DNA of 64,000 nt from Macrostomum lignano. Its lineage: Eukaryota. Positions 1 to 64,000 of the stretch are shown one piece after another. Position 1 is the stretch's first letter; each line of letters opens with the position of its first letter. A program made the translations under genes and the position numbers. The notes beneath the pieces were generated by a model, which had not been told where the DNA came from, did no database searches, and was given only the letters and a program-made list of their open reading frames with translations. The stretch spans positions 1,178,001 through 1,242,000 of the forward strand of contig NIVC01000040.1 of the NCBI GenBank assembly GCA_002269645.1. Reading direction: 5' to 3'.

Positions 1-574
1 ATATATATATATAAATTATACGCATTATATTTAATCTTTACCCTGTGCCAGTCTTTTTACTATATGGTCTGGGTTCACCCCTCATTTTGTTCTGATTGAA
101 TGCACAAACACAGTTCAGCATTCTTGCCCAACTCCCAATTAAACCACGAGGCTTCACAATGGGCTTGAGAGGTTCCGCAAAGACCAAAGACCAAAAACGG
201 CACATGAGGCACAACGGAATGAATAGTCTGTATAGAATATGTACAGCAACTAAAAATCGAAAAAAGCCTGGGACGCAGACAGGGAAGCAAACAGTCACAC
301 AGGCCCTTTTGCTCATTGCTCTGGCTCTTTGCTCTTTGCTGCTCTTTGTCTTCACATCACACTAAAAAGCCCTTTACCTAGTCCTAGCTAGAAGGCATTT
401 TGCTTGTGGGGCCTGTCTTCTAAGCAAAAGAGAAGAAGGTTGGGGCAGGGACTCCTGAAGCTAACATTCCTAACAACCTTGGCTTGGCTTGCTTTACTAG
501 TCCCGACTCCCGACTCCCTGGGTGGGGCCAGCAAATTTCCTAATTTTATTGCACAAACTATACCCAAAGAAGCA

Positions 575-850
575 TTGCGAATTGGACTGCCAATCGGCCT
601 GTGGCTATCTCAGAAACTAAAAGTCACGCGGCGATAGGTCCTTCTCTGCTTGATGGAGCTCGGCATGCCCAATGACTGTGTAAAAATTCAGAACTGTGGG
701 ATTATCTCAGGCCTCACAAATCGAAGTGGGCTTTTCAGACTTTCCCCATTTCAAAGCATTGCAAATTGGGCAGCTAATCGGCCTGTGGATATCTCAGAAA
801 CTAAAGTCACGCGGCGATAGGTCCTTCTCTGCTTGATATAGCTCGCATGC
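575..850. repeat. Degenerate, inverted copies of the 6130-8105 satellite monomer
   Basis: GCAGCTAATCGGCCTGTGGATATCTCAGAAACTAAAGTCAC and AAAATTCAGAACTGTGGGAT resemble the reverse complement of the satellite monomer. Confidence 0.65.
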
Positions 851-3765
851 CTAATCTTCCCGTGGACCCCACTGAATTTGTTTTGTTCACAATTTATCAC
901 TCCATTGTTTGCTGAAATTTGGTGTGGTCTCCACGCGACGTATAGGTTTCCATTGGGTACTGTTTCATTCTAAACAAGCATTAGAACTGTTTAGCACTTT
1001 ACAAATGAAAGAAATGTACGCTGAGTACGTGCAAGTTTGCAACATACTGATTATGTGCATGTACAAGCTACATACAGGTTTGCAGTCTGGCTGGCTCCAA
1101 TTAATATGGTTTGGAGTCCTGGACCAAAGCCCAAAACACGATGAGTTGAGGCCCGCTACGCCGCTAGGGCACCCGTTTTCGCGTGAGCTGGGGCCCTCTA
1201 GGCCAGGGCCCGACCGATGGCGTGATAAGTAGGGGTAAGGTAAAAATTGTCCACATGCTTGCACACTTTGCTCTCATGAAAGACTGCCAGAAGTATACTG
1301 TACACTGACAGCATAAAGAATTCTTGCAAAGCAAGTGTTGTCCCATAAAAAATGTACACTCACTCGTCCCTCCTTCCCTCCCCCGGGGTCCGACCAGAAG
1401 AGACCATACTGTTGTGTTCACAGGGAGTTGCAAATTCCCTGCGGGGTCCCCATTATCTATGATTCTATGGGGTCCCCGCGTGGTGGCGCAAGGGACGTGA
1501 GGTTGCTGCTTCCCTCCCCTCAGCTCAAGGACAATGATCAATAAATCTTTAAACGGAGAAGCTTGCGATAGACTTGCAATAACAAAGCTGATGAACCCCT
1601 GTTTGCTTGCAAACATATATTCCACTTGCTGAGTGGACAGAATAGAAAAAACTAGATAATTCCCTCACGCTTCAATGCATGGGTTTTCATCAAGGATTTC
1701 TATACAAACCAAGCCAGCAAGTATATTTTTGCAACACACAGAAAGTAAAGCTAGCTTGTAATTGTAACTCTCCAACAGGCAACCCAATGCTCAGAGCCAG
1801 CTAGGCCATTATTAATATCAATGCTTCTATTCCAACACTAATAGAAAAGCGAGCAGCGAGCCTCGGTATTGATCACCCTCTTTGTCCATAAATGAATGTA
1901 CAAAATAATGAATACATGCACAAAGCCATCTAACAACCATATATTTTAATTTTACCCATTGCATGAACAAAATGAAAGAATATAAAGAATGCAAGACAAA
2001 CCAGCGCAAGGAAAATATACAAAGAGGACCCTCCCGGAGAAGGGACATTTCGTAAAGCATTTCCTGTTAGAGTGAAAGCTTCGTAGGTCTGGCCAAGGAG
2101 TTCTACATTTAGAACTCCTTGGTCTGGCCCAGAAAGCAACACGGCAATCGAAGTTAGGCATGGCAACATTAAATCACTTCACTTTTGTCAATCTGTCATG
2201 GTGGTAATGGTGGTACGGTTTCTTGGGGGGGGGGGTTATTCAACAGACCATATAGAATGGTCTGTGGTCTGTGGGTTATTCAGCGCCCCGCTTCCAGTCC
2301 CGGACTTAGGGGTCCTTGGATTACTTGGACTGTGAGAAATCGAGACACTTCATGAAACGTAGAAAAAAATAGAATAAAGATCGGTTCCTCCATATCTCCT
2401 CGTCAACACAGCAAGATAGGCAAGATAAGGGTATTTGCTTTGTGTCTAAAAGTTGGGGTCCATATTGAAGCCAAAAGCTTCGGGACCATCCATATATACC
2501 CATATAGCAGAGCACTGGCTCTTAGCCTCTTAGCAATTGAGCAACTGCTTTTGCAAACCCGCAATTACTCCCGCAAGACAGAAAGCAACCCCGCAGAGAC
2601 GGGAGTGAAACGAGAACACGGAAGACAAAGACAAACATATAATTGTAATGTTCCAATCCAACAAAAAGTAAGACACTATTAATTTAGACAAGGAGTACGT
2701 TCGTTAAAGCGAATTTTTGCTTTCTAGGCCACCTCTCGTTCGATGCTTTCTATCGGAAGCATGTGGCCACTGGCCAGCCAAGGAATTCTCTATACTATAC
2801 CCATCTGCTATTCTATGAATGGCCTGCGGCCCGGGTCCGGCTAGTTTCACTTCCAGGTATAAAGGATTCCAATTTCCTTGGGCCAGTCAAGGACCCCTAA
2901 AGCTAGGAGCCTAGGACCCTTAATGCTAGTTTTATTTTGGGGTCCTCGTGCAATTTTATCACGACACATGAAGCGACACGACAGAAAATCCCGCAGGAAG
3001 TGGTGACTGGGGAATTTTACATTATTGAGTCTCCCCAGTCCCCATTACAAGGGACAGTAGAGTAGTAGGTAGATCCATGCAGGAAGTTGTGGCGGTGGGC
3101 GGACTAAGGTTGAGGTGTTCGTGTTGGACATGTGAAGGCTGCATGGAAGTCCAGATTCAAAGGAAAATGTTTTTAATTTCGATTCACTATTTTCGCGCAT
3201 ACGCACTCTCCAAAATCAATAGTCCAGCTTCCCTCTGTAGGCCAGAAATTGTCTAACAGGATGAAGCCTTGATAAATGAGTAGTCAGGCAGAGTAGCAAC
3301 GACAAATCCTTGGCGTCGGTCGACATCGATAAGCATAGCATAGCAGGTCATAGCAGGTCAGGATAGCATATGGCCATGGCCATGCCGGTAGAGTCCCTGC
3401 AGCATGTCGTACACTGGCTCAAACAGTGGCTCTCCGCTGAGATGATTGGCCGGCCAGCTGCAGACGCAAAGGAATTGCAACTTGCAAGGGCCTAAAAGAA
3501 TGTAAGCATCATTACAAATAGAGATTCTGTGATTTAGTAAGAATAGTTATATTGATAATAACTCAGTCTTATCATAGTTAAGTTGAACAAAATCAGAAGA
3601 CGTGTATCGATTTGCAAATGTCAGATCGAATGGTGCAAGTTCTATGAAAATCTGTTTTTTGAGTCGTTTTCTCTGTAATCGACTGTGCATAAAGACATGC
3701 AGACAGAACATTCCAATTTTAGTATAGTGGATGGAAGAAGATTTTGAATAGCTAAATAGACTCAC

Positions 3766-5721
3766 CTAGCAGTCACCACCAGCTAGTGGAACCACGTAGT
3801 ATGTGACATTCTGGCCATCATGAGGGAGCAACCAGCATTTCCGCTGAGGCTTGCCAGTTAGGACGACTTCCGTGAGACGATAAATTCCAATTCCAATTTT
3901 CATTGAGCTGTACGGATATGAATAGACCTCCCTTTCAGGCAGCAAAACTCGGCCTGATGCTTCTCCGCTTTCACTGAAGCCCTCAATTAGAATGCAGGAG
4001 TTGTTTATGAAGCAACAGTTGTCTCCAAATTTACAGCTGTACTTTAGTGGCTTGACGGGCGCAAATTGCGTGAGCGTGATGTTCCGCACGTACAGAACTT
4101 GTTTCACAGCATGAGCAGCGGCATGTCTGGTCACTTTCATGCGACGCTTAATGGAGCCCAGATAGTTTTCAAAAGGGAAAGTAGAAAAGTTGTTGACACT
4201 CCCATACCTGCGAACAAATTGATCAATATGCAGTAACGCGTGAAAATTATAACTAATTGACGCCTGGCCAAACAATTGAGCGGATCGTTCAACAAAGACT
4301 TCCAGACAGCTCTTTGCTTGGTCGAAGTATTTCGCATGCCTCTCACTGGAGTAGATGTACATGGCAAAATGCAGCAACATGAAATGATCATACAATGCGT
4401 CCTTCAAGTATCCTCTAAAGAATACAGGAGCAAGATATAGCAGATACTGCCTGTACTCGGATGCCTTTAGAAATTTCAGATCAGAGTCGAGCCTTCTGGG
4501 TCTTCTTTGAAAATTGGACGGAGTCCATGGAGCTGCAGCTGCAATTCTGTCCGACAAACGAGTGATGCACGCTGGCAGAATTTTGCTTTTCCGTCCACCG
4601 TCCTTGCTGAAGTAGTAGAAAAACAATTTTCTCACAATTCCTAAGCAAGCTGCATGCTGGAATTCCACAGGGAAGGACCAAACAAAGTCAACATTTGGCA
4701 ATAACAAAAGAGGCGATAACTTTCTCTTCTTTTGATTCGACTCCTTCCCAGCGCGATATTCTTCTCCGCACCTACTTTCGCCGACCGAAGTAGAATATGT
4801 CACTCTGTTGCTGACATACTGTCCGATGGCTCGGCAATAAGTGCATCCAGTATAAGCTGTGTGCCCCGCGACGCTGCAGATGTAGGCCCTTGCTGGCGTA
4901 TCACACACAAATTTGATTGATGAGAACATGACGCTGACTGCATCAGCAATTTTGACTGGACCCGACAGAAATCGAGTGGCTTCATGGCAAAATTTTCGAA
5001 GAAAGTCTTTAAGTGCCGGCTTTCCTTTTCCAGCATAAACAGCCACCGGAAATGGTCTCGCAAAAGTCTCCGGTATTAGCATGAGGATAGGCCATAGACC
5101 AAAATTACTCGATCGATACAGCGGTAATCCATCCGTGTTCAGAAGGGCAGAGAATGAGTAGAAAGTTGATTCCTCTGTTGATCGCATACTGTCCGGCCTA
5201 AGGTTTAGCTGGCCCTTGCTGTGCAGCAGTTGTAAATTGTCAAGAATCGAGATGTAATGAAAGTAGCCGTCACCCATTTCTTCAAGCGAAGCACTCTTCT
5301 TACCACCTTTCAAAATCTTGTCGATCATGTGCGGAGACTTCGGTGCAGGTAAGCCGATTTTGCGCAATCCAGTCAACAGAAATATCCTGCCATTGCGTGA
5401 GACATTGTACAGCACAAAGAAGAGCGCCAACAAAGTTTCAAGCTTCTCGTCCAAGCTGCGATTGTCTTCTTCCCTCTCGTCTTCATCTTCATCGCCGCTG
5501 TAGCTGGCGCTACTCACTGACTCAAGCTCGTGAAAAATCGGTTCGCCGTTGGGATCCACTTCCAGTGTCTCTGTGACTTGTTCCGGGACAGCTTGCTGCG
5601 GCATTGCTTCATCAGTCATCAGCTCATCCTCACAATCAACTGGCAGGTCGGCTGCCCCCGTGTCTTCAAGAAGCAAGTTCATCAGATACTTGCTGGCTTG
5701 CCGTCTCACATTCCGAGACAT
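3766..5721 (-). CDS. CMC (CACTA/EnSpm-like) DDE transposase, 651 aa from ATG at 5721
   Basis: Uninterrupted ORF with family motifs LNTDGLPLY..WP, FVCDTPARA..GH..YTGCTYC, EFQH..CLG, LKASEYRQYLLY, YNFHALLH and FPFENYLG. The ORF-track TTG start is probably intronic (branch-like CTAAT and TTTTAAAG acceptor just upstream). Confidence 0.88.
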   Translation of the reverse strand: MSRNVRRQASKYLMNLLLEDTGAADLPVDCEDELMTDEAMPQQAVPEQVTETLEVDPNGEPIFHELESVSSASYSGDEDEDEREEDNRSLDEKLETLLALFFVLYNVSRNGRIFLLTGLRKIGLPAPKSPHMIDKILKGGKKSASLEEMGDGYFHYISILDNLQLLHSKGQLNLRPDSMRSTEESTFYSFSALLNTDGLPLYRSSNFGLWPILMLIPETFARPFPVAVYAGKGKPALKDFLRKFCHEATRFLSGPVKIADAVSVMFSSIKFVCDTPARAYICSVAGHTAYTGCTYCRAIGQYVSNRVTYSTSVGESRCGEEYRAGKESNQKKRKLSPLLLLPNVDFVWSFPVEFQHAACLGIVRKLFFYYFSKDGGRKSKILPACITRLSDRIAAAAPWTPSNFQRRPRRLDSDLKFLKASEYRQYLLYLAPVFFRGYLKDALYDHFMLLHFAMYIYSSERHAKYFDQAKSCLEVFVERSAQLFGQASISYNFHALLHIDQFVRRYGSVNNFSTFPFENYLGSIKRRMKVTRHAAAHAVKQVLYVRNITLTQFAPVKPLKYSCKFGDNCCFINNSCILIEGFSESGEASGRVLLPEREVYSYPYSSMKIGIGIYRLTEVVLTGKPQRKCWLLPHDGQNVTYYVVPLAGGDC

Positions 5722-6129
5722 CTCTGCTTTAAAAGCGATCAATTAGGTAAGTTGTAAATTTGAAAGCAATTAGCATTCGTTGGTGTTTTATCAATTTGGC
5801 TGAAAAAGTCGGAAATGGGAATGGTGGGTTTGGGCTTTAGCAGGAAGGCAGCCAATGGGCATCTGGCAATGCAAATAACGAACCGCCGTAATTGGTTCGG
5901 CGGTTCGGCGGTTGGCAGTAATTGGTTCCGCCCCGTATCGCTCATTTTCTCCCAGAATGCAGACACCGACTTCTTCATCAAATATTGAACACTTCAAAAT
6001 TCAAGTGCGTCAAACTTAGAAGTTTGCGCAAAGCGCGAATACCAGAAGGCCATTTTTTTCAGTTCAAACGAAAGTAGCCGGGCGCAGTTTTGACCATCCT
6101 GGTCCCTGCTGCATAGATCATAACATCAT

Positions 6130-8105
6130 GGCGATCAATCAGATAAAAACCATTGCCGAGTGACTTTTAGTTTTTCAGATATCCAGAGGCGGATTAGCAG
6201 GTCTGAGAATGCCCGCTTGCGATTTGTGAAGTTTGAACTGATCCCACAGTTCTGACTTTTCACACAGACCTTGGGCATCCAGTGCGCTATCAATCAGATA
6301 AAAACCATTGCCGAGTGACTTTTAGTTTTTCAGATATCCAGAGGTGGATTAGCGGCCAATTTCCAATGCTTTCAAATGGGGAAGGACTAAAATGACCCAC
6401 TTTGATTTGTGAAGCCCGAGATGAAACCTCCGTTCTGACTTTTCACACAGACCTTGGGCATCCAGTGCGCAGTCAATCGGAGAAAGAAACATAGCCGAGG
6501 GACTTTTAGTTTTTCAGATATCCAGAGGCGGATTAGCAGGTCTGAGAATGCCCGCTTGCGATTTGTGAAGTTTGAACTGATCCCACAGTTCTGACTTTTC
6601 ACACAGACCTTGGGCATCCAGTGCGCTATCAATCAGATAAAAACCATTGCCGAGTGACTTTTAGTTTTTCAGATATCCAGAGGTGGATTAGCGGCCAATT
6701 TCCAATGCTTTCAAATGGGGAAGGACTAAAATGACCCACTTTGATTTGTGAAGCCCGAGATGAAACCTCCGTTCTGACTTTTCACACAGACCTTGGGCAT
6801 CCAGTGCGCAGTCAATCGGAGAAAGAAACATAGCCGAGGGACTTTTAGTTTTTCAGATATCCAGAGGCGGATTAGCAGGTCTGAGAATGCCCGCTTGCGA
6901 TTTGTGAAGTTTGAACTGATCCCACAGTTCTGACTTTTCACACAGACCTTGGGCATCCAGTGCGCTATCAATCAGATAAAAACCATTGCCGAGTGACTTT
7001 TAGTTTTTTAGATATCCAGAGGTGGATTAGCGGCCAATTTCCAATGCTTTCAAATGGGGAAAGACTAAAATGACCCACTTTGATTTGTGAAGCCCGAGAT
7101 GAAACCTCCGTTCTGACTTTTCACACAGACCTTGGGCATCCAGTGCGCAGCCAATCGGAGAAAGAAACATAGCCGAGGGACTTTTAGTTTTTCAGATATC
7201 CAGAGGCGGATTAGCAGGTCTGAGAATTCCCGCTTGCGATTTGTGAAGTTTGAACTGATCCTACAGTTCTGACTTTTCACACAGACCTTGGGCATCCAGT
7301 GCGCTATCAATCAGATAAAAACCATTGCCGAGTGACTTTTAGTTTTTCAGATATCCAGAGATGGATTAGCGGCCAATTTCCAATGCTTTCAAATGGGGAA
7401 AGACTAAAATGACCCACTTTGATTTGTGAAGCCCGAGATGAAACCTCCGTTCTGACTTTTCACACAGACCTTGGGCATCCAGTGCGCTATCAATCAGATA
7501 AAAACCATTGCCGAGTGACTTTTAGTTTTTCAGATATCCAGAGGCGGATTAGCAGGTCTGAGAATGCCCGCTTGCGATTTGTGAAGTTTGAACTGATCCC
7601 ACAGTTCTGACTTTTCACACAGACCTTGGGCATCCAGTGCGCTATCAATCAGATAAAAACCATTGCCGAGTGACTTTTAGTTTTTCAGATATCCAGAGAT
7701 GGATTAGCGGCCAATTTCCAATGCTTTCAAATGGGGAAAGACTAAAATGACCCACTTTGATTTGTGAAGCCCGAGATGAAACCTCCGTTCTGACTTTTCA
7801 CACAGACCTTGGGCATCCAGTGCGCAGCCAATCGGAGAAAGAAACATAGCCGAGGGACTTTTAGTTTTTCAGATATCCAGAGGCGGATTAGCAGGTCTGA
7901 GAATGCCCGCTTGCGATTTGTGAAGTTTGAACTGATCCTACAGTTCTGACTTTTCACACAGACCTTGGGCATCCAGTGCGCTATCAATCAGATAAAAACC
8001 ATTGCCGAGTGACTTTTAGTTTTTCAGATATCCAGAGGTGGATTAGCAGCCAGTTTGCAATGCTTTCAAATGGGGAAAGTCTAAAATGACCCACTTTGAT
8101 TTGTG
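6130..8105. repeat. Tandem satellite of about 12 monomers (about 155 and 184 bp) in a 339-bp higher-order repeat
   Basis: Near-identical 81-aa ORFs recur at 6387, 6726, 7065 and 7742; every monomer shares TTTTAGTTTTTCAGATATCCAGAG and CACAGACCTTGGGCATCCAGTGCG. Confidence 0.95.
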
Positions 8106-8924
8106 GAGCCCAAGTGGAGCCCATTATCCGAGGGTTTGTCACCGCAGTCCTCGAAATTCACGCAGACTTCCACTCTTGTGGTGGTAGTGATGGTCTCCAG
8201 ATTTCCATCGGGGCCAATTTGCGAAGTCTTGGTGACCGTTTCGGTTGGCTCCCAGCTACATGTAAATGGGTCGCAGAAGTTTGCCCGTCCTTTGAAAGCC
8301 TGCCTCCACGTGCTTCTGCTTCCAGTCGCATTGTCGTCGGTGTCGTTCGTGTTGTTATTTGCATCGGCGAAGAACTCGCGGAATATGTCCTCGGCAAGCC
8401 ACACACGCAGCAAAATCACGAATGTATGACAGTTGTAACATTTTGCTTTGTTATTTGCGGTAGCTTATACGAGAAGTAGAAGGGAAAACGAAGCGGGAAT
8501 GCCACTGATAATGATAATTATCAACAACAATGTCTACTGAAAATGCTTTTCGGGACAATTTTTTGCTGCCAATTCTACCGAGGCGCGGATCAAGGATTTT
8601 CCCCAGGGGAGCAAGCATATACGTCAGTGACCAATGTCCAGTTGAAACGCCCAACTCAAAGTGGAAAATGAAAATGAAAATTGAACAAAGTTTATCTTAC
8701 TGCTCTACTGTAAGTAGATAGGTGGGAGAAAAGGTGTGACAAGAAAGAAAAAAATTTAATGCTGACAAAAATTATTGCATTATGAATTCATGATGCATTT
8801 GCATCATTATTCGACAAAAATCGTTAATGGGCTCAATACACAAAGATTAAATAAATTTGTTACTTGTATGCTCGATCATCTCGCCTTAGCATCGATTTTA
8901 ACAAGAAAATTCGTCAACAATAAA

Positions 8925-9167
8925 ACAGTGCGCCAAATAGTGCGCCTTGGGGATTGTAAAGAGAACTAAAATAAATAGAATTTTTTTTTGCTTTTATAAA
9001 TTTGCAATCTCCAAAGCATCATGGTCCTCGCATTTCAGGGAAAATCAACCGCCTTTTTTATTGCATGAATGCAGTAAAAAAAATTCTTCCCATAATTGAC
9101 GGGCGTACCCTGGCATACCCCTAGGCGTACTGCGCCCACAGTGCGCCCAAATTTTTTTCCCACTGGG
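8925..9167 (-). mobile_element. Probable terminus of the CMC/EnSpm element (CCCAGTG end on minus strand, with subterminal GTGCGCC/GCGTAC repeats)
   Basis: CACTGGG ends at 9167, exactly where homology to the second duplicate copy (48444) begins. The partner terminus is not seen in the window. Confidence 0.5.
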
Positions 9168-9944
9168 TAGTTACAACTTTGGGCTTATAAAATGAGAAAA
9201 CAGTATTGAAATTGGCACAAAAAACACGAGCTTTGATTTTACATCCTGTTGCACTACTGTGGTCCTTGGGTGGAGCTCAGCTACGCAGGACTGGGGGTGG
9301 GTCTACACCACGCCCTCGGCAACTGTACAAGGCGTTTTACATGTATTCTTTATTCAAAGAATTCGTTATAATCCCTTGCTTTGTTGTCTCCCAACGAGAT
9401 GCAAAGATTGCTATAGTACGAGCGTATGTAATCCAATAAAACAAAATGATCAGCAGGAAGGACATCAGGAAAAAACAAAACAAATACGGCCGTCAGATCG
9501 AAGGTGTATTTCCTGAATACAGTATGCACGTATCAATAAAGAATCAACCTCATCTCATATCCACTAAAATGAACGCAAAACTCAATAAAAATGTTTCGTG
9601 ACGCTCGATCGTTCGATGTTGGCCTTTTGCCATAAGGTTTTAGTCAAAATGATTGCAGTGCATTGCAACCAGATCGGAATCCGAGACGTAAAGTCACATC
9701 TTGATGGTAGATAACCCACCGGCACCTGTTTACAAAGCAACCTACTTAGAAGCTCCATTAATATAAAAAGAGTCAAAGAACTCTAACGACCTCGCCGACA
9801 TAAAGCGCAATTCCACCAAGTCTTGAGCTTGAGCACCTTACTGAGCTCAGTAGCCAGCCTGCTATCGGCATGCATGCCAAACTCTGATGTAGCATTTATT
9901 GATTTTTAATTTTCACACGAGTAAACTGTTGTCTCTTGTTGCAG

Positions 9945-9956
9945 AGCACCCGAACT
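9945..9956 (+). CDS. 12-nt microexon (E-H-P-N-F linker), gene A
   Basis: ttgttgcag|AGCACCCGAACT|gtaagt. Confidence 0.85.
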
Positions 9957-12900
9957 GTAAGTTCATCATCAATCCACACTTGTAACTATAATTTATTTGT
10001 GGTATTTAAGCGCAAACGCTTTACTCAAGCTTTTGAATGTTCGGTAAATCTACACTGGTGTTGGGACAATGGCAGAAACGGATCTCGCTCTCACTCCTAA
10101 ATTGACCCAATGAGCGTCAGAGCAAGAGCTCAAGGTACCTTCGGTCCTCTGGCCGGACCCACTTCCAACTCTGAGCGGAAGATCGCGTCTTCGTTGGGAT
10201 CGACCCGTCCCCAGGCAGACACAGTACAGTACGAATCTTCAGCCTTCTAAGAAATAACGCAGCTCACTCAACATACTCTTGGATTCTACGAGTCCGACAG
10301 GCAAGCGAGCGACGGGCTTGGTTGCACGGAGCGCTGAGTAGTATCGTAGTTGACTGACTCAGCTGAGTGAGCTCTCGATCGTCTGAGTTTATCTAAGTAT
10401 CTGAGTCTGAGTAGACTCTGCGCACCCTTATGCCGTCAACCTCCACTTAAAAATCATACAAATATTGTGCACTGCTTCACCCTTGGTGCACCGACCCCGA
10501 CTACAACTGACAATGCGATTAGCGACTGTAGCTCCCTTTTACTTTACTTGTCCATGAGTTTGAGCATAAGCAGTGCTCTTTTTTATTTGCATTACAATTT
10601 CAGTTAAACTGCAAGGTTGCTACGTTCACGTCTATAAGGAAGTTGAGAATCTAAAATACCGCATATCAACCAGTGAGTCAATGACAATTGAGAGCTGCCA
10701 AAAAGACTGCAGTCGCTATACCTTCCGCTACTTTGGAGTCGCTACAACAGAATGCTTCTGCGGAGATTCAAAAATTGCTCACAAAATATCTTTGAACAGA
10801 TGTAATTACAGGTGTCCGGGAAACCCAAAGCAGATTTGCGGTGGTATTAACTCGATGGTTGTGTACGAGCAGCCCGCTACACTTGTTACAGCCTCTGCCG
10901 GTAAGAATGCCCTAATTTATTACGTTCAATTGTTCATTTATGAATGGTGTCATTGTCTCATTTCCTCGCTCGCTTATAGAGCGTAGTCTCTAGCTCACTC
11001 CTCGTCGGATTCTTAGTAAAAGAAAAAAGTGGAAGAAATTGTCGTCGACTTTATTCTTATCTATTGCAGAGAGTATGTTGTCTGACAGGTGAAACTAACA
11101 ATCTCCTTTCACGTACAGACGCTTCCCGTCAATAACTTTGCTACTTCCGAGATCGTAATCTGTGCAGTTAGTGCACAGAAATTTCATTGGGTGCCATTGT
11201 ACTGAACTAAAAACTGCTTCTGAGCAGCTGCAAGTTTGACAGTGGATGCGAAAACGAGGCTCGTTTGGGTAAAAAATAACCCACTTTCAGCACTGCCTTG
11301 TCGACGTGTGTTTATACCCAGTAGTATTTACTGTTTGCCGAATTTCGATAAAGAATTGATAAAGATTTCGATAACAAATTGCTAGCCTTTTGCGCTCAAG
11401 GCCAGCCGAAGTTTTATCATCTCACTTGCGACAAGTGACGACCTGAAAGCCGTCGTTTTTAGACACACCCAACAGTGGGGTTGGAGACCGAGGTGCGAGG
11501 GTTTCTGCTGGGTTTGCGGTGAGGTCAACCTTCATGTTGAAGGGTTGGGGGATTGACGGACCCCCAGCCGCGTGAAGTTTCGGCTCCTGAGCTGTTTTTG
11601 TACGCTTTATTTATCTATGAAGCGTAGGCTGGAATAAAGAAGCTAAGATCTAGAAAATGGGGCGGTTAACCGTGCGGGGGTGGATATACCTCCAGCAAGC
11701 TCCGGAGAATCCATCATGCAGCTGCTTTCGCTGCTTGTGCTATCCTTTTGTTTTTCAAACTCTTCAAGGACATTGATTGTGAAGTCGGTCATAAGATCCT
11801 CTATTTTAAAACTCTGGTTCAATGACTTGGGTGTATTCAGTTTCAATGGCTTGAGCAAAATGATCAGCAGGAAGGACATCGGGAAAAACAAAACAAATAC
11901 GGCCGTCAGATCGAAGGTGTTTTTCCTGAATACAGTATGCATGTACCAATAAAGAATCAACCTCATCTCATATCCATAAAGCGCAATTCCACCAAGTCTT
12001 GAGCTTGAGCACCTTACTGAGCTCAGTAGCCAGCCTGCTATCGGCATGCATGCGAAACTCTGACGTAGCATTTATTGATTTTTAATTTTCACACGAGTAA
12101 ACTGTTTTCTCTTGTTGCAGAGCACCCGAACTGTAAGTTCCTCATCAATCCACGCTTGTTATTATATTTTTTTGTGGTATTTAAGTGCAAACGCTTTACT
12201 CGAGCTTTTGAAAGTTCGGTAAATCTACACTGGTGTTGGGACAATGGCAGAAACGGATCTCGCTCTCACTCCTAAATTGACCCAATGAGCGTCAGAGCAC
12301 GAGCTCAAGGTACCTTCGGTCCTCTGGCCGGACCCACTTCCAACTCTGAGCGGAAGATCGCGTCTTCGTTTGAATCGACCCGTCCCCAGGCAGACACAGT
12401 ACAGTACGAATCTCCAGCCCTCTAAGAAATAACGCAGCTCACTCAACATGCTCTTGGATTCCACGAGTCCGACAGGCAAGCGAGCGACGGGCTTGGTTGC
12501 ACGGAGCGCTGAGTAGTATCGTAGTTGACTGACTCAGCTGAGTGAGCGTCTGAGTTTATCTGAGTATCTGAGTCTGAGTAGACTCTGCGCACCACCCATG
12601 TTATCAACCTCAACACACAAATCATACAAATATTGTGCACTGCTTCACCCTTGGGTGCACCGACCCCGACTACAACTGACAATGCGACTAGCGACTGTAG
12701 CGCCCTTCTACTTTACTTCTTTATGAGTTGTAGCAGTAGCAATTCGCTTTCTTATTCGCATTACAATTTCAGTTAAACTGCAAGGTTGCTACGTTCACCT
12801 CAATAATGAAGATGAGAATTTAAAATACCGCATATCAACCAGCGAGTCAATGACAATTGAGAGCTGCCAAAAGGACTGCAGTCGCTATACTTATCGCTAC

Positions 12901-15900
12901 TTTGGAGTCGCAAATAAAACAGAATGCTATTGCGGGGATTCACTAAGAAAAGAGCAAACTTCAAACGAATGTAATTACAGGTGTCCAGGAAATCTAAAGC
13001 AGATTTGCGGTGGTTCTGAGTACATGGTGGTGTACGAGCAGCCGGATATACTTCCTGCAGCCTCTGCTGGTGAGAATATTATAATTAATGGTCGTTGTTA
13101 GTGGTCTTGAACTCAAAGTCTTTTTTACGATTTTGTATGTCTCCATATACGTTTGAGTCTGAAGCAATCTGGAGCTAATCATGCACGTGCAGAGCAGTTG
13201 GCATTCACCAGGTGCTTGCCAAGTTACGTGGGTCTACTTGTAGAAAGCATAGGGCAGTCGTCGAAGCTTTAAAGTACGGAATACTCTGTAGTGCGCTTGT
13301 GGCCTCAGAAATAGCAGAGTTTCTCGGGCCGTATAACTGAGTTTCTATGCTCGCACGAGCGTATAGATTGATGGCCGAAGCGCGGCTACACGTGTTACGC
13401 AGAGGCGGATCGATGAGATGCCAAAGTTTAACTGAGAGTTGCTAGTAGACCAATTAATCATTAAATAGAGAGTACGAGTAACGGTAAGGCCATGGCTTAA
13501 GGGAATTGCTGAGATACCGAGACTCAGAGGCGGATGCTGATGCTGGGTATGGGCGGATGCTGGGTAGACAGCTGGCTTTGAAGCGTTTGGCTTTGAACAT
13601 CTCTTTCTTTAGAAATCTTAAAGAAGCGAGTATGTAATCTTACGAAGTCTTCTACACTTATTTTTTGGTTTAAATATTTTTCCCTCAACTGGGGGCAATG
13701 ATTGATTGCATTCGCAGAAAATGTTGTAGGGCCTCTGGGTCATTCCACAATTTCCATAGTATACTTGAGCTCTGGAACCAAACTATTTTTTACGAGTAAC
13801 ATTGAGCTTTCACGTGAATAACCGATCGTTCCGGTAGCGTACACTGCCCGAGCGGCAAGACACTGTTGTTGACTATACTTTATGGCATTGAGTGCTGAGT
13901 GGCGTTGTCAATGGATCGAGGTTTTCCTGTTTTTCTCTTCCCCATATTCCTCTTGTCGGGATTGACTTATGTCAGTTTACGACCAGTCATTGGTGGATTC
14001 AATTTCGAAAGGAATTTTGGAATATTTTCTTCCTATAACTTAGCGAATAACGCGTCTTCACTTCTCTTGCTGTTTCGCAATCTGTTCCTTAGACTACGTA
14101 TTCGCTTGCACAAACTGGTTCCCTCAACCAGCCGACGAGCAATCTTTTCACAATTTTGGCAAATGAGAAAGATTCTTTGAACACTTGAATCGGTTATTTG
14201 ATCCTTATCTGAGAGACTGTGCGGTTCACCGATCCTCTGATATTCCTCAATTGAGACTCCTCTGTATTTATAGTCAAGAGTGAGATGGGGTGAAGCGCGT
14301 TTAAACAAATCGGCTTTTATTATCATTCTGGCGAGAATTTAAATGAAGGAGCTGCTAACAAAAAATAGCAACATCAATAATACAGTACTAAATACGCTGA
14401 CAGATTAAAGAGATGAAGATCATACACGTATCGAGAAGCAATGGGCCTCATCTTCAGATTCAAATTCACACGAAGCTCAACATAAAAGTTTTGTGCCGTT
14501 TATTCGACTGAATAAAGCCTTTAGTCTGGAGTTTTTAGTCGAAACCGACAGTCGAATTGCAGTTTCACCAAGTCTTAGCACTTTACATGGAGCAGTAGCC
14601 AAACCTGCTATTGACAAATATTCAAACTACGACGTAGCTTTTACTGATTTTCCATTTTCAATTTTCAAACTGCTTTCTCCTCTTTCTCCTGTTGCAGAGC
14701 ACCAGAACTGTAAGTTCATCATCAACCCACCAATATATGCTTATAATTTCTTTGTGGTATTTAAAGTGCCAACGCTGCACTCAACTTTTTGAATGTTCGG
14801 TAAATTTACACTGGTGTTGGGACAATGACAGAAAATGATCTCACTCTCACTCCTAAATTAATCCAATTAATCTTGGAGCACGAGCTCAAGGTAGCTTCGG
14901 TCGTCTGGCCGGACCCACTTCGAACTCTGAGTGGAAGATCGCGTCTTCGTTGGGATCGACACGTCTCCAGGCAGACACAATACAGTACGAGTCTCCAGCC
15001 TGAAGTGTTAGTGGTGATCAGTGACTCGAAAATTCCCACTTCTAGACACTGGGGAACAAGTGCCACGAGGTGTATGCAAAATCAAATAACTCTTACTGCA
15101 GCGGATCCTTTAGTAGCTTTTAGACGTCTTGGTTTGGCTTAGGTGACTCGTTACTGTTGTGTATTGAACGCGTGGGTTTTTGTGCGAGCGAGAGTTGAGT
15201 TCCGTGGATCACAAGTCTTCTCGAAGCTGGACATGAAGACAGGGTACCTCCATTTCGAACTTCACCACGACAGTCGATACCTAACAGCTTTTATCACAGA
15301 CGAAGGCCTGTACCAGTTCTGCCGCGTCCCGTTCGGCCTCAGCAGCGCGGCAGGGTTCTTCCAGAAGGCCATGGCTCGCATCCTGCAAGGCCTGCCAGGA
15401 ACGGTCAACGCAGTCGATGACATCCTGGTGCACGGCAAGACAAAGAAGGAGCACGACGACAACCTGAGCCGGACACTAGAACGTCTTCGAGAGAACAACA
15501 TCGTGCTCAGCGATAAGTGCGTCTTCGCCCAACCGGCAGTGGACTTCCATGGTTTCCGCATTTCCGGCAACGGCATCCAAGCGATCGACTCGTACGTGAA
15601 GGCAATCAAGGAGACGCCTCAGCCGAGTAACACCAAGGAGGCAGCTGCATTCCTCGGAGCGACAAACTTCTACAGCCGGTTCGTCCATGCCTACTCGGAA
15701 ACCACGGAGCCGATCCGCCGGCTGCTACGCAAAGATGAGCCGTGGTCGTGGGGTCCAGAGCAAGATGGCGCTTTCCAGAAAATCAAGAGGCAGCTGACCA
15801 TGGCGCCAGTCCTAAAGGCATTTGACCCCAAATCCGAGACAATCATCCGATGCGACGCCAGTGCCCACGGCATCGGCGCCGTGCTGGCACAGATACAGCT

Positions 15901-18461
15901 CGGCGAGGAGCACCCGATTGCCTACAGCTCGCGGTCCCTCACTTCACCGGAGCGGAACTACTCGGTCGGGGAGAAGGAGGCGCTGGCTGTCGTATGGGCG
16001 GTCGAGAAGTGGCACCTGTTCACCTATGGCCGGCCAGTGACCGTCTACACAGACCATAGCACGCTGAGCACTCTGCTGACCGCGGGCAGTCAAGGAGTCC
16101 GGCCGCTGCGCATCCTTCGGTGGACAGAGCGTCTTAGGGCATACCCCCTGGTGACCATTCGCTACGTGCGCGGCCGAGACAACACTATCGCCGACCTGCA
16201 TGTCTAGGCAACAACCAAACGTCCAGGAGGATCCGCAGAGCAACACGGACGACCAGGAGATCGGCCGAATCCTGATGGCGCAGCTGGCTCCAGCAGTCAA
16301 CCTGGACGAGGTGCGCCAAGAAACGGCCAGCGACGAAGTCCTGCAAGCGGTTTCTCGCTTCATCAAGGAGGGGTGGCCGGCGTCCAAGCAACTGGCACCG
16401 GAGCTGCAAGCCTACTACCGCGCAAAGGACGAACTCTACCTGTTCGGCGACGGCTGCGTGGCTCGTGGCCAGGCTACCGTCATCCCAGCTACACTGCAGA
16501 ACCGGGTTCTCAATATGGCGCACGAAGGCCACCACGGAATTGTGCGGACCAAGCAGCGGTGCCGATCTGCAGCTTGGTGGCCCGGTATCGACAAGGACAT
16601 CGAGTCGGCGGTGAAGGACTGTACGGCCTGCGCGCTGGCTGGCAAGGCGTCTCGACCCACGCGTTCAATACACAACAGTTACCTCCGGGAGTCCTTGACT
16701 TTTATCTGTGGGTCGACCAAAACCGAGAGCGAATCAGAATTTTTTGACGGTCCTCGAGCTCGGAATTAACAATAGAACGTGCGCCCTAATGAACAATTGA
16801 ATTCTCTGAATAACTGTATTAGGTCCTCCGGAAGGGCGTCTTATTCGCTACATCTGAAACGTAATGGATAACTCAAATCAAATCAATAATCCTCTAGGAA
16901 TATATCCTAGGAAACAAGGAGGCCTTTCTCAAATGTATCGACAATGAACTGCTCTCGTATAACTCAATTAATCAACTTGTTATCACTAACAATCAAAGAA
17001 CTGAATCCTGTAAACGCTTACAAATTGGACAAGTGTGGTCCCTCAGAGATTGGTCTTCTTCTTTGTTCCTTCAGAGTCTTCTTAGAGACCGCTCTGAGTC
17101 TGAACTTTTTACTCAGATTTTCACTTGTATTTATAACAAAATTTTGGAGAAAAACCGGTTTAGGATCGGATACTTACTTACTCCAATTATGTTTGATTAA
17201 GCTGTCATGTATGTTTGAGCATTACCATTATATGTGGTAAAGCAAATACAGCTGTTGGAAACCGGTTCCTTGATATAAAATGTTGGTCCCATGTGGGGTT
17301 CTGAATCACTCTGGTTGCGCATGATTCCTAAAAATAGATATGACTCATTCTAGAATAAATTGACTTTCTTTGAAGAATAATTTTAGTAGGGCATTACGGT
17401 ATGGTCTAATAAGTCTCTACAAGCCCTCTAAGAAATAACGCAGCTCACTCAACACACTCTTGGTCTCTTGCTCTCACTCAACAACCACAACACACAAATC
17501 ATATAAATATTGTGCACTGTTTCATCCTTGGGTACACCGATCCCGACTACAACTGGCAATGTGATTAGCGCCCTTTCACTTTACTTGTCCATGAGTTTGT
17601 TTAATTGTTTTGCATGAAAACCTTTCAGTTAAACTGGAAGGCTGCTACTTTCATTACGACGATCCGAGTTCCAACCTACGCCGCTACAAGTCATCCAACG
17701 AGTCCATGACAATCGAGAGCTGCCAAAAGGACTGCAGTGTCACTACTGATCGCTACTTTGGAGTAATAAGTGGAACGCATTGCTACTGCGGTGATTTAAT
17801 TATGAGTGCACAATTGTCTTTGAAAAAGTGTGATTACAGGTGTCCGGGAAATCCAAAGCAGATCTGCGGTGGTTCTATTACAATGGTTGTGTACGAGCAG
17901 CCCGCCTCTGCTGGTGAGTATAATCTATAAATTAATGTTCACTTCTCTTTAGTGTCGAATTCAAACTTGGGTTTTCATGATTTTTTTATAATTCGTGCTC
18001 CGTCTCCGTATGGTTTTGTGCCTGAAGCAGTGAATGAAGGTTCGCAGGGAAGTTGCTGAGATGCCAATGCTGACGAGAGGATTTCTGAGATAATAATGCT
18101 TAACTGGGAGTTGCTACTAGGCCTATAAATAATAACAATAATAATTTATTACACCTGCCCTAATGGACATGTGTGCAACCGACTGCTCAGCCGCAGTTAT
18201 TGCGCGGTGCATCTGATAGCTGTGTATGGCTGTTCAATCCAAGGACTGGACTGGGGGGTCACGCACACACTCTTAATTACCCAAGCTATAAATGCTAGCA
18301 CTCATTTTACAGCTGGGTGAACTGAAGCAATGCAGTGAAGCAATGAATTATCTTGCTCAAGGACACAAATTGTTCTGACTTGCTCGAGAGTCGAACCCCC
18401 GACCTTCAAGTCATGAGTCCGACGCTTTAACTACTAGGCTACAACCCCATGTAGGCCAAGC

Positions 18462-18531
<70 letters not shown>

Positions 18532-21500
18532 AGCAACAGCAAGCAACATCAATGACAGCAAGAGCCACAGCAACGCCGAAGACCAATCTGATCGTCTACG
18601 CGGATGACCTCAACCGCGTCCGCCTCGTCCCCAAACAGCATTTCTCTCGAAGAAAAGCTCAACGACTACCTAGCCGAACTTTCTCCTTCCCTCGAGTCGC
18701 ATAAATTGCAGATTTCAGCCTCGAAATGTACCGCCACCCATTTAGCCCGGGCAAGAGCAGGTACTCGCGGCAACTACGTCTCTACATGTACATCAACGGC
18801 ACACAACTCCTGCCAGCGCTACACTAAAAATTCTGAGTGTCACGTTCGACCCCCAGCTGTCTTTCTCGAGACATGTCTCTAACCTAGCGGAGAAAGTAAG
18901 GAAGAGAGCCAGCATTCTGCACTGACTTACCGGCTTTGTTTTAAGCCGCTGTAAAGAATTGCTCTCCAGACTGTCCAGAATGCGGCAACCGCTGCATTAA
19001 CGGCCGCACTGCTCTAACATCCGAAGCTGACCTTTATTGTGAAGTCCTGTTGCTCCCATCCGCCAGCACAACTGCCTCCTGTCGCTGCAGTTCAAGCTCC
19101 CAATCAGGTGTCCTGAGCATCCGTGCCACCACTTGTCAGCTCTACCTCCAACGCGTAGACTCATGAAGGCCTCTATTTTCACGGCGAAACATTGCAACGC
19201 AGACTGGTCACCGGTACCAAATACGTCAACTGAATATATATTTCTGATGTAACCACGCTCTGGTCGCGGGATAGGGCATGGGAACTTTTTCGAAAGTGCC
19301 TCCTATCCCGTGCACCCTCTGCACAGAGCTGTCGAGACTCGGCCAGGTCTCCGACCGGGCCTGGAGACTCCCGCTCTGCTGCACCCCTCCTGCTGCCTTG
19401 GTCCCGTCTCTCCTGCCGCCACACCTGCCTTTCCGGAGCCCCCTACCCCTTTCTGTACCTCCCCCTCTACCCTATGTCTTCTGTTTCCGCCCTATTCTTC
19501 CTGTACTTTCTCTATCTCCTCTCTTTTTTGTCTCCCTCTGCACTCTTTTCCTGCGCTGCCCCCTCCTTCTCTGTGTCTACTTACAGTATTTTGTGTGCTC
19601 ACCGTCTCCCCATCCCCTCCCAAACTCCCAAACGGTGACGCAAGTCGTGTGACCCCTTCTTCCCCCCGATGACTCATCGATGACTCATCCCCCTCTCTTG
19701 CGCAACCTTTTCTCACGCCATTGTTCTCCTCCCCAAATTTCTCATGCGACACCCACCCCACCTCCGCTTCTATTGTTCTCGTTTTTGCTTCTTTTGTTCT
19801 CTCGACCCCCACCAATTATCACATTTTCTCCGATTTTCTCTTTCTTTTGTTCTCGTTTTCGCACCTAATTATCACCTTTTCTCCAATGTTTACTTTTCCA
19901 TTGTTCTCAGTTTTCCCCAATTATCCCCGATTTCCAATTCCTTTGTTCTCGACCCCAGCCCTATTGTTCTCAATGTTTGCTTGCGCAACACTTTCGCGAC
20001 CACCCGCTGCGCCAATTATCCCCCCACCCCACCTCCGGATTGCGCAATTTCCCTATTTCTCATGTTGCTATGCCGGTCTCATGCTTCTCATCATGACTCA
20101 TTCTGACGTCATTCTGCCGGCAGCCAATCAGAGAGAGGGAGCCATGGTAACGACCTTGAGGAGGCGGCTGTGAGGTCTATAAAAGGAAGCGATTTCGGCA
20201 TGAGAAACCTCAACCTTTTTTTCCTCTCCTCGTCCTTCTTTGGACTTGCAGTCAGATTGAGTTCTGACCCATTCGTCTAGAAGACGAATCCCTGCCGGTC
20301 CGCGGTCTGTTACCGCCAAGTTATCCTTAGCTCCCCAAGTGAGCTCGCCTATCGGCCAGCGGTCTGATACCGCCCAGCATCATCAGCATCGCCTGATCTA
20401 CATCAGCGCCTCGTCGCTCCAGCGCATCGCCGCTTCACTGTCTGCCTGACTGCAGCCTACAGCCGCCCTCGGTCACTCCGCCTCTCTCTCTCTCTGTGCA
20501 GCTGCCGGTAAGTTCCTGTTACTAATTTGTGCTCTAATTGCCTTTGCTTATCCGGGTTTGCCTATTTTCCATTGTCTGATTAGAGAGCTGAGCCAATTGT
20601 GATACCGTATCTTTTGCTGTATTTTACTCAATAGTGAAGCCGCCTAATTGCCTGATTATTCGCCTAAGGGCCTAATTATTAACTATTAACTAACTTCATC
20701 ATTATTCAATCTTTCACCATCATTTCACTCATGGCTTGCTAAGCCTTTCTCCCGGGGTGGCAAAGCATAAGGAAGTTTGGGTAAGCTAATGGCCTCTCCC
20801 CGTGCAAAGCCCGCCTGTGAGTGCGTGCTGCGGGGCCGCGTGTGTGTGCAGTAGAGGGATTAGCGAGTCTTGGCACAGAATGGCAGTAGGAAGGTTGCAA
20901 CCCCATGCTGACGCGTCCCTTCGCCCTGAGCAATCTAAACTGTAGACAGTACATGTTCGCCTCATACTACTCTTAGTAATCAAAGTCGCAAGTCAGCCTC
21001 GCTCACAGCCACAAAGGATCCCCTGCTGAGGAATCCTCCAGGATTGAGCCCAGAGTTCCCGATCATGCCCCAAGCAGAGTCCATGTACTCGGCTGCATGC
21101 GTCTCCCCTGTTAGCCTAAATCCCCTGGTAACCAATCCAGGCGGGGCTCTAGCCTCGAGAGGTCTGGTAGAAAGATCCAGGTGCGCCAGGTCACATAGAG
21201 TGGTGGCAGCCACTCGGTCATACCATGACCGAGTGACCAACTATTGCACCTTGGCTACAGGTGGGGTCCATGTGGGTCCTTAGCCCTCTGGTCATGAAGC
21301 GCTACCAAAGCTACTAATCATGTGGGCGGGACAGTCTGGTGCTGGAGGTCCGTCAGGTTATTGCCTGGTCATAGGCAGCCTACGGTCATTGCCCCTCTAG
21401 CCAAGCGTTCGTCTCTCAATAGGAGCGGACAGGCGACAAGGGCGGTTACATCATTTCCTGAATATATATTTCCTAAATAACGCATATACCCAGCCAGAAA

Positions 21501-22771
21501 GAATGAGCATAATCTTTAGGAATCAAACTTCACGCCAAGCGCAACTGAAAAGTTTCGTGTTGTTTTTTTGACTGCCTGTTGGCGTTTTGTCTGAAGTTTT
21601 AACAATGTTGGCATTTATCATTGTTGGGAGTTATTTCACTTGCACCTCCTTAAAAACAACCTACTGATAACTCCACTATTGTAAAAATACTCTTCAACCA
21701 CTCAAACAGCCTCTTAGATTGAAATTTCGATTTCACCGTGTCTTGAACATATGTAGGACGACATATGTAGGACATGTATACAAAATCCTGAAGTAGGCAT
21801 TATTGATTTTCAATTTTAAAGCGACTAAATTGCTGTCTCTTGTTGCAGAGCACCCGAACTGTAAGTTCATCCTCAATCCACCAATATATACGAGTAGCTA
21901 TAATTTCCTTCGTTGTATTTATAGTGCAAACGCTTTATTTAACCTTCTGAATGTTTGGTAAAGGGGTTGGTGTGGGGACAATGGCCGAAACGGATCTCAC
22001 TCTCACTCCTAAATTGAACCAATGTCTTCTGGCCGGACCCACTTTGAACTCTGAGCAGAAGATCGCGTCTTCGTTGGGATCGACCCGTCCCCAGGCAGAC
22101 ACAGTACAGTACGATTCTCCAGCCCTCTAAGAAATAATGCGGCTCACTCAACATGCTCTTGGATTCCACGAGTCCGACAGACAAGCGACGGGCTTGGTTG
22201 CACGGAGCTCTGAGTAGTATCGTAGTTGACTGACTCAGCTGAGTGAGCTTTCGATCGTCTGAGTTTATCTGAGTATCTGAGTCTGAGTAGACTCTGCCCA
22301 CCACCCATGCCATCAACCTCAAGAAACAAATGATTTAATATTGTACACTGCTTCACCCTTGGTGCACCGATCCCGACTACAACTGACGATGCGATTAGCG
22401 CCCTTTCACTTCACTTGTTCATGAGATTAAGCATGAGCAGTTCGTTAATTTGTTGTTCGCTTAATGTTTAATTAGTTTGCATAAAAATTTCAGTTAAACT
22501 GCTCGGTTGCTACTTACATTCCAAAAAGCAGAATAACCTACGCCTCTACATATCATCCAGCGAGTCAATGACAATCGAGAGCTGCCGAAAGGACTGCAGT
22601 GTCACTACTGCTCCTTACTTTGGAGTAATAAGTGGAACATATTGCTACTGCGGTGAATCAGTAATGGGGACGCAATTGTCATTAAGAAAATGTGATTACA
22701 GGTGTCCGGGAAATCCAAAGCAGATCTGCGGTGGTTTTGACTCGATGGTAGTGTACGAGCATCTTTTATGA
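9945..22771 (+). CDS. Gene A: 5'-incomplete tandem WSC-domain protein (4 WSC domains in window)
   Basis: join(9945-9956,10604-10900,12121-12132,12773-13069,14698-14709,17629-17913,21849-21860,22494-22771). All introns GT-AG, phase 1; ends in TGA. No signal-peptide exon found upstream within the window. Confidence 0.85.
10604..10900 (+). CDS. WSC domain exon A1 (297 nt)
   Basis: ttcag acceptor; [36 protein letters not shown]; G|gtaaga donor. Confidence 0.92.
12121..12132 (+). CDS. 12-nt microexon, gene A
   Basis: ttgttgcag|AGCACCCGAACT|gtaagt. Confidence 0.85.
12773..13069 (+). CDS. WSC domain exon A2 (297 nt)
   Basis: 8-Cys WSC pattern; ttcag acceptor, gtgaga donor. Confidence 0.92.
14698..14709 (+). 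CDS. 12-nt microexon (E-H-Q-N), gene A
   Basis: gttgcag|AGCACCAGAACT|gtaagt. Confidence 0.85.
15155..16677 (+). mobile_element. 1523-bp non-autonomous element: Gypsy pol fragment bounded by perfect 23-bp TIRs, 5-bp TSD GTTAC
   Basis: Left TGTTGTGTATTGAACGCGTGGGT (15155-15177); right ACCCACGCGTTCAATACACAACA (16655-16677); GTTAC at 15150-15154 and 16678-16682; empty sites at about 54577 and 47603. Confidence 0.92.
15197..16660 (+). pseudogene. pol: Ty3/Gypsy pol fragment: partial RT, RNase H and integrase HHCC zinc finger, with one +1 frameshift
   Basis: FSKLD..GY, FCRVPFGL, AVDDIL, CDAS..GIGAVL, ERNYS..EKEALA, YTDH; H-H-C-C in AHEGHHG..WWPGIDKDI..CTAC; frameshift near 16196; no integrase catalytic core. 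Confidence 0.92.
17629..17913 (+). CDS. WSC domain exon A3 (285 nt)
   Basis: 8-Cys WSC pattern; ttcag acceptor, gtgagt donor. Confidence 0.92.
18126..18450 (-). mobile_element. tRNA-derived CORE-type SINE
   Basis: Minus strand: A-box TAGCCTAGTAG, CTCATGA loop, B-box GGTTCGACT, CORE-like TGTGTCCTTGAGCAAG..CAGCTGTAAAATGAG, (TTA)-rich tail. Confidence 0.75.
18465..18530. repeat. (AG)n microsatellite
   Basis: Pure AG run. Confidence 0.98.
18545..19200 (+). pseudogene. Degenerate non-LTR retrotransposon RT fragment
   Basis: LIVYADDL motif, then [16 protein letters not shown] and [17 protein letters not shown] with frameshifts and stops. Confidence 0.75.
19245..21453 (+). mobile_element. 2209-bp solo-LTR-like insertion, TGATGTAACC...GGTTACATCA, 4-bp TSD TTTC
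   Basis: 10-bp perfect inverted ends; TTTC at 19241-19244 and 21454-21457; empty site ATATATATTTCCTGAATATA near 57221. Confidence 0.85.
20100..20186 (+). promoter_or_regulatory. Pol II promoter-like cluster inside the insertion: CRE (TGACGTCA), CCAAT box, TATA box (TATAAAA 20178-20184)
   Basis: Motifs occur in canonical order and spacing. Confidence 0.55.
21849..21860 (+). CDS. 12-nt microexon, gene A
   Basis: tgttgcag|AGCACCCGAACT|gtaagt. Confidence 0.85.
22494..22771 (+). CDS. Terminal WSC domain exon A4 (ends MVVYEHLL-stop)
   Basis: Open from the acceptor to TGA at 22769-22771; 8 Cys. Confidence 0.9.
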
Positions 22772-22849
22772 GGCCTGATTTATTATTTATCAAAGACGTA
22801 ACTAACTTTAAAGGACACATCCTTGAAAAACATGATGATTCTGATAACA

Positions 22850-22855
22850 AATAAA
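22850..22855 (+). terminator. Candidate polyadenylation signal, gene A
   Basis: AATAAA about 80 nt after the stop; conserved in the paralogue (58631-58636). Confidence 0.5.
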
Positions 22856-23529
22856 CGCGATCTTTAAACATTGTCCGCAGTGTCCGTGTTTCCTCAAACA
22901 ATATATACTTCTTAAGTACCGCACTGACGCAGAAAGTTTTGCTGTTAAAAGTGCTGCAGCAGAGCCTCATATGTGTAACTCTGTGGTCACAGCCTTATAT
23001 TCTAGTGTAGAGCACAGACTTCAACAGCTGGGTGTACGAGTGCACGTGTGGTAAGAATGGGGACCTGTCGTTCAGTAGCAGGAAGGAGAAGGTGAGCTTT
23101 AGAAGGATGCGCACAGGCCACGATTGATCGAATTGGCGGCCTACAGGAAGAGGATCGGGCTTCAACAAGACGAAAGCTACTGCCGGATGTTGCGGCTTGG
23201 AAGATGAGACAATGCAGCATGTCTGGGACATCCCGGCGACGTGTAAAGGGAGGAGGGTGTGGTGTTGCAGCGGCCTTCGGGCGGTCTGTGAACAACCGGA
23301 AGAAGCTATGAAGTACTGGGAGTGATGGAGAGGTCACCCGCCGTGGGGGGCCAGGGAGGAGGCCCCTAGCCGTGGATGAAAGGTGGTTGGCAACAACAAC
23401 AACTGCAGCAGATGTGACGAAGCGAGTGACGAAAATTGACGAGAGAAAGAGACCGGTGCGATTGACCGCCGACACCGACTCCGAAGACGAGACCGACAGC
23501 CCGAGTAAAGAGAAGTCAAGCGAAGAGTT

Positions 23530-24190
23530 GAGAGGCCGGCAGACGGGAGGCCATAAGAGGCCGGCAGACGGGAGGCCATGAGAGGCCAGCAGACGGGAGG
23601 CCATGAGAGGCCAGCAGACGGGAGGCCATGAGAGGCCGGCAGACGGGAGGCCATGAGAGGCCAGCAGACGGGAGGCCATGAGAGGCCAGCAGACGGGAGG
23701 CCATGAGAGGCCAGCAGACGGGAGGCCATGAGAGGCCGGCAGACGGGAGGCCATGAGAGGCCGGCAGACGGGAGGCCATGAGAGGCCAGCAGACGGGAGG
23801 CCATGAGAGGCCAGCAGACGGGAGGCCATGAGAGGCCGGCAGACGGGAGGCCATGAGAGGCCGGCAGACGGGAGGCCATGAGAGGCCAGCAGACGGGAGG
23901 CCATGAGAGGCCAGCAGACGGGAGGCCATGAGAGGCCGGCAGACGGGAGGCCATGAGAGGCCAGCAGACGGGAGGCCATGAGAGGCCAGCAGACGGGAGG
24001 CCATAAGAGGCCGGCAGACGGGAGGCCATGAGAGGCCAGCAGACGGGAGGCCATGAGAGGTCGGCAGACGGGAGGCCATGAGAGGCCGGCAGACGGGAGG
24101 CCATGAGAGGCCGGCAGACGGGAGGCCATGAGAAGTCGGCAGACGGGAGGCCATGAGAGGCCAGCAGACGGGAGGCCATGAGAGGTCGGC
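23530..24190. repeat. 25-bp GC-rich minisatellite GAGAGGCC(A/G)GCAGACGGGAGGCCAT, about 26 copies
   Basis: Direct tandem periodicity. Confidence 0.97.
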
Positions 24191-24685
24191 GGCATTATGA
24201 TGAGCAACGAAACCCGAAACCAGATGCCAGATGAAGGGATGATGATTTGACGAGAAAATTGGTGGGCGGCTGCAATGGCATGGCCCTTTGTTTTAACTAA
24301 TTTATTCACGTTAGGGAATTTTTTTTTCGGGCGCCATGTAGAGAAAAATAAGAAAGACTACCTAATTTGAATTAAAAAATTATACATAAGTAGGGCGCAC
24401 GCCAAGAGCCAATCAGAAGGAAGCGAGGGGAGAGAGATGAGACTAACGACATTGAACTGGCCAGAGAGAGAGAGAAAACAGAGTAAACAACGACAAGTGC
24501 AAATGAACTGAAGAAGTGAGCAAGAAAGTCTCAAAACTTGCAGCGTGGGTTCAGCAAACGCCAAATTATTGTCTGCGAATTTAAAGAAGCAGGCCGAATG
24601 ATGCTTTTGTCATGGAAAATAATAATCAAGTGGAAATCCTCATTCGCTGTAGCAGCCACTGCCACATGACTGCAATCGGCCATTG

Positions 24686-25255
24686 CCAATCAAGCTGATA
24701 AAATGCCAATAAAGCTGATGAAAGGCCAATCAAGCTGATAAAAAGCCAATCAAGCTGATAAAAAGCCAATCAAGCTGATAAAAGGCCAATCAAGCTGATA
24801 AAAGGCCAATCAAGCTGATGAAAAGCCAATCAAGCTGATAAAAAGCCAATCAAGCTGATAAAAGGCCAATCAAGCTGATAAAAAGCCAATCAAGCTGATA
24901 AAAAGCCAATCAAGCTGATAAAAGACCAATCAAGCTGATAAAAGGCCAATCAAGCTGATAAAAAGCCAATCAAGCTGATAAAAAGCCAATCAAGCTGATA
25001 AAAAGCCAATCAAGCTGATAAAAGGCCAATCAAGCTGATAAAAAGCCAATCAAGCTGATAGAAGGTCAATCAAGCTGATAAAATGCCAATCAAGCTGATA
25101 GAAGGTCAATCAAGCTGATAGAAGGCCAATCAAGCTGATAAAGGGCCAATCAAGCTGATAAAAGGCCAATCAAGCTGATAGAAGGTCAATCAAGCTGATA
25201 GAAAGCCAATCAAGCTGATAAAAAGCCAATCAAGCTGATAGAAAGCCAATCAAGC
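24686..25255. repeat. 20-bp minisatellite GCCAATCAAGCTGATAAAAA, about 28 copies
   Basis: Direct tandem periodicity. Confidence 0.97.
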
Positions 25256-26279
25256 AATGAATTTTACCCTGATTGACTTTAACCCTTGACAGGCTTTTTT
25301 GCTATGCTCAGCGTATTTACGTATCCATGTTGACTGAAACATGCTACTTGCTTAGCTTCTGAATCAGCCAGTAGTATCTGGGGAGCATCAATGGATCTGA
25401 TTGTATAACTAATTTTAAGGCTAATTAGCAATCTTAACCGACACCGGGGAGGCACCAAATAAGCAAATAATTTTGTTGCTCTCTTCCGCGCAGAATGCCA
25501 AACAGACCAGCCGTCTTTGATTCTGTAGTGCCAATCACCTGGTATATCAGCGTCTCCTTGGCATCTCAGCGACTCCATACGACTGTAAACATAACATAAT
25601 TCCAATCTTAGCTTTCCCCTTGAGCATCATAGCTCCTGGACTACTGATGTGAAAGGTTTGAGCAAAAGCAGGCCTTCACCGTCCAGAATTTATTTTGCTC
25701 AAAGTGACCAAATGTCAACGGAGCAAGAAAATCATGAAAAAGAAGAAGAAGCGGTAAAAAATCGCCCAAGAGCTTCGCAATTCCACCGATCGAGGTGACC
25801 AGTGGAAAGTCGAGGTTGAAAGCCGCATGCAGCCATTCCTTAAGCGCTGTATGCACCCAATTGACCCCAATATATTTTGTAAAATTTGATGCACCACAAT
25901 GTATTCGCACATTTCGCAACACAACCTTATTTTTACAGTTATTTCCACATTCCCAATTTATATCTAAGCCAATAAAAACTATTATTAATCTTTTATAAGT
26001 AACGTTATCAGCTTGTAATTTCGTACTTTACAACTATTGCGTAGACTGGACTACTTCTAGTACACTGCATTGGGTTAGTGCAGGCATTTTTACAATATAC
26101 ATGTTTCATATCAAGTCTCTGAATTGCATGCGCGAAAAAAACACTGATCCATACTCTGTGCAGATTGACAAATGCATGGATAGTGTTTCAATGCAGAGTG
26201 GAGGTTAATTGCTTTGGTATGGAGGATACCAATCTGTCATTGCTGCAGGCCAGATACTACTGTTTGCGAGACGAAGGGA

Positions 26280-26632
26280 GAATAGAGGAAAGAGATAGAA
26301 GAGGATAGAGGATTATGAGAGATTAGAGAAGACATGAAATGGTAGAGGCGAGAGGCGAGATGAGAGATGCGATGAGAGAAGAGATGAGAGGAGATTTTAG
26401 AGGAGAGGAGAGAGGAGAGGAGAGAGATGGGAGAGAGAAGAGGAGAGAGGAGAGGAGAGAGGAGAGAGCAGAGGAGAGGATAGAGGAGAGGAGAGAGGAG
26501 AGGAGAGAGGAGAGAGGAGAGGAGAGGAGAGAGGAGGGAGAGAGGAGAGGAGATAGGATAGAGGAGAGGAGAGAGGAGAGAGCAGAGGAGAGAGGAGAGG
26601 AGATGGGGAGAACTGAGAAGAGAAATGAGAAG
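26280..26632. repeat. Purine-rich (GAGAG/GAGGA)n simple repeat
   Basis: Almost only A and G on the + strand. Confidence 0.95.
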
Positions 26633-27359
26633 GCATAAACCGTGAGCAGGCCGGATTGCTATTGTGAAGTTTCAAAGAACCCGAGGACCGGATAGAGAGG
26701 CTTCAATGCAGTCGTGTAGGGCGCCAACATTGGAAACGCGGGCAGAAATTGCATTCTCCGGCACGATTCCCACAAGAAGTCACATTATTGATAACAGACC
26801 TTTTTGCTGTAGAGCATGCTTTTTTCGAGACATGGTGTATAACGCCAGCAGGGGTCATTTGAAAGGCAAAGTCCGGTGCGCTCTCTCCAATGGTGTTTCA
26901 AGTCAGCGCTATTCAGATGCGGTTGCGGGATGTTCAAGCATTTGTTGCTACAGGTGGAGACTGTGTTGAGAAGGTTGTCGATGGTTATTTTTTTCTATAA
27001 GAACTAACCTTTTGCATTTTTAAATTCCTTGTTGCTGCTCTCACTCTCACACCATCAGTGACATTACGGTGATTTTCTAGACCTTCTACTATCAATGAAG
27101 TATGAGCAAAAATGAATGCAGAAATATGCACTCTTGCAAAAAGACGGATAGAGTATACGCTAGTATTCAGATACCCAAATCTGAAACACGTTTTTCCTAA
27201 CTGCATTGTACATTTACCGTTTGTTTTACGGTAGCTACTATAATTCTAAAAAAAAACTTATTAATACGTGTAGCTATAGATGCTGCTACCTGGGAACCAT
27301 GCAGGTATCTAAAAAATACTGCAATTTAGCGGTACCGATACAACATTATAGCTTAAGAG

Positions 27360-29050
27360 GGGATTTCTGAAATGTTGTGGCTCCTAGGGGAAGTGATGAG
27401 ATCTCAATGTTCCTTTTGGAAGATTTCTGAAATGTTGTGGCTCCTAGGGGAAGTGATGAGATCTCAATGTTCCTTTTGGAAGATTTCTGAAATGTTGTGG
27501 CTCCTAGGGGAAGTGATGAGATCTCAATGTTCCTTTTGGAAGATTTCTGAAATGTTGTGGCTCCTAGGGGAAGTGAGGAGATCGATCAATGTTCCTTTTA
27601 GAAGATTTCTGAAATGTTGTGGCTCCTAGGGGAAGTGATGAGATCTCAATGTTCCTTTTGGAAGATTTCTGAAATGTTGTGGCTCCTAGGGGAAGTGATG
27701 AGATCTCAATGTTCCTTTTAGAAGATTTCTGAAATGTTGTGGCTCCTAGGGGAAGTGATGAGATCTCAATGTTTCTTTTTGGAAGATTTCTGAAATGTTG
27801 TGGCTCCTAGGGGAAGTGATGAGATCTCAATGTTCCTTTTAGAAGATTTCTGAAATGTTGTGGCTCCTAGGGGAAGTGAGGAGATCTCAATGTTCCTTTT
27901 GGAAGATTTCTGAAATGTTGTGGCTCCTAGGGGAAGTGATGAGATCTCAATGTTCCTTTTGGAAGATTTCTGAAATGTTGTGGCTCCTAGGGGAAGTGAT
28001 GAGATCTCAATGTTCCTTTTGGAAGATTTCTGAAATGTTGTGGCTCCTAGGGGAAGTGATGAGATCTCAATGTTTCTTTTTGGAAGATTTCTGAAATGTT
28101 GTGGCTCCTAGGGGAAGTGATGAGATCTCAATGTTCCTTTTGGAAGATTTCTGAAATGTTGTGGCTCCTAGGGGAAGTGATGAGATCTCAATGTTCCTTT
28201 TGGAAGATTTCTGAAATGTTGTGGCTCCTAGGGGAAGTGATGAGATCTCAATGTTCCTTTTGGAAGATTTCTGAAATGTTGTGGCTCCTAGGGGAAGTGA
28301 GGAGATCGATCAATGTTCCTTTTAGAAGATTTCTGAAATGTTGTGGCTCCTAGGGGAAGTGATGAGATCTCAATGTTCCTTTTGGAAGATTTCTGAAATG
28401 TTGTGGCTCCTAGGGGAAGTGATGAGATCTCAATGTTCCTTTTAGAAGATTTCTGAAATGTTGTGGCTCCTAGGGGAAGTGATGAGATCTCAATGTTCCT
28501 TTTAGAAGATTTCTGAAATGTTGTGGCTCCTAGGGGAAGTGATGAGATCTCAATGTTTCTTTTTGGAAGATTTCTGAAATGTTGTGGCTCCTAGGGGAAG
28601 TGATGAGATCTCAATGTTCCTTTTAGAAGATTTCTGAAATGTTGTGGCTCCTAGGGGAAGTGAGGAGATCTCAATGTTCCTTTTGGAAGATTTCTGAAAT
28701 GTTGTGGCTCCTAGGGGAAGTGATGAGATCTCAATGTTCCTTTTGGAAGATTTCTGAAATGTTGTGGCTCCTAGGGGAAGTGATGAGATCTCAATGTTCC
28801 TTTTGGAAGATTTCTGAAATGTTGTGGCTCCTAGGGGAAGTGATGAGATCTCAATGTTTCTTTTTGGAAGATTTCTGAAATGTTGTGGCTCCTAGGGGAA
28901 GTGATGAGATCTCAATGTTCCTTTTGGAAGATTTCTGAAATGTTGTGGCTCCTAGGGGAAGTGATGAGATCTCAATGTTTCTTTTTGGAAGATTTCTGAA
29001 ATGTTGTGGCTCCTAGGGGAAGTGATGAGATCTCAATGTTCCTTTTAGAA
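27360..29050. repeat. 60-62-bp tandem satellite, about 28 highly homogeneous copies
   Basis: AGATTTCTGAAATGTTGTGGCTCCTAGGGGAAGTGATGAGATCTCAATGTTCCTTTTGGA repeated head to tail with no spacers. Confidence 0.98.
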
Positions 29051-29570
29051 AGTTGCTAAGATGTCAAGGCCAAGAATCAATGAGAGACTTAGGGAGGAGC
29101 CACGGCCAAAAGGGGGCTTTGATGCCAAAGCTCAGAGGGGGTGCTGATATCTCCGGCTTGATAGCCTGGCTTTCAGGGCGGATAATTTTTTGCTTAAAAC
29201 ATTTTTTAAACATAGAACTGCCTTATTTCGTTAGCTGCATGCACAGTTATTTTTAAAAAATTATTCCTTTTGGTTGCCACCACCCCCCTCCCCCCCCAAC
29301 ACGGGGGGCAGAGTGCCATTCTGAAACTTTAGGCGAAAATATCAAACAGATGGCAATATTTGCGGAGAAAAAAGTATCGAAATTTAACTCAACTCAACTA
29401 TCGCTAAAAATTCAAGAATAAAGTTTCTGGAATTCACTTTCAAAGGAATGCGCCACGTGGCGCAGCCAAGCGATCCCGGAACCTCAGCATAAAATGGTTC
29501 AGCAAATGCCCAAAACAGCCAACCAAAGTCAGGCCCGACCTGTTCAACATTCACTCTGCAGGCATTCAGC

Positions 29571-29637
29571 ATGCGGCTTCTTCTGTTCGTTTCGGTCTTC
29601 ATTCTGGCAGCTTCCGGCACCTCCGGGTCTAAGCTGG
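29571..29637 (+). CDS. Signal-peptide exon of gene B ([22 protein letters not shown])
   Basis: ATG, Arg, hydrophobic core, small residues, then G|GTGAGT phase-1 donor that joins the first microexon in frame. Not in the ORF track because of its size. Confidence 0.78.
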
Positions 29638-32600
29638 GTGAGTTTGAGCTGCGTCTCACCTGAGCTGGGAGAGTTTGAGATGCGTCTCACCTGAGCTGGG
29701 AGAGTTTGAGATGCGTCTCACCTGAGCTGGGTGAGTTTGAGATGCGCCTCACCTGAGCTGGGTGAGTTAGAGACGCGCCTCATCTGAGCTGGGTGAGTTT
29801 GAGTTGCGCCTGCACTGAGTTTCAGCTATTTGATAGCTGCATGTTAAAATGGTCCACTCAACCGGCCTCTCGGACAGAATTTCGATTTCACTAAGTCTTG
29901 AGCACTTTACTGAAGTTGCCATTTTTAACTGCTGCTGTGTATATTGGAGTACTGGAGTATTTAATGGATGTCAAGGCATGGAAATTGCTGCATCCACAGG
30001 GGGGGCTGGGTTGGAGCGCCACAGAGATAGGTATTTCTACACCGGCCTCAGACAGAATTAAATGCAATTTAAACAAGTGCTGACCACTTTACCAAGCCGA
30101 CCCTGCTATCATTGGTTTCGGGTAAGGATTCGATCATGGCTTGAGGGAAGCTGCTGACATGTCGAGGCTCAGAGGTGAAATATTTTTCTTAAATAATGAT
30201 TCTGCGTGTAATCATAACCGATTATATTTCTGTCTCTTGTTTCAGAGCACCCGAACTGTAAGTTCAGAATCTGCTCACCGATATAATTTGCTATATAATG
30301 AGCAGTTCGCTATTTTATTATTTGCTTATGTTTAATTGTTTGCAAAAAATTTCAGTTAAACTGCACGGTTGTTACCTTCGTCGTGGAAGCGGTGCGAATC
30401 TAAAATTCAGCGTATCAAGCAGCGAGCCAATGACAATCGAGAGCTGCCAAAAGGACTGCAGTCGTTATACCTTTCGCTACTTTGGAGTCGCAGATGGAAC
30501 ATATTGCTTCTGTGGCAATACAAAACCTTATCCGAAAGTTCCCTTATTCAGATGCGATCAAAAGTGTCCGGGAAATTACTATCAGATTTGCGGTGGTTCT
30601 AACTCGATGGTTGTGTACGAGCAGCCCGCTACACTCGCTACAGCCTCTGCCGGTAAGTGTGCCACAATTTATTATGTTCAATCGTTCATTTCTACATATA
30701 GCTCTGAATGGTCTCGTTTCCTCTTGTATATCTGGACTGCTGGCATCTCAAATTGTGGACATATATCTATGTATTATATGTATTATATGTATTATATATA
30801 TGTATACTCGTATATATCTATCGATGCAGAATTTAATACGCAGCAAATAGACTATTTGAATGTTGAAAATTAATAAATTCAGCTGCCTATTTTACAGTAG
30901 CAGAAAACACTTATTATACTTTTTATGCCATTTTTTTCTGCTTTGAGCTGAAAATTTGCATTTTGAGTGATAATAATTGTATCTTTAAAAATAAATATAT
31001 GCAATTTTATTTCTCTTTTTTTGCAGAGCATCCCAACCGTAAGTTCAAAATCAGTCCACAAATAAATGTTACTTTATGGTGTTTGAACTGCAAACACTTT
31101 ATCCAATCTTTTGAATGATCGGTAAATTTACATTTCTGTTGTCCCATAAATTTGCGAGCCACGCAAACCGCGAAATCTTCCATGTATGCCAGCAACCTTA
31201 TAGTATGTGGCATATATTTTATACTTTAAAATTGATTTAGAAATATCGAGACTTACAAAACTAGATATGTACTAGCAATCTACGCCCCCCGTTGGGGAGC
31301 CAAAGAAATGCAATACACGTTTTTTTTAATAAGCTACATGTAGCCTTGAAATCTTAAAAAATCTCATGTCAAACTTCGAACCCAAACCCTAACCCTAACC
31401 AAAACCCTAAATTCAATATTTTGTCCATGAGTTTTTGCATGATCGATGCTTCTATGATTTTTGGCATGACGCTTCCATTGCTTTTGCATGATGCTTCCAT
31501 GATAAACATTTTTAATAAGCTACATGAGCTAAGTTATAAGCTACCCTAACCCTAACCCTAACCCGAATCTTAACGCAATAACCCTGAACCTAACCCTAAA
31601 CCTAAACCCTAATACCAACCCTAACACTAACCCTACAGCCTGACATCTGCATAAGTTTGTGAAGCGCTAGTAGTATTTTTTAGCTTAGTATCTTAGCGTT
31701 AGGGAGCCAAAATGCAGTACAAGTTTTGTAATAAACTACATGTAGCATCTCTTTGCAATATACCTCAGAAGTCCCTTGTAAGCCTTGAAATGTCAGTAAT
31801 TCCCCCCCCCCCCAAGCTTTAACAAATCAACTCCCCCCCCCTTGACATCTCAGCAATACCCCCAAGACTTGACATCTCAGCATTCCTAAGCCTTGAAATC
31901 TCAGCAGTCCCCCAAAAATTGACATCTGCCTAATTCCCCGAAGCCTACACATCTCAACAATCTCCTAAGACTTAACATCTCAGTAATTCCCCCAAGCCTA
32001 CACATCTCAGCATTCAGCAATACCCCTAAGACTTGACATCACAGCATTTTTAAGCCTTGAAATCTCAGCATTCTTAAGCCTTGAAATCTCAGCAATCCCC
32101 CAAGACTTGAAATCTCCCTAATTCCCCGAAGCCTACACATCTCAGCATTTAGCAATACCCCAAGACTTGACATCTCAGTAATTCCCCCAAGACTACACAT
32201 CTCAGCATTCAGCAATACCCCTAGACTTGACATCTCAGTAATTCCCCAAGCCTACACATCTCAGCAATACACCCAAGACTTGACATCTCCCTAATTCCCT
32301 GAAGCATACACATCTCAGCAATCCCCCCAAGACTTGACATCTCAGTAATTCCCCCAAGACTACACATCTCAGCATTCAGCAATACCCCTAGACTTGACAT
32401 CTCAGTAATTCCCTAAGCCTACACATCTCAGCAATACCCCCAAGACTTGACATCTCTCTAATTCCCTGAAGCCTACACATCTCAGCATTTAGCAATACCC
32501 CTAGACTTGACATCTCAGTCAAAAATAATATTCAGCTTATGTGTAGATTATTGCTATGAGATTCATGAGGAGCTACTATGAGATTATTTGAAAGCTACTA

Positions 32601-35600
32601 TGAGATTATTTAAAAGCTGCCTGAAAAAAATAATATTACAGAGCTGCTATGAGATTATTGCTATGAGATTATTGCTGTGAGATTATTGCAAAGCTGCTAT
32701 GAAATTATTGCTATGAAATTATTGCGAACCTCCACGAGATTATTGCTATGAGATAATTGCTATGAGATACTTGCTATAAATTTTTTGCAAAGCTGCTATG
32801 AGAATATTGAAAAGCTGCTATGAGAATATTGCTATGAGATTTTTGCAGAAATGCTATGCAATTATTGCTATGAGATTAGTGCAAAGCTGCTATGAGATTA
32901 TTGCTATGAGATTATTGCTATGAGATTATTGCAAAGCTGCTATGCGATTATTGCTATGAGAATATTGTAATGAGGTTATAGCATCAACACTCCATGAGAT
33001 TATTGAAGACCTGCTCTACGATTATTGCTATGAGATTATTGCTATGAGATTATTTGTATGAGATCATTGCAAAGCTGCTATGAGATTATTGCTAAGCTGC
33101 TTTAGGAATATTTTTTTATCTTTTTTTATCTGACGCTTTTTAAAGATATTTTTAGATTTCTTGTCGTTAAAAATTTTTTAAAAAAAACTTCTAGACACTC
33201 AAAAATTCGAACCCACGCCGCTGCATTTACAGTCCAGTCTGTTCACCTCTAGGCTAGCTCTCATTCATTTGATAACATGAATTTTGTAACTTATATATAA
33301 ATTCAACACTTTCAACACTCCGAGCATAGCAGTTATGACATAATCTATTTCTTAGGCAGCCTGTATCAGTTTCAATTGAAGTCAACAATATAGTTACGCA
33401 ATATAAATCTAGCTAGTCTCGTGCAATGCTTCTACGTGGAGTTACAATTCAGCTGCGACGCAATCTATTGCAGAATCAGCATTCAACCAGTCAGTTTTTT
33501 CTCTAGCATTTTTACAATGCTTTTCAAGACTAAAGAGCTGCTTGACCTTTGCAAAAAAGCATGTTTTTCGAATATTTAATGCCTTTAGCATCGAACAATT
33601 TCTTAGCCAAGATGCATGTACCGAGACGCGAAAATTTGAGATCGAATGGTGCAAGTTTGAAGAAAATCGGACAACGCATTCGCCTAAACGACGAGAAGAC
33701 GGCTATTTTACATGGCACCAATTGACATATATATATACATATATACATATATATAGTTTTCATTTTTAGTATATCTGACTAGCATACCAATTCCCCCTTT
33801 GGGGGAAGAATACCAACGCTTCTAATATCTTAAGAAATAAAGAACTATTAAATCGATATCCCCCTATTCAATATACTACGCCAAATAACTCTTGCTATCC
33901 TCTTATCACGCTATGTTTTAACCTAGATATCCGCTATATTATTCCTTATACCAAGCCTAAATAACTCTTGCTATCTCTTTGATATCTTTAGCTATCTCTT
34001 GGAAATCCCCTGCTACCCATTGACATCTCTAGCCATCCTATCGATATCTGTAGCTATCTCTTGCAATTTTCCATTGATATCCCATGCTATATGACATGCT
34101 ATTTTATCGACACCCCTTGAAAAATCTAATCACATGCAAACTGCTGGAACTCTCACGATATACCAGAAAATCTCAAACTATACCCTGGAAACGCTTTATC
34201 CTGAACTTCCTATTTACTAAAAATGAAAATCTTCTTTTCTAGAGATCACCTCGACATTTCATGCTTTACCTATAAATCTAGAACACATCATTTCGTTTCC
34301 TCAGTATGTCATGCTATTTTCTTTAAAATCGTCCTACCTGCTAGATACTTTTTGCTATCCTCTCGATAAACCATGTCGTCCCCTCGACAATTTATGCGAC
34401 TCCTTTTACAATAAATCATGATCTCCCCTTGACACTCAGTAATTCCCCCAAGCCTACACATCTCAGAATTCAGCAATCCCCCAAGCCTTGACTTCTCAGG
34501 AATTTCTCCCCAAGCCTTGACATCTCAGCAGTGCCCTAATGCTTGACATCTCAGAAATTCTCCCAAGCCTACAAATCTCAGCATTCAGCAATCCTCCAAG
34601 ACTTGACATCTCAGAAACTCCCCCAAGCCTACAAATCTCAGCATTCAACAATACTCCAAGACTTGACATCTCAATAATTCCCCCGAGCCTTCACATCTCA
34701 GCAGTCCCCCAAGCCTTAACATCTCAGAAATTCCCCCAAGCCTACACATCTCAGCATTCAGCAATCCTCCAAGCCTTGACATCTCAAAAATCCCCCCAAG
34801 CCTTCACATATAAGAAATACCCCAAGACATGAAATCTTAGTAATTCCCCCAAGCCTACACATCTCAGCATTCAGCAATCCTCCAAGACTTGTCTTCTCAG
34901 AAATTCCCCCAAGCCTTCACATCTTAGCAGTCCCCAAGACTTGATATCTCAGTAATTCCCCCAAGCCTTCACATCTTAGCAGCTATGAGACTATTGCTAT
35001 GAGATTATACAGAAGCTGCTATGAGATTATTGCTATGAGATTATTATTGCTAAGCTGCTATAAGATTACTGCTATGAGATTACTGCAAAGCTGCTATAAG
35101 ATTATTGCTATGAGATTATTGCAAAGCTACTATGAGATTATTGCTAGGAGATTATTGCAAAACTGCTATGAGATTATTGTTATCAGATTATTGCAAAGCT
35201 GCTATGAGATTATTGCTATGAGATTATTGCAAAGCTACTTTGAGATTATTTCTATGAGTTTATTGCGAAGCTGCTATGAGATTATTGCTATGACATTATT
35301 GCAAAGCTGCTATGAGATTATTGCTATGACATTATTGCAAAGCTGCTATGAGATTATTGCTATAAGATTATTGCGAAGCTGCTATGAGATTATTGCAAAG
35401 CTTTTGTGAGATTATTGCTATGAGATTATTGAGAAGCTGCTATGAGATTATTGCAAAGCTGCTATGAGATTATTATTGCTAAGCTGCTATGAGATTATTG
35501 CTATGAGATTATTGCGAAGCTGCTATGAGATTATTGCAAAGGTGCTATGAGGTTATTGCTATGAGATTATTGCAAAGCTACTATGAGATTATTGCTATGA

Positions 35601-38600
35601 GATTATTGCAAAGCTGCTATGAGATTATTGCTATTAGATTATTGCAAAGCTGCTATGAGATTATTGCTATGAGATTATTGCTATGAGATTATTATTGCAA
35701 AGCTGATATGAGATTATTGCAAAGATGCTGTGAGAATATCGCAAAGCTGCTATAAGATTATTGCTATGAGATTATTATTGCAAAGCTGCAATGAGATTAT
35801 TGCAAAGCTGCTATGAGATTATTGCAATGAGATTATTATTGCTAAGCTGCTATGAGATTATTGCTATGAGATTATACAGAAGCTGCTATGAGATTTTTGT
35901 TATGAGATTATTATTGCTAAGCTGCTATGAGATTATTGCTATGAGTTTATTGCGAAGCTGCTATAAGATTACTGCTATGAGATTACTGCAAAGCTGCTAT
36001 AAGATTATTGCTATGAGATTATTGCAAAGCTACTATGAGATTATTGCTAGGAGATTATTGCAAAACTGCTATGAGATTATTGTTATCAGATTATTGCAAA
36101 GCTGCTATGAGATTATTGCTATGAGATTATTGCAAAAATGCTATGAGATTATTGCTATGAGATTATTGCGAAGCTGCTATGAGATTATTGCTATAAGATT
36201 ATTGCGAAGCTGCTATGAGATTATTGCAAAGCTTTTGTGAGGTTATTGCTATGAGATTATTGAGAAGCTGCTATGAGATTATTGCAAAGCTGCTATGAGA
36301 TTATTGCTATGAGATTATTGAGAAGCTGCTATGAGATTATTGCAAAGCTGCTATGAGATTATTGCTATGAGATTATTATTGCTAAGCTGCTATGAGATGA
36401 TTGCTATGAGATTATTGCGAAGCTGCTATGAGATTATTGCTATGAGATTATAGAGGAGCTGCTATGAGATTATTTCAAGGCTGCTATGAGATTAAAGAGG
36501 AGCTGCTATGTGATTCTTGCAAAGGTGCTATGAGGTTATTGCTATGAGATTATTGCAAAGCTACTATGAGATTATTGCTATGAAATTATTGCAAAGCTAC
36601 TATGAGATTATTGCTATGAGATTATTGCAAAGCTGCTATGAGAATATTGCTATGAGATTTTTGCAAAGCTGCTATGAGATTGTTGCTATGAGATTATTGC
36701 AAAGATGCGGTGAGAATATCGCAAAGCTGCTATGAGATTATTGCTAAGCTACTATGAGATTAATGAAGAGCTTATTTGAGATAATTTTTTGTTTACATGA
36801 CGCGTCTTTTTTTATCTGACACTTTTTAAAGTTTTCTTAATTAAATTTCGTACGATAAAAAAGTAAATATTGAATACTTGTAAATTAAATAAATAAATTG
36901 GATAAATTTAAATATGTAAAAAACTTCTAGACACTCAAAAATTCGAACCCACGCCGCTGCATTTACAGTCCAGTCTGTTCACCTCTAGGCTAGCTCTCAT
37001 TCATTTGATAACATGAATTTTGTAACTTATATATAAATTCAACACTTTCAACACTCCGAGCATAGCAGTTATGACATAATCTATTTCTTAGGCAGCCTGT
37101 ATCAGTTTCAATTGAAGTCAACAATATAGTTACGCAATATAAATCTAGCTAGTCTCGTGCAATGCTTCTACGTGGAGTTACAATTCAGCTGCGACGCAAT
37201 CTATTGCAGAATCAGCATTCAACCAGTCAGTTTTTTCTCTAGCATTTTTACAATGCTTTTCAAGACTAAAGAGCTGCTGAAGAGTTGATTCGGGAGGTGA
37301 TCAGTCTCCCGAAAACTCCCACTTCCAGACACTTAAGCCTGGGAACAAAATAAAGTGATCACTTACTGTTGCGGGCTCCTCTTCTGTGTAGTGCAGGTTC
37401 TCCGAGCTCGTTTCTTCAAATCTTCTTCTTCTCCGGAGGAATCTTCTTGAAGTCTCGAATCGGCCGAATGAGAGCGTGACGATCAAATCAGGCGACGTCG
37501 CAGTATTTCTCGAATGCAAATCAATATAGGCCTTAAGCTCAGTAATCAATATCAACGATGCGCCCTTGTAATAAAATCAACTTTCTGTAATAATCACGAG
37601 GACCTCCAAGAGGGGCGTCTTCTTCTAGATCTAACGGAATCGGAGTCGTGTGCTCCTATCGGTTAATCTAGGATAACCAAAATCAATCAATCGATAATCC
37701 TCTAAGGGTATCGGAATCGGTCCGCAGATCCTATCCGATCCCTTAGGAAAATGGGAGGCCTCAAATTCAATGAACTCAGTCCAAACGACTGGACAGTAGC
37801 GGCCGGCAATAAATCGCTCTCAAAATCAATAACAAAGGCTCTAACCAGAGCTTACCGAACGGTAGGTATTTCCTCAGAGATATAGCCTCGCTTAGCTGCT
37901 CCAGCAAGCTTCAAGATCTTCAGAGGGTGCTCCGAGTCCCAAGATCTTTTGAGGCTGCTCCGAGTCCCAAGATCTTTTGAGGCTGCTCCGAGTCTGAGAT
38001 TTTTAGCTCGGATTTTGGCTTGTATTTATAGGAAAAATTCTTGAGAAACAGCTTATTTTTAGTAGGTGACAGTTTAGCGCTTTGGAAATTTGGCCCCTAT
38101 GGAATACATTAGGTTTGAGCGTCAATATCATATTCGGAGTTCTAAATTTAAGTGTTGCAAAAGATGGTCATTTGTTGCTTTCGTGGTCTTTAAAAATAGA
38201 GTGTGACAATTTGCAGTTTTTACAACATTCAAGTTTTTCGCATTTTTATGTTGCTACTTACAGTAGTCTGCTTGTAATGCCTCTGGAGATCTCTACACTG
38301 CTTGACCTTTGCAGAAAACACATTTTTTTGGAATATTTAATGCCTTTAGTATCGAGCAATTTCTTAGCCAAGATGCATGTACCGAGCCGCAAAAATGTCT
38401 GATCGAATGGTGCAAATTTGAAGAAAATCGGACAACTCATTCGCCTAAACGACGAGAAGATGGCTATTTTACATGGCACCAATTGACATATATATATATA
38501 TATATATATAGTTTTCATTTTTAGTATATCTGACTAGCCATTTAGCCCCCCGCTGGGGGGCTTTAAAATGACACCAAGTGGTTTTTATTTTGGCGCAACA

Positions 38601-41600
38601 GTAACCATTAATTTCCGTTTCCATTAATAAAAATTACTTTTTCTCATTTTGAAAAAAAACAAGTTGCCATGAATCAGAACTTTCACCAGCAAAAAAAGTT
38701 TCCTTCATCAGCCCAAAACCATTTTTCCATCAGCAAATAGTGCTTATCCTTTCAAGCACAAACTCTTAGAGAGCATATCGTCATTGGCCTGGGCATATTC
38801 TAGTTCACAACAGGAGCTCAATATGCCTATCCCTGACGGCCTTTGACCCCCCTCTTTATTAGCCTAACTCAAAGAATCAAACCTTTAATAATAAATACGC
38901 TGGTATTTCCTATCAGCAGATTTAGCATTACTTGTGTGCACAATTTTATTATCTGAATTAAATGAGCTACCTGAGCCATACTACTTGACGATCGGACAAT
39001 CTTTTGTCCGATCGCCTTTGACCCCCCTCTTTATTAGCCTAACTCAAAGAATCAAACCTTTAATAATAAATACGCTGGTATTTCCTATCAGCAGATTTAG
39101 CATTACTTGTGTGCACAATTTTATTATCTGAATTAAATGAGCTACCTGAGCCATACTACTTGACGATCGGACAATCGTTCAACAACCCAACCCCCTCCCC
39201 CCAACAATTCAGCCATCCCCTATGAGCCTTGACATCTCAGAAATTCCCTCAGTAAGCTTCGACATCTCAGCAATTAAACTCGAGCCTTGACATCTACGCA
39301 ATTCTCCCAGGCCAGTAAGCCTTGACATCTCAGCAATTCCCAGAGTAAGCATTGAAATGTCAGTAATTCCCTCAGTAAGCCTTGGAATCTCAGCAATTCC
39401 CCAAGTAAGCCTTGAAATCTCAGCAATTCCCATGAGCCTTGAAATCTCAGAAATTATCCCAAAAAAGCCAGGACATCTCAGCAATTCAACCAATAAGCCT
39501 TGAGATCTCAGAAATTCCTGAGAAGTCTCCACAACAACCTGAAATTATCCCTTCCAATCCCAAAAAACAGACTTCAGTCATACTCTAGCGGCCTAGAATT
39601 GCCCCCACAGCAAACAATAATTTACTCAGCAGTCCACAGTAATCCACAGTTACCACCTCAGCAGTTTGCAGCTATACGCTCATAAGTCTGGAGCAAAGAT
39701 CATATCATTGCTTCTGAATATGGTCGGGAGGAACTCCGTCTGCACATCCCACATCTTTACATCTATGATATGATCCTCCAGACGATATGATCTATATGTC
39801 TGGAGGAACTACCTTAGCAGTTTGCACTTTGTCCCCTTTGCAGTCTGCATGAATGAACCTTTTGACAATCTGCAGTTCTTCTGTCGGCCGGCTCCTTAGT
39901 CTCCTGCTTAGCAAACTGCAATGATATTTTCAACAATAAAAATTTGCTAACAATTTAGTACGGTTCACTAATCAATTTTCGATACACATCGGCAGTGTTT
40001 TGCACAAATCAGCATTAAGCAATACCTTCATTCCTAAATAGCAAGCATCCCCCAAAAGAAAGCAATCTCAGCACTTCCCTCCCATAAGCATTTGAAACCT
40101 CAATTCAAGCAATTCTTCCAGTAAGCCATGGCATATCAGCAATTCCCCATGGGCCTTGAAATATCAGAAATTGCCCCAAAAAGCCATGACATCTCAGCAA
40201 TTCCTGAGATATGCCCACAACAACCTGAAATTATCCCTTCTAATCCCAAAAAACGGACTGCAGTCATTATCTTAGCAGCCTGGAGTTATCCCCTTGCAGT
40301 CTATAACTTTCATTGACATTAAGCATTTATCCCCTCAGCAGCCTAGAACTGTCCCGTCAGCAAACCACAATATTTCACTTAGCAGTCCACAGTAATCCCC
40401 TAAACAACCTGCACTTAATCACTTAAACTGCACAGTTTTGAAACTGATGTCTTGCTATCCTATCTTCTCTGAGAGTTGTCTTGCTCAGAAGTCTACCAAT
40501 CCTCCAAGCAGCCCCCCCCACCAGTTTTAGCTATACGCTTATAAGTCTGGAGGAACTACCTCAGCAGTTTTCAGTTTGTCCCCTTTCAGCAGTTTTCAGT
40601 TTGTCCCCTTTGCAGTCTGCATGAAATGACGATTTCGCCGAGTCTGCAGTTCTCCTCTCGGCCGTCTCCTGGGTATCCTCAGCAAACTTAAATAAAGGAT
40701 CCTTTCAAGAATCTAATTTTTTTCTCAGCATTTATTACGGTTCACTAATCAATTTTCGATACATATCGGCAGTTTTTTCACAATTCAGCCTTTATTTTAA
40801 CAATAAATTTAGCAGCTTAGCAATTTGATACTTTCATGGAGCTAGGTAATACCCATTGATGCGATGAGTAATACTCGAAGCAGTTTTTTTACAAATCAAA
40901 TTTGTTTAGTAAATTTGAATAATTTTGTATGGCAAAAATTTTCATTAAGTGTACCTTGCGAATTCAACAAAAATATTCCTATTAGTTGAGCCCGAAGCTA
41001 TAAATTAATAAATTAATTTAATTTTAATCACCCCCCGAGGAGGCAGACTCGAACCTTGGTTGGACCTTACGCCTAGCCTAAACCTGGCCTGGTGCCTACA
41101 CTGCGGCTATTCCGCCTACTGATCGGAGGGCGCAAAAATCAGCCATATATGCTTCGGCACTGCCGTCAAATACATAGCAGTGATAGGCTGAGCAGTGATG
41201 CTCAGTGTGCACAGGTTGTGTGCAGGCAGAGCCAATGCACAGTTGAGTGAAATCTATAAATAGCAATTGTCTATGCAGTCAGCCAGAGCAGAATGTACAC
41301 ACGCCGCCACTGAGCATTATTTTCCTCTCCCTTGCTGCATCCAGTACTGAGGCCTACTAGACAATGAAGAGAGAAAAGTTGTGGCGCAATCTTAATTGGA
41401 ATTGAAATTCAGTTAGTGAGATTTTGACCTTTTCTAGCCTCCCATTGAAAGCATTAAAAAAATTCGTTTTTCGATTATTTAACCATCTTCCCATTCGAAT
41501 TTTTTAAATACAATTACACCCACACAATCTCACAAGAATTTGCAATTGAATAAAGCAAGTTTGAAAAAAATCGGTTCAGGCATTCAGGCTGTAGACTGGA

Positions 41601-44600
41601 ATACCGGTCAGACAAACAAACCTTAAAGATTTAGTATATTGTGATGATGATTTTAGTATATAGGAAAGGATATATTTGGATTAAGCCATTCTGGAAATAA
41701 TCGATTGCGCACATACAAGATTTTCATTTTTAGTATATAGGATGATCGAGCGCTACAGAGGGCCCGTTTTACAAAGCCATCGTAAGATAAGATCGTTCTT
41801 AGCTCCTTAGCTCCTCCTTTGAACAAGAACGATCTTATACGATGGCTTTATAGAACAGGCCCAGAGTGTGGACGACCGATACTAATGCGAAGCCAATTGT
41901 ATTTTTATTTGGTCTTTTATTAGTTCCTGGATAATATAAAAAAATATAGATAAATTAGCCGCCATCACCAAAGTAGATTTATCAACAAATGTCATACAAA
42001 AATCTCGTAAAAAGTTTTCACGTCATTGAGATCCGGAATTGTCTATCAAGGCTGAGAATATCCAGTCCTCTAAAAAATAACGCAGCTGACTCAAAGAGTC
42101 CGACAGGCAAGTGACGCGCTTGGTTGCACGGAGCGCTGAGTAGTATCATAGTTGACTGACTCAGCTGAGTGAGCTCTCGATCGTTTGAGTTTATCTGAGT
42201 ATCTGAGTCTGATGTGACGCTGACGGTTTTTTTGTCTCGCCAGTTCGTCGGTTGGTAGCTCGTATTCGCTGGGAATATTTAATGTGTAATCTGGTTATTT
42301 CAATGAGTTGTATTTTTATGTTTGCTAACGATGGTTGGCAATACTTTGTTTTACTGGGTTGGCAATACTTTATTTAACATTTTGAATTCTGTGGCTTCGG
42401 AGGAGGTTTTTTGTAGCTCGTCTGTTAAAACTACCGCTTGCAAGTTCATTTTTCCAAGCATTACTAAAGAACGCTTCCCGCCAGATCTTAAACCGCATTC
42501 AGTCTAAGTACCGTGTTTTCCCACAAGAGCATGTCTTCCGAAGCCACCCCACCTGATCCGTTACTTTGCTATCAGTTGCAAGCGAATGTTTTACTTCTGC
42601 CAACCGTGTTTGAAAGAAACAATACAAATAATCCGATAATCGGCCAGTTGTCATCGATCAATCAAGGTTCTACGTGTTCATCGCTAATTTGAATACATGT
42701 AGCAGCCCGTCAGCACGCGAACTCTTACATCAGATCAGATATATTCGTCACACTAAAGTAGGCTCTGCGCACCACCCATGCCAGTAGCCTCAACACAGGA
42801 ATCAGGAGTATAAATATTGTACACTTTTTCATCCTTGCGTACACCGACCTCGACTACAACTGAAAATGCGATAAGCACATTCTGCTTTTCTTGTTAATGA
42901 GTTTGAGCGTGAGCAGTTCGTTTTTTATTCGCTTATGTTAATTATTCGCATTACAATTTCAGTTAAACTGCAAGGTTGCTACTTTCACCGCAATTATGAA
43001 GATGAGAATCTAAAATACCGCATATCAACCAGTGAGTCAATGACAATTGAGAGCTGCCAAAAAGACTGCAGTCGTTATACCTTCCGCTACTTTGGAGTCG
43101 CTAAAACAGAATGCTGCTGCGGTGATCCAAAAATTGCTAACAAAATATCTTTGAACAGATGTAATTACAGGTGTCCGGGAAACCCAAAGCAGATTTGCGG
43201 TGGTATTTTCGATGGTATGGTTGTGTACGAGCAGCCCGCTACACTTGTTACAGCCTCTGCCGGTAAGAATGCCCTAATTTATTACGTTCAATTGTTCATT
43301 TATGAATGGTGTCATTGTCTCATTTCCTCGCTCGCTTATAGAGGGTAGTCTCTAGCTCACTCCTCGTCGGATTCTTAGTAATAGAAAAAAGTGGAAGAAA
43401 TTGTCGTCGACTTTATTCTTATCTATTGCAGAGAGTATGTTGTCTGACAGGTGAAACTAACAATCTCCTTTCACGTACAGACGCTTCCCGTCAATAACTT
43501 TGCTACTTCCGAGATCGTAATCTGTGCAGTTAGTGCACAGAAATTTCATTGTGTGCCATTGTACTGAACTAAAAACTGCTTCTGAGCAGCTGCAAGTTTG
43601 ACAGTGGATGCGAAAACGAGGCTCGTTTGGGTAAAAAATAACCCACTTTCAGCACTGCCTTCTCGACGTATGTTTATACCCGGTAGTATTTACTGTTTGC
43701 TGATCTTCGATAAAGAATTGATAAAGATTTCGATAACAAATTGCTAGTCATTCCCTCCACTGCAGGGCGGTTCTCTCAATGGAAGAAGTAAATGTGAGGC
43801 TAGGAGCCTGCTGTGCCGCAGCGTGCTTCGTAAAGACAGTTCAGATGGGTCTCTAATAGCATACGCAAATTATACGGGTCCTGGTAGAATCTGGTTGAGA
43901 ACTTTGCTAATAAGAGCCTAGCAGTTCTCCCATTACCCATTACTCCTATTACGCTAAAAAGGTGGATGATGGGAAACTTCTATTGAAGGCGGGCTCCTAT
44001 CAGTATACAGCATCGCGTAGATTTAACGGTTCATTTCTGTCTCGAGTTAATTTTACCACTGCCATTTGATATTTTTTTAGGATATCAAATATACATACTA
44101 GCACCTGGTGGCTTGAAATGCTTAATTCTATACGATCCCGCCTTTGGAAGCAGTCCTCTGCACACGCGTGTGTGAACTTGTCTAACCAAGGAATTCTAAA
44201 CCTAGCAATTCCAGCACTTGCTAGGTTTAGGATTCTTTGGTCTAACTAACCGTTCACCAACCGTGTCAAATAATTCCATCGTATCAAACACATGCTTTGT
44301 CACACTCCTTAAATTGGTGGGGACCATACTGGACCCGGGTTTTGTTGCTTTTTCTGCTTCCTTCCACATTAACGCTGCCTCCATCTCCTCAATATTTACT
44401 CAAGGACCACTAGAAGTTACCGTTGTCCTGGTGTTTACTATGCCAGTCGGGCTAGATGTGTGTGAAAAAAGCAAGGCTGATGGGGGGAAGGATTTCACGT
44501 TCGTATATTCACCTTTGGTGGGATTAGGGATAACACGACTCTGGACGGTCTGCAGGTGGGGGGAAACAGTCGACGAGCAACTTGGAGAGAAAAGCAGCAA

Positions 44601-47600
44601 AACTTTGCTGCTTAAACGCTTCCTGAAGAATACAGGGACGATGTTGTCGGGACCCGGCGATTTGAACGCTTTGAACGTATCGGTGCCAGCTGGAGCAGCT
44701 GGAGGGCGCACTGCTGGTAAAGCAGGCGATCGCTGCATAGGTCTGTGGTCATCGACCACACACTCAGGATTATGAACCTGCGGAACGCATGTGGAGAAGA
44801 GTAGATTTAGCGAGCTTTCGGGCCTGGTAGTATAGTTATAATCCCGGTGACCGGTGTCGTGAATGAGAACTGACCAGCCGAGCTGTAAGGTGCTGCCTCT
44901 CAAGACTGGCGCAGTAGGCCTTCCAGGTGATCTTCCTGGCCTTTCGGATGCTACTTTTGAAGGTCCTCAGAAAAGAGTGACAGTTCTCCAGTTCCTCCGG
45001 GATGTTCGATTCACTCGCAAGGCTCGCCCTGCCGGTGCGGAGGGTATTCTTCTTCATCCGAGTGAGCTTAGGACTCCACCAGAGAGAGTATTTGCTGCTA
45101 GAATTAAAATTAGGTGCGTTGGTGTGATGACTTAGCTCGGCCGTGCTGTTCCTTGCCATCTATACCAAATGAGTTTGGTTTGTTGCACGCAATGTGTCAC
45201 TTCTATGTACTCTTGCGTTCTCTCTATCAACTGCTCAGCCTTCACGTTGTACCTTGTTCGCTTAAGCATACGCAACGTGCATTCCCTTCGGCTCTACTAT
45301 AAATACATGGTATTGAGAGACGCTAGCTCTCTATCTTGGTTCTAACTAAAACATAGTCTACAATAGTTGGTGCGAATTGCGGCGTTTAAGGTCTCAAACA
45401 AAGGTATTACATTGGTGTTCGATGCCCACTGAGGTCCTCGTCGGAGTCTGATCTCACGATCTCCGATCTCGCCTCTAGCTTGCTACAGGGTTGGGAACGG
45501 CATTAAAGTGCCGCCTGAGGATCTCGAGCTTGAGGACTCACCTCAACATCGATTGCCGACAGGGCAGCGCCTGGGCATCAGGAGGAAGACAACCTTTCAC
45601 GCACCGTCGCACTTCGTCAGAGCGTCCTCTTACTCAGTGAAGAAACCCATGTACAGGGTTTTGCAAGGATTTGCCATCGCTGATCTTGAAGTTTGGCTTC
45701 GCCGTCACATTGGCGTACGTACCGGCACTTGCCTTCTTGGGCGTCTTAGGATCCAGCGAGAGGTCGGTGCGCTGGTCTGCCCGTTGCCTTTTGCGCTCAA
45801 GGCCAGCCGAAGTTTTATCATCTCACTTGCGACGGGTGACGACCTGAAAGCCGTCGTTTTTAGACACACCCAACAGTGGCGGTGTAGGCCGAGGTGCGAG
45901 GGTTTCCGCTGGGTTCGCGGTGAGGTCAACCTTCATGTTTGAGGGTTGGGGGATTGACGGACTCCCAGCCGCGTGAAGTTTCGGCTCCTGAGCTGTTTTT
46001 GTACGCTTTATTTATCTATGAAGCGTAGGCTGGAATAAAGAAGCTAAGATCTAGAAAATGGGGTGGTTAACCGTGCGGGGGTGGATATACCTCCAGCAAG
46101 CTCCGGAGAATCCATCATGCAGCTGCTTTCGCTTCTTGTGCTATCCTTTTGTTTTTCAAACTCTTCAAGGACATTGATGGTGAAGTCGGTCATAAGATCC
46201 TCTATTTTAAAACTCTGGTTCAATGACTTGGGTGCATTCAGTTTCAATGGCTTGAGCATATTGTCTGCAGACCTGAGTAGGCTGTCTTGGGAGAGGAGGA
46301 CTTCTTTGTTGTCGATAAGGTACGAAAGCATTTCCTTGTCTGTTCTGTTGTAATGACCAATTCTTCCACAGGTGTAGCAAGTGGGTGGCGGAGCGTATCT
46401 CTGTCGCTGTAGCATGATCGCAGAAGTTTGGTGTTGCTGCATAAGTTTGCTCAATGTCGTATCACTACTACGAGTAGTCAATAGTGGGGCACTTGCTTCC
46501 CATTGCATGCCGCAACGAATTAATTGTTTCTCTGTCTCAATAGTTTCTCCTAACAATCTGTCTCGCAGAGAAGGTTGAGCATTAATAATGACTTGGAGGA
46601 TTAGGCTTTGTTCTTGATCAGTAAGGCGTTGTCTTTCTCGTGCAGCTACATGTAATTCTGCTGGTCCGATAGGTTGAGCTCCTGGGTTAGGTGGTGGTGG
46701 CTGGTGCAACGCTTTAATAATTTTGCGGACATCATCGACGAAGGTCAGGAAGGATTCCGTCAGACTCATTTTTCGGATATGAAGTTTGTGTAGAAGCACG
46801 GATCGATTGGTTCCACATCTGGCGAATTGTGTTCTTAGTTGTGTATCTAAAGTATGATAGTCTTGCTGAGCAGCAGCATTTAGTTTTCCATAAATTTCTC
46901 TGGCAGTACCTTCTAGCAGTGGAGGAAGAATAAGTGCCTTTTCTGGATTTTGTAGTCCATATTCGCAAGTTTCAAGGTCAAAGTGTTCAATGAATGTATT
47001 GAAATCCTTATCCATAGTATACATTCCAACAGTTTCCTTAACATCGCAATGCACTGTAGGGTTTCTTCAACTCGAGCCATATGTTCAAATGGAAACGGTA
47101 AAAGGACCAAATCGGGAACAATTTCCAAAGGGTTTCCAGATTGAATTTTCAAGGTGGTGAAAAAGTGCGTGCGTGTGCGTGTGTGTGTGTGTGCAAGCTC
47201 TTGTTTACTTAGGAAGAAAGGAAAAGTGGCACGGGGAGAAACTTTCTGTGTTGCCTTTACAAAAGGAAAGTAATTGAGTTAGGGTATTCCTGAATTTAAC
47301 AAAAGTATAAAGCGGTATGCAAAGGATCAAAGGGTCTATATGCAAACAATGGCAGTTCGGTAAAAAGTTCAAAAAAATTCAATAAAATGGACTTTGCTTC
47401 AAAGTGCTTTCAGCGATCTAGCCTGGTATATGCCTGGGCGAGATCACCAGTTGAAGAGTTTAAGAGTGATTATCAGTCACTCAAAAACTCCAACTTCTAT
47501 ACACTGGGAAACAAGTGCCTAGGTATAGGTAAAGTCAAATAGCTCTTACTGCTGCGGATCCTTTAGTGGCTTGTAGACGTCTTGGTTTGGCTTAGGTGAC

Positions 47601-50600
47601 TCGTTACCTCCGGGAGTCCTTGACTTTTATCTGTAGGTCGACCAAAGACGAGAGCGAATCAGAATTCCTTGACGGTCCTCGAGCTCGGAATTAACAATAG
47701 AACGCCCTAATGAACAATCGAATTCTCTAAGAACGTAAATGCTTACAAATTGGACAAGTGTGGTCCCTCAGAGATTGGTCTTCTTCTTTGTTCCTTCGGA
47801 GTCTTCTTAGAGACCGCTCTGAGTCTGAATTTTTGACTCGGATTTTCACTTATATTTATAGCAAAATTTTGGAGAAAAAACGGTTTGGGATCGGATATTT
47901 ACTTGGGTCATTCATGTTTGATTAAGCTTTCACGTATGCTTGAGCATTACCATATATGGGGTTAAGCAAATACAGCTGTTGGAATCCGGTTCCTTGATCA
48001 AACAATGTTGGTCTCACGTGGGGTTCTTAATCACTCTGTTAACGCGTGATTCCTAAAAATAGATATGACTCATTCTAGAATAAATTGACTTTCTTAGAAT
48101 ATTACTTTAAGTAGGGCATCACGGTATGGTTCCGGCTCTCTACAAGGTTCCAGCAGGCCCCAGCCCCCCAGCCAGTGTAAAGGCGCCAGGTCGGGTTGAC
48201 AGCCAACGCCAGAGCCCTTCCCCAAAGGAGCGGTCATTTAGAACCCGTGTGGCACCAGCACTAGCCACCTGCCCTGCAAAAGGCTGCAGGGGGTCCGCCC
48301 TCCATAGCAGGGGACAAGAACGAAGAAGCTCCAAAAAAATGAAGAGCTGGCAGATGTCACGGAGTCCCGCGGTTTAAGTTGCCATTGCAAATATACTTGA
48401 TGCAAGGTAAAAAATAAAAAGTTCAACTAATGTCATTTGTGAGTAGTTACAACTTTGGGCTTATAAAATGAGAAAACAGTATAAAAATAAAACTTTCACG
48501 ACAACTACCGGTATACATGCTTTAAAAACAACAGCTAGGCACGCATGCTAAGTAAAAAAATGGTAATCTTCGCTGCCCTAGATCAAATGTAATCAATATT
48601 TTTGTGATTAAAAGTGATTTATTCCTATTTTTTATGAAATTGGCACAAAAAACAGGAGCTTTGATTTTACATCCTGTTTTACTACTGTGGTCCTTGGGTG
48701 GAGCTCAGCTACGCAGGACTGGGGGTGGGTCTACACCACGCCCTCAGCAACTGTACAAGGCGTTTTACATGTATTCTTTATTCAAAGAATTCGTTATAAT
48801 CCCTTGCTTTGTTGTCTCCCAACGAGATGCAAAGATTGCTATAGTACGAGCGTATGTAATCCAATAAAACAAAATGATCAGCAGGAAGGACATCAGGAAA
48901 AAACAAAACAAATACGGCCGTCAGATCGAAGGTGTATTTCCTGAATACAGTATGCACGTATCAATAAAGAATCAACCTCATCTCATATCCACTAAAATGA
49001 ACGCAAAACTCAATAAAAATGTTTCGTGACGCTCGATCGTTCGATGTTGGCCTTTTGCCATAAGGTTTTAGTCAAAATGATTGCAGTGCATTGCAACCAG
49101 ATCGGAATCCGAGACGTAAAGTCACATCTTGATGGTAGATAACCCACCGGCACCTGTTTACATAGCAACCTACTTAGAAGCTCCATTAATATAAAAAGAG
49201 TCAAAGAACTCTAACGACCTCGCCGACATAAAGCGCAATTCCACCAAGTCTTGAGCTTGAGCACCTTACTGAGCTCAGTAGCCAGCCTGCTATCGGCATG
49301 CATGCCAAACTCTGATGTAGCATTTATTGATTTTTAATTTTCACACGAGTAAACTGTTGTCTCTTGTTGCAGAGCACCCGAACTGTAAGTTCATCATCAA
49401 TCCACACTTGTAACTATAATTTATTTGTGGTATTTAAGTACAAACGCTTTACTCAAGCTTTTGAATGTTCGATAAATCTACACTGGTGTTGGGACAATGG
49501 CAGAAACGGATCTCGCTCTCACTCCTATATTGACCCAATGAGCGTAGAGCAAGAGCTCAAGGTACCTTCGGTCCTCTGGCCGGACCCACTTCCAACTCTG
49601 AGCGGAAGATCGCGTCTTCGTTGGGATCGACGCGTCCCCAGGCAGACACAGTACAGTACGAATCTTCAGCCTTCTAAGAAATAACGCAGCTCACTCAACA
49701 TACTCTTGGATTCCACGAGTCCGACAGGCAAGCGAGCGACGGGCTTGGTTGCACGGAGCGCTGAGTAGTATCGTAGTTGACTGACTCAGCTGAGTGAGCT
49801 CTCGATCGTCTGAGTTTATCTAAGTATCTGAGTCTGAGTAGACTCTGCGCACCCTTATGCCGTCAACCTCCACTTAAAAATCATACAAATATTGTGCACT
49901 GCTTCACCCTTGGTGCACCGACCCCGACTACAACTGACAATGCGATTAGCGACTGTAGCTCCCTTTTACTTTACTTGTCCATGAGTTTGAGCATAAGCAG
50001 TGCTCTTTTTTATTTGCATTACAATTTCAGTTAAACTGCAAGGTTGCTACGTTCACGTCTATAAGGAAGTTGAGAATCTAAAATACCGCATATCAACCAG
50101 TGAGTCAATGACAATTGAGAGCTGCCAAAAGGACTGCAGTCGTTATACCTTCCGCTACTTTGGAGTCGCTACAACAGAATGCTTCTGCGGTGATTCAAAA
50201 ATTGCTAACAAAATATCTTTGAACAGATGTAATTACAGGTGTCCGGGAAACCCAAAGCAGATTTGCGGTGGTATTAACTCGATGGTTGTGTACGAGCAGC
50301 CCGCTACACTTGTTACAGCCTCTGCCGGTAAGAATGCCCTAATTTATTACGTTCAATTGTTCATTTATGAATGGTGTCATTGTCTCATTTCCTCGCTCGC
50401 TTATAGAGCGTAGTCTCTAGCTCACTCCTCGTCGGATTCTTAGTAAAAGAAAAAAGTGGAAGAAATTGTCGTCGACTTTATTCTTATCTATTGCAGAGAG
50501 TATGTTGTCTGACAGGTGAAACTAACAATCTCCTTTCACGTACAGACGCTTCCCGTCAATAACTTTGCTACTTCCGAGATCGTAATCTGTGCAGTTAGTG

Positions 50601-53600
50601 CACAGAAATTTCATTGGGTGCCATTGTACTGAACTAAAAACTGCTTCTGAGCAGCTGCAAGTTTGACAGTGGATGCGAAAACGAGGCTCGTTTGGGTAAA
50701 AAATAACCCACTTTCAGCACTGCCTTGTCGACGTGTGTTTATACCCGGTAGTATTTACTGTTTGCCGAATTTCGATAAAGAATTGATAAAGATTTCGATA
50801 ACAAATTGCTAGCCTTTTGCGCTCAAGGCCAGCCGAAGTTTTATCATCTCACTTGCGACAAGTGACGACCTGAAAGCCGTCGTTTTTAGACACACCCAAC
50901 AGTGGGGTTGGAGACCGAGGTGCGAGGGTTTCTGCTGGGTTTGCGGTGAGGTCAACCTTCATGTTGAAGGGTTGGGGGATTGACGGACCCCCAGCCGCGT
51001 GAAGTTTCGGCTCCTGAGCTGTTTTTGTACGCTTTATTTATCTATGAAGCGTAGGCTGGAATAAAGAAGCTAAGATCTAGAAAATGGGGCGGTTAACCGT
51101 GCGGGGGTGGATATACCTCCAGCAAGCTCCGGAGAATCCATCATGCAGCTGCTTTCGCTGCTTGTGCTATCCTTTTGTTTTTCAAACTCTTCAAGGACAT
51201 TGATTGTGAAGTCGGTCATAAGATCCTCTATTTTAAAACTCTGGTTCAATGACTTGGGTGTATTCAGTTTCAATGGCTTGAGCAAAATGATCAGCAGGAA
51301 GGACATCGGGAAAAACAAAACAAATACGGCCGTCAGATCGAAGGTGTTTTTCCTGAATACAGTATGCATGTACCAATAAAGAATCAACCTCATCTCATAT
51401 CCATAAAGCGCAATTCCACCAAGTCTTGAGCTTGAGCACCTTACTGAGCTCAGTAGCCAGCCTGCTATCGGCATGCATGCGAAACTCTGACGTAGCATTT
51501 ATTGATTTTTAATTTTCACACGAGTAAACTGTTTTCTCTTGTTGCAGAGCACCCGAACTGTAAGTTCCTCATCAATCCACGCTTGTTATTATAATTTTTT
51601 TGTGGTATTTAAGTGCAAACGCTTTACTCGAGCTTTTGAAAGTTCGGTAAATCTACACTGGTGTTGGGACAATGGCAGAAACGGATCTCGCTCTCACTCC
51701 TAAATTGACCCAATGAGCGTCAGAGCACGAGCTCAAGGTACCTTCGGTCCTCTGGCCGGACCCACTTCCAACTCTGAGCGGAAGATCGCGTCTTCGTTTG
51801 AATCGACCCGTCCCCAGGCAGACACAGTACAGTACGAATCTCCAGCCCTCTAAGAAATAACGCAGCTCACTCAACATGCTCTTGGATTCCACGAGTCCGA
51901 CAGGCAAGCGAGCGACGGGCTTGGTTGCACGGAGCGCTGAGTAGTATCGTAGTTGACTGACTCAGCTGAGTGAGCGTCTGAGTTTATCTGAGTATCTGAG
52001 TCTGAGTAGACTCTGCGCACCACCCATGTTATCAACCTCAACACACAAATCATACAAATATTGTGCACTGCTTCACCCTTGGGTGCACCGACCCCGACTA
52101 CAACTGACAATGCGACTAGCGACTGTAGCGCCCTTCTACTTTACTTCTTTATGAGTTGTAGCAGTAGCAATTCGCTTTCTTATTCGCATTACAATTTCAG
52201 TTAAACTGCAAGGTTGCTACGTTCACCTCAATAATGAAGATGAGAATTTAAAATACCGCATATCAACCAGCGAGTCAATGACAATTGAGAGCTGCCAAAA
52301 GGACTGCAGTCGCTATACTTATCGCTACTTTGGAGTCGCAAATAAAACAGAATGCTATTGCGGGGATTCACTAAGAAAAGAGCAAACTTCAAACGAATGT
52401 AATTACAGGTGTCCAGGAAATCTAAAGCAGATTTGCGGTGGTTCTGAGTACATGGTGGTGTACGAGCAGCCGGATATACTTCCTGCAGCCTCTGCTGGTG
52501 AGAATATTATAATTAATGGTCGTTGTTAGTGGTCTTGAACTCAAAGTCTTTTTTACGATTTTGTATGTCTCCATATACGTTTGAGTCTGAAGCAATCTGG
52601 AGCTAATCATGCACGTGCAGAGCAGTTGGCATTCACCAGGTGCTTGCCAAGTTACGTGGGTCTACTTGTAGAAAGCATAGGGCAGTCGTCGAAGCTTTAA
52701 AGTACGGAATACTCTGTAGTGCGCTTGTGGCCTCAGAAATAGCAGAGTTTCTCGGGCCGTATAACTGAGTTTCTATGCTCGCACGAGCGTATAGATTGAT
52801 GGCCGAAGCGCGGCTACACGTGTTACGCAGAGGCGGATCGATGAGATGCCAAAGTTTAACTGAGAGTTGCTAGTAGACCAATTAATCATTAAATAGAGAG
52901 TACGAGTAACGGTAAGGCCATGGCTTAAGGGAATTGCTGAGATACCGAGACTCAGAGGCGGATGCTGATGCTGGGTATGGGCGGATGCTGGGTAGACAGC
53001 TGGCTTTGAAGCGTTTGGCTTTGAACATCTCTTTCTTTAGAAATCTTAAAGAAGCGAGTATGTAATCTTACGAAGTCTTCTACACTTATTTTTTGGTTTA
53101 AATATTTTTCCCTCAACTGGGGCAATGATTGATTGCATTCGCAGAAAATGTTGTAGGGCCTCTGGGTCATTCCACAATTTCCATAGTATACTTGAGCTCT
53201 GGAACCAAACTATTTTTTACGAGTAACATTGAGCTTTCACGTGAATAACCGATCGTTCCGGTAGCGTACACTGCCCGAGCGGCAAGACACTGTTGTTGAC
53301 TATACTTTATGGCATTGAGTGCTGAGTGGCGTTGTCAATGGATCGAGGTTTTCCTGTTTTTCTCTTCCCCATATTCCTCTTGTCGGGATTGACTTATGTC
53401 AGTTTACGACCAGTCATTGGTGGATTCAATTTCGAAAGGAATTTTGGAATATTTTCTTCCTATAACTTAGCGAATAACGCGTCTTCACTTCTCTTGCTGT
53501 TTCGCAATCTGTTCCTTAGACTACGTATTCGCTTGCACAAACTGGTTCCCTCAACCAGCCGACGAGCAATCTTTTCACAATTTTGGCAAATGAGAAAGAT

Positions 53601-56374
53601 TCTTTGAACACTTGAATCGGTTATTTGATCCTTATCTGAGAGACTGTGCGGTTCACCGATCCTCTGATATTCCTCAATTGAGACTCCTCTGTATTTATAG
53701 TCAAGAGTGAGATGGGGTGAAGCGCGTTTAAACAAATCGGCTTTTATTATCATTCTGGCGAGAATTTAAATGAAGGAGCTGCTAACAAAAAATAGCAACA
53801 TCAATAATACAGTACTAAATACGCTGACAGATTAAAGAGATGAAGATCATACACGTATCGAGAAGCAATGGGCCTCATCTTCAGATTCAAATTCACACGA
53901 AGCTCAACATAAAAGTTTTGTGCCGTTTATTCGACTGAATAAAGCCTTTAGTCTGGAGTTTTTAGTCGAAACCGACAGTCGAATTGCAGTTTCACCAAGT
54001 CTTAGCACTTTACATGGAGCAGTAGCCAAACCTGCTATTGACAAATATTCAAACTACGACGTAGCTTTTACTGATTTTCCATTTTCAATTTTCAAACTGC
54101 TTTCTCCTCTTTCTCCTGTTGCAGAGCACCAGAACTGTAAGTTCATCATCAACCCACCAATATATGCTTATAATTTCTTTGTGGTATTTAAAGTGCCAAC
54201 GCTGCACTCAACTTTTTGAATGTTCGGTAAATTTACACTGGTGTTGGGACAATGACAGAAAATGATCTCACTCTCACTCCTAAATTAATCCAATTAATCT
54301 TGGAGCACGAGCTCAAGGTAGCTTCGGTCGTCTGGCCGGACCCACTTCGAACTCTGAGTGGAAGATCGCGTCTTCGTTGGGATCGACACGTCTCCAGGCA
54401 GACACAATACAGTACGAGTCTCCAGCCTGAAGTGTTAGTGGTGATCAGTGACTCGAAAATTCCCACTTCTAGACACTGGGGAACAAGTGCCACGAGGTGT
54501 ATGCAAAATCAAATAACTCTTACTGCAGCGGATCCTTTAGTAGCTTTTAGACGTCTTGGTTTGGCTTAGGTGACTCGTTACCTCCGGGAGTCCTTGACTT
54601 TTATCTGTGGGTCGACCAAAACCGAGAGCGAATCAGAATTTTTTGACGGTCCTCGAGCTCGGAATTAACAATAGAACGTGCGCCCTAATGAACAATTGAA
54701 TTCTCTGAATAACTGTATTAGGTCCTCCTGAAGGGCGTCTTATTCGCTACATCTGAAACGTAACGGATAACTCAAATCAAATCAATAATCCTCTAGGAAT
54801 ATATCCCAGGAAACAAGGAGGCCTTTCTCAAATGTATCGACAATGAACTGCTCTCGTATAACTCAATTAATCAACTTGTTATCACTAACAATCAAAGAAC
54901 TGAATCCTGTAAACGCTTACCAATTGGACAAGTGTGGTCCCTCAGAGATTGGTCTTCTTCTTTGTTCCTTCAGAGTCTTCTTAAAGACCGCTCTGAGTCT
55001 GAACTTTTTACTCAGATTTTCACTTATATTTATAGCAAAATTTTGGAGAAAAACCGGTTTAGGATCGGATACTTACTTACTCCAATTATGTTTGATTAAG
55101 CTGTCATGTATGTTTGATCATTACCATTATATGTGGTAAAGCAAATACAGCTGTTGGAAACCGGTTCCTTGATATAAAATGTTGGTCCCATGTGGGGTTC
55201 TGAATCACTCTGGTTGCGCATGATTCCTAAAAATAGATATGACTCATTCTAGAATAAATTGACTTTCTTTGAAGAATAATTTTAGTAGGGCATTACGGTA
55301 TGGTCTAATAAGTCTCTACAAGCCCTCTAAGAAATAACGCAGCTCACTCAACACACTCTTGGTCTCTTGCTCTCACTCAACAACCACAACACACAAATCA
55401 TATAAATATTGTGCACTGTTTCATCCTTGGGTACACCGATCCCGACTACAACTGGCAATGTGATTAGCGCCCTTTCACTTTACTTGTCCATGAGTTTGTT
55501 TAATTGTTTTGCATGAAAACCTTTCAGTTAAACTGGAAGGCTGCTACTTTCATTACGACGATCCGAGTTCCAACCTACGCCGCTACAAGTCATCCAACGA
55601 GTCCATGACAATCGAGAGCTGCCAAAAGGACTGCAGTGTCACTACTGATCGCTACTTTGGAGTAATAAGTGGAACGCATTGCTACTGCGGTGATTTAATT
55701 ATGAGTGCACAATTGTCTTTGAAAAAGTGTGATTACAGGTGTCCGGGAAATCCAAAGCAGATCTGCGGTGGTTCTATTACAATGGTTGTGTACGAGCAGC
55801 CCGCCTCTGCTGGTGAGTATAATCTATAAATCAATGTTCACTCTCATTTAATTATCGAATTCAATTTATTCAAACTTGGGTTTTCAGGATTTTTTTATAA
55901 TTCGTGCTCCGTCTCCGTATGGTTTTGTGCCTGAAGCAGTGAATGAAGGTTTGCAGGGAAGTTGCTGAGATGCCAATGCTGACGAGAGGATTTCTGAGAT
56001 AATAATGCTTTACTGGGAGTTGCTACTAGGCCTATAAATAATAACAATAATAATTTATTACACCTGCCCTAATGGACATGTGTGCAACCGACTGCTCAGC
56101 CGCAGTTATTGCGCGGTGCATCTGATAGCTGTGTATGGCTGTTCAATCCAAGGACTGGACTGGGGGGTCACGCACACACTCTTAATTACCCAAGCTATAA
56201 ATGCTGGCACTCATTTTACAGCTGGGTGAACTGAAGCAATGCAGTGAAGCAATGAATTATCTTGCTCAAGGACACAAATTGTTCTGACTTGCTCGAGAAT
56301 CGAACCCCCGACCTTCAAGTCATGAGTCCGACGCTTTAACTACTAGGCTACAACCCCATGTAGGCCAAGCATCA

Positions 56375-56405
<31 letters not shown>

Positions 56406-58551
56406 TAAGGCAATGCTTAAGGAGGGAGTTGCTGAGACGCCGAGTCAAACCTTTATTTTTCATTTTTTGTTGTCTCCCAACTGGGACAAACCTTGCTAGT
56501 AATATTGAAGAAAAGCAACACCAACAGCAAGCAACATCAATGACAGCAAGAGCCACAGCAACGCCGAAGACGAATCTAATCGTCTACGCGGATGACCTCA
56601 ACCGCGTCCGCCTCGTCCCCAAACAGCATTTCTCTCGAAGAAAAGCTCAACGACTACCTAGCCGAACTTTCTCCTTCCCTCGAGTCGCATAAATTGCAGA
56701 TTTCAGCCTCGAAATGTACCGCCACCCATTTAGCCCGGGCAAGAGCAGGTACTCGCGGCAACTACGTCTCTACATGTACATCAACGGCACACAACTCCTG
56801 CCAGCGCTACACTAAAAATTCTGAGTGTCACGTTCGACCCCCAGCTGTCTTTCTCGAGACATGTCTCTAACCTAGCGGAGAAAGTAAGGAAGAGAGCCAG
56901 CATTCTGCACTGACTTACCGGCTTTGTTTTAAGCCGCTGTAAAGAATTGCTCTCCAGACTGTCCAGAATGCGGCAACCGCTGCATTAACGGCCGCACTGC
57001 TCTAACATCCGAAGCCGATCTTCATTGTGAAGTTCTGTTGCTCCCATCCGCCAGCACAACTGCCTCCTGTCGCTGCAGTTCAAGCTCCCAATCAGGTGTC
57101 CTGAGCATCCGTGCCACCACTTGTCAGCTCTACCTCCAACGCGGAGGCTCATGAAGGCCTCTATTTCACGGCGGAACATTGCAACGCAGACTGGTCACCG
57201 GTACCAAATACGTCAACTAAATATATATTTCCTGAATATATATTTCCTAAATAACGCATATACCCAGCCAGAAGGAATGAGCATAATCTTTAGGAATCAA
57301 ACTTCACGCCAAGCGCAACTGAAAAGTTTTGTGTTGTTTTTTTGACTGCCTGTTGGTGTTTTGTCTGAAGTTTTAACAATGTTGGCATTTATCATTGTTG
57401 GGAGTTAATTCACTTGCACCTCCTTAAAAACAACCTACTGATAACTCCACTAATGTAAAAATACTCTTCAACCACTCAAACAGCCTCTTAGATTGAAATT
57501 TCGATTTCACCATGTCTTGAACATATGTAGGACGACATATGTAGGACATGTATACAAAATCCTGAAGTAGGCATTGTTGATTTTCAATTTTAAAGCGACT
57601 AAATTGCTGCCTCTTGTTGCAGAGCACCCGAACTGTAAGTTCATCCTCAATCCACCAATATATACGAGTAGCTATAATTTCCTTCGTTGTATTTATAGTG
57701 CAAACGCTTTATTTAACCTTCTGAATGTTTGGTAAAGGGGTTGGTGTGGGGACAATGGCCGAAACGGATCTCACTCTCACTCCTAAATTGAACCAATGTC
57801 TTCTGGCCGGACCCACTTTGAACTCTGAGCAGAAGATCGCGTCTTCGTTGGGATCGACCCGTCCCCAGGCAGACACAGTACAGTACGATTCTCCAGCCCT
57901 CTAAGAAATAACGCAGTTCACTCAACATACTCCTGGATTCCACGAGTCCGACAGGCAAGCGAGCGACGGGCTTGGTTGCACGGAGCGCTGAGTAGTATCG
58001 TAGTTGACTGACTCAGCTGAGTGAGCTCTCGATCGTCTGAGTTTATCTGAGTATCTGAGTCTGAGTAGACTCTGCACACCACCCATGCCATCAACCTCAA
58101 GAAACAAATGATATAAATATTGCACACTGCTTCACCCTTGGTGCACCGATCCCGACTACAACTGACGATGCGATTAGCGCCCTTTCACTTTACTTGTTCA
58201 TGAGATTAAGCATGAGCAGTTTGTTAATTTGTTGTTCGCTAAATGTTTAATTAGTTTGCATAAAAAATTTCAGTTAAACTGCAAGGTTGCTACTTACATT
58301 CCAAAAAGCAGAATAACCTACGCCTCTACATATCATCCAGCGAGTCAATGACAATCGAGAGCTGCCGAAAGGACTGCAGTGTCACTACTACTCCTTACTT
58401 TGGAGTAATAAGTGGAACATATTGCTACTGCGGTGATTCAATAATGGGGACGCAATTGTCATTAAGAAAATGTGATTACAGGTGTCCGGGAAATCCAGAG
58501 CAGATCTGCGGTGGTTTTGACTCGATGGTAGTGTACGAGCAGCTTTTATGA
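29571..58551 (+). CDS. Gene B: secreted protein with six tandem WSC domains, predicted 630 aa
   Basis: join(29571-29637,30246-30257,30356-30652,31027-31038,42963-43262,49373-49384,50031-50327,51548-51559,52201-52497,54125-54136,55528-55812,57623-57634,58274-58551) = 1893 nt, in frame, all GT-AG phase 1. No transmembrane segment or catalytic domain recognised. Confidence 0.82.
29633..29820. repeat. 31-bp tandem repeat (about 6 copies) containing the exon-1 splice donor
   Basis: GAGCTGGG(T/A)GAGTTTGAGATGCGTCTCACCT units. Confidence 0.9.
30246..30257 (+). CDS. 12-nt microexon, gene B
   Basis: tgtttcag|AGCACCCGAACT|gtaagt. Confidence 0.85.
30356..30652 (+). CDS. WSC domain exon B1 (297 nt)
   Basis: [33 protein letters not shown]; gtaagt donor. 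Confidence 0.92.
31027..31038 (+). CDS. 12-nt microexon (divergent codons, still E-H-P-N), gene B
   Basis: tttttgcag|AGCATCCCAACC|gtaagt; two synonymous changes relative to the other copies. Confidence 0.8.
31378..31636. repeat. Degenerate telomere-like (CCCTAA)n patches, interstitial
   Basis: ACCCTAACCCTAACCC runs at 31378-31410 and 31542-31636. Confidence 0.8.
31790..33105. repeat. Compound satellite: CCCCAAG(A/C)CTTGACATCTCAG array followed by GCTATGAGATTATT array
   Basis: Degenerate short-period repeats; type switches near 32530. Confidence 0.9.
33197..33263 (-). pseudogene. tRNA-Tyr-like SINE head or tRNA pseudogene (second copy at 36934-36999)
   Basis: A-box TAGCCTAGAGG, CTGTAAA loop, B-box GGTTCGAAT then TTTTT; no acceptor stem. 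Confidence 0.6.
33590..33785 (+). mobile_element. End of a Helentron/HINE-like non-autonomous element (related ends at 38350-38538 and 41520-41745)
   Basis: GGTGCAAGTTTGAAGAAAATCGG, a (CATA/TA)n tract, TTTTCATTTTTAGTATAT and a following short GC hairpin. Family assignment is by resemblance only. Confidence 0.4.
34430..36780. repeat. Second, larger compound satellite block (same two repeat types)
   Basis: CTTGACATCTCAG array 34430-34980, then GCTATGAGATTATT array 34980-36780. Confidence 0.92.
37278..38297 (-). mobile_element. Solo-LTR-like element, TGAAG...CTCTACA family, 1020 bp, TSD CTGC
   Basis: CTGC flanks both ends; empty site GAGCTGCTTGACC near 33537. Confidence 0.8.
38840..39176. repeat. 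Two-copy tandem duplication, period about 176 bp
   Basis: CCTTTGACCCCCCTCTTTATTAGCC...GACGATCGGACAATC occurs twice. Confidence 0.9.
39200..40790. repeat. CTTGACATCTCAG-type arrays plus two imperfect 0.5-0.7 kb repeats
   Basis: 39530-40030 resembles 40220-40790. Confidence 0.7.
41042..41116 (-). pseudogene. Degenerate tRNA-like sequence
   Basis: Minus strand GGCGGAATAGCC...GGTTCGAGTCTGCC with A/B-box-like motifs; anticodon arm does not fold. Confidence 0.35.
41760..41862. mobile_element. 103-bp foldback MITE, PIF/Harbinger-like ends (GGGCC...GGCCC), 3-bp TSD AGA
   Basis: About 40-bp imperfect inverted repeats; AGA on both sides. Confidence 0.7.
42213..42752. mobile_element. 540-bp solo-LTR-like insertion TGTGACG...CGTCACA
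   Basis: 7-bp inverted ends; interrupts the conserved intron motif GTCTGA|GTAGACTCTG; imperfect TSD CTGA/CTAA. Confidence 0.65.
42963..43262 (+). CDS. WSC domain exon B2 (300 nt)
   Basis: WSC pattern with an extra Cys (ECCCG); canonical splice sites. Confidence 0.92.
44200..45120 (-). pseudogene. Degenerate non-LTR (R1-like) ORF2 fragment
   Basis: [22 protein letters not shown] and [14 protein letters not shown] motifs in broken frames. Confidence 0.55.
45123..45424 (+). mobile_element. Candidate LTR (TGTGATG...ATTACA) followed by PBS-like TGGTGTTCGATGCCC
   Basis: TG/CA ends, internal TATAAATA, TGG immediately downstream; no second LTR found. Confidence 0.4.
46044..47054 (-). pseudogene. 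gag: Gypsy-like gag remnant
   Basis: 336-aa ORF with [13 protein letters not shown] gag-like segment and a truncated knuckle CYTCGRIGH; C-terminal part uncertain. Confidence 0.6.
47452..48144 (-). mobile_element. Shorter solo-LTR-like copy of the TGAAG...CTCTACA family
   Basis: Homologous to 54428-55320; contains the empty GTTAC site; TSD not intact. Confidence 0.7.
49373..49384 (+). CDS. 12-nt microexon, gene B
   Basis: ttgttgcag|AGCACCCGAACT|gtaagt. Confidence 0.85.
50031..50327 (+). CDS. WSC domain exon B3 (297 nt)
   Basis: 8-Cys WSC pattern; one amino acid differs from A1 (N vs H). Confidence 0.92.
51548..51559 (+). CDS. 12-nt microexon, gene B
   Basis: gttgcag|AGCACCCGAACT|gtaagt. 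Confidence 0.85.
52201..52497 (+). CDS. WSC domain exon B4 (297 nt)
   Basis: Same translation as A2. Confidence 0.92.
54125..54136 (+). CDS. 12-nt microexon (E-H-Q-N), gene B
   Basis: gttgcag|AGCACCAGAACT|gtaagt. Confidence 0.85.
54428..55320 (-). mobile_element. Solo-LTR-like element, 893 bp, TSD AGCC, without the nested insert
   Basis: TGAAG...CTCTACA; AGCC on both sides. Confidence 0.8.
55528..55812 (+). CDS. WSC domain exon B5 (285 nt)
   Basis: Same translation as A3. Confidence 0.92.
56035..56357 (-). mobile_element. tRNA-derived CORE-type SINE (paralogue of 18126-18450)
   Basis: Same A/B boxes, CORE-like block and tail. Confidence 0.75.
56530..57180 (+). pseudogene. Degenerate non-LTR RT fragment (paralogue of 18545-19200)
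   Basis: LIVYADDL. Confidence 0.75.
57623..57634 (+). CDS. 12-nt microexon, gene B
   Basis: ttgttgcag|AGCACCCGAACT|gtaagt. Confidence 0.85.
58274..58551 (+). CDS. Terminal WSC domain exon B6 (ends MVVYEQLL-stop)
   Basis: Open to TGA at 58549-58551; AATAAA at 58631-58636. Confidence 0.9.
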
Positions 58552-59095
58552 GGCCTGATTTATTATTTATCAGAGAAGTAACTAACTTTGAAAGACACAT
58601 CATTGAAAAACATGATGATTCTGATTAACAAATAAACGCGATCTTTAAACATTGTCCGTAGTGTCCGTGTTCTCTCAAACAATATATACTTCTTAAGTAC
58701 CGCACTGACGCAGAAAGTTTTGCTGTTAAAAGTGCTGCAGCAGAGCCTCATATGTGTAAATATGTGGTCACAGCTTCATATTCTAGTGTAGCGCACAGAC
58801 TTCAGCAGCTGGGTGGAGGAGGGTGTGGTGTTGCAACGGCCTTCGGGCGGTCTGTGAACAACCGGAAGAAGCTATGAAGTACTGGGAGTGGTGGAGAGGT
58901 CACCCGCCGTGGGGGGGCCAGGGAGGAGGCCCCTAGCCGTGGATGAAAGGTGGTTGGCAACAACAACAACTGCAGCAGATGTGACGAAGCGAGTGACGAA
59001 AATTGACGAGAGAAAGAGACCGGTGTGATTGACCGCCGACACCGACTCCGAAGACGAGACCGACAGCCCGAGTAAAGAGACGTCAAGCGAAGAGT

Positions 59096-59308
59096 TGAGA
59101 GGCCGGCAGACGGGAGGCCATAAGAGGCTGGCAGACAGGAGGCCATGAGAGGCCGGCAGACGGGAGGCCATGAGAGGCCAGCAGACGGGAGGCCATGAGA
59201 GGCCGGCAGACGGGAGGCCATGAGAGGTCGGCAGACGGGAGGCCATGAGAGGCCAGCAGACGGGAGGCCATGAGAGGCCAGCAGACGGGAGGCCATGAGA
59301 GGTCGGCG
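59096..59308. repeat. 25-bp minisatellite, about 8 copies
   Basis: Same unit as 23530-24190. Confidence 0.95.
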
Positions 59309-59799
59309 GCATTATGATGAGCAACGAAACCCGAAACCAGATGCCAGATGAAGGGATGATGATTTGACGAGAAAATTGGTGGGCGGCTGCAATGGCATGG
59401 CCCTTTGTTTTAGCTAATTTATTCACGTTAGGGAATTTTTTTTCGGGCGCCATGTAGAAAAAAATAAGAAAGACTACTTAATTTGAATTAAAAATTTATT
59501 CATAAGTAGGGCGCACGCCAAGAGCCAATCAGAAGGAAGCGAGGGGAGAGAGATGAGACTAACGACATTGAACTGGCCAGAGAGAGATAAAACAGAGTAA
59601 ACAACGACAAGTGCAAATGAACTGAAGAAGTGAGCAAGAAAGTCTCAAAACTTGCAGCGTGGGTTCAGCAAACGCCAAACTATTGTCTGCGAATTTAAAG
59701 AAGCAGGCCGAATGATGCTTTTGTCATTGAAAATAATAATCAAGTGGGAATCCTCATTCGCTGTAGCAGCCACTGACACATGACTGCAATCGGCCATTG

Positions 59800-59870
59800 C
59801 CAATCAAGCTGATAGAAAGCCAATCAAGCTGATAGAAAGCCAATCAGGCTGATAGAAAGCCAATCAAGCA
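59800..59870. repeat. 20-bp GCCAATCAAGCTGATA repeat, about 3 copies
   Basis: Same unit as 24686-25255. Confidence 0.9.
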
Positions 59871-60578
59871 ATCAATTTTACCCTGATTGACTTTAAAACT
59901 TGACTGGCTTTTTCGCTTTGCTCGGCGTATTTACGTGTGCATGTTGACTGAAATATGCTACTTGCTTAGCTTCTGAATCAGCCAGTAGTATCTGGGGAGC
60001 ATCAATGGATCTGATTTTGTATAACTAATTTTAAGGCAAATTAGCAATCTTAACCGACACCGGGGAGGCACCAAATAAGCAAATAATTTTGTTGCTCTCT
60101 TCCGCGCAGAATGCCTAACAGACCAGCCGTCTTTGATTCTGTAGTGCCAATCAGCTGGTATATCAGCGTCTCCTTGGCATCTCAGCGACTGTAAACATAA
60201 CATAATTCCAATCTTAGCTTTCCCCTTGAGCATCATAGCTCTTGGACTACTGATGTGAAAGGTTTGAGCAAAAGCAGGCCTTCACCGTCCAGAATTTATT
60301 TTGCTCAAAGTGACCAAATGTCAACGGAGCAAGAAAATCATGAAAAAGAAGAAGAAGCGGTGAAAAATCGCCCAAGAGCTTCGCAATTCTACCGATCGAG
60401 GTGACCAGTGGAAAGTCGAGGTTGAAAGCCGCATGCAGCCATTCCTTAAGCGCTGTATGCACCCAATTGACCCCAATATATTTTGTAAAATTTGATGCAC
60501 CACAATGTATTCGCACATTTCGCAACACAACCTTATTTTTACAGTTATTTCCACATTCCCAATTTATATCTAAGCCAA

Positions 60579-62419
60579 AACTAACTAACTAAATAAGTAA
60601 CTCCGGCGCCTCAGCCATTGAAATGGGCTCTTACGCCACTATATATAAAAAGTTTCCTGAATAGGGAGTGTACTAATGTACACTAAAAGCCAAGTTAGAC
60701 TATAGAGGACTGTACAGGGCAGTATCAAAAAACCAAACCTCCCCGGGGGACAGTGACAGCGGAACGACATACCAGTCAGGAAGCCCGTGCCCAAAACCAG
60801 GTTAGATAGACCCATAGCCTATTAGGGGATGGCCCGAAGGCCTAGAGCCGTGGCTACCATGCTGGGGCCGACCGCCCACCACCCCCGGGTACAAATCAAA
60901 AACCTCCCCGGGGCCAGAGAGGGTAGAGTGAACTTTCAGGGGAGCCCGTGCCTTCTCCTGGGTTAGAAAAGCCAAAAAACCGGTCAATTGACCGCCCCCA
61001 CGGCCGTGGCAACCCGAAGGAGCCTCCCCCCCCCAACTAGACCCCGGGTACTCTTGCCAGACAGTCTCTTATCTTTGAAGCGGCAGGAGGGCTATTCGCC
61101 GGGACTGTTTCACCCTTTCCTTCGCCATCTAAGCCAATAACTAACTAACTAAATAAGTAACTCCGGCGCCTCAGCCATTGAAATAGGCTCTTACGCCACT
61201 AGATATAAATAAGTTTCCTGAATAGGGAGTGTACTAATGTACACTAAAAGCCAAGTTAGACTATAGAGGACTGTACAGGGCAAAATCAAAAAAACCAAAC
61301 CTCCCCGGGGGACAGTAGCGGTTCGACGAACCAGTCAGGACCCCGTGCCCAAAAACCAGGTTAGATAGACCCCTCAGCCTATTAGGAAGGCCCGAAGGCC
61401 AAGAGCCGTGGCATCCATGCTGGGGCCGACCGCCCCTCTACCCCCGGGTACAAATCATAAACCTCCCCGAGGCCCGTGGGGGTTGAGAGAACCAATCAGG
61501 GAAGCCCGTGCCTACTCTAGTCTATGCCTAGTCTAGCTTGGCCATCTAAGCCAATAAACTATGACTATGACTATGATAAGTAACTCCGGCGCCTCAGCCT
61601 AAGTAAAAAGGCTCTTACGCCACTAGAAATAATTTAGGTTCCAGATTGGGAGTGTACTAATGTACACTAAAAGCCAATTAGACTATAGAGGACTGTACAG
61701 GGCAATAACATAAAATCCAAACCTCCCCGGGGGACAGTGACAGCGGTTCGACGAACCAGTCAGGAGCCCGTGCCCAAAAACCAGGTTAGAAGGCCCCTTA
61801 GCCTATTAGGGATGGCCCGAAGGCCTAGAGCCGTGGCAACCATGCTGGGACCGACCGCCCACCACCCCCGGGTACATATCAAAAACCTCCCCGGGCCAGA
61901 GGGGGTTGAGTGAACCATTCAGGGAAGCCCGTGCCTACTCCTGGGTTAGATAAGCCAATGCCGGTCATTTGACCGCCCCCCACGGCCGTGGCAACCCGAA
62001 GGAGCCTCCCCCCCAACTAAACCCCGGGTACTCTTGCCAACAGACAGTCTCTTATCTTTGAAGCGGCAGGAGGGCTAATCGCCGGGACTATTTCACCCTT
62101 TGCTTCGCCAACCCGCCATTTCTATTGTGACCGTGCCAACGGTCCCGTCCTGCTCAGACTCAGTCCTGGTTCTGGCACACTCCAGCTTTAATAGGGTCGC
62201 TGGCTGTACGCTCAGAGGGCACTCCGAGGGAGTCCGTCGGGCACCTTGGTACAGGTATAGGCCTGCCTTCCTATACAGCTACCCACAGCCCTTCCCGATC
62301 CACTATTACCCTCCAACCCAGCCTACTCACTCATTACAAGCTTTCAGCCAGGCAGAGACAAGTTTCACAGGAGTGACTGCGGTTAGGCGTCTCTATGCGA
62401 GACAAAACCATGGCCAACC
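60579..62419 (-). mobile_element. 1841-bp insertion made of three stacked, diverged, 5'-truncated LINE/SINE-like 3' ends
   Basis: Absent from copy 1 (near 25966); outer duplication AAGCCAA; internal junctions ATCTAAGCCAATA at 61127 and 61544; each unit ends in a (TAGT)n or (TCATAG)n tail on the minus strand. Confidence 0.7.
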
Positions 62420-62679
62420 AAGCCAATAAAAACTATTATTAATCTTTTATAAGTAACGTTATCAGCTTGTAATTTCGTACTTTACAACTATTTGCGTAGA
62501 CTGGACTACTTCTAGTACACTGCATTGGGTCAGTGCAGGCATTTTTACAATATACATGTTTCATATCAAGTCTCTGAATTGCATGCGCGAAGAAGACACT
62601 GATCCATACTCTGTGTACATTGACAAATGCATGGATATTTTCTCAATGCAGAGTGGAGGTTAATTGCTTTGGTATGGAG

Positions 62680-62792
62680 GACCTTCAAGTCATGAGTCCG
62701 ACGCTTTAACTACTAGGCTACAACCCCATGTAGGCCAAGCATCAGAAAGAGAGAGAGAGAGAGGGAGGGAGAGAGAGAAAGGGAAAGAGAGA

Positions 62793-62877
<85 letters not shown>

Positions 62878-62931
62878 GGGAAAGAGAGAGAGGGAGAGAG
62901 AGAGAGAGGGAGAGAGAGAGAGAGAGAGAGG
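62680..62931 (-). repeat. Truncated SINE head plus complex (GA)n/(GGGAGA) microsatellite
   Basis: GACCTTCAAGTCATGAGTCC..CAACCCCATGTAGGCCAAGCATCA followed by GA runs. Confidence 0.85.
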
Positions 62932-63000
62932 AGGGCGCCTCCAATCTCAGGCACGGACGCGGTACATGTAAAAAGGACAAACAAGTCAAGTTGATTTAAG

Positions 63001-63041
63001 TTGCCGATATTTCGAATTAGGTAAATTCTTCGTCAGGGCAA
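63001..63041 (-). ncRNA. Minimal type I hammerhead ribozyme of the Penelope-associated kind
   Basis: UUGCC-CUGACGA-A-GAAUU(UACCU)AAUUC-GAAA-U-AUC-GGCAA: stem I 5 bp, stem II 5 bp, AUC cleavage triad, loopless palindromic AUAU in place of stem III. Confidence 0.8.
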
Positions 63042-63632
63042 GTGAAAAGTAGCGACAAGTGGTGTTGTAAAAGTTATTAAATAGGCGGGTTAGAGGGGAG
63101 AGAGAGTAGACAGGTAGATTGAGAGCGTACGGTATGTACACTTGGTGTGAGTCGATAAAACACTATTAGAGTTGAAAATGCAAAATAAAAAACAGTGCAC
63201 AAATAAAGTGAACCGCACGTGGGCTGCAGCGATCCTACACACGAAATAAATAATGGAATGGTGCGACTGCACCGGTGTCTAAAAAGGGTGTCTAAAAAGA
63301 AAGAGTGACTCCAAGCACTTTACAAAATGGACCTCAATAAATAAAAAAGGTGAACAGGCCCTCAAAAACTAAAAAGAGCAATTGTACGATAAGCAAAAGA
63401 GTAAAAGTAAAAAGTGTAATAAAAAAGTACAGGGTGTCAAGAAACAATAGAAATGTAAATGCAGAATAAATGCTGAGAATATACAAAAGCTGTGCTTGGG
63501 CTAGCGATGAGAATAAAAAAAAATTCTAAGAAACGAGCAATAAAAGGCTTGGTAGGTACCGGCACGGTCTGACAAAGGTAAGTAGTAGGGAAAGTGAAGT
63601 AAAAAATCAAAAGGAAAAAAAATAAAAAACTT

Positions 63633-63815
63633 CAATCAGTGGTGGACTCCAGTCGACTGGGACAGAGCAGCTGCCGGAGGTTCCGCCCTTTGGTGTAGGC
63701 GGGCAGCACCGGGGCCTCGCAGCACCGGGCCACGCGGTCCTTCACCGCGGCCACCAGGGCGTCCGACCTCGCACAATGGGGCAGGATCAGCGGGATGGCC
63801 GGGTTGTGCAGCGTG
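63633..63815 (-). pseudogene. Penelope-like element ORF C-terminal fragment
   Basis: Frame not given in the ORF track: IPLILPHCARSDALVAAVK..PVLPAYTKGRNLRQLLCPSRL, resembling the PLE post-RT linker; GC-rich; lies upstream of the hammerhead on the same strand. Confidence 0.55.
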
Positions 63816-63849
63816 CAATCAATCTACGCCTCTACATTTATAGCATTTA

Positions 63850-64000
63850 TAGCTGTGTATGGCTGTTCAATCCAAGGACTGGACTGGGGGGTCACGCACA
63901 CACTCTTAATTACCCAAGCTATAAATGCTAGCACTCATTTTACAGCTGGGTGAACTGAAGCAATGCAGTGAAGCAATGAATTATCTTGCTCAAGGACACA
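63850..64000 (-). mobile_element. CORE-type SINE body running off the window end
   Basis: Near-identical to 18218-18367. Confidence 0.8.

What the first reader, a model, noticed from the sequence alone, without database searches (positions are those of the whole stretch)
15150..16682. Gypsy pol fragment packaged between perfect 23-bp terminal inverted repeats with a 5-bp TSD
Seen: 1523 bp with TGTTG...CAACA ends in a perfect 23-bp TIR, GTTAC duplicated, and two empty paralogous sites in the same window. The cargo is a contiguous GC-rich RT-RNaseH-integrase zinc finger segment with one frameshift and no stops. There is no LTR, PBS, PPT, gag, protease or integrase core. The right TIR overlaps the reading frame at SRPT (CCCACG), suggesting a microhomology junction. 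Known: LTR elements have direct repeats with only short inverted tips; Ginger/TDD DNA transposons have TGT-starting TIRs, 4-5 bp TSDs and Gypsy-related integrases. Inference: this is either a Ginger-type non-autonomous transposon that captured retrotransposon pol, or an aberrant cDNA with two inverted copies of one LTR end inserted by a Gypsy integrase. Either would be a hybrid between LTR retrotransposons and TIR DNA transposons. The RT motif is also non-canonical (AVDD).
Basis: partly seen in the sequence, partly recalled or inferred. Interest (0 to 1): 0.85.

Follow-up and report, generated by a model that had tools for sequence, protein, structure and literature searches.

The report
Aberrant Gypsy insertion, two U5 ends
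A 1.5-kb piece of a Gypsy-type retrotransposon's polymerase gene was inserted into this genome with both of its ends made from the same tip of the element's long terminal repeat, so it looks like a DNA transposon but is most likely a one-off faulty product of reverse transcription.

Summary
A 1523-bp insertion (15155-16677) has perfect 23-bp inverted ends and a 5-bp GTTAC duplication. Two uninterrupted paralogous sites lie in the same window. The cargo is a Ty3/Gypsy pol segment (partial RT, RNase H, integrase zinc finger) with one frameshift and no in-frame stops.

The outer 14-15 nt of both inverted ends match the PBS-adjacent (U5) tip of the LTR in three related elements: exactly in L002 (15 nt) and L003 (14 nt), with one mismatch in L001. 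In L001 and L002, where both LTR tips are readable, they are inverted copies of each other for only 5-7 nt. The window's left end does not resemble their U3 starts. Its reverse complement is collinear with their U5 region for about 42-58 nt.

So the element carries two U5 ends in inverted orientation. The Ginger alternative fails on TIR length, TSD length, RT content and the LTR origin of the ends.

It is most likely a dead-end, single-copy by-product. The closest parallel is a 1988 MoMLV provirus, known here only from its title, that integrated through two U3 ends. The parent element's own LTR was not available, which is the main remaining uncertainty.

The parts
15150..15154 (.). Left copy of the 5-bp target-site duplication (GTTAC)
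   Evidence: Present once at both empty paralogous sites
15155..15177 (+). Left arm of the perfect 23-bp inverted repeat, TGTTGTGTATTGAACGCGTGGGT
   Evidence: The outer 15 nt are the reverse complement of the LTR 3' (U5) tip of L002
15155..15212 (-). Inverted U5-like LTR segment, about 42-58 nt. The inner limit is uncertain. The last ~16 nt (15197-15212) resemble both the LTR antisense and the RT coding sequence, and are the likely switch zone
   Evidence: The reverse complement of 15181-15212 matches the L001 LTR 26/32 (3-4 of 2000 shuffles as good). It is collinear with the L002 U5 end (9 of 2000; anchored test 221 of 5000). There is no similarity to the relatives' U3 starts
15197..16658 (+). 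Ty3/Gypsy pol fragment, truncated at both ends, from mid-RT to just past the integrase zinc finger. Broken gene: one frameshift, no in-frame stops
   Evidence: It is 73-82% nt and 81-85% aa identical to the Macrostomum lignano element in L001 / P0010
15197..15562 (+). Partial reverse transcriptase domain (Pfam RVT_1, profile positions 59-205 of 205). The catalytic motif reads AVDD
15749..16144 (+). RNase H domain (Pfam RT_RNaseH_2 and RT_RNaseH)
   Evidence: Ty3 RT/RNase H structures 4ol8 and 7q5b
16482..16640 (+). Integrase H2C2 zinc-binding domain (profile positions 1-56 of 59). No catalytic core follows
16655..16677 (+). Right arm of the inverted repeat: the U5 tip in its native orientation relative to pol. 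The inner 4 nt (ACCC) overlap the pol reading frame, marking the microhomology junction
16678..16682 (.). Right copy of the 5-bp target-site duplication (GTTAC)
54577..54581 (.). Empty site 1: a single GTTAC in the young paralogue (flanks 99-100% identical)
47603..47607 (.). Empty site 2: a single GTTAC in an older paralogue (87-92% identical)

Best explanation
This is a single, dead-end insertion of an aberrant cDNA from a Ty3/Gypsy retrotransposon. Both of its termini are the U5 (PBS-adjacent) tip of the LTR, in inverted orientation.

Proposed sequence of events (inferred):
1. tRNA-primed minus-strand DNA begins with the complement of the U5 tip, 5'-TGTTGTG....
2. One such nascent strand, about 42-58 nt long, did not make the normal first strand transfer. 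It paired instead with already-made minus-strand DNA in the RT-coding region, at a ~16-nt stretch that resembles the U5 antisense. It was then extended in the pol-sense direction.
3. A second switch occurred at a 4-nt ACCC microhomology. It skipped from just after the integrase zinc finger to the last 23 nt of U5 on the template. The same joint could equally have formed by a premature jump of the template strand itself.
4. The result is a 1.5-kb duplex in which each 5' end is a tRNA-primed U5 start. It therefore has two identical integrase attachment sites ending in CA-3'.
5. The element's integrase joined this molecule to the chromosome in the usual concerted way, producing a 5-bp duplication of GTTAC.

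The insertion went into one copy of a recent segmental duplication. It has no PBS, PPT, R region, complete LTR, gag, protease or integrase core, so it cannot go through another retrotransposition cycle.

Shown directly: the insertion, the TSD, the inverted ends, the pol content, and the U5 identity of both tips. Inferred: the template switches and the role of integrase. Joining of cDNA pieces by cellular end-joining before integration would give the same product.
For: Insertion and TSD. The insertion is exactly 1523 bp plus a 5-bp TSD, measured against two empty paralogous sites.

Termini. The ends read TGTTG...CAACA. This fits the TGTNR pattern of Gypsy LTRs stated in PMC2836005.

The tips are U5 tips. 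The outer 15 nt of both arms (GTTCAATACACAACA) are identical to the last 15 nt of the 218-bp LTR of the related element in L002. That LTR is followed directly by the PBS TTGGCGACGAGAATGG and then gag. L001 has the same tip with one mismatch before the same PBS. L003 has the same 14-nt tip before a near-identical PBS. In L002 the tip lies on the pol-sense strand. The window's right arm is therefore in native orientation and the left arm is inverted.

Relatives do not have long native tip inversions. Their U3 starts follow a PPT (L002: gtagggaggg | TGTTGTGGGGCACGC; L001: TGTTAGGAGGGCGC and TGTTATGGCGGGCGC). They are inverted copies of the U5 tip for only 5-7 nt.

The left end is U5, not U3. In sense orientation it shows no similarity to those U3 starts (1992 and 348 of 2000 shuffles score as well). 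Its reverse complement matches the LTRs significantly and collinearly with the U5 end (9 and 4 of 2000).

Junctions. The right junction shares ACCC between pol (the Arg-Pro codons conserved in P0010 and L002) and U5. The left junction lies in 16 nt that match the L001 pol 11/16 and the L001 LTR antisense 12-13/16.

Age and precedent. The pol segment is contiguous with only one frameshift, so it is recently derived from a working copy. Integration through two copies of the same LTR end has a documented retroviral precedent: Colicelli & Goff 1988, J Virol 62:633-636, citation verified.
Against: The true parent element and its LTR were not available. The three relatives are different families (73-82% nt identity in pol), so the U3/U5 assignment rests on extrapolation. 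The similarity of the inner left arm to the relatives' U5 is only moderately significant (p about 0.002-0.04). A polarity-inverting template switch is a rare event, and none has been documented for this lineage. Integrase involvement is inferred only from the termini and the TSD. The TSD length of this family could not be checked on a full-length copy. Only one copy is visible, and the source genome could not be searched, so a multi-copy family cannot be excluded.
Confidence: 0.65

Rival explanations
1. Doubly deleted cDNA or provirus with ordinary U3 and U5 ends. Under this reading the parent family's LTR natively has a long (23-58 nt) terminal inverted repeat. The left end is then a normal U3 start. 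Two orientation-preserving deletions (U3 to mid-RT, and integrase zinc finger to U5 tip) produced the element before or after integration.
For: It needs only simple deletion-type template switches. Microhomology is present at the right junction. LTRs evolve fast, and the true parent LTR was not seen.
Against: Both relatives with readable LTRs have only 5-7 nt of native tip inversion. Their U3 starts resemble each other but not the window's left end. A 42-58 nt native TIR in an LTR would be unusual. Two post-integration deletions that leave both tips intact are improbable in a locus whose flanks are 99.7% identical to the empty paralogue.
Confidence: 0.15
2. Member of a mobile, non-autonomous TIR family (Ginger-like, or mobilised as DNA by a Gypsy-type integrase) that carries a captured pol fragment and moves by cut-and-paste.
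For: TGTNR termini, perfect TIRs, a TSD and a precise empty site are what a DNA transposon would show (PMC2836005). The genome outside the 64-kb window was not searchable.
Against: The ends are LTR U5 sequence found next to a PBS in three LTR elements. The arms are asymmetric, about 42-58 nt against 19-23 nt of U5. Per, metazoan Ginger elements have 40-270 bp TIRs, 4-bp TSDs (CCGG/CCGT, or within RTATAY) and no RT or RNase H. No second copy of the 23-mer or of its 11-nt tip occurs in the window. No DDE or integrase-core ORF is in the window.
Confidence: 0.07
3. Solo LTR of an element whose LTR had absorbed a pol fragment, or an assembly or rearrangement artefact.
For: TG...CA ends, short inverted tips and a 5-bp TSD are also the signature of a solo LTR.
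Against: Between the U5-derived tips everything is pol coding sequence. There is no room for U3 promoter, R or the remainder of U5. Both tips are U5-type rather than U3 and U5. An artefact would not produce an exact TSD and a perfect TIR against two clean empty sites.
Confidence: 0.03

Closest known systems
MoMLV provirus with LTRs in inverted orientation, integrated through two U3 sequences (Colicelli & Goff 1988, J Virol 62:633-636; citation verified in the reference list of PMC5778647; the paper itself was not held)
   Same: An integrated retroelement DNA whose two termini are inverted copies of the same LTR end. It shows that an integrase can use two identical attachment sites in vivo.
   Different: That case is a retrovirus recovered in cell culture, using U3 ends and whole LTRs. 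This case is a natural Gypsy-lineage insertion using U5 ends. Only 23 and ~42-58 nt of LTR are retained, around a 1.46-kb pol fragment. Details of the 1988 case beyond its title could not be read.
Ginger1 and Ginger2/TDD DNA transposons (PMC2836005)
   Same: TGTNR termini, terminal inverted repeats, a short TSD, and a relationship to Gypsy integrase.
   Different: Ginger elements have 40-270 bp TIRs and a 4-bp TSD in metazoa (5 bp only in Dictyostelium TDD-4/5). They encode a DDE integrase-like transposase and no RT or RNase H, and they form multi-copy families. Here the TIR is 23 bp, the TSD is 5 bp, RT and RNase H are present, the integrase core is absent, and the ends are LTR-derived.
Complex LTR-retrotransposon insertions created by template switching during reverse transcription (Sabot & Schulman 2007, PMC1950507)
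   Same: Aberrant products of reverse transcription that are integrated as a unit and bounded by a single TSD.
   Different: Per its abstract, that paper concerns complex elements in which two elements share an LTR. This case has an internal fragment with inverted copies of one LTR tip.
Non-autonomous LTR derivatives (solo LTRs, TRIM, LARD)
   Same: TG...CA termini, a 5-bp TSD and no full coding capacity (established knowledge).
   Different: Those keep direct LTRs, or are a single whole LTR, together with PBS and PPT. This element has neither.
DIRS-type retroelements
   Same: Gypsy-related RT and RNase H combined with inverted terminal repeats (established knowledge).
   Different: DIRS elements use a tyrosine recombinase, make no TSD and lack an H2C2 integrase finger. 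This element has the H2C2 finger and a 5-bp TSD.

Membership tests
Ty3/Gypsy LTR retrotransposon (origin of the sequence) | pol domain order RT - RNase H - integrase, with Ty3-like RT and RNase H | tested here: met
   Pfam RVT_1, RT_RNaseH(_2) and Integrase_H2C2 occur in that order. The best PDB hits are Ty3 RT/RNase H and Ty3 Gag-Pol, E about 1e-53.
Ty3/Gypsy LTR retrotransposon (as a complete or canonical element) | Two direct LTRs, with PBS after the 5' LTR and PPT before the 3' LTR | tested here: not met
   There are no direct repeats and no PBS-like site in the window. Only 23 and ~42-58 nt of LTR tip are present, in inverted orientation.
Ty3/Gypsy LTR retrotransposon (integration signature) | TG...CA (TGTNR) termini and a 4-6 bp TSD | tested here: met
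   Ends read TGTTG...CAACA and the TSD is GTTAC, measured against two empty sites. The TGTNR pattern is from PMC2836005; the TSD range is established knowledge.
Ty3/Gypsy LTR retrotransposon (integration signature) | Termini identical to the family's own LTR tips | tested here: inconclusive
   The outer 14-15 nt equal the U5 tip of relatives L002 and L003, and of L001 with one mismatch. The parent family itself was not available.
Ginger1 / Ginger2 DNA transposons | TIRs of about 40-270 bp (Ginger1) or 50-180 bp (Ginger2) | tested here: not met
   The inverted repeat is 23 bp. The definition is from PMC2836005.
Ginger1 / Ginger2 DNA transposons | 4-bp TSD in metazoa (CCGG/CCGT for Ginger1; an RTATAY target for Ginger2) | tested here: not met
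   The TSD is 5 bp, GTTAC.
Ginger1 / Ginger2 DNA transposons | Encodes, or derives from an element that encodes, a DDE integrase-like transposase without RT or RNase H | tested here: not met
   RT and RNase H are present and there is no rve core.
Ginger1 / Ginger2 DNA transposons | Multiple copies sharing the same termini | not testable with these tools
There are no further copies in the window or in the metagenome and viral collections, but those collections do not hold the source genome.
DIRS-type retroelements | Tyrosine recombinase, no TSD, and inverted terminal repeats with an internal complementary region | tested here: not met
   An H2C2 integrase finger and a 5-bp TSD are present. No internal copy of the termini was found.
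Solo LTR | A whole LTR (U3-R-U5), identical to the LTRs of full-length copies | tested here: not met
   The interior is pol coding sequence, and both tips are U5-type.

The most novel reading that the evidence does not exclude
The element is not a dead end. It would be the founder, or a member, of a family of TIR-bounded DNA segments that a Gypsy-lineage integrase can excise and reinsert. That would make it a living intermediate on the path from LTR retrotransposon to Ginger-like cut-and-paste transposon. The inverted U5 att sites would have been created in one step by faulty reverse transcription.
Probability: 0.05. Interest if true: 0.85.

Novelty: new variant of a known kind. Interest (0 to 1): 0.5.

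Why it matters
This is a natural, cleanly resolved record, with the empty site preserved, of two things. First, a Gypsy-lineage integrase accepted a DNA with two copies of the same LTR end. Second, reverse transcription can produce a short, TIR-bounded, integrase-compatible molecule in one faulty cycle. Together these give a concrete picture of how TIR elements with retrotransposon-type termini could arise, which bears on the debated relationship between LTR retrotransposons and Ginger-type transposons. It is also a practical warning for annotation. Tools that classify by TIR plus TSD will call such fragments DNA transposons, and tools that look for LTR pairs will miss them. As a single immobile copy it has no evident consequence for the host locus.

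Tried and rejected
1. I first thought the inner 12 nt of the right arm were native pol sequence, because L001 reads ...GCGTTC at the homologous place. That would have made the left arm a snap-back copy of the right junction. I dropped this when L002, L001 and L003 showed that TTCAATACACAACA is the LTR tip, and when the left arm turned out to continue as U5 beyond 23 nt.
2. Exact searches for the 23-mer found nothing in the metagenome and viral collections. The tip+PBS pattern found nothing in the viral or prokaryotic genome collections. All of this is uninformative, because none of these collections holds the source genome.
3. A protein search with the integrase zinc-finger segment alone returned nothing, although P0010 is 51% identical to that segment. 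This looks like a limit of the word index rather than a real absence.
4. Exact-product look-ups for four window ORFs all came back not on record, so the source species and contig remain unidentified. The nearest named relative is a Macrostomum lignano protein.
5. Folding the left end as single-stranded DNA showed no notable structure.
6. Autointegration was rejected. It joins LTR tips to internal DNA, whereas here the tips are outermost and the inner U5 sequence is what joins pol.
7. Transib, another superfamily with a 5-bp TSD, was considered from memory only. It was set aside because the ends are LTR-derived.
Full report
OBSERVATION

Window 15155-16677 is a 1523-bp block. It starts with TGTTGTGTATTGAACGCGTGGGT and ends with the exact reverse complement of that sequence. 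At up to three mismatches these are the only two occurrences in the window, against zero expected from shuffles. GTTAC flanks the block on both sides. GTTAC is nearly self-complementary, so the repeat finder reports 28-nt arms at 96%.

The window contains a ~17-kb segmental duplication, 9207-~26000 against 48635-~62900. It is 99.7% identical over 5.9 kb to the left of the block and 98.3% over 1.8 kb to the right. In the second copy the two flanks meet at a single GTTAC (54577-54581). A third, older paralogue (87-92% identical) also has a single GTTAC, at 47603-47607. The block is therefore a genuine insertion with a 5-bp target-site duplication, and it is younger than the duplication.

CARGO

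Pfam finds three domains in order:
- RVT_1, from profile position 59 of 205 (window 15197-15562).
- RT_RNaseH and RT_RNaseH_2 (15749-16144).
- Integrase_H2C2, positions 1-56 of 59 (16482-16640).

There is no integrase catalytic core. The best solved relatives are Ty3 RT/RNase H and Ty3 Gag-Pol, at E about 1e-53. The reading frame carries one frameshift and no in-frame stop. The RT catalytic motif reads A-V-D-D; at its first position 36 of 57 aligned homologues have Y. GC is 0.55-0.56 against 0.40-0.45 in the flanks. Nothing else in the window resembles pol, gag, an LTR or a PBS, and no tRNA gene is present.

RELATIVES

Three related elements were recovered.

L001. The closest protein in the public collection is P0010 of Macrostomum lignano, 81% identical over the part it covers (85% in alignment A4). 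Its locus L001 (NIVC01000237.1) holds a degraded element of a different family, 73-82% nt identical, with another LTR element nested inside it.

L002. A profile search with P0010 plus the two window reading frames, kept as separate rows, found P0097. Its 6.4-kb metagenome contig is L002. L002 reads: integrase, then PPT (gtagggaggg), then a 218-bp LTR (5291-5508), then PBS (TTGGCGACGAGAATGG), then gag.

L003. A pattern scan for tip plus PBS found a third contig, L003.

THE ENDS ARE U5 TIPS

The last 15 nt of the L002 LTR, directly before the PBS, are GTTCAATACACAACA. This is identical to the outer 15 nt of both arms of the window repeat. A chance 15-mer match in 13 kb is about 1e-5, before even requiring that it sit at the LTR/PBS boundary.

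L001's 5' LTR, which actually runs to about 4219, ends ...TTCAAACACAACA, then TA, then the same PBS. L003 reads ...AATTCAATACACAACA | TTGGCGACGAGAACGG.

The outer 14-15 nt of the window's TIR are therefore the conserved U5 attachment site of this Gypsy lineage. On the pol-sense strand the right arm is in native orientation and the left arm is inverted.

THE LEFT END IS NOT A U3 START

In L002 the U3 start is TGTTGTGGGGCACGC.... In L001 it is TGTTATGGCGGGCGC and TGTTAGGAGGGCGC. These resemble each other and follow a PPT. They are inverted copies of the U5 tip for only 5-7 nt.

In sense orientation, the window's left end has no significant similarity to these U3 starts: 1992 and 348 of 2000 shuffles score as well. 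Its reverse complement matches the LTRs and is collinear with their U5 ends:
- 26/32 against the L001 LTR (3-4 of 2000 shuffles as good).
- A gapped match running into the tip of the L002 LTR (9 of 2000).
- An anchored test that excludes the shared tip (221 of 5000).

The right arm shows no LTR similarity inward of the repeat. The left end therefore carries about 42-58 nt of inverted U5, and the right end about 19-23 nt of U5. The perfect 23-bp TIR is simply the part the two have in common.

JUNCTIONS

Right junction. The pol frame runs into the repeat: the Arg-Pro codons conserved in P0010 and L002 end in ACCC. The U5 sequence, as carried by the longer left arm, reads ...AAACCC at the same place. 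This is a 4-nt microhomology.

Left junction. Window 15197-15212 matches the L001 RT coding sequence 11/16 and the L001 LTR antisense 12-13/16. The switch apparently happened in a stretch where U5 antisense and RT coding sequence resemble each other.

MECHANISM (INFERRED)

Minus-strand DNA primed by tRNA at the PBS begins with the complement of the U5 tip. A duplex in which both 5' ends are such starts has two U5 attachment sites.

The simplest route has three steps. A nascent minus-strand strong-stop DNA of about 42-58 nt mis-pairs with already-made minus-strand DNA in the RT region. It is extended in the pol-sense direction. A second jump at ACCC then takes synthesis from just past the zinc finger to the last 23 nt of U5. 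The second jump could equally have been a premature jump of the template strand.

Integrase then binds the two identical CA-3' ends and performs a normal concerted integration with a 5-bp stagger. Cellular end-joining of cDNA pieces before integration would give the same product.

The product lacks PBS, PPT, R, a complete LTR, gag, protease and the integrase core. It is therefore a dead end for retrotransposition. One frameshift in 1.46 kb and perfect arms fit a recent event.

COMPARISON WITH KNOWN SYSTEMS

Ginger. Ginger1 has 40-270 bp TIRs and 4-bp CCGG/CCGT TSDs. Metazoan Ginger2 has 50-180 bp TIRs, 4-bp TSDs and an RTATAY target preference. Both encode a DDE transposase and no RT or RNase H. 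Both share the TGTNR termini of Gypsy LTRs (PMC2836005). Only the TGTNR feature is met here, and it is equally a Gypsy LTR feature. The element should not be filed as Ginger.

Canonical retrotransposon forms. It is not a canonical LTR retrotransposon, a solo LTR, a TRIM or LARD, or a DIRS element (see the membership table).

Closest documented parallel. This is a MoMLV provirus with inverted LTRs that integrated through two U3 sequences (Colicelli & Goff 1988). The citation was verified, but the paper was not readable.

Other aberrant products. Template switching that yields complex integrated LTR-retrotransposon structures is documented in Triticeae (PMC1950507).

RIVALS

The main rival is that the unseen parent LTR natively has a long inverted repeat. 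The element would then be a doubly deleted cDNA with ordinary U3 and U5 ends. The two relatives argue against this but cannot exclude it (0.15). A mobile TIR family is not excluded, because the source genome could not be searched (0.07). A solo LTR or an artefact is unlikely (0.03).

VERDICT

This is a new variant of a known kind: an integrated product of faulty reverse transcription with two U5 ends. It is of moderate interest, as a natural demonstration and as an annotation pitfall. It is not evidence for a new class of hybrid transposon.

The source species was not identified. The nearest named relative is from the flatworm Macrostomum lignano.

Noticed in passing
window 9207-~26000 and 48635-~62900: A ~17-kb segmental duplication about 39 kb apart. 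Identity falls from 99.7% at its left end through 98% and 96% to 83% at its right end. It differs by several indels besides the insertion studied. It could be a true paralogy or two haplotypes placed in tandem by the assembler.
   Followed up: partly
window 6135-8111; 23529-24190; 24685-25255; 27362-29050; 32086-36700: Several tandem arrays: a 339-bp unit x5.8 (97% matches), a GC-rich 25-bp unit x26, a 20-bp unit x28, a 60-bp unit x28, and a degenerate 36/60/113-bp satellite field. The 25-bp and 20-bp arrays lie inside the segmental duplication.
   Followed up: no
window 3766-5742, minus strand: A 658-codon open reading frame with no Pfam hit. Its Cys/His-rich central part looks transposase-like by eye. 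The product is not on record by exact look-up.
   Followed up: partly
window 30298-30873, plus strand: A 191-aa ORF with a clear WSC carbohydrate-binding domain (Pfam E = 1.9e-16). It is probably an exon of a host gene.
   Followed up: no
window 14560-15000 and copies at 9807-10245, 11983-12419, 49235-49672, 51410-51847, 21806-22124, 57611-57898: The insertion target lies inside a dispersed repeat of a few hundred bp that occurs at least seven times in the window at 75-80% identity. The Gypsy fragment therefore landed in older repetitive DNA.
   Followed up: no
L002 401-4182: A non-LTR retrotransposon (endonuclease, RT and RNase H; 1249-aa ORF) ends in a short A-rich tail. It abuts the related Gypsy element exactly at its integrase zinc finger. 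Downstream, a single LTR is followed by PBS and gag. This indicates either a tandem pair sharing one LTR or an assembly path through a collapsed LTR.
   Followed up: partly
L001 4882-9229: A second, unrelated LTR element on the minus strand (849-aa gag-pol ORF plus an integrase ORF) is nested inside the Macrostomum lignano Gypsy relative. That relative's 3' LTR is truncated after 12165.
   Followed up: partly
window 37968-38208 and L001 20420-20670: Apart from pol, this 250-bp stretch at 80% identity is the only similarity between the window and the M. lignano locus. It is a weak hint that the window comes from a related flatworm.
   Followed up: no

Follow-up and report, generated by a model that had tools for sequence, protein, structure and literature searches.

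A secreted six-WSC gene of Macrostomum lignano, grown by duplication of phase-1 cassettes, as a probable seminal-fluid locus

Gene structure and the encoded protein

On scaffold NIVC01000040.1 of Macrostomum lignano, a free-living flatworm, the locus described here is a single protein-coding gene, found with part of a tandem paralogue in a window of 64,000 nucleotides (the whole stretch of DNA analysed, to which all positions refer; Table 1). Splicing of the exons between 29571 and 58551 gives a 630-aa product from a CDS of 1893 nt; the 13 exons encode six WSC domains of the sugar-binding type behind a signal peptide, and a 12-nt micro-exon stands 5′ of each WSC exon. The introns are all GT-AG with good polypyrimidine tracts, every splice junction is in phase 1, and the lengths of the internal exons (in order 12, 297, 12, 300, 12, 297, 12, 297, 12, 285 and 12 nt) are all divisible by 3. 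An initial annotation of this DNA had put forward the signal-peptide exon, the six WSC exons and a clean, uniformly phase-1 model of 13 exons; all were recovered when the model was rebuilt, and the product is contained exactly in GenBank PAA92802.1 (BOX15_Mlig011622g1). This 644-aa protein is the 630-aa product preceded by SGPTCSTFTLQAFS, 14 residues of translated 5′ leader, and its gene call spans positions 29529-58551. The in-frame leader marks the deposited model as one called on a transcript. The gene model, being already in GenBank, is not new and adds nothing to genome annotation.

Table 1. Features of the six-cassette gene and its paralogue (window positions)
Feature	Position	Strand	Remarks
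Paralogue PAA92801.1, 3′ four cassettes	9945-22771	+	
Paralogue micro-exons	start 9945, 12121, 14698, 21849	+	
Paralogue WSC exons	10604-10900, 12773-13069, 17629-17913, 22494-22771	+	
TATA-like CATAAAAT	29488-29495	+	~35-40 nt 5′ of first base of deposited CDS (29529); read directly; putative promoter
Exon 1	29529-29637	+	5′ leader 29529-29570; signal-peptide coding 29571-29637, ending with 1 extra nt; donor G/GTGAGT
31-nt tandem repeat, 5.7 copies	29632-29808	+	begins in last 6 nt of exon 1
Micro-exon 2	30246-30257	+	AGCACCCGAACT; encodes EHPN; needed by deposited protein
Exon 3, cassette W1	30356-30652	+	WSC; Mlig-pro46 forward primer 30361-30380
Micro-exon 4	31027-31038	+	AGCATCCCAACC
Intron stretches equivalent to 49861-49975	~42757-42932, 52031-52145, 55381-55498, 58089-58203	+	
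Exon 5, cassette W2	42963-43262	+	300 nt; ninth Cys, one extra residue; second Mlig-pro46 reverse primer 42982-43005
Micro-exon 6	49373-49384	+	
Best-conserved stretch, intron upstream of W3	49861-49975	+	-170 to -55 from acceptor; Mlig-pro63 forward primer 49930-49950
Exon 7, cassette W3	50031-50327	+	WSC; Mlig-pro63 reverse primer 50280-50299
Micro-exon 8	51548-51559	+	
Exon 9, cassette W4	52201-52497	+	WSC
Micro-exon 10	54125-54136	+	AGCACCAGAACT; encodes EHQN
Exon 11, cassette W5	55528-55812	+	WSC; Mlig-pro46 reverse primer 55659-55682
Micro-exon 12	57623-57634	+	
Exon 13, cassette W6	58274-58551	+	WSC; stop TGA 58549-58551; Mlig-pro49 primers 58280-58302, 58513-58534
AATAAA polyadenylation signal	58631-58636	+	80 nt past stop codon; read directly; putative use

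At the 5′ end, the exon-1 donor sequence (GCTGG/GTGAGT) is reiterated in intron 1 through the 31-nt repeat, an array that is longer in the upstream paralogue. At the 3′ end, the stop codon in exon 13 is followed by AATAAA, and the additional downstream exon with a transmembrane or enzyme domain that had been considered is not needed; the next 10 kb downstream contain no other gene call.

The product is a secreted soluble protein, in which a cleavable signal peptide is followed only by WSC domains. The signal peptide, called by inspection and hydropathy, shows n-, h- and c-regions and a hydropathy peak (1.62) only at residues 1-19, and no transmembrane segment follows it, the best 19-residue hydropathy after the signal peptide being at most 1.0. 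The WSC-only content anticipated from the exons was borne out by the Pfam scan, which gave six stretches of PF01822 (WSC; score 301.9 bits, cutoff 27.8, E = 8.6e-92). All cassettes carry the eight cysteines expected of the module, W2 having a ninth. The AlphaFold model (pLDDT 85.9) predicts a fold close to that of the Kremen1 WSC domain (TM 0.80-0.82, rmsd 1.4-1.6 Å) and of yeast Wsc1 (TM 0.78), the domains being joined by short linkers that come partly from the micro-exons (EHPN or EHQN).

The claim of a paralogue directly upstream also holds: it is a tandem five-cassette gene, GenBank PAA92801.1 (BOX15_Mlig021499g1), with a signal-peptide exon about 36 kb before the window. When the splice rules of the six-cassette gene are applied to it, the translated model is identical to PAA92801.1, micro-exons included, and exon 1 with the promoter of the six-cassette gene (29318-29819) is 93% identical to its counterpart there. 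The 10 kb that follow the stop codon contain no third tandem copy. The two copies are 99.7% identical over about 6 kb and M. lignano assemblies are repeat-rich, so that an assembly duplication of paralogues or cassettes, or a decaying pseudogene array, might be suspected. This is extremely improbable given the structural differences between them: the six-cassette copy alone has W1 and its micro-exon (W1 is absent from the 36 kb upstream of the window as well), the paralogue is set apart by an insertion of 14 kb and a first intron of 25 kb, and identity ranges from 96.9% to 99.7% along the duplication. Moreover, none of the 13 exons is interrupted, their splice sites are intact, each domain has its eight cysteines, and cDNA-derived primers match exactly. 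The gene would have grown by repeated tandem duplication of a unit of about 1 kb, made up of micro-exon, intron and WSC exon. Because the cassettes duplicate one unit, the uniform phase 1 is inherited and does not amount to twelve independent coincidences; duplication in phase 1 keeps the frame, so that cassette number is free to change between copies.

Correspondence with prostate-limited transcripts

Seven published RNAi primers, belonging to the candidates Mlig-pro46, Mlig-pro49 and Mlig-pro63, match the six-cassette gene without mismatch, the Mlig-pro63 forward primer lying in an intron. The Mlig-pro49 primers enclose 255 nt (58280 to 58534) and the Mlig-pro63 primers a genomic span of 370 nt (49930 to 50299), in both cases the published length. 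For Mlig-pro46, whose forward primer has a single match and whose two reverse primers lie in W2 and W5, the full six-cassette model predicts 1389 nt, versus the published 771 nt. Judged by length, the 771-nt amplicon fits W1-W2-W5, and thus a putative form without cassettes 3 and 4. Such a product is unlikely to be a k-mer collapse artefact for k=25, the two junction regions sharing at most 14 exact bases, and as its source a distinct four-cassette paralogue and exon skipping are indistinguishable. Cassette number is therefore six in this gene, five in the paralogue and, by implication from this amplicon, four in another form, as had been foreseen for symmetric cassettes. The published primer table lists the transcript ids Mlig021499.g3,.g4,.g8 and.g10, not Mlig011622.g1, and near-identical loci elsewhere in the duplicated genome could be the real sources of the primer transcripts.

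Expression of Mlig-pro1-76 was shown by in situ hybridisation to be limited to the prostate (Weber et al., 2018; PMC5977470), a result that holds for transcripts and is not locus-specific. Because the primers are identical to these prostate-limited candidates, the locus, or near-identical copies of it, would encode ejaculate proteins. Many of the screened M. lignano tail transcripts have WSC-domain proteins as best database hits, and Mlig-pro46 was noted as a WSCD2 homologue (Weber et al., 2019; PMC6953679). The WSC homology of these candidates is already in the literature. On the sequence evidence, the three candidates appear to map onto one gene and its tandem paralogue; this goes beyond the literature searched, as does the fit of the 771-nt amplicon to a form without cassettes 3 and 4. 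The initial statement that WSC domains in animals usually occur within receptors or enzymes proves too strong in view of the many M. lignano prostate transcripts with best hits to WSC-domain proteins and of a secreted oyster protein with WSC as its only firm Pfam domain (see below).

It is probable that this is a secreted six-WSC seminal-fluid (ejaculate) gene of M. lignano, grown by duplication of phase-1 cassettes, whose exons have diverged faster than its introns. The protein would be a product of the prostate glands, and its multivalent WSC array may bind glycans on sperm, other ejaculate components or the female antrum. Such binding could account for the published effects of knock-down, which were small and in no case robust: knock-down of Mlig-pro46 lowered offensive paternity share (P2), a drop that lost significance once multiple testing was corrected for (Weber et al., 2019; PMC6953679), and knock-down of Mlig-pro63 reduced the suck propensity of partners, an effect that was likewise not robust (bioRxiv 10.1101/734301). 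By the same preprint, Mlig-pro46 and Mlig-pro63 do not correspond to 'suckless-1' and 'suckless-2'.

The initial annotation had instead proposed a variable lectin family for pattern recognition, mucus or symbiosis, with a repertoire generated by skipping, duplicating or swapping symmetric cassettes. Secretion, the exclusive presence of WSC domains, a cassette number of 6, 5 and an implied 4 among copies or forms, and exons that diverge faster than introns would all agree with that proposal. Symmetric phase-1 domain exons are, however, the general rule for shuffled extracellular modules and not in themselves a sign of a diversity-generating system, and a cassette-skipped mRNA has a single indirect hint behind it. 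Neither the locus nor the literature searched contains a pointer to immune, epidermal or gut expression, and primers of transcripts defined as prostate-limited match the gene exactly. The proposed lectin function found no support and we consider it very unlikely; an ejaculate protein is more likely than an immune or mucus lectin.

Quantitative-genetic and RNAi studies have treated as separate units three seminal-fluid candidates that lie together in one gene and its tandem copy. The dsRNAs of Mlig-pro46, -49 and -63 have exact 21-mers, from tens to hundreds of them, in common with the same mRNAs. The common locus and the shared 21-mers would explain the covariance in expression among the candidates, and complicate the reading of their knock-down phenotypes as independent.

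Conserved introns and divergent exons

Between cassettes, the introns that separate a micro-exon from its WSC exon show about twice the conservation of the exons, a relation that goes beyond the literature searched. Divergence K is 0.17-0.30 for exons versus 0.07-0.14 for introns (Fisher p 5e-5 to 1e-6), dN/dS between cassettes is 0.4-0.9, and the variable positions cluster in two parts of each cassette, residues 7-22 and 55-66. Exons, chiefly these two segments per domain, would thus have diverged faster than the introns between them after duplication, as is usual for rapidly evolving reproductive proteins. Since the comparison is between cassettes within one gene, homogenisation of introns by gene conversion explains the excess of exon divergence equally well; the dN/dS values stay below 1. 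Of the label 'diversifying' in the initial annotation, the weaker, evolutionary form has support (exons outpace introns, with two variable segments per domain); for diversity at the mRNA level there is one indirect hint of skipping. A bolder and rather doubtful reading is that the WSC cassettes are under diversifying selection from sexual conflict, which would push the exons apart above all in the two variable segments of each domain, with introns kept alike by gene conversion or by a function of their own, and that the locus yields four-, five- and six-cassette forms along with transcripts starting in the conserved intron stretch. The result would be a small combinatorial repertoire of ejaculate lectins, of which Mlig-pro46, -49 and -63 are facets. 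The contrast between introns and exons, together with the 12-nt linker micro-exons, makes this a concrete locus on which to test rapid ejaculate-protein evolution in a hermaphrodite.

Conservation covers the whole intron from micro-exon to WSC exon and is highest in a 115-nt stretch that precedes each of the five internal WSC exons at an identity of 0.70-0.89. The Mlig-pro63 forward primer, located 101 nt before the acceptor of exon 7, lies inside this best-conserved part of its intron, which again goes beyond the literature searched; a motif, TATAAATA or TACAAATA, precedes the primer by about 45-55 nt. The genomic primer span equals the published Mlig-pro63 amplicon, and the transcript therefore contains 'intron' sequence. 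This, with the motif upstream of the primer and the small size of the transcripts RNA815_39357 and RNA815_38600.1 (513 and 522 nt), raises the alternative that each of the internal cassettes also has its own promoter in the conserved stretch and gives short single-cassette transcripts, Mlig-pro63 and Mlig-pro49 then being separate units nested within the 13-exon gene. When the WSC frame is read from the stretch, however, a stop codon in that frame lies just upstream, and neither an ATG nor a signal peptide recurs consistently, so that secreted WSC proteins would not be made from such RNAs. Highly expressed genes often give retained-intron contigs, the whole intron is conserved and not the stretch alone, and the deposited transcript-based models join all cassettes. 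Likeness to the real promoter and signal-peptide exon comes down to one 11-mer, TGAGTTTGAGC (z ~2.7-2.9, reached by 3-6 of 300 shuffles), with nothing in common for W5 or W6; a fossil promoter with signal-peptide exon is thus unproven. We regard nested units as unlikely and prefer the single 13-exon gene.

Other accounts of the conserved stretch were rejected. An intron-hosted small RNA is opposed by the absence of Rfam families at gathering score anywhere in the window and of canonical C/D boxes by eye. A dispersed transposable element does not account for it: within the approximately 110 kb examined, every occurrence of the conserved intron belongs to a WSC unit, and its short ORFs had no Pfam match. 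Dscam-like selector and docking control was set aside as well, the best complementarity score within 29-59 kb being 22 and the maximum in shuffled sequence 26, with no conserved RNA fold or compensatory pair in the stretch.

Relation to known systems

Kremen1 (PDB 5FWS), yeast Wsc1 (7PZ2) and fungal WSC-bearing oxidases (9N3U) share with this gene the Pfam family, the eight-cysteine framework and, as far as the model predicts, the fold (TM 0.78-0.82). They carry one or few WSC domains on a receptor, sensor or enzyme, whereas here six WSC domains stand alone in a soluble protein, at 22-28% identity. A secreted WSC-repeat protein of an oyster, likewise a lophotrochozoan (Saccostrea LOC134282767, P0004), is similar in having a signal peptide, four tandem WSC domains and WSC as its only firm Pfam domain, at 34% identity; in tblastn the oyster repeats each split into two blocks, a hint that a repeat there is encoded by two exons, unlike the M. 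lignano gene.

Schistosome micro-exon genes (MEGs) also encode secreted flatworm proteins and have symmetric micro-exons whose skipping keeps the frame. Most of their coding sequence, however, lies in symmetric micro-exons (≤36 nt), whereas six micro-exons of 12 nt make up 72 of 1893 nt (3.8%) here and form invariant linkers, not the variable part. Dscam-type genes combine an intronic selector with a complementary docking site; here a conserved stretch is present, but complementarity stays within the shuffled range. Abalone lysin, snake-venom PLA2 and conotoxins are reproductive or venom genes in which exons diverge faster than introns. The present gene, with exons about twice as divergent as the adjacent introns in a secreted, disulfide-rich reproductive protein, resembles them in this, but the comparison here is between cassettes within one gene, and dN/dS is below 1.

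Counterparts from the same species and genome assembly are Mlig-pro46 (with Mlig-pro37), Mlig-pro49 and Mlig-pro63 (Weber et al., 2018, PMC5977470; Weber et al., 2019, PMC6953679; bioRxiv 10.1101/734301). Those authors had noted WSC homology; the primer sequences agree without mismatch, and the gene reproduces the amplicon length for two of the three. No description of the exon architecture was found in the Mlig-pro literature searched. Those papers treat Mlig-pro63 as independent of Mlig-pro46, under other transcript ids, whereas here all three correspond to one 13-exon gene and its paralogue.

Exon model and deposited records

The exon model of copy B, the six-cassette WSC gene, was checked base by base and every element was reproduced. 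The window matched Macrostomum lignano scaffold NIVC01000040.1 (GCA_002269645.1) at 100% identity over 1-32771, with a second locus matching through 64000, and this identity match places it at about 1,178,001-1,242,000 of the contig. A six-frame motif scan of the window found ten WSC-like exons on the plus strand, six in copy B (30.4, 43.0, 50.1, 52.3, 55.6 and 58.4 kb) and four upstream of it (10.7, 12.9, 17.7 and 22.6 kb). All six WSC exons of copy B (W1-W6) start at TTTCAG|TTAAACTG, and W1-W5 are followed by a GTAAG or GTGAG donor. Upstream of every WSC exon comes a micro-exon of 12 nt, AGCACCCGAACT or closely similar, whose splice sites are strong and nearly the same throughout (TTGCAG|...|GTAAGTTC). 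With internal exons of 12, 297, 12, 300, 12, 297, 12, 297, 12, 285 and 12 nt and phase 1 at all junctions, the coding sequence is 1893 nt and the product 630 aa. The symmetry of the copy B exons is in itself ordinary, because exon shuffling classically acts on symmetric phase-1 exons with one extracellular domain apiece.

Pfam recognizes six WSC domains in the product (E = 8.6e-92), with eight cysteines per cassette and nine in W2, and no hydrophobic segment was found past the signal peptide. The ninth cysteine of W2 lies in CCCG, where other cassettes read CFCG or CYCG, and W2 also has an insertion of one residue (GGIFDGM). An AlphaFold model of W3 (pLDDT 85.9) could be superposed on Kremen1's WSC domain (TM 0.80-0.82) as well as on Wsc1 from yeast (TM 0.78), the same relatives that were returned by a PDB sequence search. 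The secreted six-WSC anatomy proposed in the initial annotation, with its phase-1 junctions and product length, is therefore borne out by the base-by-base model and Pfam. Nor does a downstream exon add a transmembrane or enzyme domain: the stop codon lies inside exon 13, AATAAA follows 80 nt further on, and no other gene is called within 10 kb downstream.

The spliced product, which includes the joining of 29637 to 30246, is a deposited one: preceded by 14 in-frame 5' leader residues, it equals PAA92802.1 exactly ('hypothetical protein BOX15_Mlig011622g1, partial'; gene call over window 29529-58551). Because the deposited protein includes this in-frame leader, the record appears to derive from a transcript-based ORF call and not from ab initio prediction. 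UniProt A0A1I8G5V8, an older-assembly prediction and not isoform evidence, is without the micro-exon residues, the frame being kept. It clusters with copy B, with the start of W5 fused to the end of W6, and is probably a mis-prediction. The paralogue reported directly upstream, copy A, is PAA92801.1 (BOX15_Mlig021499g1; 535 aa, five WSC domains), and a model built with the same splice rules and micro-exons translates to it exactly. In its first cassette the micro-exon acceptor is lost, and the signal-peptide exon is spliced straight to the WSC exon (…AEL|VKLQG…).

Features of the copy A and copy B loci (window coordinates unless another locus is named)
Feature	Position	Strand	Remark
Exon 1, signal-peptide coding	29571-29637	+	donor G|GTGAGT
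W1	30356-30652	+
W2	42963-43262	+
W3	50031-50327	+
W4	52201-52497	+
W5	55528-55812	+
W6	58274-58551	+
Copy A, last four cassettes	9945-22771
Mlig-pro46 forward primer	30361-30380		W1; single window site
Mlig-pro46 reverse primer	42982-43005		W2; sole exact site
Mlig-pro46 reverse primer	55659-55682		W5
Mlig-pro63 primers	49930 and 50299
31-nt tandem repeat	29632-29808		copy B
31-nt array of copy A	L001 10098-10613		about three times longer
Block past 3' ends	59958-60592 vs 25279-25998		copy B vs copy A
336-aa ORF	46044-47054	-	intron 5
Truncated copy of that ORF	51070-51498	-	intron 7
Degenerate tandem repeats	31841-36762 and 39225-39518		intron 4
Satellite, 60-nt unit, 28 copies	27362-29050		between the paralogues
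Satellite, 339-nt unit, 5.8 copies	6135-8111		inside copy A
Satellite, 25-nt unit	23529-24190 and 59096-59307		directly downstream of both genes
Satellite, 20-nt unit, 28.5 copies	24685-25255
AG/GA microsatellite, 94 copies	62744-62930

Tandem duplication and cassette divergence

Copies A and B share their promoter, signal-peptide exon and 31-nt intronic repeat at 93% identity, and their last four cassettes are 96.9-99.7% identical, introns included. In the sequence examined, W1 and its micro-exon occur in copy B only, and copy A has a first intron of 25 kb and a 14-kb insertion; such differences in structure speak against the two copies being an assembly artefact. The unevenness of the identity suggests gene conversion. 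The duplication extends beyond the gene: the block runs past both 3' ends, and each copy is followed by matching minus-strand ORFs and flanks. W4 and W5 show no differences between A and B. W2 and its positional counterpart in copy A show dN ~ dS (14.2 nonsynonymous, 3.8 synonymous differences), and the last cassettes (58274-58548 vs 22494-22768) differ by 6.5 nonsynonymous and 0.5 synonymous changes, numbers too small for a test.

When W3, W4 and W6 are compared, the whole micro-exon-to-WSC intron is better conserved than the exon, its mismatch being 6.6-12.6% against an exon figure of 15.3-25% (Fisher p 5e-5 to 1e-6); intron identity is 86%, against 72% at third codon positions. Between-cassette dN/dS is 0.4-0.9, and the variable positions cluster at residues 7-22 and 55-66 of each cassette, with residues 11-20 overlapping a low-confidence stretch of the W3 model. 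This pattern fits a rapidly diverging reproductive protein whose introns are homogenised, or else introns that are under constraint. There are exceptions: W5-W6 is not significant, and the W2-W3 exons are far more alike than their introns, suggesting recent exon conversion. Upstream of each of the five internal WSC exons lies a conserved stretch of 115 nt; no Rfam match, conserved fold or docking complement was found for it, and its similarity to the real copy B promoter was not significant.

Since the 31-nt repeat has its start in the final 6 nt of the signal-peptide exon, intron 1 contains several further copies of the donor GCTGG|GTGAGT. GTGAGT is intact in some of them, with GAGAGT in its place in others; splicing from the next intact donor would run into an in-frame TGA. 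The 336-aa ORF of intron 5 has a weak CCHC zinc-knuckle match (E = 0.0065, below the Pfam cutoff) and looks like a retroelement gag remnant, and the truncated copy in intron 7 has the same ~70 C-terminal residues. Intron 4 (11.9 kb) consists mostly of tandem repeats, complex and degenerate, whose periods are 27, 36, 60, 72 and 113 nt. Long ORFs on both strands of the satellite arrays are repeat artefacts, and the microsatellite gives Glu/Arg-rich and Ser/Leu-rich pseudo-ORFs.

Probable link to prostate seminal-fluid transcripts

A full-text literature search showed that WSC-domain transcripts are prominent in the M. lignano prostate gland. Two WSC domains were reported for RNA815_80.4 (PMC4490696), and many tail-specific, socially plastic transcripts, including RNA815_16008.x, 38600.x and 39357, have WSC-domain proteins as best hits (Weber et al. 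2018, Table S1; PMC5977470). Mlig-pro46 has homology to WSCD2, 'as do several other SFP candidates' (seminal-fluid proteins; PMC6953679), and Mlig-pro1-76 are prostate-limited by definition, via in situ hybridisation (PMC5977470).

Published RNAi primers (PMC6953679 table; preprint 10.1101/734301) were matched against the window. The Mlig-pro46 forward primer and both reverse primers have sites in copy B; the Mlig-pro49 pair lies inside exon 13, 255 nt apart, and the Mlig-pro63 primers are 370 nt apart, each distance equal to the published length. Exact copies of the Mlig-pro63 primers also occur at two copy A cassettes. Since these primers match and Mlig-pro1-76 are prostate-limited, we conclude from the sequence matches that copy B or near-identical copies probably encode a prostate-secreted seminal-fluid protein; the primer table gives Mlig021499.g3,.g4,.g8 and.g10, not Mlig011622.g1, and further loci of the WSC family exist. 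The pattern-recognition, mucus or symbiosis lectin initially proposed is thus probably wrong, and glycan binding in the partner may be predicted from the domain family.

The Mlig-pro46 amplicon was published as 771 nt, vs 1389 nt predicted from the six-cassette model, and only W1(292)+12+W2(300)+12+W5(155) yields 771 nt. Assembly collapse is an unlikely source, because the relevant junctions have at most 14 exact bases in common; the source is either an mRNA with cassettes 3 and 4 skipped or a four-cassette paralogue. The Mlig-pro63 forward primer lies 101 nt inside 'intron 6', within the conserved 115-nt stretch, a position that either a retained intron or transcription starting internally would explain.

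Mlig-pro63 has been treated as independent of Mlig-pro46 (preprint 10.1101/734301). Judged by primer position, the sites of Mlig-pro46, Mlig-pro49 and Mlig-pro63 all fall within one putative transcription unit at the copy B locus. The candidate dsRNAs have tens to hundreds of exact 21-mers in common with copy B mRNA exons, and several copy A exons also share them, except with the Mlig-pro49 dsRNA, which hits mostly the final cassette in both genes. Given these shared 21-mers and a single transcription unit, cross-silencing and co-varying expression of the candidates would be expected.

Comparison with known systems

Both the copy B gene and the family of its protein were known beforehand; what the locus adds is a few specialist-level leads. 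Micro-exons hold only 3.8% of the copy B coding sequence, which sets the gene apart from schistosome-type micro-exon genes, and no selector system of the Dscam kind was seen. One oyster protein shares the overall build, with a signal peptide, four WSC repeats and WSC as the sole firm Pfam domain; each of its repeats falls in two separate tblastn blocks, suggesting two exons per repeat.
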